Shown here in pieces: positions 1 to 64,000 of a stretch of 64,000 nt of DNA (position 1 is its first letter; each line of letters opens with the position of its first letter). The position numbers were made by a program, and so were the translations under genes. The notes below the pieces were generated by a model. That model made no database searches, was not told where the DNA came from, and was given only the letters and a program-made list of their open reading frames with translations. Source of the stretch: Barthelona sp. PCE (taxonomy: Eukaryota); contig JAUFOR010000008.1 in the NCBI GenBank assembly GCA_040285745.1, positions 620,001 through 684,000 of the forward strand. Reading direction: 5' to 3'.

Positions 1-1830
1 AGAACGCGCTCCAGTCCAAAAAACTTCGATCTCATACGTGTCAATGGTGCTCAGAACGATGTTGGAGCTGGTCTGGACGGTGAACTGAAGATCATGGTTG
101 ATTGTGGAGTAATCCAAGTCCAGCTCCTCTTCATATATTACCGAACCACCCTTGTAAAGAACAAACTTGGGGGTTAGATCGGTCCAGCGGGAAAGATCGG
201 GAACCTGTGACGACTGGTAGTTGATCTCAAGTGATGTGTTGACACCAACAGGAAGACTCGTGGTAGATAGTGATATGGGGGCAGGAACAACAAAGAACGT
301 AACAGAGGAGTTCTCCGCGGAATAATCAACAGGAACATTACCTGACCACCATGATACGGGAAGCTCGAAATCATACGTGGCAAATGTTGTTGTTGAAAAT
401 CGTTCAACAAGCACATCTCTTTCGAGTTTCAAACCAAGAACACACGTATCAAGGCCGCTGCACTGACCCGGCACATCAACATTGTCTAATGGGTTATCTT
501 TGCCAATCATGATTCTGGTGACAACTTGTATGGCTTCGTTTGTTGGGTCGGTGTAGGAAGGGAACTCGTTGCTTGTGAAATTACTAATTGTGACATCAAC
601 AGTAGCCTGGTAGCCGGGATCAGAGCCAATGTATTCCACGAGATATGGCGAAATACTCGTCACCTTTGGAAAACCGAAATTGGTGCTGGCATCGATGAAT
701 GTATAGAACTGGATACACTCGTAGAAGTCAGTACCCTCATAGCTAACGAAGAACGCATCAGGTTGAATATCATGAGGCCAATCTTGGTTGAAAAAGACAC
801 GAATCGAAAGATTGCTCTCGCCGTCATCGAAAATCTGTTCATAGCTGAAAAATCCTGTACTATGCTGGCTCAAATCGAGGCTATAGCGATTTGTAATCAT
901 GCTCTCATGATAAACACACATATGTACCCATCCCTCAACGTTACCCATGCAGATTTTGAGAGTTTCTTCATAGTATTCGAGGTCAGAATACTCAATTCCC
1001 TCCTCAGCAGAGATACGTAACTCAATTATATCAGGAAAGGATGCTTGTTGTATAAATATCTTTGAAGGAGATACTGAAGCAATCTTAACTAATTTTGTCT
1101 GTATACCACCACCCTCTACCATGGTGATTCCCTGATAATTAATGTCATACGTTGTTTTATACCATGGCGTGCCTTGATACTCCAGTGTCACAGGACCAGA
1201 ACTATCTGGTGATATTTGAATATTTTCTGTTGTAGTTACCCACCATCCCTTTTCATTAAGAAAATCCAATGAAGCATAGAAACTCATTGATTCATCATAA
1301 ATATATCCTAACATAGTTAGGCCTACATCATTTTCATTGGTATTTTCAATAAAGAATGCCAGTTTTTCTGCTACAGAATAAAAAATATTGTAGAAGCGAA
1401 GTGGAGATACCACAGGAAAAGCGTATGTAAAGATATCACTGAAAGGTACACCGCTGTTGGTTCCGTTTCTGATCTCAAGCGGAACATGATACAATACAGT
1501 TCCTGATCTTTTCGGTATGTAACAACGGAATAATAGTAAATCTCCAATTATTTCAGGATAAAAGCACGATAATTCCTCTAACTCTCCTCCTGCTGGTGAA
1601 TAAAAGACATTATATGATGTATCAATGTATTCCCATGATTGTTTTTGGATTGGTAGAGTGACTAGAGTAAGTTTGTTTGGATCCGGTGTAGGTACAGGAT
1701 ATTTGGGATCTGTAGACCATTGAAATGCTCCTTTAGTTAAGGAAAACACTACAAAAAGTAAAAAAAGCTTAATTCCCAAGTTTTTAAAAACTGAAATACC
1801 TGATTGCTTAAAATTTGTGCTTTCTCTCAT
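1..1830 (-). CDS. Large secreted/surface protein, beta-rich ectodomain; N-terminal 610 aa only, runs off the window
   Basis: Manually translated open frame from ATG at 1830 to position 1 with no stop (MRESTNFKQSGISVFKNLGIKLFLLFVVFSLTKGAFQW...). Hydrophobic signal peptide; PKVTSISP and IASVSPSKI motifs resemble IPT/TIG starts. Absent from the ORF track because it has no stop in the window. Confidence 0.8.
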   Translation of the reverse strand, partial: MRESTNFKQSGISVFKNLGIKLFLLFVVFSLTKGAFQWSTDPKYPVPTPDPNKLTLVTLPIQKQSWEYIDTSYNVFYSPAGGELEELSCFYPEIIGDLLLFRCYIPKRSGTVLYHVPLEIRNGTNSGVPFSDIFTYAFPVVSPLRFYNIFYSVAEKLAFFIENTNENDVGLTMLGYIYDESMSFYASLDFLNEKGWWVTTTENIQISPDSSGPVTLEYQGTPWYKTTYDINYQGITMVEGGGIQTKLVKIASVSPSKIFIQQASFPDIIELRISAEEGIEYSDLEYYEETLKICMGNVEGWVHMCVYHESMITNRYSLDLSQHSTGFFSYEQIFDDGESNLSIRVFFNQDWPHDIQPDAFFVSYEGTDFYECIQFYTFIDASTNFGFPKVTSISPYLVEYIGSDPGYQATVDVTISNFTSNEFPSYTDPTNEAIQVVTRIMIGKDNPLDNVDVPGQCSGLDTCVLGLKLERDVLVERFSTTTFATYDFELPVSWWSGNVPVDYSAENSSVTFFVVPAPISLSTTSLPVGVNTSLEINYQSSQVPDLSRWTDLTPKFVLYKGGSVIYEEELDLDYSTINHDLQFTVQTSSNIVLSTIDTYEIEVFWTGARS

Positions 1831-2296
1831 TCATGGGTTTTTTTAGTCTAAAATGAGCGTGTTAGAAGAAAAAAAAACACGTAATAGGATGAAATGAAAT
1901 ATCTCAAAGTAAAATAGTACACATTCTAAAGGTACATCATGAATATGACCGATGGTGTACATGATGCTTTAAAAATTGTCTTTAGAGAATGGGGATAAAG
2001 GTAAATATTTTCGCAACTTCTAGCCGTTATATTTTGGTCCTAAGGGAATTAAATAACTGAAATCACATTTAAATCCTCAACAAAGCCCATGGATCCCTTG
2101 TAAAATGAAACCCTCGCAAGGAAATGTCACAAATGCTAAATACCTAAGAAGAGAGATGATTATTATCTGCAGATATGCACCACTTATGAGCAAAATCACA
2201 TGGTATCATTAGAAATATATAAATAAAATAGTGAAAAGGAATCTTTAAAAATAATCTATTTTTTTTTATTAACAGCGGTGAAATACCAAATATTAT

Positions 2297-2991
2297 CTAT
2301 TCCTCTGCATCTTCATGCTTCAATAAAGATGACAGACCGTTGCTCAGGCTTAGTCCATCAAGAATAGTAGGATTCTCTTGAACTAATCTAGTGTATTCTT
2401 CAACATCAATCACACCATTGTTATCTGAATCTACTTTAGCAAAGGTGCTAGCCACAATTTCACGTAAAACATCTGTTGGTAGTTCAATTTGAGATGCTTG
2501 AAGTGTAGCATTAAGTACGGTAAAAAGTTCATCTTGATCGATGCATTTATCTCCATCAAAATCGTACAAAGAAAAGGAGAATGCAATTTTTTCAGAGAGA
2601 GTTGAGCCAGAAGAGAACACGGAGAGACCTTTAATAAACTCTCTAAAATCAATGGAACCATTATTGTCATGATCAAACACAACAAACATTCTGTGGGCTA
2701 ACAAGTCGTTGGAAAAGTTCAGCACGGATTTGAACTGCTCCTCTGTAATATAATCATCATCATTTTCTGCTCTAGCACGTTGGAAAGCATCAAAAAGCAA
2801 CTTAACGTCGTCCAAATGCACTAAATGTTAGTTTCACTCACAAAAACTTCAACTGTAAACTGAAAGAGTATGTTGTTTTAATCGTCAAACACTTTCAAAA
2901 ATTACGTGTCAAAAATGGACAAACTTTCTTGATCTGCTGCGAATTGCTCTAAATCGCTGGTTGTTGTTAGCTTAGAAGACTTTTGCCCCAT
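2297..2991 (-). CDS. Calcineurin B / CBL-like EF-hand calcium sensor; join(2925..2991,2297..2820)
   Basis: EF hands DHDNNGSIDFREF, DFDGDKCIDQDEL, DSDNNGVIDVEEY; spliced N-terminus MGQKSSKL is a myristoylation motif. Confidence 0.85.
2821..2924 (-). other. Spliceosomal intron, 104 nt, phase 1
   Basis: GTTTGT...ACTAACATTTAG; removal joins the MG start exon in frame with the EF-hand ORF. Confidence 0.75.
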
Positions 2992-3157
2992 AAATATTTC
3001 GCTTAAAGCTTTAGAGAAACGGAAAAAAAGAATAAGTATGAGAAATATTTTCTGCTGGTAAATAATATAAATTTTTAAACTGTAGATATGATTAATTAAG
3101 AGTATATCTTGTGCAAAAATATCTAAAAAAGAAGGAGCTATAAAATTTATTTTTTTT

Positions 3158-4879
3158 TTAGCACTTGAGTCCCTGCCTGTGCCATGTGGGACAGCGTTCG
3201 TTCATGTGGTTGTAAGGTGCGATGCTGTTGTGATTGGGGAGGGGGAAAATGAATTCTCCCTTTGTCTGACACACGCCAGAACCATCGTTACCACAACGTA
3301 CATCACCCCAGAAGTGGTTAGTCTTCCAGATCTTCATCTCAAAGAGATCTCTAGGGGTTGCCTCGGTGTACAATATATCCAAATCACCAAAGACACCACC
3401 ACTCTTAAAAAGAGCTGTAACCAAACCACTGCAAACCATAACAGGGCCAGTTGTATAAGGGTAATCCTCAGGTTCAATGATGGCCATAATCTCTGCAAGG
3501 GTTTTGCCCTGATTCTCAATCTCAGTAAAGGTACGATCAAGGGAAGTGTCAAGAGGGAGCCCAGTACGCCAGGCAAGACCCTCCTTGAGGAGCATGTCGA
3601 TGACCTTGGGCTTGACCTTATGTGCCATTCTGAAAACAAAACCAAAGAGCTCAGCAGAAAGTCCACCGGGTAAGTTACCAATACCGGATGGTAAGTCCAA
3701 AAACGTAAAAGCAATGTTCGAGTATCCGTAATACTTGGTCTCATGGGCGTTGTAGAAAGCTTGTGCCTTGTCGAGGTTATCAAGATAAGTCATGTGAAGA
3801 TCAGATCTCAAACGGGACATTGCAATATGACGGCTGCGATCCTGCTTACCAAGGAAATCCTTGTACGTGGTCTTTACGATACCGACAAGGTGAGGCTCAT
3901 CGCTGAAGGGTACATCGTCCACGGATTCGTAGATCCAGAGCTGCTTACCCTTTGTGTTCTCAATTACATTACCGTTGGCATCGATAGTGTATGCTGGACC
4001 ATCTGTTTCACCGACCCACATAGCAGTGGCAACGTGTCCGATAAGAGAGTTTGTACCAGAAGAAATAATGCTATCAACACCATCGTCAAGAGAAAACATG
4101 AAGAAAGTGTCACCACTCATTACCTTTGAGGGATCCAACTCGAAATCAGGCTGAGGTCTCTTCTCGAGATTAATACCGAGATCATGCTTGATGAATTGAA
4201 GAACGTGTTCCTCTTTTGCATTACCCATAAACATCGTTGCAAGATTCCACAATGAAGAGAGAGTCTCGACGAAGTTCTCGTTGGATGCAAAGATGACCAG
4301 GCCGTTCTGCTTAATGTACTTCATCTCACCTGTTGTAAGCTTCTTAATGGTCAAAGTGTGAGTACCGTGGAGGAAATCCCACTGTGTAAACCAGTCTGTT
4401 AGGGTGAGGAATAAAAAGGTTTCAGAGCAACTCTTGCCCTTGGGTCCAGTCATACGAAGAGTGATCTTCGCGGATCTGTCCTTTTCATGCAAAACGATAC
4501 CTGCCTTGATTGTCTTGAAGCATTTGCCCTCTGCAAGCTGATATCTCTTTCCGTCGGGCTTAATCTTGCCCATGAAGCGAGGAAGAGCAGCAAGGGGACC
4601 TGCATTAGCCTTGCAAGCCTCAGGACCAAGTGAACAAACACGATTCTGCATCGCTTCTGTTGTGTAGTAAGGATTTTTGTCTTTAAAGACGACGCTCTCT
4701 GCACCTCTTCGATATGTCATCAAGAACGATGAAGGATCTTGCACGAAACCCTGTTGAATAAGCTGAGCAGCTTCTGCATTTAAAGGAATCATGTTGGCAG
4801 CAACGCAGCCTAAGATACAAGCTAACACGAAGACGCCGACGACGATCACGTCGCGCATACCAAAATAACTCATAAGCAT
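3158..4879 (-). CDS. Secreted protein with a probable permuted papain-like (NlpC/P60, YiiX/YaeF-type) domain
   Basis: 573-aa ORF with signal peptide; GD..GHVA precedes MVCSGLV and TPRDL, the His-before-Cys order of permuted papain-like enzymes. Confidence 0.55.
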   Translation of the reverse strand: MLMSYFGMRDVIVVGVFVLACILGCVAANMIPLNAEAAQLIQQGFVQDPSSFLMTYRRGAESVVFKDKNPYYTTEAMQNRVCSLGPEACKANAGPLAALPRFMGKIKPDGKRYQLAEGKCFKTIKAGIVLHEKDRSAKITLRMTGPKGKSCSETFLFLTLTDWFTQWDFLHGTHTLTIKKLTTGEMKYIKQNGLVIFASNENFVETLSSLWNLATMFMGNAKEEHVLQFIKHDLGINLEKRPQPDFELDPSKVMSGDTFFMFSLDDGVDSIISSGTNSLIGHVATAMWVGETDGPAYTIDANGNVIENTKGKQLWIYESVDDVPFSDEPHLVGIVKTTYKDFLGKQDRSRHIAMSRLRSDLHMTYLDNLDKAQAFYNAHETKYYGYSNIAFTFLDLPSGIGNLPGGLSAELFGFVFRMAHKVKPKVIDMLLKEGLAWRTGLPLDTSLDRTFTEIENQGKTLAEIMAIIEPEDYPYTTGPVMVCSGLVTALFKSGGVFGDLDILYTEATPRDLFEMKIWKTNHFWGDVRCGNDGSGVCQTKGEFIFPLPNHNSIAPYNHMNERCPTWHRQGLKC

Positions 4880-5061
4880 TTTTGGATAGAAGTAGAAAAT
4901 GAATTAGCAAGATGTTTACGCTGTGTGTCAGGTTGGGTTACCTTACATTATGCGTTTAACGCTACACCACGAAGCCCAAAGGACGATATTGGTCATTTTT
5001 GTGACAAAACTTTTCAAACCCTTATTCATGGGGCTTTCTGTATAATTTTGATGTTTTACAT

Positions 5062-6513
5062 ATGAGAAGAGACTCGAACAAGCGAAATAAGGCAGTGGAA
5101 ATTTCTAATTTCAACGACATTTCGGAGGAGCAAAAGCAAGCGTTTATCAACAAAACCAAATATAAGCTCAGAGAGAAGAAGAGGAACAGGTCGCTCAAAC
5201 CTTCAATGGACCTAAAGAAACTCATGAAACTCAGCGAAGAGAGAAGAACGCAAACAGCTTTGGGTCATTCTCTCAGTTCAATTGTACATTTGCAGTATGA
5301 CACGCACATAGACGACGTTATTGCAGCCGAGGAGAGCTTATCATATAAAAATAAGACTACTCGGAAGAACGGTAAAGTCACTAATATCAACCTTGACGTA
5401 GTTGACAATATTCCAACGGGCCGTACCCTTAAGCAGGCCGAACCTGATATTCGGGACATATTTCAGATCATCAAACCTGCGAATTCGTTGCAGCCAGAGG
5501 ATATTGGTATAGTACCAGTATTGGTTGACGAGCCAGAGGATTTTGAGTTACCAACCTTGTCGGACCATGACAGTATCGATGAGTTCGAAGTGTTGGAAGA
5601 TGAGACAGACGAGCAAGAGGATGAAACGGAGGAGTCTGAAGAGGAGTCTGCTTCAGAGGTTGAGCAGGATGAGGAACCACAGACCGTATTTGAGAAGTCA
5701 GTTGCCGTCATAAACGATACACGTAGGGCTGTGCATAGGCACAAGCGATTCACACCCATCTCTGTATCTCTGCGGAGAAAGATGGAGAACCAGCGTGAGA
5801 AAAGGTTTATGGAACCCGAATTGCGGAAAATGAGGGGATTGCACAATAGGTTTTATCAGCGCTCCAGCGTGTACACAACAGATCTTTTTGGGCTGAAACC
5901 GCACGAGGCGCGTCAGTTGGCGCGATATCGTCTTGCAATTAAGGAAACAGAAATGCGTTTGGACGATACTCTCAACGATCTAAAGGTAAAGGTTGATAAG
6001 CAGCTTGCGGCACGTGATCTGAGGACAGAGGGGCTACATCTGACGAGTAGTTTTGCACCAGAGAAGGAGATAGCAGTGAACAAAGAGTTGGGAACAGCGG
6101 TTGTTAGCGATGATGAGTTTATTGCGCTCAGCGGTGAAAGCAGGAGTACCACTCCGGAGTGCGTATCACCCTTACTGTTCCACCACTCTCGAGGTCAGCT
6201 GTCGTCGATTGTCATCCCACCGAAAGCGAAAACCTCGCTTGGATTCAACGAAGATACAGAAATCAGGTTACCTGAGATCTCTGATTCCAGCAAGACAACA
6301 CAGTCTTCCGAGCACATTGAGCGAATTAGAGCACAATCTGTGATGGACAAGCCTAAACCCAAAGAGGAAACTTATTTGTTTTACAAGGCTGCTATTGGGA
6401 ATGCCAAATCCCAGAAAAGGCACCACTGGCTCTCAGCAACACAGCGCAAGAAAGGTACACACAAACCCCCATTTAAAGCAATTATTGGTAAGGCACGTGT
6501 TGTTGTTGGCTAG
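5062..6513 (+). CDS. Hypothetical protein with acidic tract and basic regions
   Basis: 483-aa ORF; no recognisable domain. Confidence 0.7.
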   Translation: MRRDSNKRNKAVEISNFNDISEEQKQAFINKTKYKLREKKRNRSLKPSMDLKKLMKLSEERRTQTALGHSLSSIVHLQYDTHIDDVIAAEESLSYKNKTTRKNGKVTNINLDVVDNIPTGRTLKQAEPDIRDIFQIIKPANSLQPEDIGIVPVLVDEPEDFELPTLSDHDSIDEFEVLEDETDEQEDETEESEEESASEVEQDEEPQTVFEKSVAVINDTRRAVHRHKRFTPISVSLRRKMENQREKRFMEPELRKMRGLHNRFYQRSSVYTTDLFGLKPHEARQLARYRLAIKETEMRLDDTLNDLKVKVDKQLAARDLRTEGLHLTSSFAPEKEIAVNKELGTAVVSDDEFIALSGESRSTTPECVSPLLFHHSRGQLSSIVIPPKAKTSLGFNEDTEIRLPEISDSSKTTQSSEHIERIRAQSVMDKPKPKEETYLFYKAAIGNAKSQKRHHWLSATQRKKGTHKPPFKAIIGKARVVVG

Positions 6514-8273
6514 GTATCTAATTCGCACATGTAGCTTTGACCCTCAGATGCGTGTATAAAGAATCTATTGCCTTCAAACTCTATGTAATTAATTTTTTTT
6601 GGTATTTCGGTAATGGTTGTGATTTTTTTTTTTGAGAAAAGATCGTACACATGAACACATTCTTCACATGCAGAGTAAAAACCAATCTTTGTTCTATCGG
6701 GTGACACGGCAATATAATCGTCAATCTCCTCCTTATGATCGTAAATCCATTCAAGCGCATGTACCATATCAACACAGCCTGATATACGTTTGAATGTGTT
6801 ACCTCGGTGCAGGATATGCGTGTGGCCGTCTACTGTGCCAGCTATGATCCAGTCATCTGAGGCAAAAACACCGGCTAAAGCGCAGCCTAAATCAGCAATT
6901 GGCTCAAAAGTCATTGTCTTCAGTGATAAGCAGCGTAGATGCCCCGGGTTTGCGTTATAAACTATGGTATTGGCGTCTAGAAAACAGGCGGTGTTGATCG
7001 TATCGAGATCTGGAAGAACACTTGTGTTGTCCGTCTCAAGATCTATGATTGTGGAAGAACCAGTTGAGAGAGCTAGAAGCGCATTACCGTGAGCAAACAT
7101 AGAGTGTATTGACTTGCTGTAACCAAAATTATACTCCTTCAGTAACTCTTCTGAATTGAACAAGCGTACTGTACCGTCAGCAAAACCTACTGCAAAATGG
7201 CCTCTTCCCGTTACTGTTACAGACGTAGCACCCATTGGTATGTCAAAGGAGTCTCTCTCAGATACAAGTCTGTCAAAAGCGAGGATATGAACAATACGTC
7301 CATCAATAACAGACGCATATGCAGCGTTCTTCGGCTGGTTCTGCTGCAATGTATAGGCGTACCCAGCCTCTTTGTCGTATAAATTGACGGTATGATCCAA
7401 GCCACCGCATACGTAAAATTGATTACATGGGGAGGTTGTTACATTGAAGTTAACAGCATAAGGCGTCGGAGCTCGCATCTCGCTTACCAATTCCCCGTCT
7501 TGGGTGTGTAACAGGAGTCTTGGTCCATCAGGGATCACAGAAAGTTCACCTTCTGAAAAAACTCTTTTCTTGTTGGGTTTGTGATATTCGGTGTATTCTT
7601 CTGTTGATATATTGTATCTTCTCCGCCCTTCACCATGTACATACACGACAACATCTTCATTCTCCCATCGTGAAGCACCGACCGGTGTGTCAAACGTAGC
7701 TATTATCTCTCCACTCTTTATATTGATAATTGTAATTCTTTGTTTACGTGGAAAGACATCCTCTTCAAGAGCGGTACGGTAGAGAAACATGGTTTGAGTC
7801 GTCGCACTGCCCAAAAAAGAATTATAGTGCTCTTTCAGGTAAGTGTCTTCTCCAGTAGTGCAATCCATTCCAATAATCTTGAAATACCTCTTCTTTTTGT
7901 GGATATACACCAAGCTTTCGGTAGTGGGGTCAAAGCCAAAGTTCCAAAGCTTGATGGCTGAAATCCTTAAAATCATTAATTCCTTGACTTGTTGTGAAAT
8001 GCCGATAATTTTCATTGAACCGAACATAGTCACAATGATAAACGCGCCCACCACTTGGAACTTAACATTCTGTCCTGCATATGATAGCGCAGGTAAAGCC
8101 CTTTCAATAAATGAATCGTATATCCTGATGGATTTGTCCGTTGCAGAAATAATAAGCCCATTTTCAGCACCGCTTGTTGAATTGGCGACTGTTGCAATAC
8201 GTGTTATCCGTGATTTAGTGTTAAAGCCTCTACATGGTTCGTCGAGAGCAGCCAATTCTTGTTTTGGATCCAT
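6510..8273 (-). CDS. WD40/beta-propeller protein
   Basis: 587-aa ORF with repeats ISATDKSIRIYD, CGGLDHTVNLYD, VGFADGTVRLFN, AGTVDGHTHIL. Confidence 0.75.
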   Translation of the reverse strand: MDPKQELAALDEPCRGFNTKSRITRIATVANSTSGAENGLIISATDKSIRIYDSFIERALPALSYAGQNVKFQVVGAFIIVTMFGSMKIIGISQQVKELMILRISAIKLWNFGFDPTTESLVYIHKKKRYFKIIGMDCTTGEDTYLKEHYNSFLGSATTQTMFLYRTALEEDVFPRKQRITIINIKSGEIIATFDTPVGASRWENEDVVVYVHGEGRRRYNISTEEYTEYHKPNKKRVFSEGELSVIPDGPRLLLHTQDGELVSEMRAPTPYAVNFNVTTSPCNQFYVCGGLDHTVNLYDKEAGYAYTLQQNQPKNAAYASVIDGRIVHILAFDRLVSERDSFDIPMGATSVTVTGRGHFAVGFADGTVRLFNSEELLKEYNFGYSKSIHSMFAHGNALLALSTGSSTIIDLETDNTSVLPDLDTINTACFLDANTIVYNANPGHLRCLSLKTMTFEPIADLGCALAGVFASDDWIIAGTVDGHTHILHRGNTFKRISGCVDMVHALEWIYDHKEEIDDYIAVSPDRTKIGFYSACEECVHVYDLFSKKKITTITEIPKKINYIEFEGNRFFIHASEGQSYMCELDT

Positions 8274-8490
8274 TTTTCGTTGTTTGTGGTTCTTAAGGAC
8301 TCAAACTCGGTTTTGTTAAACAACAAAAGGGTTAGGCTTAGAAAAGCGATTACAATATTGATGGAACTCACAAAATATCTTACACGAAAAATGCACTGCA
8401 CTTTAACACTTGCAACACCAACACAGGCTCTATTATGGAATTCTTTACACAACAACAACAAAAAAAATATATTACGAATAAAAGGTTTTG

Positions 8491-8559
8491 AAATTCAACT
8501 CAGATAACGATTTCATCAAAAATCAGATATATGCTTGTCGTTAAGTCATCAGAGAATTT
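8491..8559 (-). ncRNA. Box C/D snoRNA, snR74/SNORD27-like guide for SSU rRNA Am27/28
   Basis: Minus strand reads AAATTC-TC-TGATGA(C)-CTTAACGACAAGCATATAT-CTGA(D')-TTTT-TGATGA(C')-AATCGTTAT-CTGA(D)-GTT-GAATTT, with a 6-bp terminal stem. Guide GACAAGCAUAU is antisense to the conserved SSU 5' AUAUGCUUGUC, and the D'+5 rule selects the A before UGCUUGUC. Confidence 0.9.
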
Positions 8560-8873
8560 AAAAATTATGAAGAATAAGGTATAAAACCATAAAATGGAGT
8601 TCTATGACATTACACAAACAGTCTAACCATTCAAGCACACTTAAATTCGTAGTTAATGGACAGGTGTAGCATATTTAAGTTCTAAAAAAGCTGTTCTTCT
8701 TTTTTTTTTGCAATCTCTTTTTTGGTTCAAGTTCAGACTACAAATGCAGTAAAAAAGGATCGAAAAATATTTTATTGCCACGTCAACGAACTACTTTGCC
8801 CACATAATTAACTAGATAAATATCAAAAATTAATTCTTTATTCTTCGTGTATTATAATGAGATATTTAAATTC

Positions 8874-11096
8874 CTACACCGTTCTGATGCCTCTGATTTC
8901 TTCAATAGCCTTCTTAATATGTTCGTCAATGGAGTTTGCACGATATGTCTTGGCGTCTTCGTCCAGGGTACTCTTAAATACCAGAACACTAGCCTGCCTG
9001 ATGTCCTCATCCTCTACAACCTCCGACAGTCGCAATCTGGCATGCGCAATGGAAAGACGAATCATCGCCATAAGGTTTCTTGGGGTGGCTCTACACATCT
9101 CTCTCATATCTGCGTACAGTTCTTCAATTAAAGGAATCAGGTCTGCACTGAGTACTGGGTTGATCTGTCGTGCCTGGTTAATAAATGCACGTAGTACACT
9201 TGGTGATAGTGATAAACTGGAGTGAACAGAATAATCTTCATTTTCATCTTCCTCGTTTTCAGAGTCCGAGGACTCAATATCCGAGTCCACAGGCTGCATT
9301 CTATTGTCGGATGCCTCATATCCAGCGTGAACAGCAAGGATATGTTTCGCAAGCAGTTCGTCTTTGTTCTGATCGTTTTCGTCTCTGAGACGCCAGATAA
9401 TATCAAAACGTGATAAAATGGCAGTGTCAAGTCCTGTTCTCTGCTCAAGCGTCTTTCCACGTGGAAGAGCATTTGCTGCAGCGAGCACTGCCGCCTTGAC
9501 GTTGACTGTGCACTGAATACCAGCTTTTGCAATGCTCAGCGTACCGCTTTCCATCACTTCGTACATACTGTTCAGATTTTCGATATCTAGCTTCTCAAAT
9601 TCATCAATTGCGAGCAGACCACCATCCGCCAAAACCATAGCACCACCCTCCAGCGTTGCTACGCGTGATCTTGGGTCAATGCGCACTGACGCGGTGAGAC
9701 CGACACCTGTTGACGATTGACCTGTCGTATACACACCACGTGGAGACAGCGCAACCGAACGCTTGATCAGCTGAGATTTTGCGACACCAGGATCACCAAC
9801 AAGAAGTATGTTCAGCTCACCGCGCATTGAAGAGCCAGACCTTGAAACTTCAGGGGACCCAACGAGCTGCAGCAGCAGAGAACGCTTGACGCTGTCCATG
9901 CCAAAGATGTGGGGAGCGATTGAGTCGCTGAGGAGCTTCAGTCGGGGATCGTTACTGAGCGAGGACAGCCCTGAAAGGTGGCCCTTCTCCTCCTCTGACA
10001 TCCGCGTGAAGAGCGTCTCTTGCTTGATCTTGTAAAAACGTTGAGCAAGGAAATGTGTATCAACAACCGGACCACGCTTAAGCGAGACGAAGTTGTTAAC
10101 TGCGCTTGGCAAAAAGACGCCTGCCACGCGCACAAGGTCACCCTGTGCGACATTACGTACCAAATCACCGTAGACTAAGATCTGAAGTAGCTGAGGCGTC
10201 TGTCCTGAAGGAACTGTGTGTGGAAGCTCCTGTAAAATGACCTCCTGAAACGCGACAAAGCGGGAGTTTGTGTGCTTGAACTCGAGAGCGCCACCGCATA
10301 GAGCGTTGGGATCGTTCTGCCTCGTCATTGTACACTTTGATCTGGGCATGTATGTGAACCCACCAATTACTTCAGTGACTTCAGCGTTGCACGTTGAGCA
10401 GTTGTAGACCGCAACCCGAAGGTACGGGGAGACCGGGCCAACACGAACAGCCACGCCCTCAACTGACCTGAGGCATCCAATGGAGTCACTTCTGAGGCGC
10501 CGTACGCTTAACACATCGATTGATGTATCGAAAAACAGACGAGGGATGAGGCAGACGTCATAGCGGCGCATCATCTCAACTGGGATTGGCAACTTCATGT
10601 TTTCTTCATCAATTACCCGACCAGCTTCACGTGCCTGTTGGATTTCGCGCTGTAGACGCTCATTGTGGAAGTCAAGGATATAATCCATGGTGTCTTTGTC
10701 GTGGGCTGGTACTTCTATGTTCAAAATTGAAGGCAGTTCTTCCAGCAGTTCATCCACCACCTCTCCGACTAATTTGCGCGCTAACACAGAATTGGACTCG
10801 AGCCTGTTGGCGACGTCAAGGAACTCTGTATGGGGTACTTCGTCAGGCATGCGGAAATCTTCACCAAAATTGTTTACGTCGACTAAGTCGTCAATATACA
10901 AGAAAAACAGCCTACTCTGTCTAAGGAAAATCTCCCGTAGCATATCTATGTAACGGGAACCATCGCTTCTTGACACGAATTTGAGGAAGAAGTTCTTCAA
11001 AAATGCTGAATCCTTCTGAATGCATAAGAAATCCTCTGCTGTGCGCCCCTCTTGTACTCCTTCGTTGACGCCCGCTCTTGGTTCAGCGGGATTCAT
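8874..11096 (-). CDS. MCM7: DNA replication licensing factor MCM7
   Basis: Zn finger CSTC...C...C, FQEVILQELPHTVPSG, Walker A LVGDPGVAKSQL, Walker B IDEFEKL, arginine finger SRFD, TPRNL. Confidence 0.88.
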   Translation of the reverse strand: MNPAEPRAGVNEGVQEGRTAEDFLCIQKDSAFLKNFFLKFVSRSDGSRYIDMLREIFLRQSRLFFLYIDDLVDVNNFGEDFRMPDEVPHTEFLDVANRLESNSVLARKLVGEVVDELLEELPSILNIEVPAHDKDTMDYILDFHNERLQREIQQAREAGRVIDEENMKLPIPVEMMRRYDVCLIPRLFFDTSIDVLSVRRLRSDSIGCLRSVEGVAVRVGPVSPYLRVAVYNCSTCNAEVTEVIGGFTYMPRSKCTMTRQNDPNALCGGALEFKHTNSRFVAFQEVILQELPHTVPSGQTPQLLQILVYGDLVRNVAQGDLVRVAGVFLPSAVNNFVSLKRGPVVDTHFLAQRFYKIKQETLFTRMSEEEKGHLSGLSSLSNDPRLKLLSDSIAPHIFGMDSVKRSLLLQLVGSPEVSRSGSSMRGELNILLVGDPGVAKSQLIKRSVALSPRGVYTTGQSSTGVGLTASVRIDPRSRVATLEGGAMVLADGGLLAIDEFEKLDIENLNSMYEVMESGTLSIAKAGIQCTVNVKAAVLAAANALPRGKTLEQRTGLDTAILSRFDIIWRLRDENDQNKDELLAKHILAVHAGYEASDNRMQPVDSDIESSDSENEEDENEDYSVHSSLSLSPSVLRAFINQARQINPVLSADLIPLIEELYADMREMCRATPRNLMAMIRLSIAHARLRLSEVVEDEDIRQASVLVFKSTLDEDAKTYRANSIDEHIKKAIEEIRGIRTV

Positions 11097-11310
11097 CGTT
11101 TGATTGTGTGATATGGAAAGTATAAGTGGAAACAGGATTTTTGTTGTCTGTAATTGATTTAGTGGTCTCTATTTAATAGTTATGTCCTTATTTGCTGAAA
11201 ATATTTAGCTTAAAGGACGCTTTGAATTGCCGGTGGCAATGAAGTATTTTCTTTTTACTTTATTGCTTATTTTGCAAATAAATCACGTTTATTCGTCCAC
11301 AATAAGGAGA

Positions 11311-11348
11311 TGAATTATCATATTTTAGCTGAATTATCATATTGTAGT
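11311..11348. repeat. 19-bp direct tandem duplication in the MCM7/PA2G4 divergent promoter region
   Basis: TGAATTATCATATTTTAGC followed by TGAATTATCATATTGTAGT. Confidence 0.7.
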
Positions 11349-11534
11349 CCATTCACAAATCAGCCTGATAATTTTGAATTCACTCACCTATTGATGGCTT
11401 TTTTTGAGGACAATAATGCTCCGGGAGGTAGATACAGTAATTACCAATTGGTTACAGAGGTTGCTTAAGAAGCAATCTTCTAAAACTATATCTCCCCCTT
11501 ATCCCTTTTGGATTCGCATTGCAACTAGTTTAAT

Positions 11535-12733
11535 ATGTCTGAGGAATACGATAACTACGACGAGAACGAATACGAAGAAGATTACGAAGAAGAAGAGGAA
11601 CGCACAATCGAGGCTCCCGAGGTTGTGACCCAATTCCGTATGGCCAGTGAGATCTCTGACGGTATGAATACATAAAAAGGGCTCAAAAACACTCACATTT
11701 AGCTGCTTTGGCTTTTGCCGCTTCCAAGTGTATCCCTGGTGCTATTATTGCTGAGGTTTGTGCTGAGGTCGATAACTTTGTCGAGGAAGAGTCTTCAAAG
11801 TTCTACAAGCGCAATCCCGATATTCTTAAAGGTATTTGCATCCCTACTTGTATCTCTGTTAACAACGAGTCTCAATACAACTCCCCTTCCATCAACAACA
11901 GTGATGCAGTCCTCGCTGAAGGTGATATGGCTAAGATTGAAGTTGGTATTCACATTGATGGTGAGCCCGTTTGTGCTGCTTTCACTGTCGTAATTGGCCA
12001 GGAAGAGGTCACCGGCCGTAAGGCTGACGTCATGGCCGCTGTCTGTAAGGCTGGTGAAGCTGTCTACAAGATGCTCCGTCCTGGTGTTCAGGCTCACGAG
12101 ATCTCCCGAATTGTCGGAGAGGTTGCCGCTGAGTTCGACTGTCGCCCCGTTCAGGGTACTATGTCCCATCAGGTTGGTTACTACATCCTCAAGGGTGCTA
12201 ACTGTATTCCCAACCGTCAGGAAGCCGATGTCAAGTACGAGAACTTCACCGTCGAAGAGAACACTGTTTTCAACATTAACATTCTCATGTCTACTGGTAA
12301 CGGTATTCTTCACAACGGTGGTGAGCGTCCCAGCATCTTTAAGCGTGATTTCGATTACAACGATTCCCTCCGTACTCGTTCTGCCCGTCAACTCCGTGAT
12401 GAGGTTGAGGCTAACTCTTTCAACTTTATGTTCTCCCTTCGTCAATATCCCGGCTCACATGGTCTTCTTGGTATTAAGGAACTCACTGAGACTTATCATG
12501 TTCAGGCTTTCCCTGTACTTCTCGAGAAGAAGAACGAGTTCATTGCCCAGTATTCTATTACCGTCTTTGTTTTCCCTAACCACAACCAGAACATCAGCAA
12601 GCTTCCCGCTATGCAGATGATTAACTCAGAGAAGCAAATTTTGAGTGAAGAGATCAACGAGATTCTCAACAAGAGTGTCGAGAAGAAGAAGAGGAAGAAG
12701 AGAAAGAAGAAGAAGAAGCCTGCTGAGGAGTAA
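11535..12733 (+). CDS. PA2G4: PA2G4/Ebp1 (M24 fold, non-peptidase); join(11535..11661,11703..12733)
   Basis: KGICIPTCISVNN, KIEVGIHIDG, VTGRKADV, GTMSHQ, Lys-rich C-terminus; spliced acidic N-terminus MSEEYDNY...EVVTQFRMASEISD. Confidence 0.9.
11662..11702 (+). other. Spliceosomal intron, 41 nt, phase 1
   Basis: GTATGA...ACTCACATTTAG; contains an in-frame stop and its removal restores the frame. Confidence 0.9.
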
Positions 12734-12768
12734 AATTTATTGATATTGCTTTTTTGTACTTTATTTCA

Positions 12769-13422
12769 ATGATTTTTGAAGAGGCCTTGGAATTTTGCGG
12801 AAAGATTGCTTTTGTTAAGCATAATGAGGGAAATGAAACTATACTAACCAAAGTATTTAAGAATGATGATGAAGTTTTCGCCATTTTCATTGAAGATGGT
12901 ACGGTGTACATGCTAAATATGGAATACGATGAGTTGACCACAGCATTTGTTAAGCGGAATCCGCTCATTACGAGTATTTCTCATAAACGAGTATTGTCAG
13001 CTTTTTTTCGTGCGTTGAACAACCCTGATGAGCTAATTATAATTGAAGAGGGGAAAACCGTCACTATAACACTTCAATTTGGTAAACTAAGACATAAAGG
13101 CAGGTTAGTTTTACCCTTGGAAAGAGCACCTCAAAATGCCTTTAATGAGATATTCTTTACTCCACTTATGGATTACATGTTCGAAAAAGGAACGTTAGAT
13201 GACTTTTTAGATCATCAAAAAGATGTGAGTCTAGAATTAGAAATGACTGAGGACTTAGAACAATCTTTAAATAGCGCAGATCCGGAGCAAACCCAGTCAA
13301 TTCAACAGTCTCTATTGTATTTAAGCGAAAATTCCATAGAAATAACAGACGAATCACAAAATATGAATACATATACTACTACAATAGTTACACGAAAGAA
13401 AAAGAGGAAGCGCAGGCTCTAG
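12769..13422 (+). CDS. Possible XLF/NHEJ1-like (XRCC4 superfamily head domain) protein
   Basis: Beta-rich head with IFIEDGTVY...KRNPLI and LERAPQNAFNEIFFTPLM, acidic linker, C-terminal RKKKRKRRL; ATG at 12769 chosen. Confidence 0.45.
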   Translation: MIFEEALEFCGKIAFVKHNEGNETILTKVFKNDDEVFAIFIEDGTVYMLNMEYDELTTAFVKRNPLITSISHKRVLSAFFRALNNPDELIIIEEGKTVTITLQFGKLRHKGRLVLPLERAPQNAFNEIFFTPLMDYMFEKGTLDDFLDHQKDVSLELEMTEDLEQSLNSADPEQTQSIQQSLLYLSENSIEITDESQNMNTYTTTIVTRKKKRKRRL

Positions 13423-13925
13423 GTTGAATATCTCCTATTGCCCTTATTGTTTCTAATTCGTTTTTTTGTTATAGGATCCGAACTCCTAATTTTTCTTTTC
13501 GGAATTTTGTGTTTTTTTCTCATTGTTTCACTTGTTTCAATGCTGGATTCAGCGTTGAAAAAGTCCTTAGCAACGGGTTTCCTTACTACACGTTGAGAAA
13601 CATTCTTATGTGGAATGCGCTTCCGACTCGTCCCCTTTGCGCTCATTACCCTTAGGGAACTGTGAGATTTGCGCGTTGTCATGTTTGAGTTACGTGCTAT
13701 ATATGACCCAGGTCTAACTTTGTGGTCTTTTCCGTAATATGACGGTATAGTGATGTTACAACCCTGAATGTTCTCTTCAGAGAAATGCTTCTCAGGGGCA
13801 GGCATGAATTCATCAGCCTTTGGATCGCCAGAGTAAACAATTGATTTTATACGTTTGGTTTTTTGAATTGGTATCGAATGCAATTGCAACGAAGATTGGC
13901 GGAGAGGTATATCCGTGGATGACAT
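13419..13925 (-). CDS. Hypothetical basic protein
   Basis: 168-aa K/R-rich ORF filling the gap between neighbours. Confidence 0.6.
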   Translation of the reverse strand: MSSTDIPLRQSSLQLHSIPIQKTKRIKSIVYSGDPKADEFMPAPEKHFSEENIQGCNITIPSYYGKDHKVRPGSYIARNSNMTTRKSHSSLRVMSAKGTSRKRIPHKNVSQRVVRKPVAKDFFNAESSIETSETMRKKHKIPKRKIRSSDPITKKRIRNNKGNRRYST

Positions 13926-14021
13926 GCCCTATTATATCATCTTTGATGAATAAATATGTGAAGGAGTATGGTAAACGAATTGCAAGCCTGGTTTTAACTA
14001 TTCTACTTTTTTGCAAACCAC

Positions 14022-15650
14022 ATGGGAAGAAGATCGAAGAAGAAGAAGATTACAGGCTCTATATGTGTTAAACTTGCTGTAGTATTGTTTGCTATTTTTT
14101 TTATCATCTCTTGGGCTTTAATTGTTCGTGGTATTGATGAGGAACGGAGTAGGATCAACAAGTACATCCGGAACAAGGATGAACCTAGGAATCCTTACAG
14201 TCCCGACCAAGAAAATCCAGATCCAATGTTCCCGCAGCCAGACACGGAGCACCATGTCACAGATCCAGCAACACCCACAGAACCCACGGACCCTGTGACA
14301 CCCACAGAACCCACGAAACCCACGGAACCTGCAGAACCAAATCCGTCTGTTCCCATTTCGGAAAATGACAATGACATTCTTAAGCGATACCCGCACTACC
14401 GTATTCCAGAAGGATCCAATGTCAAGAAGCCAATTCCTCAACCAACTGAAGTCGACCCGGAGAACTGGGACTGGCCCGATGATCACTATTCGTACAACGG
14501 ATATAAGGAGTACAAATCGACAAAGCAGTGTAAGTGCGAGCACGCAGAGGACTTCGATGCGTACTTTGAGCGCAAGAAGTGTATTAAGTTCAAGTCGTTT
14601 GACGAAGACTGGGGCTACTGGAGAACCAAGTATCCAGGTGGTTTCCCACGCCGTCTAGTATGGGAGGGATTCGCCAAGGCCAAGCACATGTCACTCTTCG
14701 TCCAGGTGAAGGACCGTGAAGTATATTATCTGTATCCTCGTAAGTGGGATGGAGAGCAGCACGATTGGTTCTATTGGATTATATACAACCTCATGTCTGT
14801 GCTCCAGGACGCGGTACAGTGCACAAAGGACTTCCCTGATGTTGAATTCCCGTTGAGTATTCTAACCAGGCCAGCATCATTCGAAGACTACCCCATTGTT
14901 GGTTGGCAAAAGAGCATCCACAGCACAGATATTCAGATACCCCACATGTTCATGCCGTACGGGCTTCCCAAGGACACGATGTCCAAGCGACTGAGAGGAC
15001 CTGCATGGGAGAAAAGAGAGGAGAAGATAGTGTTCCGAGGCATTACAACGAGTGAGTTCAGAGCTAAACTTGTGTGTCGCCTGCCGAAGTGGACGGAGCT
15101 GAAGGCTCTCAGTAACATTGGTGTCGTGCAGCGCCCACGTGACTCGCTTGTTTATAACGAATTGAAGAATAACTTCAAGTCTGATGAGCATTATCGCTGC
15201 ATGACCAATCCTCCTCTCGTATCGCGTATGTCAAAGGGTCAGCAGCTCAAGTATAAGTACCAGTTTAACATCAACGGTATCGGTACAACCAATAGACTTT
15301 GGGAGATTTTGAGCAGTGGATCGCTTATATTTCAGCACCACGATCCCAGAGAGCTGCGGGAATTCTGGTATGAGTTTTTGGAACCCGGTAAGCATTATGT
15401 TCAAGTCAAGACAGATTACTCTGATCTAATAGAGAAAATTGAGTGGGCAAAGGCACATGATGACGATGCAAAGGCCATCATGGAGGCAGGCATGCAGATG
15501 TGGCGTGAAGTTCTTCAGCAGAAAGAGGTGTTTTGTCATTTCGGTCGAGTTATGCGCGAGTATGCCGACATGATTAAATATGACATTAAAATTCATCCCA
15601 AGGCTATCAGAGCCGACGTATGGAAGCACTGCCGCCTGATGAAGAAGTAA
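14022..15650 (+). CDS. Glycosyltransferase family 90 (CAP10/POGLUT/KDELC-like), type II membrane protein
   Basis: N-terminal TM, PTEP stalk, FPDVEF, WEKREEKIVFRG, YKYQFNINGIG, EFWYEFLEPGKHYVQV, DLIEKIEWAKAHDD. Confidence 0.9.
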   Translation: MGRRSKKKKITGSICVKLAVVLFAIFFIISWALIVRGIDEERSRINKYIRNKDEPRNPYSPDQENPDPMFPQPDTEHHVTDPATPTEPTDPVTPTEPTKPTEPAEPNPSVPISENDNDILKRYPHYRIPEGSNVKKPIPQPTEVDPENWDWPDDHYSYNGYKEYKSTKQCKCEHAEDFDAYFERKKCIKFKSFDEDWGYWRTKYPGGFPRRLVWEGFAKAKHMSLFVQVKDREVYYLYPRKWDGEQHDWFYWIIYNLMSVLQDAVQCTKDFPDVEFPLSILTRPASFEDYPIVGWQKSIHSTDIQIPHMFMPYGLPKDTMSKRLRGPAWEKREEKIVFRGITTSEFRAKLVCRLPKWTELKALSNIGVVQRPRDSLVYNELKNNFKSDEHYRCMTNPPLVSRMSKGQQLKYKYQFNINGIGTTNRLWEILSSGSLIFQHHDPRELREFWYEFLEPGKHYVQVKTDYSDLIEKIEWAKAHDDDAKAIMEAGMQMWREVLQQKEVFCHFGRVMREYADMIKYDIKIHPKAIRADVWKHCRLMKK

Positions 15651-15669
15651 ATAGTTTTATTGAGAGATA

Positions 15670-16395
15670 TTAGTGACTGATTGGTACGCTGCTGACCGAT
15701 CCAGTACCTCTTGGCGTAAGGCCTGTTGTGAACGAGAAGCGCTTGCGGATCCCGTCATATCCCGATAGTGGAGGGAAAGCCGGTGTGCTTATTCGTTGAT
15801 TTTTAGAAGGTGGCGTTGAGATACTTCTTTTCTTTGAACTCAGCGCATTGAAATTGAATGCATTCATACCGGTGGAGAGCGGAACACTGCCGACGGGAAT
15901 GGATCCTGTGTTGAAATTGAAGTTCATACTCGGTTGCATGTGTGATTGTGCACTGTGTTGATTAGCAATACTTTGTTGCGCTCTTTGTCGTTCATTCTTG
16001 AGCGTATTCTGCAGCCTATGTACCTTTTCATCAAGTACCTGATTCTTTTCCTGAAGAATTCTGTTTGCATTTTGCAGGTCTTCCATTTGCTTGTTTCTGA
16101 TTGCAGGACCTCGCTCCACATGTGTTTTAAGATGATTTGACTGAAATTCTACGACCTTAGTCAGCATACGGAGTAATATTGATGGAGATTGCCAGTATTG
16201 CTTGATGTCAGAACCAATCTGGCGTGAATTGGGATCAAAAGGAATAACTGAACATGTATTATTGTCGATAGGGCACTTATATGGCTCCCCAATCCTTCCT
16301 GTAAAGCATCTCACACAAATAAAATGTCCACAGCTCGTAAAAACTCCATTTGTTTCCATTTTCACCTGGCATTTGTTACAATAGAACGCTTGCAT
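15670..16395 (-). CDS. RNF212: RNF212/Zip3-like meiotic RING E3 ligase
   Basis: N-terminal CNKC...TSCGHFICVRC...CPID..C, then VVEFQ, a coiled coil and an S/T/P-rich tail. Confidence 0.7.
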   Translation of the reverse strand: MQAFYCNKCQVKMETNGVFTSCGHFICVRCFTGRIGEPYKCPIDNNTCSVIPFDPNSRQIGSDIKQYWQSPSILLRMLTKVVEFQSNHLKTHVERGPAIRNKQMEDLQNANRILQEKNQVLDEKVHRLQNTLKNERQRAQQSIANQHSAQSHMQPSMNFNFNTGSIPVGSVPLSTGMNAFNFNALSSKKRSISTPPSKNQRISTPAFPPLSGYDGIRKRFSFTTGLTPRGTGSVSSVPISH

Positions 16396-16563
16396 GTGAT
16401 TGAGATAAAGAAAAGGGATAAATAAACAAGAACACTTTGAAGGCAGGTATTCAATTTACCGCTCTTAACACATCACATATCATCCAAATATACATATTTA
16501 GCTTCAACTGTACCTCAAAATTGAGCCTAAATAAAAGAAAAATGTAAAAAAACTGAACACTAT

Positions 16564-18343
16564 TTACAAGGGAAGTAAATGACTGTAGAAGAAGTTGAAA
16601 TTTTCCTTGTGATCGATCTTAAATGAATTCTCGCAATTAAAGAAATATATTGATCCAGTATATACATTACTGGCCTTTTCTGTGCTATCTTCACGCTTAA
16701 AGAATGTTCTGAACTCTGAATTGAACGCCCACTCGCGCTTCTTTAGCTCCTTTATCACCCTATGCTGTGAATACCCAGTTTCAGTGAAGCTCCTAAACAG
16801 GAGACTTTCGGTTTTTGCGGTACGGATGCCCTTACTATCAATAACACTAACGCTTGACGTGGGGAAGCAATCTGGCACCGGAGCTGGGTTTGAGGGTGTG
16901 TGGAAAAGCAGTGACACTTCATCAGATATACTTAGCTTATGTTGCTTTGCTTGTGATAGAACACCAAGCACTTCTTCGCGTTTGCTGCTGTGATCAACTT
17001 TTTTACGTTGAATTGTGGGGGTCTTCAGCTTGGCGAGATGCTTGGCCAGCGTACTGCTCTCATTAAAGTTGGTTTTTGGAGTAGTGATCTGTTCGGCCAG
17101 ACTGGGGGTAGAACTTGAAGCAATTGAAGAAGATGAAGTGTGTGACGTGTTGCTCATTGTGCTCATACTGCGCTGTCTTGTGATTGGCTCATCAGGAATA
17201 ACAGGAACAATGGGAGGCTTCTTCTGCTCCTTTTTGGGAGCTAGTTCTTCCTTCTTCTCATCATCATCTCTTCTATCCTTTTTAGGCGCAGGTTCCTTCT
17301 TATGAACTTCAATTTTGGGCTCAGGAACCTCTTCCTCTCGGACTGGTTCCTTGCTTCCCCTCTTTGCTGACATCAATCTTTTTGATTGGAAGCGTTCCAA
17401 TTCCAAAGGGTCGTAAATACCATCGTCCTCAATGAAATCAAAGTCCGGCTCAGCATTTTCCTCCATAAAAATCGCCAGCTTCTCCTGGATAGTTTCCATA
17501 ATGAACTCAGACTCCAATTCGTCATTCTGCTGAACTCGCATGATTAACTCGAGCATGTCAATGTGTCGTGTGTGCCTGTCAATGCGCTCCTCCAACAATA
17601 ACTTCTCCATAGAAAGTTCACTGGGCATTTCCACCTCAGCCGTTTGATGGTGTCTCCGACGCTTGCTCTTCTTGCGCCTCTTTGCTGGTTTCTTGGAGTA
17701 TTTTGACACAAGGGCATCGAGATCGATCCTAAGCTGGTCTCTTAACCTTTCCAACTCATCACGGAGTTCTGTTAGCCATTCAAAGCATTCCTGCTTCTTC
17801 TCTTCTTGTTCACTCAACTTCTTGGAATGAAGGCTACGTGAACGGGACTTGTTCTTTGCCTTGAGCCCTCTCTCCAGTGATTTGAATGCTTCCATTCGTT
17901 CTTCAACAGTTCTTCTGGCCTCGAGCAATCGATCCTTTTCTCTCATGTTGGATCCCGATGATGCCCATCGTTTCACAAGATCCCTCAGCTTCTGTAACTT
18001 CCTGAGCTGTAGCTTCATCTCGTTCTGGAATTTATCCTCTTGTTGTTGTGTTTCAGACATATCGAATAATTCGTATGCCTCATCGAAGAGAACAATGTGT
18101 TCGGATATGGACTTAAATGTCTTCTCCATCTCATCTAAATATTAGTTACGTTTTTTTTGTTAATGTGAAAATTTCACTAAATGCACAAAAAGGTTTTGTT
18201 ACGGTTTAAATGACCGCAACACCCGATTCGAAACACATTGTAGAAAGAGCAATGTGATAAACCCGGAAAAATACATCATGCAAAAAATAAAAAAGTAAAA
18301 CACATTGATAAGTCATACTGCGTAGTTTTCGTGCCTGTGACAT
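16564..18343 (-). CDS. NOT3: CCR4-NOT subunit NOT3/NOT5; join(18319..18343,16564..18134)
   Basis: Spliced start MSQARKLRNEMEKTFK, KLQKLRDLVKRW, LLEARRTVEERMEAFK, C-terminal NOT box (KELKKREWAF). Confidence 0.9.
18135..18318 (-). other. Spliceosomal intron, 184 nt, phase 1, after a 25-nt first coding exon
   Basis: GTATGA...ACTAATATTTAG; restores the conserved RKL N-terminal motif of NOT3. Confidence 0.9.
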
Positions 18344-18559
18344 ATATTTTGATAGTTTTCACGCTCTACTGTCTGAATAAAAATTGTGTAAAAAGCAATA
18401 TACGTGATTACGCAATGTTTTGATTATTTCGTTGCTGTTGCAACTTCGGCTATTTTGTAACTTATAACAGTGGGTTTCGGAGCGTAACATCCCATAGGAC
18501 GGTATACAATTGGTATTTTTACTGAAAAGAAATTGTTATTATCTTTCAACGCTGTATTC

Positions 18560-20455
18560 ATGGACCCAGAAGAACGAGCTCTTACACGGCAGTCAAGCCG
18601 TCGTCAGGCCCGCAACAGGAATTCTAGTTTGTCAAATTATGGCAATTTGAAGGGTATTATTGTTTTTGCATTGTTAACTTTTTGTTTAGGGCTAGTTATT
18701 GGGCGTAGCACAACAGATTCATTGCCACAGGAACCTCTAGCATGTCCAAAATGCCCTTTATGCGCAGTATGTAAGGAATGTGAGACATGTGAGACATGTG
18801 AGACATGTAAGACCTGTGAGACCTGTGAGACCTGTGAGGAGTGTCCAACTTGCCCTGACCCCGGTGAATACCACGAGGAGCAGGAGGAAGAACAACACGA
18901 GGAACAGGGTGAAGAGCAAGAGGAAGAAGAAGAAGAAGACCCTAAAGAAGAACAGCAAGAAGAAGAGGAGCATGAACAGCAAGAGCAAGAAGAGTTCAGC
19001 GGAATGCACACAAACTACGAGGTTGATGGATCAGGCGATCCATACCCACGTGCAGAAGTTCAGGTTCAGCCTGACGAGAAGGTAACACCTGTCGTCGCTG
19101 ACCGCATCACAGTGGCTATACTCGCCCACCAACATCCCGACCAACTCTCACTGCTGCTGCACCACCTTAGAGAACGTTTGCAAGTGGAATCATCCAAGAT
19201 TGTCGTTTTCATGCGCGATGAGAATGAAGCAGTTTCCCAAGTCGTTGATTCATTCAACCTGACCACGTTCCACTTTGATGACTACTATGTAGCCGACCGA
19301 GCTAAGCATGTTAAGGACAATGAGTTCATGAAGTATGTGTTGCAGCAGTCATTTGAGGTGGACGATCTTGCAGTGTGGTACATTCGGGATACAACTAGTT
19401 TGAGCGATTCATCACTCGAGTTTGTACTCACAGCAACAACAAGTATGCTTTATGACGAAAGCATATACGCTGTTGATTTACTGAACGAGTTTGGCTACCC
19501 ACACACATACCGTGACACTACTGAGCTCATCAGAACCGACACCCTCAACATGCAGTCTTTTGTTCTGCCTAATATTTCGAAGAACTTTATTCTGTCGCAT
19601 TGGGACGAGGACGCGGTGTACCATGACCTACTCCTCCCACCATTACAGTTTGATGTGCTTAAACCGGCCGTTTCTCATGCCATTCACTTTAATACCACAG
19701 CCAATATCGCATTAGCGACATCATATGTGATCCCTGACGTCCTGTCCGGCATTGGCTCGCGCTACTTTAGCGATATCGTTGAGAAATTCAATCGTTCAGT
19801 ATTGCTCTCTGAGTGGATGGATCTTGTTGATCACCAAAGAGATGACGTTGTAGCGTACGTGCATCACGGCGTTGAGTCGTTCGAAGTATTTGGCGTTGAG
19901 CCACGTATCAATAGAGATGGTGTCGTTGTTATTAATTTCTTTAACACAACCGTTATGCTCATTGATACTGACTCTTTACTCATCAAACAGCTGCATGCAG
20001 AGGGCATCAAGTACGAGGTGCTACTTGATTCTGCGATCAAAGATCAAGTGCTTTACTGGGAGAAAATAGCTCATAGAGTTGACTACCCGAACAATTTTTA
20101 CAGGGTATATGGGCTCCAGGGTCAGAACTGTGACGAAGCATGTGCCGCTTTCTCAGTTGAAGGGCTCCCAACAGCTGTTCTAAACCACACAGATGCAAAG
20201 AAGGGAGTTTGTGACATTTCATACTTCCCAGCCATTAACGCATGTGACGTTCTCAACAGAACAGGAACGTGTCAGCGCTGTGGCGTCGCGTCAAAGGATG
20301 ATTCTCGGAATATCGTCACTAGTGCACATATTGGACCAGCATCTGACAATACTGATGCTTGCTATATCACGAATCCATCACATTTCAACTGTGGGACGTC
20401 GCATGATGACGCCATTCGTCTTTGCCCATGTTTTGCACAAGAAGCTTCAGCGTAG
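18560..20455 (+). CDS. Type II membrane protein with a Cxx-repeat stalk, degenerate GT13 (GnT-I)-like domain and GnT-V-like Cys-rich C-terminal domain
   Basis: TM, (CET)n, E/Q-rich linker, VAILAHQHPDQL, LIRTD; C-terminus GQNCDEAC...CDISYFPAIN...FNCGTSH...RLCPC. Confidence 0.55.
   Translation: MDPEERALTRQSSRRQARNRNSSLSNYGNLKGIIVFALLTFCLGLVIGRSTTDSLPQEPLACPKCPLCAVCKECETCETCETCKTCETCETCEECPTCPDPGEYHEEQEEEQHEEQGEEQEEEEEEDPKEEQQEEEEHEQQEQEEFSGMHTNYEVDGSGDPYPRAEVQVQPDEKVTPVVADRITVAILAHQHPDQLSLLLHHLRERLQVESSKIVVFMRDENEAVSQVVDSFNLTTFHFDDYYVADRAKHVKDNEFMKYVLQQSFEVDDLAVWYIRDTTSLSDSSLEFVLTATTSMLYDESIYAVDLLNEFGYPHTYRDTTELIRTDTLNMQSFVLPNISKNFILSHWDEDAVYHDLLLPPLQFDVLKPAVSHAIHFNTTANIALATSYVIPDVLSGIGSRYFSDIVEKFNRSVLLSEWMDLVDHQRDDVVAYVHHGVESFEVFGVEPRINRDGVVVINFFNTTVMLIDTDSLLIKQLHAEGIKYEVLLDSAIKDQVLYWEKIAHRVDYPNNFYRVYGLQGQNCDEACAAFSVEGLPTAVLNHTDAKKGVCDISYFPAINACDVLNRTGTCQRCGVASKDDSRNIVTSAHIGPASDNTDACYITNPSHFNCGTSHDDAIRLCPCFAQEASA
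18743..18856 (+). repeat. Coding 9-bp tandem repeat (TGTGAGACM) encoding a Cxx array
   Basis: CPKCPLCAVCKECETCETCETCKTCETCETCEECPTCP. Confidence 0.9.
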
Positions 20456-20469
20456 GAGCTCTGTAAATA

Positions 20470-20982
20470 TCATGATTCAATTTTGGAGAAAAAGTTTTCA
20501 AGGCTCTCTCCTGAAGAGATATCAATGTTTAACGCTGTCCAAAGTGGTTGTGTGGGCTTTACGCGACACCCTCCCTGTTGTGAAAAGTCGAGCATTAACA
20601 AATTTTGGGTTTCTATCACATCAATATCCGAATGACGGAGCATAACAATGAAACGCTTCATTCCATTTCTTTGAACATGTTCATTGCCCGCAATACCCAG
20701 TAAATGAGTGTAAACGTCGGGAATCATCGACACAGCACTGGGATTCACAACATACACAATAGCATCGCAATCTTCAACATATTTCATCCATTGGGAGAGC
20801 ATTCCTGACCCACACTCTCTGAACTGCATGTCAGAAAATCGATCGTTTTGAACTCCATTGGTAGGAAGAGGATTTGGTAGTTCCTTGAGATTGGCAGGTT
20901 GTCCAGTCAGTTTGAAGCTCTTAAGCGCTTGTATAAAGGTTGTTTTACCTGCCCTGAGACCCACAACTAAAACGCGAGTCAT
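20470..20982 (-). CDS. ARL16: ARL16-like small GTPase
   Basis: P-loop VVGLRAGKT, PTNG; RECGSGM...W..Y..C replaces DxxG as in ARL16 (RELGG); ATG at 20982. Confidence 0.6.
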   Translation of the reverse strand: MTRVLVVGLRAGKTTFIQALKSFKLTGQPANLKELPNPLPTNGVQNDRFSDMQFRECGSGMLSQWMKYVEDCDAIVYVVNPSAVSMIPDVYTHLLGIAGNEHVQRNGMKRFIVMLRHSDIDVIETQNLLMLDFSQQGGCRVKPTQPLWTALNIDISSGESLENFFSKIES

Positions 20983-21022
20983 GAAAAGGAGAAAGAACAA
21001 AAAATGAAACACAGGGGATAGT

Positions 21023-23791
21023 TTATTTTCCTAAGAGGCAGGCTGACTTTGCAAGAGACTGTCCGGTGTTGACAGCACGGTTCAGAGTCTGACAGATTGT
21101 GTTTTCGCCAATGAGAACACCACCACAAAGACGGTCACCATCATAAACGAGCTTACGACGCTGTTGCGAGCTGGAACGGTTAAGAACGGTGTTGCTCTCT
21201 GTCTTTACGTTACCTACGGAGAAAATCTCAGTAGAGAAAGCGTGAAGAGTGGCAGGGAATCTACGACCTTCAAATTTCTTGATGGGTTCGTGGGCCGCAC
21301 AATTGAGACCAGCAACCTCACCTTCCATCATCGCACAGCCCCAAAGAGGAGCGGTGAACACATCGAGGCACTGAGCACAGTCACCAGCGACGAAAATGTC
21401 ATCAACGGGGATGCCGTTCATGAAGGGACGAAGATACTGGTCGCAGATGATGCCTCGCTGGGTCTCGAGACCCATAGAGCTAGCAAGGGAGACATTAGCA
21501 CGGATACCAACGGAAAACAGAAGAACATCTACATCCTGCTCTGCGCCGTTATCGAGGACAAGGGTAGTGATGGGACCGTTTTCCTCGGGCTTGAAGTCAA
21601 GTACAGTAGTACCCAGATGAACGTCAACGTTGTGACTTTCAATAACAGAGAGAAGGTGATTACTGAGATCAGTGTCGTAACCTAACTGAATGGGCAGAAG
21701 TGCACTACTGCGCTCAATTATTGAAACCTTACAGTCGCTTCTATCCATTGCAAGGGCAGAGGCTGCCTCCAAAGCGAGGATACCACCACCAACAAATGTC
21801 ACATTACACTTTCTCTTGTTTTTAGAGATGGTGCGCTTGATGCAGGAGTAAATATTCCAGAAGTCATCAACAGTTCTGAGAGCAAATACGTTCTCTCTCT
21901 CAATGACGTCGGGATAGGGAACAAAAGCCTTGGCACCAGTGGCGATGATGAGCTTATCATATGCAAGCTCGTCGTACTCGCAGACGCGGACGTTTTCACC
22001 CTCCATCGAGGCACACTCAGTGTGGCAGATAGTAAGCTGTAGCTTCTTAGCTGATGAGTCAATTCCCTCAACGTAACAACTTAACAAGAGGTTGATATTG
22101 TTCTGCTCGTACCACTGTGCCGGGTGCAGGAAGAAATCCTGACCCTTTGCCATGTCGGGTGAGGACAGAGCGTGTGTGAGATTGATACGGTTGTAAGGAA
22201 GACACGACTCACCACTGATGAGCGTGACACGAGCCTTTGTGTTATAGCGACGAATAGTCTGAACTGAAGAAACACCGGCGGCACCAGCGCCAATGACAAC
22301 TATGTGACCTTCGAAGGGGCGTTCGAGCTCACCCATTTCTTCATCTTCGACAAGCTCCCAGATGTCAGCACCCTGGGCACCGCAAACGGAACAAACACTG
22401 AGAGGGGGACCAATGGAAACCTCAACATGGTTGCAGATAATACAACGCCATCTTTGCTTTTTAGTATACTTGACCTCAGGCTCGTAGTCTTCAGCAACTT
22501 CAGGTAAGAAGCGTGTTGGCTCACCACCACTTAAAGCAATGGCGAATTGATTACCCCACTCCTTTGCATCCTCAATCTCAGAGGCAGAAGCGCGGAATCG
22601 AACACGCAGGGGGTGCAGGGGCTCGTTGAGGGCAACCTGCTCGAAACGCTGTGAGAGGTTCGTCTGGGCTTTACCTTGAGACCAACCGAATGATCCAAAG
22701 GTACCAACCATCAACCCCTCGTGCACGTGCATGTTGAGGGAACGGGCAACGTCCCAGATCTGGGGGAGGGCGTCGTTGAGAAGGGTGCTAGAACCCAACA
22801 GCAGCGAACGGTATTCAGGTAACATGCCCATGACCTCTGCGGTACCGTCGGCACCACGTCCGTTGAGGTTGATAAAGTCCACGCTCTTGCCCTGGAGCGC
22901 GAGTGATGCACCGATGGCGTGAGCGATTTCTTCCGTGAATCCGTAAGCGGAGACGTAGACAATGAGAGTGTCCTTGGTCTTGGGGCGGAGCGTGTGTGCA
23001 GTCCACTCGCGATACATCTCCTTCACCTTCTTAAAGTCGGCCTCCTTGAGAAGGGGACCGTGTGAAGTACAACATACGTCGATTTGACCATCGATACGGT
23101 CAAGAGACTCGATGCAGTTCATTGTGGCCTTGGGAAGAGGCCCGAAGATGGCATTGAAGTAATACTGCATTGCATCATCATAACCACTGAGGTCAAAGAC
23201 GCTATTGGTAGGAATGTAAGGGGGGTAGCAGTAGTGAGCGCCAAAAACATCACATGTAAACAGGGCACACATCTCTCTTACGTAGACCTGGATGGTGTCG
23301 GGCCAATGCACAAGGGGGTTAACGTAAAATTCAAAAGAGCGACCACCAATATCAATGGTGCAATCGTTCTTGATCTCTGTAACGTTGGCAAAGGATCTGT
23401 TGTGAATCTTCTCAAGATAGATGTGAGCCTGACCTGAGCAGTAGATCTTTGCTTCCGGATAACGATCAATCATTTTGGCAAGAGCTCCTGAGTGATCCAT
23501 TTCAGTATGAAGAACAACAAAGTCGGTGATACCTTCGGCACCAAAGGCCTTCAGTCCTGAATTAACACGATCAACGAATTGGTTGAAGAACTTATCCTTT
23601 GAAGTATCGATAAGTACGATTCTATCGCCACAGCGTAGCAAATAGGAATTGTATGAGGAATGATAATCGGTCTTCATGACGATATCGAAGACCTCAAGGT
23701 CAGCATCGTGAGCACCAACGAAAAAGAGATCGTTCTTAATAATGGTGTGTTCATATGGGGCGGGTACAGTGAAATCAAGGTGTTCGGCCAT
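21023..23791 (-). CDS. Class F flavodiiron protein: metallo-beta-lactamase + flavodoxin + short rubredoxin + NAD(P)H:rubredoxin oxidoreductase
   Basis: SYNSYL, HTEMDHSG, VHWPD, TCDVFGAH, SHG (diiron ligands); SAYGFT and FGSFGWS (flavodoxin); CIIC-x13-CSVC; GAGAAG, ATGA, GGGILALE, FVAGD. Confidence 0.93.
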   Translation of the reverse strand: MAEHLDFTVPAPYEHTIIKNDLFFVGAHDADLEVFDIVMKTDYHSSYNSYLLRCGDRIVLIDTSKDKFFNQFVDRVNSGLKAFGAEGITDFVVLHTEMDHSGALAKMIDRYPEAKIYCSGQAHIYLEKIHNRSFANVTEIKNDCTIDIGGRSFEFYVNPLVHWPDTIQVYVREMCALFTCDVFGAHYCYPPYIPTNSVFDLSGYDDAMQYYFNAIFGPLPKATMNCIESLDRIDGQIDVCCTSHGPLLKEADFKKVKEMYREWTAHTLRPKTKDTLIVYVSAYGFTEEIAHAIGASLALQGKSVDFINLNGRGADGTAEVMGMLPEYRSLLLGSSTLLNDALPQIWDVARSLNMHVHEGLMVGTFGSFGWSQGKAQTNLSQRFEQVALNEPLHPLRVRFRASASEIEDAKEWGNQFAIALSGGEPTRFLPEVAEDYEPEVKYTKKQRWRCIICNHVEVSIGPPLSVCSVCGAQGADIWELVEDEEMGELERPFEGHIVVIGAGAAGVSSVQTIRRYNTKARVTLISGESCLPYNRINLTHALSSPDMAKGQDFFLHPAQWYEQNNINLLLSCYVEGIDSSAKKLQLTICHTECASMEGENVRVCEYDELAYDKLIIATGAKAFVPYPDVIERENVFALRTVDDFWNIYSCIKRTISKNKRKCNVTFVGGGILALEAASALAMDRSDCKVSIIERSSALLPIQLGYDTDLSNHLLSVIESHNVDVHLGTTVLDFKPEENGPITTLVLDNGAEQDVDVLLFSVGIRANVSLASSMGLETQRGIICDQYLRPFMNGIPVDDIFVAGDCAQCLDVFTAPLWGCAMMEGEVAGLNCAAHEPIKKFEGRRFPATLHAFSTEIFSVGNVKTESNTVLNRSSSQQRRKLVYDGDRLCGGVLIGENTICQTLNRAVNTGQSLAKSACLLGK

Positions 23792-24486
23792 TTTTATGAA
23801 GGGTTTGTGAGTGAAAAACTACCGTAACGGATTAAAAAGAAGAGAATGTTGAATATGCATAAATGAAAGTCTTTGTTCTTTCGGATGAAGGTTATGCGGC
23901 TGATGTTATCAGTAAAGCCCGGGAATGATAGATTTAGAGCCAAGAGGTGTGATTGGAGTTGATAAATTTTTAAGTCATTTGTTGAAGTGTGTGGTAGATG
24001 ATGACTTTAGAAATATTATCGGAATTGTTTGGAGGTTTAAAACCTTTTCAATGGGGCAGGAGTTGAGAATTATTGTGCCTGCGACTTGTAGTTTTTCTTA
24101 TTGTTGTATTCTTACTATTTTGAATAATTTTGAAGCTTTTCCCGCCCATGTCAATGCGGGTCTTTCATAAACTGGAAGTTCAATTTCCAGCTCACTGCTT
24201 TTGTTTATGTCATTTGCTTTTTCTTAGGTATTTTCAATAATTTTGACATTAAAGGGTCATTATCTGGACATTTTATACCTGAACTATCATGTCATATCCA
24301 TATTAAGGGTAGAGAATTTCTGTTACTACTTTTTTTTGCTTTATGATTTCGGTGTGGAAGAAACATCAATTAAACGTTTTAAAAGGAGAAAACTAAACAA
24401 TGTATGTAATTTTTAATGGAAATAAAGCAATTTTCATATTGTTTCTGTTTTTGAACCCTTTTTCCTTGTGTTTTTCTTTTTAGAAC

Positions 24487-25095
24487 ATGCAAAGCTCCCC
24501 CCAGAACACCTCTCGTGACGAATTTGAGTCGCCTTCTGAAGAAAGCGGCTCAGAAATATTCATTTCTGAATCTTCCCATTCAAGTGAAGAAGATTCGGCC
24601 AACCAATCGGTGGTGCTACCGGGGGAGATCACAATTGACAAGATAAGAAGGGATCATCTCAGATTAAAATCAATTGCTGCAATTGCAGAGCATTATGGTG
24701 TTAGTCGAAATGTCATAGATGCTGTTATTAAAAAGGAATGCAACGAACGTGATGAGTACTTTTTATCTTTTGGAATAACTGGAGAAGATTTTGTTTCGTC
24801 TTTGAAGCAAGATAAATCTTTGGAGGACATTGCTAGAGAAATACCTATGTTTGAGGTAGCTGATCTGGTGCTAAATTTCCATACAAAATTAACAGCTGCT
24901 GAAAAATCAGAAATTTGCGAATATCAAAGTGAACTGCGTGATATCATGAGCAAACATGAATCTACGTACGAAAATATCTCGGGTTTTCCTGAAATTACCA
25001 CAGAAGAATACCAAATAGTTTTGGAGACATTTCGAAATAAGCAAAAGCAACTTAAAGAATCTTTACATTCTAATCATTTTAGTGCTTTTTGCTGA
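24487..25095 (+). CDS. Hypothetical protein
   Basis: 202-aa ORF with acidic Ser-rich N-terminus and a weak HTH-like stretch (SIAAIAEHYGVSRNVI). Confidence 0.65.
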   Translation: MQSSPQNTSRDEFESPSEESGSEIFISESSHSSEEDSANQSVVLPGEITIDKIRRDHLRLKSIAAIAEHYGVSRNVIDAVIKKECNERDEYFLSFGITGEDFVSSLKQDKSLEDIAREIPMFEVADLVLNFHTKLTAAEKSEICEYQSELRDIMSKHESTYENISGFPEITTEEYQIVLETFRNKQKQLKESLHSNHFSAFC

Positions 25096-25290
25096 AATTA
25101 ATAAATAAATTTGTTATACATGGCATGTAACCACAATGAAATGTTTGGAAATTCTTCGCTTCAATAAGAACACTCCAAGGATATTTCAGGAGAATCGTGG
25201 GTGATCACACATTTTCACACTGAAACTGACTGTTCAAATCGTTACAATTTTTTTTTACCCTTTCAAAGAATCATATGTTATTTACAGGAA

Positions 25291-28200
25291 ATGGATAGTA
25301 GCGTGAAGAAATTAAGGGCTTTGGACTCTTCTAGCACACCAATAAGTCGATACCGTCCATTTATTCCAAAGCATAAAACTTTGTCACATCAAAGAATCAT
25401 AAAGAGGAAGAATATTGTCGATTTTACGGACCCGCTTGCAGCCAATCCCAAGACTGAACTCATTAAGAAGGGGCTTAAACTTGGTACCAGAAAGCAACCG
25501 ATTTATGTCACCAATTTACTGCGTAATAGACAGCGTATAACACGCAGCCGGGCATATCGAGATCATGGACTACGAAATATACCAAAAAATGTGTCAAGAA
25601 AGAACCACAACAAGAGACCTTATGGATCATCTCGCATGCTTTATAACTTCCCCAATCTTCTGATCTCTTTTGGTCACCAACGTACGACAAAGGAGCTCTA
25701 CATTGATATCCAGAAGCAGTTTGAGCACCGTGAGAGAGAAGAAGTTCTGTTTTATGAAACTAACGACGGTGTTGTGAAAACTATTGAAGACCTTCGGCAG
25801 GCAGGCTACCTGAATCAGTTTAAAAACGATTCTGTTGCACTGTTTCCTCTGTCGCACAATGTTGTTCAAGATTTCACTGTTGAAGGACAGAACATTCATT
25901 TGCGTCATCGTCCTCCGAGGAAACCTGGGTACGCCATCATGCGAGTGCGTAAGGGTACAGGGAAGAAGGCGTCGATACACGTTGTACAGAAGAGTAATTC
26001 GCTTAAGGAATTCAAACAATACCAGCAGCATTTTAGAAATCATTCTGTTAATTCAATAGTGAGGGAGAAGATCCGTGACGAAATTTATGAATTGATGGGG
26101 AAACACGCAGAGATATTGGAGGGAAGTACCGGTTTAAGGAGATATAAGTCGAGTATTTCGATGAATTCCTTGCAATCGGCTTTGAAGGCCCTCAACGTTC
26201 AGGAGCTCGCAAGTAATGCGCTCAGATCTGCACCTGCATCACCGCGCACGGCATCAGCATTAGACTCATCGTTTAAGGCAGAGTTCGAGGATGCAACCAT
26301 GTTACGATCTGAAGTTGGAACACCGCTCACCGACTGGGGAACAGGTCCTGTAACCCCAGTGGAAATCCCAATGGATCAAGAAGTTCTTTTCTTCGAGGAA
26401 GTGAAGGAAGAGGAGGTGCATCTGCCACCGTTGCACAGGAGCGTTAGTTTTAGTGGCATAGGATCCACGTTGCCATCAGTCGGCAGTATGCGCCGCAGCA
26501 CATCTCTTTCTTCACATGGTGTTGGCCTGATGCAGTTAGGAGCTCCATCATTCGATCCAATACACGAGATCACACAGCACTCTTTTCTACTTGATTTAGA
26601 TGATAGTCTGCTGCAATCCACACCGGGACAGAAGGATCCACGCCAGCTCAGGCCTAAGACACCTCCTAAACTGCTGGTTCTTGAGTTTGAGAGTGCACCT
26701 GCAGAGCCAAGCATACAGTTGTTTGATGTTTTGAGTATGATCGGACAAAGTCAGCCCCTTTTTGAACAAGAAAAGGAGGATGAAGAAGAGTCGCACTTAT
26801 CCGAGGAGGAGCCAACCCCTCCAGTTTCTCGACAATCTACACCAAAGCAGTCGAGACAGGCTACGCCCCAAGTAAGTAAGAGTATTTTTGATTTTATCAC
26901 TGATGAGGAGCTTGCTGTTTTGGAGGCAAACGAAGCGGAAATGATGGAAATACATGATGTGGAGAGTATGATGGCCGAGAAGAAACGACGCCTCAAAGAT
27001 CGTCTTCGAGCGATTGAGAAGGAACGCCAAGTTCAGTTGAAAAAAGAGCAAGAAAAGATGAAAAAGAAGTTGGAGCAGGATGAGGCGGAAGAGAAGCGGA
27101 AACATCGGCTTCCGTCGTTTAAGAACGTCAAGAGTAGGTTTGCAACCCCTAAACCTAAACCTAAACAAATTGAAACTGAGGTGAAAAAGCTGGAGGTTGT
27201 TGATTCTAAGAGAGAGCGCCCTTCATCAGCGTTGGACGAAGAAGATGACATCAAATCTACCCCAAAGAAAAAGAAACCTGTTAAAAAGGGTGAAAATAAG
27301 CCGAAAAGAAGGAAGCCAAAAAAAGCTTTTTCCACAGAGGAGTGGTTGAAGAAGAGAAAAAAGAAGCCACAGGGGCGTCAAATCAAGCCCAACAACAACG
27401 AGTTACTTAGAATGCTGGAAGAGGAGGAGCAGCGTGAAAGGGAAAACAAACAAAAGGAGTTGGTGGAGGAAATTTTGCGCAAATCGCACTCATCACAGTC
27501 ATCCAGAACAGCATCACGACAGAGCGAGTTGCTGACGAACAGATCAACTATGTCGAATGCTAGTGAAATGTTTTTCTTTGACGATATCCCGGAAGCAGAG
27601 CAACGTCCTTCAAGCGTTGGTTTTAAACAGCGAAAGGCTCTTAAGAGTCGCAGCGATCGTAAACCAAAAGAGAGGAGAGGGAGCATGTTCGGTCTTGAAG
27701 ATGACCTTCCTCCTATCGAGGAAGAAGGCGGAGTGCCTGACATAATTGAGGAAATTGAGCAGGCAGCACTGGAAAACGAAGAAGAGGTTCAGAAGGAAAA
27801 GGAGCGTGTTGAGAGGGAGAAGCGTATTGCAGAGGAGCGCGAACGCAAGAAGAATCAGAAGGATCTCAACGTGAAGCACTCGACAAAGAATAATCAAAAG
27901 GTGAAGGAGATGCGATCGCAGAAGAAAGAGCGTAAGATTATGCAAGAGATGGATATTTGGACACGAAAGCAGATCAAGATCCAGCAGAAGGCAGAAGCAA
28001 GAGAAAAGAAGAAAATGGCAGTTTTAGATAAATATTCAAAAAGAATGAATATTAAGATCGTGAAGGAACAGGAGCGCCTTGAGCGTGAGCGACTTCGCCG
28101 TATCAAGGAAGAGCACGAGCGCCGGCTCAGGATGGAAGAACGGGAGCAGAGATTGATGGAGGCGGCAGACGATTATTCCAAATATAGAGAACATAAGGAT

Positions 28201-29901
28201 GCAACTATTCAACTTCTAGAAGACAGGAAGCGCACGGATAAGCTATATTCACGCCGTCTTTCAGTGCTTGAGGAGCACATATTTCAACCAACAAGCGTTA
28301 TTGAGTTTTTCAACGAGACGCCTAGTGAGGATAATCTTGACTATTTGGGTGCTATTGGAGAAGTTGTGGAAGAGGAGTACGACACCGTTTCCGAGGGTGA
28401 GCTGAGCACTGATGAAGAGCTAGATCTGTTAAAAGGACGTATTGTCAAGCAGGTTTCTCTTTCTGATCTGTCACTGCCCCAAGCCAAGCTTTTAACACAA
28501 CAGTCGTTTCGAGTTAATGTAGAGAGCGTGGAGAACGCGGAGGACTTTCTGAAGAGGATGCACAGGGCAAACAGACTGGATAAATTTGTATTCGTTGAAA
28601 ATGATTTATGGGAGCATCCCACGATTAATGAATCGTGGGTAGAGATGGTAGAACCCCCACAGCCGGTTGTTATTGTGGACGAGCCAAGTTCATCAGAGGA
28701 AGAGCCGGAGCCTGAGCCTGAGCCTGAAGAAAAGGTTGAAGAAGAAAAGTTCCATGCAATTATGTATGCTGATGAAGCACCGATAGAAAAACAGGCATCG
28801 AGTGCAACATTGGAGATGCAAAGGCTTGAGGAGGAACGCCAGAAGAAACTTGATGATCAGGCAGAATACGCTCAAAAGATGGAAGAGATACTTGAACAAG
28901 AGCGTCTCGAAAAGGAGAAGGAAGACCAACTAACCATTATAACTCTCATCAACGAGCTAACGACGAAGGTGAACTTTGAGATCGCACTTGAATCCAAACT
29001 AAGAGACATGGACGATTCCATTGAATTAGTTTCAGCTCGATCTGAGGTTGATCGTATTGAAGAGTTCGAGAAACAGATGGACTTTGAGATGCCCAGTTAT
29101 CTGTATTCGCGCGTTGGAACTCCTGATATCGAGAGAGGGAGCTTCTTGTTTCGAAGCGACAAAATCTTTGTTGACACACTTGAGAAACGCGAACGTCTGT
29201 TTGATGAAGCTATCAACATCGGTAGAGTGCAGGATAACGTGGATAAGGTGGCATTGATATCACCTTTTGATTTGTCAAAGCTGAAACGCAAAGAATTGAA
29301 CACGGAACCTTCGGCTCGACAGTTAACGTATAGAGATCATCTTGAGCTCAAGTCATCCCGCCAAACTGACGAACTGGATCGTATACAGCGCAAGATAAAT
29401 ACGCGTAAGAAGGTAAAGGTGACAAAAGCAGACGCAGGTAAGGAGAACAACGTTCGTTTTGCGCGTCTTGATTATTCACATATGAAAACGAAGAAGAAGA
29501 CTATTTTTGAGCGCAAATCCGAGGAGTCTAAAGCTCGTGTACGTCAAGCCATTAAGCAGATGCGAAGGCAGTGGCTTGAGGAGGCAGGTAAGGCTTCCAA
29601 TGGATATTTCACAGTTCCACCAGTAGAGAAGGAGGATGGGGCATATCACTTGAAGACAACAAGTCAATTCTTGGAACACGAAGCGGACGATAACGATTCT
29701 GTTGTTAACTTCTCAGGTGGTGTTGTTCCAGATGTTTCATCAATGGAAGACCCTCTTATGAACCACATTGAGGAGTACTCGCACATTGTCAACAAAAAGT
29801 TTGGAGTTACAGATAAAGTGTTTGAAGTTCACGATGTTATGAGTGATTTTAAGGGCGTTTACTTCCCCAATTACACAATTCAATATGCCGGTGAGGATTG
29901 A
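25291..29901 (+). CDS. Large hypothetical coiled-coil / low-complexity protein
   Basis: About 1536 aa from the first ATG; E/K/R-rich heptad regions; no recognisable catalytic domain. Confidence 0.8.
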   Translation: MDSSVKKLRALDSSSTPISRYRPFIPKHKTLSHQRIIKRKNIVDFTDPLAANPKTELIKKGLKLGTRKQPIYVTNLLRNRQRITRSRAYRDHGLRNIPKNVSRKNHNKRPYGSSRMLYNFPNLLISFGHQRTTKELYIDIQKQFEHREREEVLFYETNDGVVKTIEDLRQAGYLNQFKNDSVALFPLSHNVVQDFTVEGQNIHLRHRPPRKPGYAIMRVRKGTGKKASIHVVQKSNSLKEFKQYQQHFRNHSVNSIVREKIRDEIYELMGKHAEILEGSTGLRRYKSSISMNSLQSALKALNVQELASNALRSAPASPRTASALDSSFKAEFEDATMLRSEVGTPLTDWGTGPVTPVEIPMDQEVLFFEEVKEEEVHLPPLHRSVSFSGIGSTLPSVGSMRRSTSLSSHGVGLMQLGAPSFDPIHEITQHSFLLDLDDSLLQSTPGQKDPRQLRPKTPPKLLVLEFESAPAEPSIQLFDVLSMIGQSQPLFEQEKEDEEESHLSEEEPTPPVSRQSTPKQSRQATPQVSKSIFDFITDEELAVLEANEAEMMEIHDVESMMAEKKRRLKDRLRAIEKERQVQLKKEQEKMKKKLEQDEAEEKRKHRLPSFKNVKSRFATPKPKPKQIETEVKKLEVVDSKRERPSSALDEEDDIKSTPKKKKPVKKGENKPKRRKPKKAFSTEEWLKKRKKKPQGRQIKPNNNELLRMLEEEEQRERENKQKELVEEILRKSHSSQSSRTASRQSELLTNRSTMSNASEMFFFDDIPEAEQRPSSVGFKQRKALKSRSDRKPKERRGSMFGLEDDLPPIEEEGGVPDIIEEIEQAALENEEEVQKEKERVEREKRIAEERERKKNQKDLNVKHSTKNNQKVKEMRSQKKERKIMQEMDIWTRKQIKIQQKAEAREKKKMAVLDKYSKRMNIKIVKEQERLERERLRRIKEEHERRLRMEEREQRLMEAADDYSKYREHKDATIQLLEDRKRTDKLYSRRLSVLEEHIFQPTSVIEFFNETPSEDNLDYLGAIGEVVEEEYDTVSEGELSTDEELDLLKGRIVKQVSLSDLSLPQAKLLTQQSFRVNVESVENAEDFLKRMHRANRLDKFVFVENDLWEHPTINESWVEMVEPPQPVVIVDEPSSSEEEPEPEPEPEEKVEEEKFHAIMYADEAPIEKQASSATLEMQRLEEERQKKLDDQAEYAQKMEEILEQERLEKEKEDQLTIITLINELTTKVNFEIALESKLRDMDDSIELVSARSEVDRIEEFEKQMDFEMPSYLYSRVGTPDIERGSFLFRSDKIFVDTLEKRERLFDEAINIGRVQDNVDKVALISPFDLSKLKRKELNTEPSARQLTYRDHLELKSSRQTDELDRIQRKINTRKKVKVTKADAGKENNVRFARLDYSHMKTKKKTIFERKSEESKARVRQAIKQMRRQWLEEAGKASNGYFTVPPVEKEDGAYHLKTTSQFLEHEADDNDSVVNFSGGVVPDVSSMEDPLMNHIEEYSHIVNKKFGVTDKVFEVHDVMSDFKGVYFPNYTIQYAGED

Positions 29902-30031
29902 ACATACTGCATACACTAGTAAAATACAGTAATTTGTTGCATTTGTCGTTCAGCTTTAAAAACCACTCATTGTGGATTTCTATCCTTTCTCATTTATTTT
30001 CATTTATTTATTACTTTAAAGGGGCTATACG

Positions 30032-30751
30032 ATGAGAGTTAAGCGTAAGAAGGAGTTCAGAAAGGTGATGCAGTTCTACCATCAGCTTTTTAAATTTTCA
30101 CAGCCTTACAGGGTGCTTGTTGACGGTACATTTATTCAAGGATGTCTCGACTCGCAGATTATGGTTGAAGATCAACTAAAAAAGATGTTGGGCGACTTCA
30201 AGGCAAAGATTATGATTACAGAATGCTGTTTAAGTGAACTGTCACGTCTTGGTGGATCACTGCGCGGCGCATTTAACATCGCTACATCACTTGAGGTTTG
30301 CGATTGTCATCATCTGGATAAGGATGGGGAGAAATCAGCATCAGAGTGTTTTTTGGACTTGCTGGATTATTCAAACCCTAAGAAATACATTATCTGTTCT
30401 CAAGACCGCCGTTTGCAGCGTATGTGCCGTAAGAAGGTCGGTGTTCCTATTGTTTATCTCGTTAACAACGCACCCGTCATGGAGCAACCAAGTGAGAATA
30501 CGAAGCGTTCTGCTAAGAACCGTGCAATTCGTGCTGCAAACGATGGAAAACTTCCACGCAGGGACAGGGCGACAGGTCCGAAGCGTAAAGAGAAGAATCC
30601 CAATCCTTTGAGCTGCAAAAAGAAAAAGGATAAAACGCCTCAGCATCAACCGAAGAAGAAGCGTGTACGTAGTAGAAATAAGAAAAAGGAGTTTACAGAA
30701 GGTGAATGTACTGCAACAACGGTTGTTAAAGAAAAAGAAAGCACTGATTAA
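30032..30751 (+). CDS. UTP23: rRNA-processing protein UTP23 (PIN domain)
   Basis: MRVKRKK, PYRVLVDGTF, ITECCLSEL, CHH...C Zn site, SQD, GVP, NPNPLSCKKKK. Confidence 0.93.
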   Translation: MRVKRKKEFRKVMQFYHQLFKFSQPYRVLVDGTFIQGCLDSQIMVEDQLKKMLGDFKAKIMITECCLSELSRLGGSLRGAFNIATSLEVCDCHHLDKDGEKSASECFLDLLDYSNPKKYIICSQDRRLQRMCRKKVGVPIVYLVNNAPVMEQPSENTKRSAKNRAIRAANDGKLPRRDRATGPKRKEKNPNPLSCKKKKDKTPQHQPKKKRVRSRNKKKEFTEGECTATTVVKEKESTD

Positions 30752-31271
30752 GGTAATTGTGAAGTCATGATACGAAGGAAATCATCAAAAGTGACAAACT
30801 TTCCATCTGGATCACTAGAGAATTCGGAAATCATTGCTTCAAGCTCGGCCTCGTCTACAGGCTCGTTTAATTCACGGCAAGTTCTCTTTAAATCAGTGAA
30901 GCTAATCTTACCATTTCCTTGTACATCAATAAGGTTGAAAGCTGTTCTAATTTCCTCAACTGGATCTCTCTGGACGATCTTTTCACCCATTACGTTGGAA
31001 AAAGCAGAAAAATCAATCATACCTTCCTCACCATATTCTTCCAAGATGCGAAGAACTTCAGGCTTTGAAGTCTCGAGGCCAAGTGCTCGCATGGCAACCT
31101 AAACGTGAGTTTCATGTGTTAAATAAATAAATATACCTTTAATTCGTGATACCCAAGTCTGTTTGTCTTATCGACATCGAATAGTGTGAATGCTTCGCGG
31201 ATTTCTGTCTGTTGCTCAGAGGTGAGTTCGGTGCGGCGCTTTCTCCTTGTTTGCGTAAGGCTCATAGACAT
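30748..31271 (-). CDS. CETN3: Centrin-3/Cdc31-type centrin; join(31137..31271,30748..31098)
   Basis: ELTSEQQTEIREAFTLFD...YHELK|VAMRALG, RDPVEEIRTAF, GKISF, ELEAMISEF. Confidence 0.88.
31099..31136 (-). other. Spliceosomal intron, 38 nt, phase 0
   Basis: GTATAT...ACTCACGTTTAG splitting the ELK|VAMRALG motif. Confidence 0.92.
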
Positions 31272-31299
31272 TGTAGAAGGATAAAAAACTTGAAACGGA

Positions 31300-31485
31300 T
31301 TATGGAGAGATTTTTGACCTTCGTCTGCTATGTATTCCTCCTTTGAAGCCTGGAAAAACCATGGCGCACACTATTATTCCTTGCAGACTTGTTTTCTGGA
31401 AAATCTTTTCATTTATATGATTTGTAATTTTAACGCGGTTCTCCTGGCCACAGCCTCAATTGCAACAGGCATGAGCGTTAAGAAA
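31300..31485. ncRNA. Structured intergenic element; candidate H/ACA RNA with U17/snR30-like motifs on the + strand
   Basis: GTATTCCTC (31332-31340) and AAACCAT (31356-31362) enclosed by a TGCTAT/ATGGCG stem, then ACA (31368-31370); further stems GTCTGC/GCAGAC and TTAACGC/GCGTTAA. Confidence 0.3.
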
Positions 31486-31618
31486 AAATATAAACTGAAT
31501 AATGCAATGTTTACTACAAAAACTTTCTCCTGAATCATGAATATGGTATCCTTCCCTGTTATTGAGAGAAGGACGATCCCAACTGCAACAAAACCAAACC
31601 ATTAAAGCTCAAAATAGA

Positions 31619-32488
31619 TCAGTCATCCTCACTCACACGTTGCACCTTTCTCAGGTTCTCTTGTCTGATTGCCTCTGCATATGGTGGGTTTATGGGCTCG
31701 GCTACCGGCTGCAACACCATCTCTTCCATCTCTAACTGAAAGGATTTCATAGAATCCCAACCGCTTACATCACCACATGCAACGAATGGAATGAATCTCT
31801 TTCTTGGGTCGTCGTTCGACCACACATCAAAGTCCTCTGGTAGATGGGAGGGAGATAGCGTTAAATCAGGGACATACCATGATGGAGGCCGGAAACCTTG
31901 GCACAATAAAAAAGCTTCGGCACTTGAAGCACGGCTTGAAGTGGGTTTGGTATACAGCACTTTATCGAAGAATATCTTCATCTGTTGAACTAATAAATTG
32001 GAATGGGAGGCCCTAAACACTTTGGTCAAGAAAGTTCCGCCACAGCGTAACAAGAAACTCGCGATATTGAACGCAGCAAGCACAAGTTGCGCCTGTATGT
32101 ATTCGTCCAGATCATGTAATCCAGATACGTCTGGGGCACCATCGCAAACGACAAGATCTGCAAGTTCACCACTGAAAAGCTCAATTATAGACTCAGCAGT
32201 GGACACCTGTGTGATGTCGCCTTGAAGAAAAGTCACACCATCGATGTCAGCAATCTCGTTAAGATCAACTGCCACAAGTCTTCCTTCCGCTGCTGTGGGG
32301 TTAACTCGTTGGGCTAACACTTGCGACCACGATCCAGGTGCAGCACAAAGGTCAACAGCACGTGTTACACCACTGAGAATATCGAATTCATTGTCAATCT
32401 GAAGAAGCTTGAAGGCAGATCGAGCCCTGTATCCCTCTTCTTTTGCTTTTCGATAGAAGATGTCCCTCCTGTCCTTTGAACGGCCCAT
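31619..32488 (-). CDS. TRM7: tRNA (C32/G34) 2'-O-methyltransferase TRM7/FTSJ1
   Basis: MGRSKDRRDIFYRKAKEEGYRARSAFKL, DLCAAPGSWSQ, VCDGAPDVSGLHDLDEY, KPTSSRASSAEAF. Confidence 0.95.
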   Translation of the reverse strand: MGRSKDRRDIFYRKAKEEGYRARSAFKLLQIDNEFDILSGVTRAVDLCAAPGSWSQVLAQRVNPTAAEGRLVAVDLNEIADIDGVTFLQGDITQVSTAESIIELFSGELADLVVCDGAPDVSGLHDLDEYIQAQLVLAAFNIASFLLRCGGTFLTKVFRASHSNLLVQQMKIFFDKVLYTKPTSSRASSAEAFLLCQGFRPPSWYVPDLTLSPSHLPEDFDVWSNDDPRKRFIPFVACGDVSGWDSMKSFQLEMEEMVLQPVAEPINPPYAEAIRQENLRKVQRVSEDD

Positions 32489-32558
32489 TTATCTATAAAT
32501 ACACTGAAAAGAGGTAAAATTTCACTTACGCTTATTCTCTTTCTTTCTGCATTACATA

Positions 32559-34010
32559 ATGGGTGTACGCAGTGTAGGGGCCAGGGGCCAGAAGATTCAG
32601 AGGACAGATTCGTATGAAGAGATCAATAGTGACGAGTATAACTCAGATGAAGATTTTGAGAACAGTGACGCAACTGTCGAAGGCGTACCAGAGGTTAACG
32701 CCGAGACTGCAGCAGAGCAAAGGTTGAGATTAGCAACAGAAGCGATTGGATTTCTTGAACAAGCTAACTTGGACAATGATGATTTCTTCGCAGATACACA
32801 CTTCCACACTGTTACAGACAAGGTTAAGTACCGTATGCAGAAGGAGCAGGGCACTTTATCACGCGATTTTGTTGAGAAACTTCCCGAAGATTTTGAAGTT
32901 TTCCAGTTACGTGGTCATAAGAACTCATGCACAGGTGTCTCGATCGATAATGAGAAAAACGAGGCCTATTCAGTGGGAAAAGACGGTGCAATCACGAAAT
33001 ACTCTCTAAAGTATCCCCCTACAAAGATTAAAACGTTGAAGACAGGTTTGGGATTTTTTACATGTTGTCAGTACTTTGAGGCACTTGAAAGCCTCGTAGT
33101 CGGCGCAGACGACGGTGCAATCTATGTTTTTTCATCGGAGCTGTCAAGCGAAGAGGAGCCAGTGATATTGCCAGTTACTTATACACACAAAAAAAGCATT
33201 ACAGGACTGGCAAAGTGCAAAGACATGCCCTCATATCTGTTTTCTAGCGGTATGGACGGTGTCATGAAAACGTGGGATCTACAGAGTTGCTCGTTCATCG
33301 GTGAGCACTTTGGTCACATAGCTGGTATCACAAACATTGCTTGTCTCAGGACTGAGCAACCAGTGACGGTAGGCGATGACCATATGCTCATGGTATGGAA
33401 GATTGAGAAAGGCACGCATCTAGAGCTGAAGGCGAAGACTCAATACACGCTCGATGCAGTAACAATGCTGTCTGATACAGTGTATGTCGCTGGTGGTCAG
33501 GACGGTGGTCTGTATGTTTTCAACAGGAAGCGAAAGCGTCCCACATGTGTAAGGCTTGGTGCACACAAGATTCGAACTGAGGAACCTGAGACTGAAGAAG
33601 AACAAGCACTGCTTGATATTGAGGGATCTTTATTACCCGATAAGCCGAGTGCTTGCTGGGTTAGCTCACTTTCCAACGTCCCAGGCACAACAAATGCTTT
33701 CTTCAGCGGATCCAATAGTGGAGCTATTAGATTGTGGCACAGAAAACTGAAGAAGAATGGCAAGCCAGGTCTGAAGTGCATTCGTCGCGTACCCGTCAGG
33801 GGTTTCGTGAATGATATGTCTGTCAAGAACGATTCAACAGTGCTAGTAGGCGCCGTAGGAAGAAGTCATCGTCTTGGTGAATGGCAACGGGTACGTAACG
33901 GAGTTAAGAATGGTATTTGTGTTGTTTACTTGGCAGAAAAGGACTATATAACAGGGATGCAAGAAGCTGACATGAAAAAGGAAGAGGAGACAGAGGCAGA
34001 TGATTTCTAA
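32559..34010 (+). CDS. RRP9: U3 snoRNP WD40 protein RRP9/U3-55K
   Basis: ETAAEQRLRLA, WD40 repeats, FGH, RKRP, FSGS, GFVN, AVGRSHRLGEW. Confidence 0.88.
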   Translation: MGVRSVGARGQKIQRTDSYEEINSDEYNSDEDFENSDATVEGVPEVNAETAAEQRLRLATEAIGFLEQANLDNDDFFADTHFHTVTDKVKYRMQKEQGTLSRDFVEKLPEDFEVFQLRGHKNSCTGVSIDNEKNEAYSVGKDGAITKYSLKYPPTKIKTLKTGLGFFTCCQYFEALESLVVGADDGAIYVFSSELSSEEEPVILPVTYTHKKSITGLAKCKDMPSYLFSSGMDGVMKTWDLQSCSFIGEHFGHIAGITNIACLRTEQPVTVGDDHMLMVWKIEKGTHLELKAKTQYTLDAVTMLSDTVYVAGGQDGGLYVFNRKRKRPTCVRLGAHKIRTEEPETEEEQALLDIEGSLLPDKPSACWVSSLSNVPGTTNAFFSGSNSGAIRLWHRKLKKNGKPGLKCIRRVPVRGFVNDMSVKNDSTVLVGAVGRSHRLGEWQRVRNGVKNGICVVYLAEKDYITGMQEADMKKEEETEADDF

Positions 34011-34036
34011 GAAAATCGAAGTAAAATCAAAAGCAA

Positions 34037-34915
34037 CTAGTGGTAAATAATTGACGAAGCTATAAGTTTCGTGATCTCTGGTCGTACATCCTCGCATGTG
34101 GACAGCTTTTCTAGAACTGGTATTATGTTTAGCAATTCGCAATCCGACATGTCCGTCTTCCATGTGTCTATGCCAATTGCATTACTACGGTGCAACATGT
34201 AAGAGACACTGCTATTGTCTAATATGATGACATTCTTCAGCTTGCGTCCCAAAAGAGAGAGATCTTTAACATAATTACTATTAATAAATGAACAAGAATC
34301 CCGAAATAACCTAAACGGAATCTTCTCGTTGTAATCAATTAAATCAATTAGCGGGTCTGCATACTTTGATATGGATGCTGTGAATATCACTACTTCAAAC
34401 ATTTCTGTAACCTTCATAATAAACTCATCAACATACGGTCGTTTACCGACATAAGCCATGAATGTTGTTCCATCTATTACTACAGGTAGGGCATAATCTG
34501 ACCTTGTGTTGGGGGTGGGCATGAACGTAGAATGGATTAACGTCTCATCAAGATCAAGAACTAAAGTTTTCTTATTAACATACTTCTCTGACTGCGGTGG
34601 TAAAAGTAAATGTCTAGAAGTCAAAAGTGGATCAGAGTGGGTCTCAAGCAGTCTCTCTGTTTGATTTGAAGATGAACAACAAAAGATACTACCAAAAAAA
34701 CGAAACATTCGTGTTGTGAAACCCTCTGTTCTTCTTTCAGGAAGCAAAATGTTTGGGTTCATCGCAATACGATTCTCACGTCTGTGATTAACATCATGAA
34801 CCTGAGTTACAATTACACTAGTATCAAGTTCTACATTTCGTTGCTTACTTCCCCATTGTCGACGCTGCGAGTCAGACAAAAATGCTGCAGATGAGCCCTT
34901 GTGTCTTCTTGACAT
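34037..34915 (-). CDS. CTD small phosphatase (SCP/Psr1, NIF domain)
   Basis: KTLVLDLDETLIHS, KRPYVDEF, FTAS, RLFRDSC, YVKDLSLLGR, ILDNS; FCC palmitoylation-like motif; ATG at 34915. Confidence 0.92.
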   Translation of the reverse strand: MSRRHKGSSAAFLSDSQRRQWGSKQRNVELDTSVIVTQVHDVNHRRENRIAMNPNILLPERRTEGFTTRMFRFFGSIFCCSSSNQTERLLETHSDPLLTSRHLLLPPQSEKYVNKKTLVLDLDETLIHSTFMPTPNTRSDYALPVVIDGTTFMAYVGKRPYVDEFIMKVTEMFEVVIFTASISKYADPLIDLIDYNEKIPFRLFRDSCSFINSNYVKDLSLLGRKLKNVIILDNSSVSYMLHRSNAIGIDTWKTDMSDCELLNIIPVLEKLSTCEDVRPEITKLIASSIIYH

Positions 34916-35104
34916 CAAAGAATGCTCAGAAATGTGAGAGAAAATAAAAAACGATTTTTCTATGGTTCTACGTAATATAACATTGTTTTGGTTATTCCAA
35001 AGTACACTGTACGAGCTTCTAGGAAAAAAAAACATTGTGAGCTAGAAAGAAAATACCTGTTTATTAAGATGAGCTTATGGAAGGATAATGCGAATTTTAA
35101 AAAA

Positions 35105-35620
35105 TTACAATTGATTTCGTACATACCACCTCATGAAAGTCGCCCTTGTTATGACTTCTATTGTTTCCGAAGTGTTTTCATCAACCTGTGAAGTGTTGAC
35201 GACTGGATTCATGGGATTATGCTTAGCAGTAATCTCCTCAGCAAGTTCCAGCCACAATAGCTCAAAGAGCAGATTACAATCTTGTTCGGCTGATGATATA
35301 ATGTGTGTTTGATTTATAAGGACCCTGAATTGATCCTCTGTCAGATAACCAATGTTATCAACGTCAAGAAGACCAAAAACGTGAGCCGCCATTGATGCTG
35401 GAGCTTTAAGAACGTCTTTTTGTGCAGCCAAAATCAATTCTTTTAGTTTCTCAAGTGTTACAGATTCAACATTGCCCATAAGCTTTTCAATGCTTTGATA
35501 GTTAAGGGATAATATCTCGCAAATGTGCCTTACTTCAGTAGGATTGACCCCGCCCGGTTGTAAAGGAACGTAGAAGTCGAATAGTTCGTCGATTAACGAA
35601 TTTAGCTTGGTGCTACTCAT
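35105..35620 (-). CDS. Divergent EF-hand protein
   Basis: FGLLDVDNIGYLTEDQF EF-hand in a calmodulin-sized ORF. Confidence 0.6.
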   Translation of the reverse strand: MSSTKLNSLIDELFDFYVPLQPGGVNPTEVRHICEILSLNYQSIEKLMGNVESVTLEKLKELILAAQKDVLKAPASMAAHVFGLLDVDNIGYLTEDQFRVLINQTHIISSAEQDCNLLFELLWLELAEEITAKHNPMNPVVNTSQVDENTSETIEVITRATFMRWYVRNQL

Positions 35621-35737
35621 GTTATGATCGAAATATTTAAAAAAATAAAGTGTGCAATGAAGTGATAGGATGAAAAAACAGCTACGTTTTTATTTATATC
35701 CAATATCTGGTAAATGTGCTCTTAAGTTGCAGCATTG

Positions 35738-36778
35738 TTACATCTCGCCAGTCTTCTCAAGCTTCTCAATGCGCTCAAACAACTCACCTGAAATGCTAGA
35801 TACATCGGCTGCCACGATACCAAAACTATTGTAAGAAGCAACAGAACCAGCTAAATCGGACGAACACACCACAAACACGAAACTATGATCAATTAAGGCA
35901 TCCAATAACGGTTCTTTATCCAACAACATTTGCTTAACTTCATCAGGGAGTTCGTCAATGACAAGGATGCGGTGGAGGTGCTCTGAGCAGCTCATATCCC
36001 TAACTGTTGTGAGGCGTTCAGCTGTAGCAGGCAAAGCAACCATACTGAATGTGGATTTCATTGCAACGCAATGACCCTGGGTATGGGGAATAAATGGGGT
36101 GTGCTCGCGTCCCCTGAGCGGGGTTAGGGTGGCAAGCAGAGCAAGACAATCGCTGCTTAAGGGAGAGCTACGGGATTGATCGTATATCAAACTATCGATA
36201 TAGTCTGGTGTGAAGTTGTACACGCTTGACCACATATTGTGCAGGGGATCTCTGTTTATCTCCTTGAATTGCTCATCAAACTCATTGTATACAGAACCAC
36301 TAAAACACTGGAATGAAACGTTTTTGCACATTTCAATGATTGGTCTGGTTGTGCTGTGCAGACAGATGCGCACGTTTTCGCACTTCTTGAACCGAATTTG
36401 ACCACCACTGACGACAAGAGTACAGTCCTTACATTCTCTGATAAAGATCGGTCCATTGATGGGACCAAAAAAGAAGTTACAGCCCTCACAGGCATCTACG
36501 TTGACGGAGTCGGTACCCCTCGCAAGTACAAAATTGCAATCTGTGCAGTCTTCAACACAAAATTGGTTTCCAGCCGGATCATCTGGTTTCACAAGCACAT
36601 CCTCGTTGGATTTGTTCATGTGGATCGAGTATTTGATCATTTGCTCGCGCGTAGGTTGCGGTTTGTCCTCTTTATCGCTTTCATTCACGGATTGTTGTTG
36701 AGGAACAGCTGTTACAAATTCACCAACGTCAAGTTCCTCATCGTCGGTTGCTGATGTTCTTGAACACAAATTGCCCAT
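35738..36778 (-). CDS. RP2: XRP2/RP2 (TBCC-domain ARL3 GAP)
   Basis: MGNLCS dual-acylation start, GNQFCVEDCTDC, GPINGPIFIREC, QIR, PIIE, NMWSSVYNFTP. Confidence 0.85.
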   Translation of the reverse strand: MGNLCSRTSATDDEELDVGEFVTAVPQQQSVNESDKEDKPQPTREQMIKYSIHMNKSNEDVLVKPDDPAGNQFCVEDCTDCNFVLARGTDSVNVDACEGCNFFFGPINGPIFIRECKDCTLVVSGGQIRFKKCENVRICLHSTTRPIIEMCKNVSFQCFSGSVYNEFDEQFKEINRDPLHNMWSSVYNFTPDYIDSLIYDQSRSSPLSSDCLALLATLTPLRGREHTPFIPHTQGHCVAMKSTFSMVALPATAERLTTVRDMSCSEHLHRILVIDELPDEVKQMLLDKEPLLDALIDHSFVFVVCSSDLAGSVASYNSFGIVAADVSSISGELFERIEKLEKTGEM

Positions 36779-36979
36779 TTAAACGTGCAGAAATATTAAA
36801 TGCAAAGAAGAACGGAAAGAATTGTGATAACAGGTTTGTGTGTTCATGTTGGTCAATTGGACAGCAATGTTCGGTATATCCCACAGGCGTAGCCATATAA
36901 AGAAAGTGTGTTAGAACAGAACTCGTTTTCTCTTTTTCTCTTTTGTACCAATCTATTTTGGGCTTATCTTACCTTTTTC

Positions 36980-37888
36980 ATGCCAAAGCAAGTTGAACTT
37001 CAAGATATAGCTGAATATCCAGCTCTTGAAACGGAACACTCCAATAAGTGGAGTTTTTGTGAGCGTTTTCTTTTTTTTATCGTTGTATTAATTGTGAGCG
37101 CAGCATCTGTCGGTGTTATAAACTGGGTTGAACCCGATGATCAAGTCTTTTGGAAAGTAGTGTCAGTAGTATCAATATCATGCGTCTTGTTATGGTGCTT
37201 TTTGTTTGTTTTTGTTAAGTGTTGGAAATGGAGATTCTGGTTAATGAGTGCCCTAGCCTACCCCATCGTCTACACAGTGTGCTATGAACTTGACTTTAAC
37301 GGTAAAGAGTATCCAGTTTATATTACCGGTGGATTCATCATTGGATACTTCTTCTTGAGTATGAAATCTTTAAATGCCGCCAGTAACATTCTTCTATTTG
37401 CTATTTTCACCACCATTGGTGTTGTTTTGGCCGCTAACATGCATGAGAATGGTGATATTTGGGGTTTTAACAATTGGTCCTTCACCCTCTTAAGTAGTTG
37501 TCTTATTTTTGTTGCTCTGGTTATCCCCCACATCTTTTCCCGTCTTAATTGCGGACGCAGGTTCGCTATAGGCCTGCTTATTATGACTATTCCTCTGGCA
37601 ATGCTTCTTTTCCATCTCCTCCATCAAGAGTATTTATGGGTGGCAATTATGGTTTGTTCCATTCATTTAGGCGTATCGCTCATTTTATTCTACATCGCAA
37701 TTGCATGCTGTTCCGGCTGGAGGGAGGTTAAAAAAACCGATGAAGAGCATCCATTGCGTGAAAGTGCTTCTTCAGGAGGTAAAACATATGTTCTGGTTCC
37801 ACCAACCAGACCAGTCGTCCCTCTAACTATCGTTCAACAGTCTCTCCAAGAGGAAAAGAAGGATGTGAACAAACGTAACTCAGTTTAG
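36980..37888 (+). CDS. Multi-pass membrane protein of unknown function
   Basis: About eight hydrophobic segments; ATG at 36980. Confidence 0.7.
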   Translation: MPKQVELQDIAEYPALETEHSNKWSFCERFLFFIVVLIVSAASVGVINWVEPDDQVFWKVVSVVSISCVLLWCFLFVFVKCWKWRFWLMSALAYPIVYTVCYELDFNGKEYPVYITGGFIIGYFFLSMKSLNAASNILLFAIFTTIGVVLAANMHENGDIWGFNNWSFTLLSSCLIFVALVIPHIFSRLNCGRRFAIGLLIMTIPLAMLLFHLLHQEYLWVAIMVCSIHLGVSLILFYIAIACCSGWREVKKTDEEHPLRESASSGGKTYVLVPPTRPVVPLTIVQQSLQEEKKDVNKRNSV

Positions 37889-38417
37889 TATTAAATATTG
37901 TAAAAGATTTTGGTTAGTAGCATGTTTTTCCATTTGGTTTTTTGATATTCAAGAGAGAAAATAAACGGTGGCACCCTCAATGAATGGACAGTTATGAGCG
38001 CAATACTGTTCAAACCCAAAAGAATGAGCTATTTTGGTAGTTTGTGTCTTTAAGTAATATCAGGTCTTTAAAAAAGCAAGCTTCCATTTTAGAGCTAGTG
38101 CACTCCGATCACAGCTTCATTATATGTTCTATGTGCCGCATTGTTGAGAAATTTGAATAGCTTTTAAATAGCGCTTAGGCGCTTTGATTCCCAAAATAGA
38201 GGGCCCCCAGCACTAATTTAACCCAAAAATCATGGAAGGAAAATGTTTTGTTTATAGTGGTGGTGGACACTCTTGAAGTCATTTTACATACCTCAAAGGC
38301 AATTAACTGGAGTATCAAGTATACCCATGGGTGAAACATAGTAAAATTCAGTATCTTATTATTACAAAGACTTTTATATCCTTTATATATTCGTTTTTTT
38401 ACACGATTTTACATACA

Positions 38418-39840
38418 ATGAGTGATTACCAACAAGAACAGTACGTGGAACAGCCACGTGAACCCCAAAACGATCAGTATTATGATGAAGAAGAGGAAGC
38501 TGTTGAGAACTACTTTGAGAGCAACTTCGATGAGGAAGTTGAGTCATTCGAGGCTTTAGAGCTCGAAGACGATCTTTACAGAGGTATTGTCAACCATGGT
38601 TTCGAAGTGCCTTCTAAGATCCAGAAGCTCGCTATTCTCCCCATTATGGCCGGTATGTTTGCATTTAGTAATGGTCCTCGGTGATATAATCACAAGAAAT
38701 GAATAGTTTAAGTGTTGTTTAACATGGTATTTTTTTATTTGATTTTTTTCCACTGAGATGACTATTTAAGTACAACCACAAGTTGTATCTCCACAGTTGA
38801 CAATCTAATTTTTAGGTCTCGATGTTATTGCCCAAGCCCAATCTGGTACTGGAAAAACAGGTACCTTCTCCATTGCCGCTCTTGCTAATGTTGATCCCGA
38901 AATTCCCCACCCCCAGATCATCATTGTCTCCCCCGTACGTGAGCTCGCTGAACAGACCTACGGTGTCATCAAGTCTATTGGTGCCTACATGGATGTCGAA
39001 ATCGGTCTCGCTGTCGGTGGTTGTTCTCTCGATGAGACCCTCGCTGAGATGAGAAAGAACCCCAAGATCATTTGTTGTACTCCTGGTCGTCTTTTCTCTT
39101 TGATTGATCGTCGTTTCCTTAACACTGATCACGTTGCCACAATTATTGTTGATGAGGCTGATGAGATGCTTTCCCAAGGTTTCAGAGAGCAGATCTGGGC
39201 CATTTTCCACTCCCTCCCCAAGGAGATTCAGGTTGTTTTGGTTTCCGCCACTATGCCTCAAGAGATTCTTGAGCTCACTCAGCACTTTATGCGTGATCCC
39301 GCTCGTATTCTCGTCAAGAAGGATGAACTCACACTCGATGGTATCCGTCAGTTTTACGTCCGTTGTCAGTCCGATAACTGGAAGTTCCAGACTTTCTTAG
39401 ATCTGTATAAGAGGTTAAAGATTGATCAAGCCGTTGTTTTCTGTAACCGTAGAACTGAGGTTGAGAACCTCGCACACATGCTCGATAAGGAAGGTTTCCC
39501 CGTCATTGCTACACATGGTAAGGTCGAGGGTGATGAGCGCCGTCGCATTATGCGTGATTTCCGTGAGGGTCGCGCCCGTCTTTTGGTCACAACTGATCTT
39601 CTCTCCAGAGGTATCGATGTCCAGCACGTTTCTTTGGTCTTCAACTATGATCTCCCTGCAAAGAAGGAATCTTACATTCATCGTATTGGTCGTTCTGGTC
39701 GTTTCGGTCGTAAGGGTTTCGCTATTAACCTTACTGTTGAACGTGATGTCGATAAGCTCACTGAGTTGATGGATCACTACGATACCAACATTGAGACTCT
39801 TCCCAACAACATTGAGGATATCATCGCCGGTGCTGACTAA
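38418..39840 (+). CDS. EIF4A: Translation initiation factor eIF4A; join(38418..38652,38816..39840)
   Basis: Q motif GFEVPSKIQ, AQSGTGKT, PVRELA, TPGR, DEAD, SAT, KKDELTLDGIRQF, HRIGRSGRFGRKG. Confidence 0.95.
38653..38815 (+). other. Spliceosomal intron, 163 nt, phase 1
   Basis: GTATGT...TCTAATTTTTAG; removal gives LPIMAG-LDVIAQAQSGTGKT. Confidence 0.92.
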
Positions 39841-39934
39841 TTCTCGTGTCTTATTGTAGATTGAATAATAAAAACAACGCATTTTTAATTTTGCACCTTT
39901 TCATAACCCCTTCTCCTTTTTATTAAATTTTATT

Positions 39935-40759
39935 ATGCATAGTTTGAACGCAGACTACACATTAATCCAGATCGACAACGTCAATGATAGTTCAACTCCT
40001 TTACTGAAGAATGAACGTTTTATTCGCATAAAACATCACTATCTCTTTGTCTTTATCTTCCTGTTACTGGTTGGCTACATTGCATTCATTGCATTCACTG
40101 ATTTTGATCCTGTCAATAAGCGTATAGTTTTTTCTTTTGCGTTTAAGTGTTTTGTTCATTCTGTAATTGTTTTATTATTTTTGCCATGTCAGGTTGTGGC
40201 TTTAAAAACATACAACCGCCTGTCATTGACTGGTTACATTTCTTTGAGTGTTTATTTAACTAAATGTGTCAATATGTATAGTTACGTCCTTCATTTGATT
40301 ACATATATATTGTTCCTTATTGTTTTCATCGATGTGGGCCTCGGTGAAACATTTTCATTTCAATATCCGACTCTTTTAATGGTTTTGGGTATTGAAGCAG
40401 TTGTTTTTTTGATAATTTTAATTTCTCAGTTTAGGCACATCAAAAAGCATAATAAGAAGCCGCTCAGGAAGGATGTTGAGAGACTTGTTGATGAAACGCT
40501 TGATGCACGCATTGAGCATATTCTTCCCCAGCATGTTTTAGAACTCAAGAACCGCCTCGGTCTTTATGCTTCAAAGCTTCTTGTGTTTAAGCGTGAGGTT
40601 GATTCCCTAAAGAGACAACTCAATGTTACACGCGCTGAAGCAACGCAGGAAAATGAAGTCATCATTTCTGATCTACAGAAAGAAATTCGCAGCCTCCAGG
40701 CCAGGTGCGCCGTTTTGTCACGAACCGCACACAACATCAATGCCAGTAACGGGTCTTGA
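39935..40759 (+). CDS. TMEM192-like 4-TM protein with C-terminal coiled coil
   Basis: Four TM segments, IKKHNKKPLRKDV after TM4, coiled-coil tail. Confidence 0.5.
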   Translation: MHSLNADYTLIQIDNVNDSSTPLLKNERFIRIKHHYLFVFIFLLLVGYIAFIAFTDFDPVNKRIVFSFAFKCFVHSVIVLLFLPCQVVALKTYNRLSLTGYISLSVYLTKCVNMYSYVLHLITYILFLIVFIDVGLGETFSFQYPTLLMVLGIEAVVFLIILISQFRHIKKHNKKPLRKDVERLVDETLDARIEHILPQHVLELKNRLGLYASKLLVFKREVDSLKRQLNVTRAEATQENEVIISDLQKEIRSLQARCAVLSRTAHNINASNGS

Positions 40760-43603
40760 TTATGAAATGTTTCCTATACCAGTTCCGTGAACCTCAATCA
40801 CTTCACCAAGGTCGATAGAACGACCTCTGCTACGACGTCGCTTAAATTCATGGATACTCTTCGTCTGTTTGTTCATGTGCATGATCTGATCCAGAATATT
40901 GGACTCAAAAGGGTATGTTGTTAGATCAACTCTATAGTAAAGAACATTCTTGTTACCAATGCTAAGATTGAGAGGCCCTTCAAACAGACAACAACACTTA
41001 TGCATGTAATTCGGAAAGGGAATGTTGTTTGTAAACATCATTTCAATTGGGATATCAAAGCTGTCCAGTATTTCTGCAAATATATCAAGCCCATAAAGTT
41101 TGAAAATGTACCTCATTCGTGAGATACTGCTTATATACAATCTGTAAAAGATTTCGTCGATGAGGAATTCATAGCGGGGAAGAACTGGGTTCAGAAACAA
41201 GCGCTCAGCATTGGATACAAGACCTCCCACCATTTCAAAATTTGAACAATCAAAAAAGCCCACGGAACAAGACCCGCTGTTGAGGATTATTTGGAGCTCG
41301 CGCTCAATGGACGGAGGGTATTTCTCATCTCCTGCAACACGGTCAAACACAGAGAAGCCCAGCATCAGCAATTGGGAGCACACATCAAAGTTACATGCTG
41401 CGAGTAGGAATGATCGGGGATGCGGGGCTGATCCTGGTTTAAGATCGAACGATCTACGCATGCCAATCGCGCTGAACCTGTTGCTTCCGAAACGCACATA
41501 AGAAATAGCTGGTAGACTGCTACATTTCAGTTTGAACGCATCGTGGATTCCACATAAGTAATTATATCTTTCGACAATCGGCTCCTCGTAAAACTCTTGA
41601 ACGGGAGACATGCGGCCGCTGAGCCCAATCACGAAAGGGAAGTGAATGAATGGATACAGGGCATCGCCCAAAAAATCCATTAGTGTGTCGTTAGCTATAT
41701 TGTTAGAAAACGTCTCGAAGCGATGTAATGTTCCAGAAATGCGCAATATCACTGCTTCATGTTCAATATATCTCTTCACAGCGATGAATGCGGCAGGAAA
41801 CAGTGTGATACATACAGAATTCAGATAAGGTTCCATGTACATTACTGTACAGTACAATACCAACTGAATACAGTGGAGTGTGGGTGATAACATGCTTGGG
41901 ATCCTGTAAACTATGAAAAACACACATACGCCGAAAATTTCAGAATAGTGATTAGAAACGTCAAATCTGTAAAATGACACAACACTGCACATAGTTACTA
42001 CAGTACTTATCAACACTTTCCACATCAAAACGTGCTCCAGGGTCTGACAGTTTCTCAAGAACATAACGAAAATAGCAAAAACCAAAAACAGTGGAACTAA
42101 CAACAAATTCCAGATTCTCCAGTTGCTTAAAAGCATAACAAAGAACAGAGCAGTTAGGCAACAGATGTCAAACAAGACATTCCAGGTGAACATAGTTATG
42201 TAAGGGTAGAGCAGTGACTTGAATTCGAAATTGATCGTTGCTGGGCTCCGGAAGTAGAATGATTCGCTTTGGAAAAGCGGCTGCTTCGGAATGAGCGACT
42301 CCCTGCCGCCAAACACATGCCCTATGGTTGTCTTATTGTTGCCAAGCGAATTCTTTAGCACTGATTTCCTTCTCTTCGAAAAGTAATTTTTCTGAAAGCT
42401 CAAGAACTCCTGTTCGTCCTCCCTCAAGAATCCCAGGAACTCAAGAACTCCAAATTTTGTAACATGCACGTCAATATAAGAGAGTAGACTCGGCGTTACA
42501 TAACAACCACGGTACTCTCTCTCAACGATGTAAGAGAAGCAGTCTTGCCCAGCAAACTCTTCGTTGCTTGCAAATGTTGAACAGTACTTACTGATATGGA
42601 GATCGAGGCATGTGAACATGGGCGATGATTTCTTCGAACAGATGGATGTATCTGCACTTGTTAAGAGCATACGACAATCGAACTTGCTGAAGGGAAACAG
42701 CTTCTTGAGGTGAGGGACAGAAGCCTGGACCTCAGCAGCTATATGCTCAAGATTTCTTAAAACCTGTCTTGGATCTAAGCTGCTGTCTTTGAAAAAAATG
42801 GAAGTTTTAGAGTCTATTGCTGTTTGTAATGTGGTGGAAGGAAGTACAATGGCCATATTATGTCCGCGGAACCAGCAGCAGTTATTCTTTGTCACAGATG
42901 CATCTAGGTGCAGATAAAATTCACTTACTAAGATAGAAAAAGGTGGTACGGCACTAGAAGGGTACTCATGGGAGCTGGGTACCTGGTGAAAGGTTGTCTC
43001 AGAATATGGGAAGTACGGAGAGAACAAAATACACAGGACAGGCCATTCTTTGAGCGAAACCACCTCGATATTCCCTTTATCTTCTCTGTTTACGAGCCCA
43101 TGGACGAAATGAAACGGTGAGAAGCGGCTTAGAATGATATATATCTCTTTTTGGATGGATCTCTCAAGGGAATGCATATGTTGCATAATTTCTTTGAATT
43201 TCCCAGCAAATTCGTACGCTTGCATACGGACATACGATAAAACCAGGGTAAACATTGCTTGTCCCAATGTATAATCGTCAAAAAATAGGAAAAAAGTGCA
43301 ATTAAGAACTAAAGCAATTCCAAACAATAATTCATTCACAACTACGGTGGTACTTTGCTGTATGGAGTAGCCAATGTGAAACAACCAAAAGTACTGGAAA
43401 TATTGCTTCTTCTCAAAAAATGCAATACTGACTGCTAATGCAATTGATAGAGGATATAAGACAAATCCATATGGAAATGCTGCCATAGTACGTATGATAA
43501 GACGAATAGAAAAAAATCTTAACGTATGTAACGTATCATAAAAAATTGCAAAAATGTCCCAAAACAACAGTAAAAAGGTAATTAAGTCCCAGATACGCGG
43601 CAT
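40760..43603 (-). CDS. Multi-pass protein with degenerate class III nucleotide cyclase-like domain(s)
   Basis: TM cluster-soluble-TM cluster-soluble layout; C-terminal LQIILNSGSCSVG...FEMVGGLVSNAERL...FLIDE follows the cyclase pattern. Confidence 0.5.
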   Translation of the reverse strand: MPRIWDLITFLLLFWDIFAIFYDTLHTLRFFSIRLIIRTMAAFPYGFVLYPLSIALAVSIAFFEKKQYFQYFWLFHIGYSIQQSTTVVVNELLFGIALVLNCTFFLFFDDYTLGQAMFTLVLSYVRMQAYEFAGKFKEIMQHMHSLERSIQKEIYIILSRFSPFHFVHGLVNREDKGNIEVVSLKEWPVLCILFSPYFPYSETTFHQVPSSHEYPSSAVPPFSILVSEFYLHLDASVTKNNCCWFRGHNMAIVLPSTTLQTAIDSKTSIFFKDSSLDPRQVLRNLEHIAAEVQASVPHLKKLFPFSKFDCRMLLTSADTSICSKKSSPMFTCLDLHISKYCSTFASNEEFAGQDCFSYIVEREYRGCYVTPSLLSYIDVHVTKFGVLEFLGFLREDEQEFLSFQKNYFSKRRKSVLKNSLGNNKTTIGHVFGGRESLIPKQPLFQSESFYFRSPATINFEFKSLLYPYITMFTWNVLFDICCLTALFFVMLLSNWRIWNLLLVPLFLVFAIFVMFLRNCQTLEHVLMWKVLISTVVTMCSVVSFYRFDVSNHYSEIFGVCVFFIVYRIPSMLSPTLHCIQLVLYCTVMYMEPYLNSVCITLFPAAFIAVKRYIEHEAVILRISGTLHRFETFSNNIANDTLMDFLGDALYPFIHFPFVIGLSGRMSPVQEFYEEPIVERYNYLCGIHDAFKLKCSSLPAISYVRFGSNRFSAIGMRRSFDLKPGSAPHPRSFLLAACNFDVCSQLLMLGFSVFDRVAGDEKYPPSIERELQIILNSGSCSVGFFDCSNFEMVGGLVSNAERLFLNPVLPRYEFLIDEIFYRLYISSISRMRYIFKLYGLDIFAEILDSFDIPIEMMFTNNIPFPNYMHKCCCLFEGPLNLSIGNKNVLYYRVDLTTYPFESNILDQIMHMNKQTKSIHEFKRRRSRGRSIDLGEVIEVHGTGIGNIS

Positions 43604-43676
43604 TTTATGCAAACTATTAAACAGTAAAGGTGAAAGAGGTGAAAAGTTTGTTTACAGAATTTTATCCCTTCTCATC

Positions 43677-44408
43677 ATGTCTTTTGTACTTGATTTATTT
43701 GAGACAGCACCAGTTTCCGGGGAGAAAACAGAGAAACCAACCATAAAAGAGCATGTGGAAGCTCCAATACAAGGGAAAGTGGAGGTTGAATTAGAAAGAC
43801 GACCGAAGGAAGAGAGTCCCGTTGTCAAAAGGCAAATACAATTAAAAGAACAGCCAAAAAAGGAGGAAGTTATTGTTGAGATGAGAATGGAAGATTTGGT
43901 TGATGATAAGTCAGCAAATGCACCTAAAACAGGAACAGTTGCAGATTTAGAAATCGTGGAAGCACCTATAGAGATTGTATTACCTAACAAGAGTATTGTC
44001 TCAAATATATCTTTTATTTTTCAGGAGTTGACAGGTTTACTGATCGCACCGCTACTTCAGAACCTGTCAGTCTCCCCTCCACAACCGGCTAACATCACAA
44101 CATGGGCACAGGCCCATCAGAACCCCGACAACAGAAGTGTTATTGAGAGCGAGATTAATGAACACGTTAGGAAGATCGTTGCGTATAATGGAAAGCTCGA
44201 GGAGCTGCTCACTGAAGCAGAGTACCTTTTGGAATACCGAAACCCAATGACGAATCATACTGGCGACTACATTAACGATATATCACAAATGAAGGAGGAG
44301 CTAATTGATTTACTGGAACGCTCAAGGCAGAAGCAGCAGGTTTTGATTGAGAACTATCAGTTGGATATCTTAAATGAGGTCCTTGATCATAATTCCAATC
44401 AAAACTAA
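43677..44408 (+). CDS. Hypothetical protein with C-terminal coiled coil
   Basis: ORF from ATG 43677, preceded by CCCTT; this start avoids overlap with the divergent gene. Confidence 0.65.
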   Translation: MSFVLDLFETAPVSGEKTEKPTIKEHVEAPIQGKVEVELERRPKEESPVVKRQIQLKEQPKKEEVIVEMRMEDLVDDKSANAPKTGTVADLEIVEAPIEIVLPNKSIVSNISFIFQELTGLLIAPLLQNLSVSPPQPANITTWAQAHQNPDNRSVIESEINEHVRKIVAYNGKLEELLTEAEYLLEYRNPMTNHTGDYINDISQMKEELIDLLERSRQKQQVLIENYQLDILNEVLDHNSNQN

Positions 44409-44414
44409 TCGATT

Positions 44415-45014
44415 TTAACTAAACATTTGTTCTTCTAGAACATCCTCAACATATGCACTGGGTGTGAAATGGCACTGAGAGTCAGAAGGCACGTGGAACA
44501 GTGTGTATTCCGGAGTGATGTCAAGTTTTCTGTTGAAATAGGTAGTATCTACGTTCTTGTTAATGATGCGGACGAGTTCACTGGTGGAATGGTCGATATA
44601 CATCAAGTTAACTTTCTCTCTCTGGTAAATATCAACGTAGGTGCCATTGTATTTTGTTGATTGAATCAGATCTCCGACTTCAAGCTGAATACGGTGGAAT
44701 GTGCTGTTGTAGATTCCCCACGTACACGTGAGGTAGTTCTGGGGTCCTTCAACAATCTTATAATAACGTTGGAGATCGCTTCGAATTACACGACGAAGAG
44801 TATAGTTGTTTCCCAAAGGATTTAATAGAACTTTCTTGCCCTCGTTGAAGTCGTATCCAATAAAACCTTCGAAAGTCTTGTTAATATGGTAGTTAAACCC
44901 TGTAATATTGGCTTTGAATGTTTTAGGAAGTGTAACAACTACGTTCGCAGGTGTCCTTGCGTGTACAACACTAATAATGCAAAAAACAGCCACAATAAAG
45001 AGAAAACGATGCAT
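44415..45014 (-). CDS. Ependymin-related (EPDR-like) secreted/lysosomal protein
   Basis: Signal peptide, LPKTFKA, GYDF, YYKI...C, YFN...LFHVPSDSQC; several N-glycosylation sequons. Confidence 0.5.
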   Translation of the reverse strand: MHRFLFIVAVFCIISVVHARTPANVVVTLPKTFKANITGFNYHINKTFEGFIGYDFNEGKKVLLNPLGNNYTLRRVIRSDLQRYYKIVEGPQNYLTCTWGIYNSTFHRIQLEVGDLIQSTKYNGTYVDIYQREKVNLMYIDHSTSELVRIINKNVDTTYFNRKLDITPEYTLFHVPSDSQCHFTPSAYVEDVLEEQMFS

Positions 45015-45196
45015 GATAAAGTAGTATTTGCAAAAAACACTTTGTGATGCATTTTTCATTTACAATGTTCGACTTTGACATACTAATACAGATGCTTAGT
45101 GAGTATGGTGAGAAAAAAATTTTGGTAAAGAAGGTTCACGGCGTTATTCTATTTATATTTCTTTTCTCTCTTTCTTTTTTACTTTTATTAAGACAA

Positions 45197-45853
45197 ATGA
45201 GACGATTTTTCGGATCCAAGAAGACAAAGAAGGCTACAACCCCTGGAGAGATCCCAGATCTTAGTAAGCTTTCTGGTTCTTTGAGTACAAGAGCGGAAGA
45301 TCTCGAACGAAAGATCGCACAGGCCCATCAACAAGCGCTCGACTCAATGAGAAAGGCTAAGTCCTCTCGAGGAGGAACATCCCAAACTCATCGTTCAGCC
45401 GCCTCCAGACACATGAAACGCAAAAAAGCTCTAGAACAGCAGCTTAAGATGATCTACAACAACGTGATGAGCGTTGAGAATGTGGCATACGCAACTGAGA
45501 ACGTAAGAACCACGATCGAAACTGTACAGATGCTTCAGGAAACAGCAAACGTTCTTAAATCCACCGTAAAGACGTTTGACATCGATGATATCATCGAGAA
45601 ACAAGAGGAGATGGCCGATTGCATGGCTGATATTAGCGAAATGAACGAGTACATGAACATGAATTTTGAGATGGACTTTGGTGCTAATGACTATGATGTT
45701 GATGAGGAGCTCAACGCTCTTGAAGCCGAAATGCTGGACGACGACCTGAGCGGACTGTCGGCAATTGAGCCTGGTGCTTCATCTACTTCATATCTTGAAC
45801 CTGAGAAACCCGCTCAAGGTCAAACATCAATGGCTTATTATGGTCTCGAGTAA
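45197..45853 (+). CDS. CHMP5: ESCRT-III Snf7-family protein, CHMP5/Vps60-like
   Basis: MRRFFGSKK, MKRKKALEQQL, FDIDDI, DVDEELNALE; ATG at 45197. Confidence 0.8.
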   Translation: MRRFFGSKKTKKATTPGEIPDLSKLSGSLSTRAEDLERKIAQAHQQALDSMRKAKSSRGGTSQTHRSAASRHMKRKKALEQQLKMIYNNVMSVENVAYATENVRTTIETVQMLQETANVLKSTVKTFDIDDIIEKQEEMADCMADISEMNEYMNMNFEMDFGANDYDVDEELNALEAEMLDDDLSGLSAIEPGASSTSYLEPEKPAQGQTSMAYYGLE

Positions 45854-45883
45854 TGTTTATTGTCTATATTGTAAATAGTGTCA

Positions 45884-46822
45884 TTAATACCTTTGTGTCT
45901 GCTCATAAAATATCATATACGGAGTCATACAATCATCTTTGAAACTCATTGGTCCCTGTCTTAGTAAATATGAGTCAATACCATGTGCAATATGGACGCA
46001 CTTGTCGTCGTCAAAAAGATACCATTGCTCATCTCTTAACGCAAAACATACATAATGTCCAAAACATGGAGTTCCAATATGTGCAATTACAGCTAGGAGT
46101 TTATATCTGTGGCTATGAAGGTTAAGGTTCGATGGTATGTGCACGTATGCTGATATCTTTCGTGTTCCGTTCTCATATGTAAATCGCTTGAGTGTGATAA
46201 CAAAAATAGCTGGTAGGGTTACGAAACTGGAACTGACAACAAGCTTTCCATCGGTTTCACAGTCCTCACAATGGATATCAGACTCTGTCCGGGCAATGTG
46301 AGCTGAAAGAAGTTGGTTGAGTGATGTGACCTCACATACATCGAGTGCAAGCGAGCAAAAATCTTCTGTGTTGTAGCTGATTCCACTGTGACATGTATAC
46401 TCATATCTGTGCTCGATGCTGCCCGAGAACAGAAGCTTGAGCTCCTGCGCAGAACTGTGAAATTCTTCAAGTATGCGTAGAAGGGCCTCGTGGATATCTT
46501 GGTGAATGTGATACGAGGAAAACAGCGAGATACCATGCTGTGTCATGGTGATAGGCGTGTAAACTGTGAATTTCTGTTGTTTTTGCCACTTTAATATAAA
46601 GGCGATAAGTGCAAGTGTGAATGATGGCAGGTCTTCTTCCTTATTGATAAGAGATGCTATTTTGTGATCAGTCACCGCAAAATAGAAGTTCTGCGATGAC
46701 GCAAATGCTTGGATGAGACTATTCAAGTAACAATTGCTACTAATATTCGTAAGTCCAAAGCAAACATCATTCTGATGCTCTTTTGACGTTATGGGGAGGC
46801 AAAGAGACGATGTAATCCCCAT
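45884..46822 (-). CDS. Ubiquitin-specific protease (C19)
   Basis: Cys box GLTNISSNCYLNSLIQ, HQDIHE, LKRF, His box HIG...GHYV...WYLFDD. Confidence 0.9.
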   Translation of the reverse strand: MGITSSLCLPITSKEHQNDVCFGLTNISSNCYLNSLIQAFASSQNFYFAVTDHKIASLINKEEDLPSFTLALIAFILKWQKQQKFTVYTPITMTQHGISLFSSYHIHQDIHEALLRILEEFHSSAQELKLLFSGSIEHRYEYTCHSGISYNTEDFCSLALDVCEVTSLNQLLSAHIARTESDIHCEDCETDGKLVVSSSFVTLPAIFVITLKRFTYENGTRKISAYVHIPSNLNLHSHRYKLLAVIAHIGTPCFGHYVCFALRDEQWYLFDDDKCVHIAHGIDSYLLRQGPMSFKDDCMTPYMIFYEQTQRY

Positions 46823-47154
46823 TTGATGATTGTAAAGATAAAAAGGGAAGCAGTTACAAGGGTTGGTAATCGCAACTCACCTATTGTGCTTGCGTTTCAA
46901 TACTTTAGGAACTATGAAATGGTGATAAACTATTCATAGGGGCTCTGAACCACATGAAAAACAATAAGAAAAAGCCCTATACATGAAGAAAATCTCACAA
47001 CCTAAATTAGGATGTAAAGCCTTCATCTTAGTTAAAAAAAGACATTTAGTGAAATGTTAGCGTTTGTATACCTGTTTAAAAGTAGATATTCGGACTTTGA
47101 CTTAGATTAGCTTTTATATCTCAATAGTTAAATTTCTGTTTTTGTTTGTCAGTT

Positions 47155-48792
47155 ATGAAGTTCCAAATACTTACATTTGTGCTTTTAACTCTGTTTTTAG
47201 GTACTCAGAGTATTCTAGTTCCTAAATCGATCACCACTGGACTTTGCAATGCTACACACGGGAGCAATGCTTTTAAGAATGTAGAGTTTGCATCATATAT
47301 TTCAGGAACAGACTTAATTTTCCAGCGATTCAACACAACAACCTGCACATATGACACTGTCCATACTGAAACAGGTTTTGGTGCCTCAGGCCAGCATTGC
47401 ATGCTTGAGCTCAAGGATCAGACGACTGGGGATTATCACATCATTTGGGCAACGAACAAAGAGAATCGTGTGTACACTACTGCAAGTGGATCATCGTACT
47501 TTGAACTTGTGGGTGTTTCAGGCTTCTCATTATGTGAGACCAACAGGTACAAGTCCCGTGCATCACTTGGTGCATTTGTTATCTGGGTTGACGATGGTGA
47601 TTGGAAGTATCAGTTAAACACTCACTTTGGTGCGTTTATTCCTTTCCATCTAACCCCGAACACAACAGACCCCAGCGTCACCGCAGTATCAGCAGGTCTT
47701 CCACCGCACGATTACGAAGTGACGGTGAAATGGAGCAACGGATCACAAACGATCTTGCCCGATTCAACTTCAGTTCTGCCGGCAAACGATTTTAGTTGGA
47801 CGCAGTGTTTTGACTTTGACACAAACACGTCAATGTGTGCGTTTCTTGGCGCTCAGTTGGCGGATTCCACCATTGTTGATGAGTGGAATATTACCCTCTC
47901 CTTCTTCGATCGCTCATCAGGTGATGTAGAGATCACCCGTGTCGCGCACATGCTCATCGACGAAAATGACAACCAGATGAACGGTGCAAATTACGCATCT
48001 TACTTCTCCATTGTCCCAGGTCTCAACAATGAACCTGTTATCTTGTTCCCTTCCAGCGAGAGCGACAGCAACTTCATAATGTGCCACATTCCAAGCGACA
48101 GAGACCTGTTTAATACATCAGATTCCGATCTATGCGGTCGTTTCACGTTTGCCAATGATTTTTACAAATATTACAATATGCGTTATGATTTGGATCGTCA
48201 CGTGTTCATGTTCACCGACGTGAGTGGTGGAATCACAAATTATGCACTTGATATAGACTTCACATCCATTGACAATTATAATCTTACATGCCCCAACGGT
48301 GAGGTGCGTAACACGACTACCTACGAGTGCTTCGATTGCAGTAGCATCCCCACAAACGGTACAGGTGGCGTTGTCGATGGATTTTGTGGTTGTGATGATG
48401 GTTACCACTTTTTTGAACAGGCTTGTCATATTTGTCCTGCAAACACTTATATTAATGCCACTCACGGTAACAGTACTGAAGCGTGCGTTCCGTGTCAATC
48501 AGGTTACAGTCTGGCTGGCAGTGATAACTGCACAGTTTGCAATTCTGATAAGGTATGGAACAGTGCCACTGGGTTATGCGACGACAAACCAGATGAAGAA
48601 AATGATCCTCCAGTTCCGCTGTGGGTCATTATCGTTGTTATCGTTGTTATTATTGTCAGTGTCATCTTGTTCTGTTTGTTATGTTGTGGATCAAAAAGAA
48701 AGACCCGTTCTTCACCTTCAACTGCTGTGTTACCCACCCACCGCGATCACCCATCAGCGTCTCTTCAGGTAACCAGTCTTCATGATAGCTAA
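47155..48792 (+). CDS. Type I membrane surface protein with Cys-rich (GCC2/GCC3-like) juxtamembrane repeats
   Basis: Signal peptide, CHICPANTY, CVPCQSGYS..GSDNC, TM followed by CC and a basic stretch. Confidence 0.75.
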   Translation: MKFQILTFVLLTLFLGTQSILVPKSITTGLCNATHGSNAFKNVEFASYISGTDLIFQRFNTTTCTYDTVHTETGFGASGQHCMLELKDQTTGDYHIIWATNKENRVYTTASGSSYFELVGVSGFSLCETNRYKSRASLGAFVIWVDDGDWKYQLNTHFGAFIPFHLTPNTTDPSVTAVSAGLPPHDYEVTVKWSNGSQTILPDSTSVLPANDFSWTQCFDFDTNTSMCAFLGAQLADSTIVDEWNITLSFFDRSSGDVEITRVAHMLIDENDNQMNGANYASYFSIVPGLNNEPVILFPSSESDSNFIMCHIPSDRDLFNTSDSDLCGRFTFANDFYKYYNMRYDLDRHVFMFTDVSGGITNYALDIDFTSIDNYNLTCPNGEVRNTTTYECFDCSSIPTNGTGGVVDGFCGCDDGYHFFEQACHICPANTYINATHGNSTEACVPCQSGYSLAGSDNCTVCNSDKVWNSATGLCDDKPDEENDPPVPLWVIIVVIVVIIVSVILFCLLCCGSKRKTRSSPSTAVLPTHRDHPSASLQVTSLHDS

Positions 48793-48956
48793 TTGACTTT
48801 GTAAAAAGTTTTTCGTTTTCTTTAATGTTATATGGTACTTTCTGCTTGAAAGTGAGGATAGAATGCCTTCATTCAGTATTTTGACAAAATTAAAGAAGCT
48901 TGTGAATTTCAGTACAAAGATAGCCAAAATTGCTTTTGCATTTCCCCTCCTTAACC

Positions 48957-49469
48957 ATGAATATGTTTCTTGGGCAAATCGATACTATCGAAGAGGAAGG
49001 TGAGGGTATCGTTCCGAAGAACCCAAACATCTCAAAAATTCAAAAAAAAGTAACAACACAATCTGGGTCGTTGCATTCAAAGAAGAAGGGTCGTACTCGT
49101 ACTTTGTATAGAGAGACGGATCCATATGACCCAGAACCTCTTTTGTTTCGCGAGAGAGAACCACACAAAGAGATTGCTGAGTGGAACTATTCCACTACAA
49201 TTTTACCAACTATCATGAACATTTCGCCCCCCAAGAGACCCCTGTACAGTGGACCGGTGACAGATGATGTTCTTATGAGGAAAAGACAACCATCTAGAGA
49301 GCTTGGAAGAAAAAAGACACGATTCCCAACTCGTTATGAAGAAATTGCAGAAAAATTAGAGAAGGAACGCTATGGACGTGACCCCAGCGGCACTCCGTTA
49401 TCACAGCATCGATTTCGTGATGTTTATAAGCCTAGATCATGTCGAAGAAGAAAACCTTTTGTTTGTTAA
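48957..49469 (+). CDS. Hypothetical basic protein
   Basis: 170-aa ORF from ATG 48957. Confidence 0.6.
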   Translation: MNMFLGQIDTIEEEGEGIVPKNPNISKIQKKVTTQSGSLHSKKKGRTRTLYRETDPYDPEPLLFREREPHKEIAEWNYSTTILPTIMNISPPKRPLYSGPVTDDVLMRKRQPSRELGRKKTRFPTRYEEIAEKLEKERYGRDPSGTPLSQHRFRDVYKPRSCRRRKPFVC

Positions 49470-49539
49470 TTATTTTCTTTCTTTTTCTTCGACTTTTATA
49501 CAGTATGCTTGCATTTATCCAACAACATTAATATTGTAT

Positions 49540-50202
49540 TTACTCGAATTGATTCTCTATACCTTTAAAATCAGGCAGTAAAGATATTGTTACTTCTTTA
49601 ATTTGATCAGCAAATTGTGCACTGGTGGCATCTTCAATGCCAAATACCCGCATTCCAGCACTGATTGATGCTTGGCAGCCTGCAAAGTTATCCTCAAAAG
49701 CGATACAACGTTCAGGTGCTACATTAATACGTTCAGCAGCTAATAAAAACACGTCAGGATGCGGTTTACCACGTTTAACATCAGAAGAAGATGCGAAGGC
49801 GGGTATAAGACCGCTTAGATTATGTCTATCAATCGTTGCTTGAATCATTGCAGGGACAGCAGAACTAGCAATGGCTATTTTCTTACCGTGGTTATTAAGA
49901 TATTGTAAGAATTCCATGGCACCAGGCTTCAACTCCACGACTTCATGGTAGAAGTCAATAGCCATATCGTGCCAAATTTTCATGAGTTCTTCATGAGTAT
50001 CAGGTAAATTGAATGTGTTAATAAAGAGGTCAGCACACTCATAGAAGCTGAGGCCGTGTATTTTGTCTTGAAATCCTTCAGGATAAGCTAATCCCCTGTC
50101 AACAATGAACTTTTTATCAATTTCAACCCAAATACCCATTGAATCAGCTAAAGTACCGTCCATATCAAAGATTACGGCATCGAAAGAGCTCAGTTCTATC
50201 AT
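49540..50202 (-). CDS. HAD-superfamily phosphatase (beta-PGM/CbbY-like)
   Basis: AVIFDMDGTLADS, IASS, GKPHPDVF, CIAFED, AGM. Confidence 0.92.
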   Translation of the reverse strand: MIELSSFDAVIFDMDGTLADSMGIWVEIDKKFIVDRGLAYPEGFQDKIHGLSFYECADLFINTFNLPDTHEELMKIWHDMAIDFYHEVVELKPGAMEFLQYLNNHGKKIAIASSAVPAMIQATIDRHNLSGLIPAFASSSDVKRGKPHPDVFLLAAERINVAPERCIAFEDNFAGCQASISAGMRVFGIEDATSAQFADQIKEVTISLLPDFKGIENQFE

Positions 50203-50883
50203 GATTTTGATCAATAAAGTGTGTTGGAAAAGGTAAGAATTTGTAAAACATTGTTTCTTTGTTTATTTGTAAATGAAATTAACATGTTGTGGGGTTAGTT
50301 TGGTATCCATAAAGATAGGGTGTTGTTTTGATAAAATCTAACTTGGGTGAGTTTTCAAGACCTATGATCAGGTTCTTTGGACATATTTAAATAAACTTCA
50401 TAACATCTTGAAATATGACTATGCACCTTAAAATGTAAGATTTGAAGCATTTTTTGAAGTATATTAGGGCATTCAAAAAAATACTATCATGTACCAACAA
50501 AGGAAAGATAATTGTAGTCATTAGCAGCTGAAGTCAATATATATTTCGCCATGCGTGTAAATCATCCCTGAATTATCCCTTAAAACAAATAAAAAATGTC
50601 TTTCAATATAAGTATTGTGCCTCAGGTTGTAATGCCACTGTTAAGATTAAACCACAAAGTAAATTACATATGTTGGATGTAAAGAAGAATAAATTTGCTT
50701 ACAAGGAAATTCCAGCAAAACTTCTCTTTCTTCACATTGTACCTATTTTATCCAACTGACAAATTGGATTACCTTTGTATATCACAATAAACATTGTAAA
50801 ATACTAAAAAGACAGTTCAATTCAACTCTTTACTGAATTGTGTAGCAACGTTGTTGCAAGTAATAGTAACCTATAACAGACAT

Positions 50884-51162
50884 TTAATTCTTGAGGGAAT
50901 CTCTGTAACGTCTGATGAAGGATCTGATGCTGCTAGAAGCACTGGAGGAAAGGGTGTAAGCGGCACCAGCAATCTGTCTAGTACAACCCTTGCACTTCCA
51001 AACGCCAACGGCCTGACGCTTGACGGCGTCCTTACCGCAGAAGGGGCAGGTGTACTTGGAGCTCTGATTTCTCTCGACAATACGTAAGATCTTCTTTGCA
51101 GCAGTTCCGTAACGCGTTCCGTAGCGTCCGACGATTCCGACCTTCTTAGTATGCTTGCCCAT
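50884..51162 (-). CDS. RPL37A: 60S ribosomal protein eL43 (L37a)
   Basis: TKKVGIVGRYGTRYG, YTCPFCGK..VKRQAVGVWKCKGC, GAAY. Confidence 0.97.
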   Translation of the reverse strand: MGKHTKKVGIVGRYGTRYGTAAKKILRIVERNQSSKYTCPFCGKDAVKRQAVGVWKCKGCTRQIAGAAYTLSSSASSSIRSFIRRYRDSLKN

Positions 51163-51722
51163 TTTCTTGTGAACAGCTAGATAAAGTGTTAAAAACTAAA
51201 AGAAGTAGTTTTATCAATATAGAAGGTATTTACATTTGCTGACACGTAGAATGTTCATATTAGACGGTATCTGTAACTGTTTTATATATCCAAAAACACT
51301 TTAGACACTTGTATTTGGGTTTCTTTCCTTTTTGAACAGTTGTTCCGGAAAATTTTAGGCAAAGAATCGATATAGACGTTGCAAATAATGTAAGACGGGC
51401 TGGGTATGCCAAAATGTAATGTATTGATGGGAGTTTTTTTTATTACCATTTGTTGCGTTATATGAAGTAAAAACGATATTGTTGTGGTCAGTCTTAACAT
51501 GGAACCACGTATTTGACGATATATCTTTTTGTTTTAACACGCAAACATGATGAAGTACACCCTGCAAGCAGTTGTTTTGGGCTTCACAGGTTCATCTCAG
51601 ATTTACATTGTTAAATAGCCGACAATGGATGTATTTTGTGTGGTCATAGCTTCTTTCAATAAGCATCGAACCGGCACCAACTAATATTCTCTTTACACCC
51701 CTTTTTACATATTAGTTACACA

Positions 51723-52949
51723 ATGGAGACAGTAGAGTGCATTTTTCCATACATTAATCAGCTTCCAAAAGCTGAACTTCATTGTCATTTCGATGGGTCA
51801 TTGCGTCTTGCTTCCATGCTTGAAGAAGCAAAGAAACAAACTCAACAACACGATGAAGAAGTCGAAGAGGACCCAGAAAACCCTCTATACGTCCAGAAAC
51901 AAATAAGTGTGCTCACTAAAGATGAAATTAAGGAGCTAGTACAGCCACCCATGGGCGGTGATCTGATCCAGTATCTCCAGGCATTTAGATACACCCTGTC
52001 TGTATTACAGATCAAAGAAGCAATTCACCGTCTTTATCTCGATTTGGTTGAAGATTTAAGTGATGATGGAGTTATTTATGCCGAAATTCGTTTCGATCCC
52101 CAGCTGCACACGCATCTTGGTCTATCTTTATCAGAAGTTCTGGCAACAATGTGTTCAGCAGCAGCGGATGGTTACGAAGAGCATGGTGTTACTACCAAGA
52201 TTATTGTTTCTGCACTCAAGAACCAGAGCGCAACATACGTAACAGAGGTAGCCCAGATTGGTGTTGAATACAGTGATTCCGGAGTAGTCGCCTTTGACCT
52301 TTGTGGTCCAGAAGAGAGTAAGGCAACTTCTCGCTTCTCAACAGCAGTAGAGCTTGCATTGGAAGGAGGATTACACTTCACTTGTCATGCAGGAGAAGTT
52401 CTTGGTCCTGATGAGATGCGTGATGCGATGCAATATGCTACTAGAATTGGACACGGTACCCACGCCATTGAGGACCCTGATCTTGTTGTTGAGCTCGTTG
52501 AGAATGATATTTGTCTTGAGCAATGTATTACATCCAACATTCACACCAATTGTGTAGCTTCTTTAGATGAACATCCAATTGTTAATTTCATCGAAGCTGG
52601 AGTCCCCATTGCACTTTCCACTGACAATAGACTGGTTTCAGATTGTACATTGTCTTCTGAGTATGAGTTATTGATAGAATTACTGGGGAAGGATTTTCCC
52701 CTTTCGACATTCGTTCTTCTCTTATTACAACCATTCAAGCACGGTTTTGCCTCCACAGCTGAACTTGTTGATGTTATTGAACGTTTTTTTATGCATTTGT
52801 TCAGCTTTTTACACGGAATTGGTGTCGATATTGCTGTTTTATCATGTGAGATCCTTCTACAGGAGGATGCACACGAGTTTAAGGAGATCATCTGCACTAC
52901 AGTTCTTGATATTGTGAGAGAAGCTTCTTCAAGCTCTGAATCTGAATAA
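51723..52949 (+). CDS. ADA: Adenosine deaminase
   Basis: LPKAELHCHFDGS, YAEIRF, FDLCGPE, HAGE, RIGHG, CITSN, STDN. Confidence 0.9.
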   Translation: METVECIFPYINQLPKAELHCHFDGSLRLASMLEEAKKQTQQHDEEVEEDPENPLYVQKQISVLTKDEIKELVQPPMGGDLIQYLQAFRYTLSVLQIKEAIHRLYLDLVEDLSDDGVIYAEIRFDPQLHTHLGLSLSEVLATMCSAAADGYEEHGVTTKIIVSALKNQSATYVTEVAQIGVEYSDSGVVAFDLCGPEESKATSRFSTAVELALEGGLHFTCHAGEVLGPDEMRDAMQYATRIGHGTHAIEDPDLVVELVENDICLEQCITSNIHTNCVASLDEHPIVNFIEAGVPIALSTDNRLVSDCTLSSEYELLIELLGKDFPLSTFVLLLLQPFKHGFASTAELVDVIERFFMHLFSFLHGIGVDIAVLSCEILLQEDAHEFKEIICTTVLDIVREASSSSESE

Positions 52950-53101
52950 GTTCCCATTAAGGTTTTTAAACATTCTGTTCATTTTACAGGTATTGTTTTG
53001 ATGGTACAGCGAGATTAGAGTTAAGTAAATGTATGTAATACAATTTGGTGAATACCTGTTTTCAGTTTTTCTTTTTTCCTCCCATTCCCTACTGATAGTT
53101 A

Positions 53102-55696
53102 ATGTGTCCGGAGTTAACACCAGCAGCGTTCGCCCCATCACGGTCTACTCACACATCACGTCGAGGAACAGCAACTTCCGCTACTAGTGAAGTTACTTCA
53201 TCTATATGTGCGATAAGCATTCACAATTTCAAAGTTTCCGCAGTATTTTTCCGCCCCCAAACAGGAGAAATCCGAGTAATGGCCTTCCATGACAGTTCCA
53301 CTTTTTCCACTCTCATCCTTTTTTTATTGTCGGAGAATGTACAGGAGGTCATTTTTGGGGGCACCAGCATTCCATACGCGGTCAATCTTTTCTTTGAAGA
53401 ACATTTGGGCTTTGTTTTAGTTACAATTGTGCAGAAACATCTTTTTTCTGCAGATGTTGGTCAGCAGCTGTTCAAAACGCTTGTTTTCAACGAGCAGAAG
53501 CATTTACTTGATGAAATAATGTCCCCAGCTTTGTTTGGTTGTTTTCGTGCTGTCATTTCCCATGTTCAATCTTCAAAGAATCTTATCTTCGCTCCACAGA
53601 CAATATCTTGTGTCAAAAAGTCACCGGTCGGACGTATGAGACTTGATCCCCATTCATTTTTTGATCTCGATCTTGAATCTCTCTTTTTGATAATTAATTC
53701 ATGCCAGTCGCCCATGGGTTCACGTTTGCTGTGGTCTGAGCTTGTGATGCCGCCCTGTGACGTGCGCACAATACAATCACGTCAAGAGGCCATTCTCGCA
53801 CTGGATATGTTGGATGACAATGTTCTCCAGCTCTATCTTCAGTCTTCAGATATCATCAAAACATTGGGAAAAATGCTGGGCCCCCCTAGGTCGGGGAAGG
53901 ACGCGCTCACAATTGTAAGACAGTTTGAATCGATGAAAATCTTTTTAGAAAACTGCATTCATATTGCAATTTGTCTCGAGCCTATCGCTGCACACTCTTT
54001 CTTGCTTGCTGAGATGCAGAGAATATGTTCTTCTTCCAGTATAAAATCCTTATTGGACACTCTTTCGACGGTTTTTGTTTCGGATTACCAAGCAATCGCC
54101 ATTGAGCTTTTTCCACCCATCGAAGCCGTGTATTCGATTGTTGAGACTTACATGAAAAGCAACAAAATGCTGTTTATGATTGCAGCAAACGTATCCAAGG
54201 CGCTTGATTTTCATAGGAGAACGTTCTTAGAGCTTCTTTATGATATTTCAATGCTAATAGAGGTTATGCAGGGTAGGATAGGAGCGCCTCTGCGCCTTAT
54301 CGTTCTGAATAGCAGCGTTACATGCTCATGTGCACTCAAGAAATTGTCGTATATCGATGGGAAACTTGTGGAGCACCTGTCGGAGCTATTGGGAACAGCT
54401 GTAACGGTTGACCGCATCACAAAAACGACAGTGCGCTTCTCACCGGAAGACTTTCGAACGTTGGGGACACACCTCACTCGAACAAAAGATGAGCTCTGCG
54501 ACACCATACTCCTCGTTCTGAGCGGCATCATTCCTCGCCTGAACAACGAAAACAGCGAGATGATTGCCAATGATGAGCTCATTGCACCGAGCTCCCACTT
54601 GAGGATCCATCTATCTCCTCTTTTGTGGGCATTTGATGCTGTTGCGTTGCTTGATGTCCTTTATGCTTTACACAGAATCCCCACGGCTGTTGAAGGCTTG
54701 GGTTCTGATGAGTTTTGCATACCCGAGTTGTCTGACGATTTTAGCTTCTCGATGCTAAATGTCTTGTCTTTGACAGACTACAAGAGAGTAGTTGAGGCAG
54801 GAGATCCATGGCGTCACAACTCTCTGGTGTCTCGTCGTGCCATGAGTCTTGTGATGGGAGGTAACGGTCAAGGAAAGTCAACACTGCTCCGAGGTATTGG
54901 GGCAGCTGTTATCATCCATCAGGTTGGAGGCCGAGTTCCAGCGACACAAGCATCATTTCCAATCTTTCAGCATTTCTGCACCGTGTTTCCTACGATATCA
55001 GAGCTCTCTATTCACGGAGGCGCACTTCAACAGGAGCTGATGCGTGTGAAACAGGCGCTCGAGTTTCTCGGATCTGAAACAGAGGAAATGCTTTTCCTTG
55101 CGGATGAACTGTTTACTACCACAGCGTTTAACGACGCCTCGGCGCTTCTGTTTGGTGTTCTTGAGCATTTAATTTCGCAATCAGTGTTGGGCTTCGTTTC
55201 CACTCATTTAGCCAATGTAGGTGCCTTGCTTGTTGAGTTTTACGATGACGTGTCATGCCTGCACTTCATGGACGCACCATCAGAAGTCTCGAGGAAGCGT
55301 TTGGCGAGTTATTCTGACGTTTCGCTTTTTGAAGATGAGAACCCCAGTCATTTACTCAGCAATGACACCCCAAAACCGGCATCCAATCCACCATACGGCA
55401 TCCTTGCAGCCGTTCGCAGTGGATTTGGTGGAGAATTGGCAGCGAGAATGATGAACAACAGAAAATGCATACTTGCTCAGATTCGGGCTCCTGTAGCTCA
55501 ACCAACAACAATCATGAGCACTACTGTTGCCAGGCAACGTGATATTCACTCGATTCCGTTTACTGACGCATATAGAGCGTACAAGCGTATTTATGAACTT
55601 TCAACGTCAGGTCTCAGTTCGCTTTCAGTTAAAAACATCGTACAGGAACTGCAGCGATCAATTTTCGGGGACGCGCAAGAAGATTACACAATTTAA
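53102..55696 (+). CDS. MSH4: Divergent MutS homolog, MSH4-like (meiotic)
   Basis: No mismatch-binding domain I; FHDSSTFSTLI, LFSADVG, IFAPQTI, SPMGSRLL, IQSRQEAI; Walker A GGNGQGKST, Walker B LADEL, STH. Confidence 0.7.
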   Translation: MCPELTPAAFAPSRSTHTSRRGTATSATSEVTSSICAISIHNFKVSAVFFRPQTGEIRVMAFHDSSTFSTLILFLLSENVQEVIFGGTSIPYAVNLFFEEHLGFVLVTIVQKHLFSADVGQQLFKTLVFNEQKHLLDEIMSPALFGCFRAVISHVQSSKNLIFAPQTISCVKKSPVGRMRLDPHSFFDLDLESLFLIINSCQSPMGSRLLWSELVMPPCDVRTIQSRQEAILALDMLDDNVLQLYLQSSDIIKTLGKMLGPPRSGKDALTIVRQFESMKIFLENCIHIAICLEPIAAHSFLLAEMQRICSSSSIKSLLDTLSTVFVSDYQAIAIELFPPIEAVYSIVETYMKSNKMLFMIAANVSKALDFHRRTFLELLYDISMLIEVMQGRIGAPLRLIVLNSSVTCSCALKKLSYIDGKLVEHLSELLGTAVTVDRITKTTVRFSPEDFRTLGTHLTRTKDELCDTILLVLSGIIPRLNNENSEMIANDELIAPSSHLRIHLSPLLWAFDAVALLDVLYALHRIPTAVEGLGSDEFCIPELSDDFSFSMLNVLSLTDYKRVVEAGDPWRHNSLVSRRAMSLVMGGNGQGKSTLLRGIGAAVIIHQVGGRVPATQASFPIFQHFCTVFPTISELSIHGGALQQELMRVKQALEFLGSETEEMLFLADELFTTTAFNDASALLFGVLEHLISQSVLGFVSTHLANVGALLVEFYDDVSCLHFMDAPSEVSRKRLASYSDVSLFEDENPSHLLSNDTPKPASNPPYGILAAVRSGFGGELAARMMNNRKCILAQIRAPVAQPTTIMSTTVARQRDIHSIPFTDAYRAYKRIYELSTSGLSSLSVKNIVQELQRSIFGDAQEDYTI

Positions 55697-57137
55697 CTAC
55701 TGTTCATGACCCAGTCGATATAGTTTGGATCTTCAGCTGCCTTATATTCAGAAATGAGATCTTCAACTGTTGCCTCAGCCTCGTCGAAGTCATCCATTGT
55801 AAGACCAGCTTCTAGATAGGTGTTGATGAAAGCGGGGCCCTTGAAGCGACTCGTCTCTTTCTTCTGGTTACGAACGCTCAGAGGACCACCCAGCATCCGC
55901 TTATAGTCGTTTAGGTGATGGTTAAAGATATTTTTGACACTTGTATGATTGGCCAGCATGAGTCCCTCAGTGCGATTACTTGATTCAATGTAGGGAGACT
56001 TCTTTGTTACTGTTACGTTGAAGTTAGCGGGACCCCACTCAATAAAACGAGCAAGTCCACGAGCTCTAATGTTTTGAAGTGACTTATGGATATCTTGAGG
56101 GTTGGCTTCACCCAATAAAATATTTAGAACACTGATATACTTACCAGCGTTGGTCTTGGCTGACAAAAGCATATTGCTGGGCTGGAGCAGTCTACGCATG
56201 ACATCCGTAACTGTTGTTTTGCGGACGTCCTGTGTTAAGCGACGTGTGTTAATTGGGGTGTATGAGCTCATTAAGAAATGCAAGCGAGGCGTTGGCACCA
56301 AACTTGAGATGAGCGACTGGAGATCATTGTTCATGAACGAGGGGAATCGCAATGTGTTGGTTGAGGCAGACATAACAGTTGCTATCAGACTATTAATATC
56401 ATTGTAGTCTGGGTTTTCAACCTTCAATCGATCTTGGACGATACTGTGCAGTGCTGTGTTATCAATGACAACGCAGCTGTCCACGTGGTTAATTAGGCGT
56501 TGTAATGTAAGGATTGTATTGTAACCTTGAACAACAACATCACTTTCATTAACATTGGGGAATACAGAGTATGTTTGCACAAGCTTTTTGGGGTAGCGGT
56601 CTTCAAACTGTTCCAAAAGCCACGAACTCATACCTGAACCGGTACCACCAGCCACAGAATGACAAAGAGTAAAACCTTCAAGAGAATCAGCAGTATCAAC
56701 TTCTCGATCAATCATTTCAAGGACTGTTTCGGCATGTGTTTGTGCTAGTTCATAACCCTGAGCCCAATTGTTACCAGCACCTGTACATTCTTTAGGTACA
56801 AAAACGTTTTCGTGGTTGAAGAACATCTTCCATTCACTGCGCATAATGGAGTTAATGACACCAGGTTCGAGATCCAGTAAAATAGCTCTGGGTACGTAGT
56901 GATTATCGTCTGCTTGATAGAAGAAAACATCTTTGCGATCATTAAGCTCTCTCTCATCTAAAAGTGTACCATCGGGTCCGATATTGTGCTCATCGGCCAG
57001 AGTCTTCCAAAATTGGGATCCTACTAGGTGTTAGAGACACTGACAAAAAGACGGATGACAAAGCTGTCAACTATCTATACGCGCATACTCTGGTTTCCGC
57101 ACTGGCCCACCTGCAATGTGATAATTTCCCTTGGCAT
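55693..57137 (-). CDS. TUBG1: Gamma-tubulin; join(57089..57137,55693..57023)
   Basis: MPREIITLQVGQCGNQIG, DRKDVFFYQADD, GAGNNWA, HSVAGGTGSG, FIEWGPA, GLMLANHTS. Confidence 0.97.
57024..57088 (-). other. Spliceosomal intron, 65 nt, phase 1 in codon 17
   Basis: GTATGC...TCTAACACCTAG; restores GNQ-IG. Confidence 0.95.
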
Positions 57138-57535
57138 ATGTGTGACTTTTTGTAACGGTGAGAAAATGTAAAACAGCATTTTTTCGTCATTAGCGGTATC
57201 TATACTTTTTACTAGCCCAAATATAAAACATAATTGAGCTTTTGAGAAACTTTTTTGTTGTATATGTGAAGATGATACGTTTTTGCTATCTTTACTAATT
57301 GCTTTTTTGAAATGAGTATTCAGATAGCTATAACGATATAAATATTTAAAAAAACCTTTTGTGGTATATTATTTATATCACAAAAAGCGTAAACAAGGAA
57401 CATTGCAATGCAGGTGTCGTATTCGGTTTTCTTTGCGGTAAATATCATATTTAAAGAAATTATTATCACACTACAATGCGTTGAATATATGTTTTGTAAG
57501 AATATAATTTGTTGCTGTATATTTTTCCCTTTTCG

Positions 57536-58933
57536 ATGTCTGTTCGAAGCTACGATACTTATGAGTATGGCCTCGAAGGCCAGTCGTTCTTTGTGACGCA
57601 CGAATTTGCACCAAACCCGACAAGCCTCACTATGATTGAAAGAGCTTTGAAGCTCTTTGTCCTACGTCAAACCTACCCTTGGTTATACGCAAGATCAATC
57701 GACTGTGAGGAAGAGGAGGAGGAAATCGAGGATTTCACACCCAAAGCATTCGAATACATTGAGAAATCTCAACACAAACTTGTTGTGTATTCAAGCAGTC
57801 TTGCTGATGTTTATAAGAAAGTTCTGACCAAGGGAAAGCCCATTAACTGTCCCATGAAGCTTTTTGCTTGTATTGATGAGTTCAAAAAGGTTACTGGTAT
57901 TGTTTTTCAATTCAACAGAGTTTTTGTACATGAAAACATCGCTCTGACTTTCATCGATGACTTTGTCGATGAAATGGTTCAGATCACAACAAATAGAGAG
58001 AAGTTTACACACGATGCTCCTCTTACTTCTCTACCAACACCCATACCAGACTTTTCACCTTCAATTGAGACCAAGTCAACACTTGGATACTATCCGACAA
58101 AGTCGACAGGAGACTTCAACATGTTTAGTGAGGAGCAGGTTTCTAAAATAGATAGCTTTGCGGCTGAGCTCGGCGTGTCTCGCCTTGCTGTCATCTCCGC
58201 TGTAACACAGATGGCCGTTTCAGAGACGATAAGTGTTGCCAAACCACCAAAGACTGAGGAGGACGAGGAAGAAGAAGAGGAAGAAGAGGAAACAGAAATG
58301 GTACCAGCCCCTGAGCCAGAGCCGGTTGACCCTCGGTATGCGCCTCGTTGTGACATCCGCCTGCACATGTGCGGTGGTGTTCTGTCGCCGTTCGTGTCGC
58401 TACCGGCATCTACACTGACTTTCAAGCAAACTTGCGAACGCTTTGAAGAATTGATGACTGAACAACGCGAACAACAGAATGATGTCTCGAATGAGTTGTA
58501 CCGCACTTGTTCATCTTCACCATACAAGCCCATCACATCACTAAAGGTTGTTGAGATGCCAACTTTGCGCCCACCCACCCCGGAGCCTACCCCGGAGCCC
58601 ACGCCAGAGCCCGTTGAGGTAGACCCATGGGCTGCCTTGGAAGAAAAGGAGCCAGAGCCAGAGGAAGAAGAAGAAGAACCAGAACCAGAACCAGAACCGG
58701 AGGAGGAGAAGGAGCAGTTACCTCTTTTGACCGCTACAATCGCATTCTTAGAGTTCAATGACGACTTTGGAACGCCCACATTTTACGGATACATTGATAA
58801 ACAGGTTATGAGTAGCGAATCCATTGCTGTTAGTATCATGAACCACGAGAAGTGGATGACCGTGTCTATTATTGGTCCCTATGCTGAGGAAGTGGGCAAT
58901 GCTCTCACAGCTCTGCTAACAGATGATCTCTAG
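57536..58933 (+). CDS. Hypothetical protein, possible CoA-dependent acyltransferase/condensation-like fold with acidic PE-rich inserts
   Basis: IERAL...YPWLYARS and FSEEQVSKI...ELGVSRLAVISA patterns; two E/P-rich insertions. Confidence 0.4.
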   Translation: MSVRSYDTYEYGLEGQSFFVTHEFAPNPTSLTMIERALKLFVLRQTYPWLYARSIDCEEEEEEIEDFTPKAFEYIEKSQHKLVVYSSSLADVYKKVLTKGKPINCPMKLFACIDEFKKVTGIVFQFNRVFVHENIALTFIDDFVDEMVQITTNREKFTHDAPLTSLPTPIPDFSPSIETKSTLGYYPTKSTGDFNMFSEEQVSKIDSFAAELGVSRLAVISAVTQMAVSETISVAKPPKTEEDEEEEEEEEETEMVPAPEPEPVDPRYAPRCDIRLHMCGGVLSPFVSLPASTLTFKQTCERFEELMTEQREQQNDVSNELYRTCSSSPYKPITSLKVVEMPTLRPPTPEPTPEPTPEPVEVDPWAALEEKEPEPEEEEEEPEPEPEPEEEKEQLPLLTATIAFLEFNDDFGTPTFYGYIDKQVMSSESIAVSIMNHEKWMTVSIIGPYAEEVGNALTALLTDDL

Positions 58934-58961
58934 TGTAATATTGTGCATATTAAACGTGTAA

Positions 58962-60506
58962 ATGCATTTCTTTTTTGTATCATTATTTGTACTAATTGTA
59001 CACATCACCATTTCAGCATGCCTGTTGGAACTGCAACAAACTATTGGTTTTGTACGGATTGCTGAGCGAGTTTCAGTTTCAGTTATGGTGAATTCTTCAA
59101 ATACACATGTTCAGGATAGTTTTGGGGTGGGGTACGACCACAATGGCTTTGTTCTTGAGAAAGATATTGGTATTAACGCACATTTGCTCAAATCCAATCG
59201 TTTTTTTGATCTGGAATGCTCTGACGTTGAATTCTTTTATGAAGAGGAGTATTTCGGTGAGTGTAGGTCTGAACACGAGTGTTTTTGCGGATTGCGCAAG
59301 ATAAGCGGGAGCTCACAGCATTTTACTTCAACTCGCTGCTTACGCTCTGCAGGTGTTAGTTCTGTGTGTCAAATTGGTCAATTGGTTGACGAAGTCACAG
59401 TGGAAATTGACTACATGGTTGGAGAGGGTAGCTTTCATTTCGTCGTTTACAACACTACCCCTGTCTCTGACGATGATATGGATGTCGAGGCTTTGTTCAC
59501 CGTGAAGCACGAGAACACAATTCCGGACCTATCAGAGTACCGTCTGGTTGATAATTCAATACTTGTACATAATGATCATTTCTGTGATGAATCCATTTCA
59601 AAAAAGAATTGTATTGGTCTCACAGTAGACGAATTCAGCAGGTATATGGAGGAGGACTCTCTGAGATTATCAACTCCACTGGGAACATACGTTTCAATAG
59701 ATCCTGAAAAAAATCAAAACAATCAGTATATTGGTTATGATCTTTCAGGGGTTTTTGAGCAATTTTATATTCGAAATAGCTCACTCATTATTCCATACGG
59801 TAATGATGTAAGAGTACAGGTTACTGTTCCATTAGAGACGGCAAAACCTTCGTACAGTCTTCATGTACCTTACATTGCAACATCAGTGTGGGACATTGAC
59901 GAAAAAAACAGGCCTGTGTTAATGGTTGGTGTAGCTAACGCATCCAGCGGTGAGCAAAAAATGCATGTTCATTTTTGTACGCATGCAACAGGCATGGTTG
60001 AAGTAGTTGATAAGTGGTCATCGCCAATCGTTACAGGATCCCACGTAGCCCACCTAATTCGGCTCCCTTTCTTGCCCAATGATGGGGTTGATTTTATTTG
60101 TGTAATGCGAATGATTTCAGGATCATTATATGACATAGATTTTGATCATACGGTTGTACGGGGACAGTTTGACACCGCACAGTTGCACGAAGAAGCACAA
60201 AAGTACAATGATTTCCAAAAGGAAGAAGAAAATGATATTGGCACAGTTTTAAATGCTTCATTGTCATTGTCGTGTGGCGCAAACGGTGCGTTTGACAACG
60301 CTACACAGGTTTGTGTGTGTGATGAAGGATGGGAAACTAAGTACCACGATGAAGCTTGTGCTTTTGCAGTGCAACTTTCTGGATCGTTGTTGAGCGATAA
60401 GAAGTGGTATAATGACGTTGACACGACATTTGTACTGGCGCTTTCTATCGTATTCGTTACTATTACTTTTGTAATATGTTGCAAAAAAAGGAAAAAAGGA
60501 GTTTAA
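58962..60506 (+). CDS. Type I membrane protein; divergent HAP2/GCS1-like (fusexin) candidate
   Basis: Signal peptide; ordered motifs KS..F.L, CFC, STRCLR, QIG, IPDLSEYRL, KNCIGLT..F; Ig-like domain (LMVGVAN...FC...FIC); EGF-like module; TM; CCKKRKK tail. Confidence 0.55.
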   Translation: MHFFFVSLFVLIVHITISACLLELQQTIGFVRIAERVSVSVMVNSSNTHVQDSFGVGYDHNGFVLEKDIGINAHLLKSNRFFDLECSDVEFFYEEEYFGECRSEHECFCGLRKISGSSQHFTSTRCLRSAGVSSVCQIGQLVDEVTVEIDYMVGEGSFHFVVYNTTPVSDDDMDVEALFTVKHENTIPDLSEYRLVDNSILVHNDHFCDESISKKNCIGLTVDEFSRYMEEDSLRLSTPLGTYVSIDPEKNQNNQYIGYDLSGVFEQFYIRNSSLIIPYGNDVRVQVTVPLETAKPSYSLHVPYIATSVWDIDEKNRPVLMVGVANASSGEQKMHVHFCTHATGMVEVVDKWSSPIVTGSHVAHLIRLPFLPNDGVDFICVMRMISGSLYDIDFDHTVVRGQFDTAQLHEEAQKYNDFQKEEENDIGTVLNASLSLSCGANGAFDNATQVCVCDEGWETKYHDEACAFAVQLSGSLLSDKKWYNDVDTTFVLALSIVFVTITFVICCKKRKKGV

Positions 60507-61195
60507 GTATCAAAAATTTTAGCAGAATCTTCATTTTCATTAAGAAATGATCTGCATACTGAATAAAATGTGTTATACATACTTTTGAAACTTCTATTTT
60601 CCGTCTGAGGAATATCAATCGTGGGAGGTTCATCAACATCAACAATGTCATCATCAAATCCAAATTTGAGGGTTCTGCGGGACTTAACAGCTGAATGTGA
60701 CGTTGAATCCTCGCTATCTTCAAAAGTAGAAGAGTTCTCACTGTGAACAAATTGAGGACTTGAAAAAGGATCAAAACGAGGAAAAAGATGCTCTGGCGTC
60801 TTGTTTGTGGCAAAAGATTTTGCATAGTTTGCAACTAAGGGTGTTGCAATGGCATCAAACATGTGTAATGGCATCCTGCCTGATGAAGTACGTTTTCTTA
60901 GCAGGATAGCTACATCTTTTAGTTCTTTAGAGAACGTAGGATGTAGATTGGGGTTGCCTTTCCCATTCTCTGAACGTACTTTGAAGGCCTTGGATGGGGA
61001 ATTGATTTTTCTTATAAAGAATGATGGAGGTGGGCTAGCCTGGCGAATAGGGCCAAATCCAGGGCTAGGTGCCATCAGGTTTGTGAAATTAGATTGGATA
61101 TGACCTGAAGACATAGAATTTTGTGGTGTCAATAACCCCGAGTGCGCAACCATAGAAATGTGTGATGATATCGGTGATACCTGGCTGGTGAACAT
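60503..61195 (-). CDS. Hypothetical S/P-rich protein
   Basis: 230-aa ORF with many SP sites. Confidence 0.6.
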   Translation of the reverse strand: MFTSQVSPISSHISMVAHSGLLTPQNSMSSGHIQSNFTNLMAPSPGFGPIRQASPPPSFFIRKINSPSKAFKVRSENGKGNPNLHPTFSKELKDVAILLRKRTSSGRMPLHMFDAIATPLVANYAKSFATNKTPEHLFPRFDPFSSPQFVHSENSSTFEDSEDSTSHSAVKSRRTLKFGFDDDIVDVDEPPTIDIPQTENRSFKSMYNTFYSVCRSFLNENEDSAKIFDT

Positions 61196-61480
61196 CGTAA
61201 AGGCTTAGAATGCAAGAAAAAAGTTGAATATAATAAGAAACAGGAAAACGAAGCGACCAACCATTACTCGGAGAATTGTGTTTTTTATGGTTCTTAATAC
61301 TTACAAAAAGATACTATAGTCTATAAATGAGGTGGTAAGGGTCTTGCGGATAAGAAAAGATGCTGCATTGCAAAATACCCTGAGCGATTTTTTTTGTTCA
61401 TTTTGGATATAAAACAACAACTTTTTGAGGTTTACAGAGAATATACCGGCGATTAGAAGACTTGGAAACTTATATTAAGG

Positions 61481-61540
61481 TGTGTTAGAAATATCACTCC
61501 TTTTCATACTTGTGTTAGAAATAGCACTCCTTTTTACACT
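61481..61540. repeat. 30-bp tandem duplication immediately upstream of UTP20
   Basis: TGTGTTAGAAATATCACTCCTTTTCATACT followed by TGTGTTAGAAATAGCACTCCTTTTTACACT; each copy carries CCTTTT. Confidence 0.85.
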
Positions 61541-61555
61541 TTTTTTCACACACAA

Positions 61556-64000
61556 ATGCAGAAGGTATTCATTCACGGTCGTTTCAGATGGCTATCGCGA
61601 TCACAACGTCTCAGTCGAATCGATTTGGGTGAATTTTTGAAGATACAGTCACATTCAAGTGACTATGACGTATTAGACGAGCTACCCAGAGGGTTTAACA
61701 GTTACATACACATCATTTCTGAGGATTGGCGATATAAACTTCGTAGTGGAACGTTTCTTGACTTTTTAAGCAAATATTATGATCATATGCGTTCCATAGA
61801 GCTCCTCATCATTCACAAAGATGCCATCATTAGGGAAATTCTTGATTTTGTCGATCCAAGAACAGTTTCATTGGAATGTGCACTCAATTTACTGTTTGCA
61901 CTGAGCCGTGATCTGTTGCAAGAGTTCCCGCTCATCTATATCATCAAGGAACTGTTGGTACCTGCGAATATTGAAGATACTAATAATGTCAAAGTACTTT
62001 TTGGATTTTTAATGAAATTTTTAAATATTTTTGCAAAAACAATGAAGAAAAAACAAGTTGTTCAACTTTTTAACATTCTTTCCCCCTATCTCAATTCCAA
62101 CAATGCCTTTTTAAGCAGATTTTCTTCAATGGTCTTTGGAGTTCTTTTACGTAAGAAATCTGTAGATAAGCTTGATCGCTTTTTGTTATTTGCGTTTGAG
62201 TTATTCGGCGACAAGATATCTCACCAGGCTCAAGCCCTCTTTTTATTTGAAGGTTTTCGTGGGTTTAAACGAACTTTATCAAGTCGAGCAAACATTATTT
62301 TTGAGTTAATTCTCAATACAGTGACAATAGATTATACAGTAATGCTGCTACTTATGAAGCTTCTCTCAGTGCATACGACATCGGACACAAATAAGCCGAT
62401 TTTGGACATGCTTTTCGGAGCAATCAACTTACCAACGCACTTACCTCAATCGTTGTTATTGGACGCAATCGAAGTATTTGTCTCTGATTTCAGAGGAAAG
62501 AAGTTCAAGCACCATACCGAGTTATACGATTTCGTATTTGGTGTTCTTTCAGATATTTCGAGTGTTTCAGATTTTAATGTCCCAAGTCTCTTAACTTGTA
62601 TCACATTTCTTTGTGTTTCATCCCCAGATAGCCTCGCGCATCGCGTACCAGAGCTCCTGACCGCTGCGGTTGAGCTCCCTTCAAGGATGGTTGTCTCACT
62701 CTGTTTTGGCTTGATTGATAGGGGATCGGTGAACTCACTGGCATTCCTGAACAAGCTAGTGCTGAAGGATGTTCCGCTATTGGATAAAATTGCATGTTGC
62801 TTTGCTAGTATCGGACACAAGGTGAGTTTCTCACTACGCCCACTTCGACTTTTAAAGTTTTCAGCAAAAGCTGATTCATTCATTCAGGAGCTCGTTGACA
62901 ATGTTAGCAACAAAGACGATGGGCTATTTGGCTTTTCATTGGGAGAGATCGCAGTTGATATCCTGCTTCACATTGCATTTTCTGATGATAATGTTGCTTA
63001 TCTTAGGGAGCATACAAAAGATTGCACAGATCCCAACGTTCTCTTTCTGCGCCACTCAAATGGGTGCAGTTTGCCCAAGGTCACCGTTGCTGATGTAGAT
63101 CTTGCTGATGTCGCTTGGCTCCGTCTCGTTTGCTGTGACACAGGTGTTGCCCCTGCTCTCACACTACCCGATTTATTGCCGCTGTTTGGACACCCATCGC
63201 GCGTTGTTCGTCATCTGGTCTGTTTAGTTGCAAAATCGCGCTTTGCTTCATCGGAAGAGGAAGAGCTTGTTTTGCAACACTTAATCGATATCCAAGCCAC
63301 TGCACACACCGTTGAACGTTCTAAGGACAATGTTGCATCTATCCTTGCAGTCGGTGCTCTTGTTGAATTCAAGAGAATATCTACTGAATTTATTGAAGTT
63401 GTTTTCTATTCCGTCATCGGTCTAATGTTTGATGGATTTAAGCCCATTCAGCGCCACCTTCAGCGCTGTGTTGCACTTTGCTCGCGTACAATGACACAGT
63501 CATCAATCATTGAGCTAGCTGCTTTACTACATAAGACGGCTCATTCGTCCAATCTTTTGAACCTGGAAGAGGTCAAAGCTGTGGATTACACACCCACAGG
63601 AAGAGGTAAGCGGTCGAAGGTAAACATCCTTGACGGTTACGAACCTGAGGCAGTCGATTTGGATGAGTACATCACCAAAAACATCGAATACAACGTCGCA
63701 AACATGCTCATTTCGCTTAATGCACGTATGCGCACGGAGAATGATGACTACGATCACGTACTCAGACTGAAAAATATCATCTCTCCTGATCAGGTAGAAA
63801 CACTGCAGAAAATGTCTGATCACCGTCGTGTAGGCCGCGCAATGAACGTACTAGTTAACTTCTTTGAGAGCCTTCTGTCGACCGAGCACGATTTTGAGTT
63901 CTCAGTCAATTCAGCCTTTCGCGACATGGCCATTTCACTCTTCTGTCTCATGATTCACGAACAATTTGAACCTGCCTTCTCAATGTACCTGTTGGACGAA
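61556..64000 (+). CDS. UTP20: UTP20 (SSU processome HEAT-repeat protein), 5' part, runs off the window
   Basis: Manual translation MQKVFIHGRFRWLSRSQRLSRID...SY...W...LLIIHKDAII...LLFALSRDLLQEF matches the UTP20 N-terminal pattern; the same frame is coding-like at the window end. Confidence 0.7.
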   Translation, partial: MQKVFIHGRFRWLSRSQRLSRIDLGEFLKIQSHSSDYDVLDELPRGFNSYIHIISEDWRYKLRSGTFLDFLSKYYDHMRSIELLIIHKDAIIREILDFVDPRTVSLECALNLLFALSRDLLQEFPLIYIIKELLVPANIEDTNNVKVLFGFLMKFLNIFAKTMKKKQVVQLFNILSPYLNSNNAFLSRFSSMVFGVLLRKKSVDKLDRFLLFAFELFGDKISHQAQALFLFEGFRGFKRTLSSRANIIFELILNTVTIDYTVMLLLMKLLSVHTTSDTNKPILDMLFGAINLPTHLPQSLLLDAIEVFVSDFRGKKFKHHTELYDFVFGVLSDISSVSDFNVPSLLTCITFLCVSSPDSLAHRVPELLTAAVELPSRMVVSLCFGLIDRGSVNSLAFLNKLVLKDVPLLDKIACCFASIGHKVSFSLRPLRLLKFSAKADSFIQELVDNVSNKDDGLFGFSLGEIAVDILLHIAFSDDNVAYLREHTKDCTDPNVLFLRHSNGCSLPKVTVADVDLADVAWLRLVCCDTGVAPALTLPDLLPLFGHPSRVVRHLVCLVAKSRFASSEEEELVLQHLIDIQATAHTVERSKDNVASILAVGALVEFKRISTEFIEVVFYSVIGLMFDGFKPIQRHLQRCVALCSRTMTQSSIIELAALLHKTAHSSNLLNLEEVKAVDYTPTGRGKRSKVNILDGYEPEAVDLDEYITKNIEYNVANMLISLNARMRTENDDYDHVLRLKNIISPDQVETLQKMSDHRRVGRAMNVLVNFFESLLSTEHDFEFSVNSAFRDMAISLFCLMIHEQFEPAFSMYLLDE

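What the first reader, a model, noticed from the sequence alone, without database searches (positions are those of the whole stretch)
2821..57088. All six introns end in a fixed 12-nt fused branch-point/acceptor block
Seen: the 3' ends are ACTAACATTTAG (CnB-like), ACTCACATTTAG (PA2G4), ACTAATATTTAG (NOT3), ACTCACGTTTAG (centrin), TCTAATTTTTAG (eIF4A) and TCTAACACCTAG (gamma-tubulin). Consensus is WCTMAYNYYTAG, with the putative branch A always 7 nt before the intron end, no separate polypyrimidine tract and always TAG. Donors are GTATGN in four cases, plus GTATAT and GTTTGT. All lie in the first 80 codons of conserved genes; lengths are 38-184 nt. Known: Trichomonas (ACTAACACACAG) and Giardia have fused BP-3'SS of similar geometry. 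Inference: ruler-type acceptor selection with the spacing fixed but the sequence relaxed, suggesting a reduced spliceosome.
Basis: partly seen in the sequence, partly recalled or inferred. Interest (0 to 1): 0.7.

Follow-up and report, generated by a model that had tools for sequence, protein, structure and literature searches.

The report
Fixed-spacing introns in a free-living protist
The few hundred introns of this single-celled anaerobe appear to end exactly seven letters after their branch point, the layout already known from Giardia and Trichomonas, here in a free-living relative that may have lost the helper proteins needed to reach farther splice sites.

Summary
Confirmed, and it holds genome-wide. 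All six introns restore conserved reading frames. In G000 (10.2 Mb) the 12-mer occurs 244 times with 7-nt spacing, against 68 and 78 with 6 or 8 nt. A gene finder blind to branch sites also lands on 7 nt. Long introns fold better than controls. U2 snRNA, Prp8, U2AF65, U2AF35, SF1, PHF5A, U1C and Yju2 are present. Slu7, Prp18 and Cactin were not found (weak negatives). SF1 lacks the motifs that bind U2AF65. The architecture is known: Trichomonas type A and Giardia introns have the same 7 nt, and Entamoeba invadens has it with relaxed sequence. The host is a barthelonid metamonad, for which my searches found no description of introns. Best mechanism, inferred: 7 nt is the shortest usable distance, and loss of second-step docking factors removes longer ones. 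No RNA evidence was available. New member of a known kind; interest 0.42.

The parts
2821..2924 (-). Intron, 104 nt, phase 1, in a calcineurin-B-like EF-hand gene; donor GTTTGT at 2924, 3' block 2832-2821, putative branch A 2828
11662..11702 (+).
18135..18318 (-). Intron, 184 nt, phase 1, in NOT3; donor GTATGA, 3' block 18146-18135, branch A 18142; interior folds into a long stem (z -3.3, 0 of 200 shuffles as stable)
31099..31136 (-). Intron, 38 nt, phase 0, inside the first EF-hand of a centrin-like gene; donor GTATAT, 3' block 31110-31099, branch A 31106
38653..38815 (+). Intron, 163 nt, phase 1, in an eIF4A-like DEAD-box gene; donor GTATGT, 3' block 38804-38815, branch A 38808; folding not beyond shuffles (z -0.76)
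57024..57088 (-). Intron, 65 nt, phase 1, after codon 16 of gamma-tubulin; donor GTATGC, 3' block 57035-57024, branch A 57031; a second TAG follows at once, and the profile match supports the first one (7 nt)

Best explanation
These are U2-type spliceosomal introns in an intron-poor barthelonid metamonad, in which the branch site and acceptor form one 12-nt element (N-C-T-A-A-Y-A-T-T-T-A-G, branch A at -8). SHOWN from sequence: the spacing, the donor GTATG(T), a U2 snRNA able to pair from -12 to -5, structured long introns, and the presence of SF1, U2AF65 and U2AF35. INFERRED, step by step: (1) SF1 (KH-QUA2) reads CUAAY and U2AF35 reads the AG only 4 nt further on. There is no room for the usual SF1 / U2AF65-on-pyrimidine-tract / U2AF35 chain, and SF1 has lost the motifs that tie it to U2AF65. 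(2) U2 takes over the branch site. (3) After branching, the acceptor docks at the shortest distance the active site allows. Without Prp18 the usual 10-nt minimum falls to 7; without Slu7, Prp18 and Cactin, distant acceptors cannot be delivered. Floor and ceiling meet at 7 nt, and the weaker check on -3 lets AAG through. Internal stems keep long introns compact. My confidence that these are real introns with fixed 7-nt spacing is about 0.95; the figure given here is for the mechanism.
For: Spacing: 244 against 68 and 78 genome-wide (Poisson p about 1e-55). One intron rule passes 53 of 99 seven-nt hits, 1 of 30 eight-nt hits (30 of the 78 fetched) and 17 of 578 random YYTAG. Branch-blind finder: of 75 high-confidence introns, 52 end in the selected 12-mer; 11 of the other 23 have a branch motif at 7 nt against 3.8% of control AGs (p 2e-10). 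U2 at G000:C1:606049-606221 scores 51.7 bits, over the cut-off; positions -11, -10 and -7 pair in 89, 90 and 90 of 90, -6 in 67 and -5 in 76. U2AF65 RRM1-2 E 5e-21; SF1 E 1e-10. The 304-aa SF1 model has no ULM tryptophan and no RSPSP, against 56 and 69 of 102 homologues with long N-termini. Slu7, Prp18 and Cactin gave 0 candidates, while Prp8, Yju2, PHF5A and U1C rang. Yeast: without Prp18, acceptors down to 7 nt are used, the normal minimum being 10 (PMC10711555, passages); Slu7 is not needed at 9 nt or fewer (PMC10158995, passages); Cactin serves distant acceptors in S. pombe (PMC9508853, abstract). Introns of 80-300 nt: mean folding z -1.59 (45 of 49 negative) against -0.28 for intergenic controls (49 of 98), p 3e-8.
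Against: No RNA or lariat data. The three absences are weak: the tool flags them as not showing absence, and it missed the SF1 helix-hairpin family although SF1 is present. C. merolae lacks Slu7 and Prp18 yet has 18 of 38 introns with 20 nt or more, so their loss does not force short spacing. The third U2AF65 domain matched no solved structure but still looks RRM/UHM-like in the Atlas, so it may bind other partners; 8 codons of the open frame upstream of SF1 were not seen. A looser scan was uninformative outside the selected sites: 42 non-selected candidates at 7 nt against 23-66 at other spacings. Folded 'effective length' did not differ from shuffles (median 38 against 36.6). -4 is T in 82 of 90 and cannot pair with U2, so something else reads the T run. 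U1, U4, U5 and U6 snRNAs were not identified (U4 not searched).
Confidence: 0.5

Rival explanations
1. The distance is fixed early, at recognition. A rigid SF1-U2AF35(-U2AF65) contact, or extended U2 pairing, reads the 12-mer as one block; the second step is ordinary and its factors are present but too diverged to detect.
For: SF1, U2AF35 and a U2AF65 that keeps its own ULM-like tryptophan are all retained. TTT at -5 to -3 in 71 of 90 looks like a protein-read mini-tract. This U2 has A where the Rfam consensus has G, opposite a -5 that is T in 76 of 90 and in 20 of 23 unselected introns.
Against: SF1 has lost its known link to U2AF65. A T-rich 3' end could explain -5 without U2 co-adaptation. 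No direct SF1-U2AF35 contact was tested.
Confidence: 0.27
2. There is no ruler. The spliceosome takes the first AG after the branch, as in most eukaryotes, and uniform spacing only reflects selection for efficient splicing plus loss of other introns.
For: 0 of 90 introns have an AG between branch and acceptor. 11 of 90 have a tandem AG just downstream, and in gamma-tubulin the proximal one is supported. E. invadens allows 8-nt spacing in 16.8% of introns, a Trichomonas type B intron uses 8 nt, and Spironucleus uses 8.
Against: Counts at 6 and 8 nt are alike and near background, and 1 of 30 eight-nt sites passed the intron rule. In T. vaginalis, moving the branch motif by 2 or 7 nt abolished splicing (as reported in PMC6679479).
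Confidence: 0.2
3. On origin, and compatible with any mechanism above: the 7-nt fused end was inherited from an early metamonad ancestor and later relaxed in intron-rich relatives, instead of arising separately in parabasalids, barthelonids and diplomonads.
For: The same spacing, GTATGT-type donors and structured long introns occur in all three groups (here). Barthelonids branch as sister to fornicates (PMC11316075, passages).
Against: Kipferlia, nested between them, has 124,912 introns (PMC5874029); its branch spacing was not given in the passages read. The block sequence differs (ATTTAG against ACACAG). Constrained spacing arose repeatedly in yeasts and Entamoeba.
Confidence: 0.35
4. The motifs are chance matches and the 'introns' are over-reading.
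For: The reversed-pattern control gives 239 against 244 genome-wide; about 30% of pattern hits are background.
Against: The reversed pattern is a poor control, because it gives 233 and 245 for the 6- and 8-nt patterns whose real counts are 68 and 78. Junctions restore conserved proteins.
Confidence: 0.02

Closest known systems
Trichomonas vaginalis type A introns (PMC6260720, passages; PMC2483917, passages)
   Same: 12-nt fused block, branch A 7 nt from the end, 4 nt between CTAAC and AG, no pyrimidine tract, structured long introns.
   Different: Spacer is ACAC there and mostly ATTT here. Acceptor is TAG, AAG or CAG here. Branch hexamer is far more variable here. A few hundred introns against about 65. 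No 25-nt type B class seen (shortest of 90 is 37 nt; my finder allowed about 22 nt and up).
Giardia cis-introns, [G|C]TATGT ... CT[A|G]ACACACAG (PMC10711314, passages)
   Same: Same spacing, donor and 5' bias; tolerance of a non-G first base (CT there, probably TT here).
   Different: Giardia has a handful of such introns and trans-splices several; no split intron was found among the sites inspected here. U2 here keeps a recognisable canonical fold.
Spironucleus introns, GTAAGTY ... RCTAACAARHTAG (PMC6679479, parts 1-5 of 8 read)
   Same: Fused end with TAG, short class near 40 nt, stems in longer introns.
   Different: 8-nt spacing. S. salmonicida lacks detectable U2 proteins; PHF5A, SF1 and U2AF are present here.
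Entamoeba invadens introns (bioRxiv 10.1101/2022.06.08.495308, abstract and sections 12 and 17)
   Same: Branch A at -8 in 81% of 904 introns with a relaxed AYTRAY: fixed spacing, relaxed sequence.
   Different: Unrelated lineage; donor GUUUGU; 17% of introns use one more nucleotide, which was not seen here.
Yarrowia lipolytica and Debaryomyces hansenii introns (PMC2483917, PMC10711555, passages)
   Same: Constrained branch-to-AG distance without a pyrimidine tract.
   Different: Other distances (2 nt between CTAAC and AG in Yarrowia) and broader spreads.

Membership tests
U2-type spliceosomal introns | GT...AG ends | tested here: met
   88 of 90 curated introns GT-AG, 1 GC-AG, 1 probable TT-AG; the finder favoured GTATG donors by design
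U2-type spliceosomal introns | Removal restores a conserved reading frame | tested here: met
U2-type spliceosomal introns | U2 snRNA with GUAGUA able to pair with the branch site; Prp8 | tested here: met
U2-type spliceosomal introns | U1, U4, U5 and U6 snRNAs | tested here: inconclusive
   No Rfam match over cut-off for U6, U1 or U5; motif leads unverified; U4 not searched
U2-type spliceosomal introns | Excised from RNA as a lariat at the predicted A | not testable with these tools
   no RNA data in hand
Trichomonas type A / Giardia fused branch-acceptor introns | Branch A fixed 7 nt from the intron end | tested here: met
Trichomonas type A / Giardia fused branch-acceptor introns | No separate polypyrimidine tract | tested here: met
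   18 nt upstream of the block are 39% T and 15% C against 36% and 17% inside introns; a 3-nt T run lies inside the block in 71 of 90
Trichomonas type A / Giardia fused branch-acceptor introns | Sequence (A)CTRACACACAG | tested here: not met
   0 of 90 end in ACACAG; ATTTAG in 49. Same architecture, different consensus
Trichomonas type A / Giardia fused branch-acceptor introns | Long introns fold internally | tested here: met
   (p 3e-8 against intergenic controls); the 35-45 nt effective-length claim was not distinguishable from shuffles
Trichomonas type A / Giardia fused branch-acceptor introns | Spacing is required for splicing (mutational test) | not testable with these tools
   shown for T. 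vaginalis as reported in PMC6679479
Giardia trans-spliced introns | Acceptor half without a donor in cis | tested here: inconclusive
   12 sites read by eye: 10 have cis donors, 2 unresolved (L081 -, L087 +); only the first 100 of 244 pattern hits were fetched
U12-type (minor) introns | RTATCCT donor | tested here: not met
   0 of 90; minor snRNAs not searched
Strongly reduced spliceosome (diplomonad or C. merolae grade) | Loss of U1 and U2 proteins and of step factors | tested here: inconclusive
   Present: U1C, PHF5A, SF1, U2AF65, U2AF35, Yju2, Prp8. No candidate: Slu7, Prp18, Cactin C-terminal domain, U1-70K N-terminal domain. Only 11 proteins surveyed

The most novel reading that the evidence does not exclude
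Seven nucleotides is the hard geometric minimum of the spliceosome's second step. This free-living metamonad reached it independently by losing Prp18, Slu7 and Cactin and by uncoupling SF1 from U2AF65, which would explain why unrelated reduced lineages land on the same number. Its several hundred introns, including AAG acceptors, a probable UU-AG intron and a 6-nt micro-exon, would then be the largest natural test set for that rule among metamonads.
Probability: 0.25. Interest if true: 0.72.

Novelty: new member of a known kind. Interest (0 to 1): 0.42.

Why it matters
Why intron-poor lineages converge on a fixed branch-to-AG distance has been open since Irimia and Roy 2008 (PMC2483917). The metamonad cases so far are parasites with 3-65 introns. 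Here it occurs in a free-living sister of fornicates with a few hundred introns and a largely readable machinery, so the rule can be tested statistically and tied to named proteins (Prp18, Slu7, Cactin, the SF1 ULM). It also weakens the link between this architecture and parasitism. In practice the 12-mer is a good annotation tool: a public model of one alpha-tubulin starts at an internal methionine and lacks the first exon.

Tried and rejected
No RNA holder was listed for window 8800-18700, so no reads were laid. A loose donor-plus-branch pattern was swamped by chance (2060 against 1819 control). The reversed-pattern control was rejected as unfit, since it scores about 240 for all three spacings. 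A per-distance scan with a relaxed motif gave 99 candidates at 7 nt against 23-66 elsewhere, but only 42 outside the selected sites, so it was uninformative (middle of the output cut). The effective-length measure did not separate introns from shuffles. U6: the Rfam search scored 48 of 976 candidates with no good hit. Of five ACAGAG..GAATAGC hits, four lie in apparent coding frames; the fifth (L150) has a 5' hairpin (better than 97% of random 28-mers), but its pairing with the U2 5' end is no better than random (55%) and it has no Rfam U6 match. Five further core matches could not be inspected. U5: two loop matches; the one in hand has no flanking stem. A metagenome scan for gamma-tubulin loci, meant to test intron age, returned one distant locus. 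Earlier findings: none on this genome. No complex prediction was run, as a negative would carry no weight. The cut-offs use no 3'-end information but were chosen after I had seen the list. The 90-intron set was curated by hand and has A at -8 by construction, so it describes the consensus and does not test spacing; one duplicate intron was dropped.
Full report
Observation. Each heads a long reading frame that lacks its start, and each has an upstream donor that joins a short ATG exon in frame. Lengths are 104, 41, 184, 38, 163 and 65 nt. None is a multiple of three, and retention brings in a stop. Profile coordinates continue across the junctions. For gamma-tubulin, exon 1 covers profile positions 1-13 and exon 2 starts at 15, so the first of two tandem TAGs, 7 nt from the branch A, is the acceptor. 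The odd GTTTGT donor agrees with a public gene model whose product aligns to CBL2 without a gap across the junction; I do not know what evidence that model rests on.

Host. The window is G000:C8:620001-684000 of a 10.2-Mb, 8-contig genome. A protein identical to one from G000 carries the genus label Barthelona. Barthelonids and skoliomonads are free-living metamonads, sister to fornicates (PMC11316075, passages). That paper mentions introns once, in its methods; its supplements were not read and may bear on this. Eight papers hold 'Barthelona' and 'intron' (six listed, one read by passages) and none holds 'Skoliomonas' and 'spliceosom'. These searches are my only basis for saying that the introns of this lineage seem undescribed.

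Is the spacing fixed genome-wide? Three tests say yes. First, the same letters with 6, 7 and 8 nt after the branch A occur 68, 244 and 78 times, an excess of about 170 at 7 nt. The tool's reversed control gave 239 and so showed no excess, but it gives 233 and 245 for the other two patterns and is therefore unfit. Second, I fetched 80 stretches of 10 kb around the first 100 listed hits and 30 of the 78 eight-nt hits. One rule (coding frame begins at the AG, donor upstream) passed 53 of 99 seven-nt hits, 1 of 30 eight-nt hits and 17 of 578 random YYTAG sites (Fisher p 1.5e-7). Third, a gene finder that knew donors and AG but nothing of branch sites predicted 210 introns in 864 kb, many of them false joins between genes. 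Of 75 with a strong downstream exon and a short upstream one, 52 ended in the selected 12-mer. Of the other 23, 11 had a branch motif exactly 7 nt out, against 3.8% of control AGs (p 2e-10). By my reading, 6 more were mis-picked AGs near a 7-nt site and 6 were false calls. None supported another distance. A looser scan did not add support outside the selected sites.

The consensus. In 90 hand-curated introns (67 matching the pattern, 23 not; A at -8 by construction) the branch pentamer is CTAAC 36, CTAAT 23, CTCAC 12 and CTCAT 6, with 13 others such as CTTAC, TTAAC and CTGAC. The last six bases are ATTTAG in 49; acceptors are TAG 83, AAG 5 and CAG 2. Donors are GTATG in 78, with GTATAT, GTTTGT, GTGTGT, GTATT, GTACGT, GCATGT and TTATGT making up the rest; none is of the U12 type. 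Lengths run from 37 to 442 nt (median 91) with a sharp lower edge. The upstream exon is 240 nt or shorter in 86 of 87, partly by selection. There is no pyrimidine tract upstream of the branch, but -5 to -3 is TTT in 71. I infer a few hundred introns in all: about 170 that match the pattern, plus others found at 23 per 800 kb in intron-enriched stretches. Introns of 80-300 nt fold better than their dinucleotide shuffles (mean z -1.59, 45 of 49 negative), and intergenic controls do not (-0.28, 49 of 98; p 3e-8). The folded end-to-end length, however, was no shorter than in shuffles.

Unusual cases. Three alpha-tubulin paralogues share an intron after codon 14. Two have GTATGT (L052, L054); the third (L045) has TTATGT at that place. 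The nearest in-frame GT donor would delete a residue present in 149 of 149 homologous motifs. This is a probable UU-AG intron, comparable to Giardia's CT-AG, unless it is an assembly error or a dead copy. A dynein light chain gene has three introns and a 6-nt exon; only with that exon does it give an intact protein. Three introns split the start codon as AT/G. Of 12 sites read by eye for lack of an automatic donor or for other oddities, 10 had cis donors, so I found no sign of trans-splicing; 144 hits were never seen.

Machinery. U2 snRNA lies at C1:606049-606221 (51.7 bits). It keeps GUAGUA and has A where the consensus has G two bases upstream, opposite intron position -5, which is T in 76 of 90. 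This fits co-adaptation but also simple T richness. Prp8, Yju2, PHF5A and U1C are present. A U2AF35-like gene shows the first-finger motif and a second CCCH finger 129 codons on in frame (not fetched; ZRSR has the same layout, recalled). U2AF65 (373 aa) keeps a ULM-like tryptophan (my reading of the sequence) and RRM1-2 (E 5e-21). It has no RS repeats, and its third domain matched no solved structure at E 10 yet looks RRM/UHM-like in the Atlas. SF1 keeps KH, QUA2 and a zinc knuckle but starts after the place of the ULM and lacks RSPSP; 56 and 69 of 102 homologues with long N-termini have these. In human SF1 this region binds the U2AF65 UHM and is needed for cooperative RNA binding (PMC3553976, abstract). 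Slu7, Prp18, Cactin and the U1-70K N-terminal domain gave no candidate. These are weak negatives, since the SF1 helix-hairpin family was also missed. U1, U5 and U6 were not identified.

Mechanism. For the second step, yeast lacking Prp18 uses acceptors as close as 7 nt, counted as here, against a normal minimum of 10; its YAG check is relaxed (PMC10711555, passages). Slu7 is not needed at 9 nt or fewer (PMC10158995, passages), and Cactin promotes distant acceptors (PMC9508853, abstract). A spliceosome without these factors would have its floor at 7 and little reach beyond, which gives a fixed distance with no dedicated ruler. I put this at 0.5. Against it, C. merolae lacks Slu7 and Prp18 and still has long spacings, and the absences here are unproven. 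Early block recognition (0.27) and plain first-AG choice (0.2) remain open.

Comparison. Irimia and Roy described this architecture as convergent in intron-poor lineages, with 4 nt between CTAAC and AG in Trichomonas and Giardia (PMC2483917, passages). Trichomonas type A introns have the 7-nt distance (PMC6260720, passages). Giardia has [G|C]TATGT and CT[A|G]ACACACAG (PMC10711314, passages). Spironucleus has one more base and stems in long introns (PMC6679479, parts 1-5 of 8). E. invadens has the branch at -8 in 81% of 904 introns with a relaxed motif (bioRxiv 10.1101/2022.06.08.495308, sections 12 and 17). The finding works like these and shares their architecture, but not the ACACAG sequence. 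Kipferlia, which lies between barthelonids and diplomonads, is intron-rich (PMC5874029, passages), so convergence is somewhat more likely than inheritance. From memory, and untested (one search failed), five of the six window introns sit at positions shared with human genes.

Verdict. Real, genome-wide, and a new member of a known kind. The added value is the lineage, the sample size, the SF1 motif loss, the possible UU donor and a testable reason for the number seven. Interest 0.42.

Noticed in passing
L045 4918-5003 (+), G000:C1 near 717.4 kb: Probable TT-AG intron (TTATGT donor) in a divergent alpha-tubulin; two paralogues have GTATGT at the same site; the public model lacks exon 1.
   Followed up: partly
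L089 4364-4919 (+): Dynein light chain gene with three introns and a 6-nt micro-exon at 4451-4456.
   Followed up: partly
L050 1338-1387 (+); L049 5055-4893 (-); L077 5249-5112 (-): Introns that split the start codon as AT/G; the first ends in AAG.
   Followed up: no
L151 (G000:C4:417165-417885, -) and L146 (G000:C2:661560-662900, -): SF1 without ULM or RSPSP, and U2AF65 without RS repeats and with a diverged third domain.
   Followed up: partly
L001 1501-1673 (+): U2 snRNA with AUUC in place of GAUC, one extra base before and two extra bases after GUAGUA, and a short stem IIb.
   Followed up: partly
G000:C8:1200227 (L150), C2:54456, C8:1477751: Unverified U6 snRNA leads with ACAGAG and AGC cores.
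   Followed up: partly
G000:C8:2100523: A GACRFG-coding match with no CCCH finger listed nearby; could be a ZRSR-like protein (motif recalled) or chance.
   Followed up: no
L087 2470 (+); L081 7248 (-): Strong 3' blocks with no assigned donor: one just before the ATG of a ribosomal-protein gene (probable 5' UTR intron), one at the head of a 651-codon frame.
   Followed up: partly
window 21023-23818 (-): About 920-aa fusion of a flavodiiron protein (lactamase fold plus flavodoxin), a Cys-rich rubredoxin-like linker and an NADH:rubredoxin oxidoreductase; a self-contained oxygen or NO scavenger, probably of bacterial origin (inference).
   Followed up: partly
window 53099-55696 (+) and 15670-16455 (-): A MutS-family gene (domains III and V; MSH4/5-like by my reading) whose stop overlaps that of gamma-tubulin, and a RING-finger coiled-coil gene (Zip3/HEI10-like by my reading): possible meiotic genes.
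   Followed up: no
window 49540-50262 (-) and 51663-52949 (+): HAD-family phosphatase and adenosine deaminase, candidates for transfer from bacteria (origin not tested).
   Followed up: no
L081 1998-2055 and 7870-7927 (+): Two EF-1alpha-like copies with identical introns; the second copy has a frame break.
   Followed up: no
L066 5040 (-), L079 5138 (+), L094 5141 (+): A dispersed repeat that contains the 12-mer and adds non-intron hits to the genome count.
   Followed up: no
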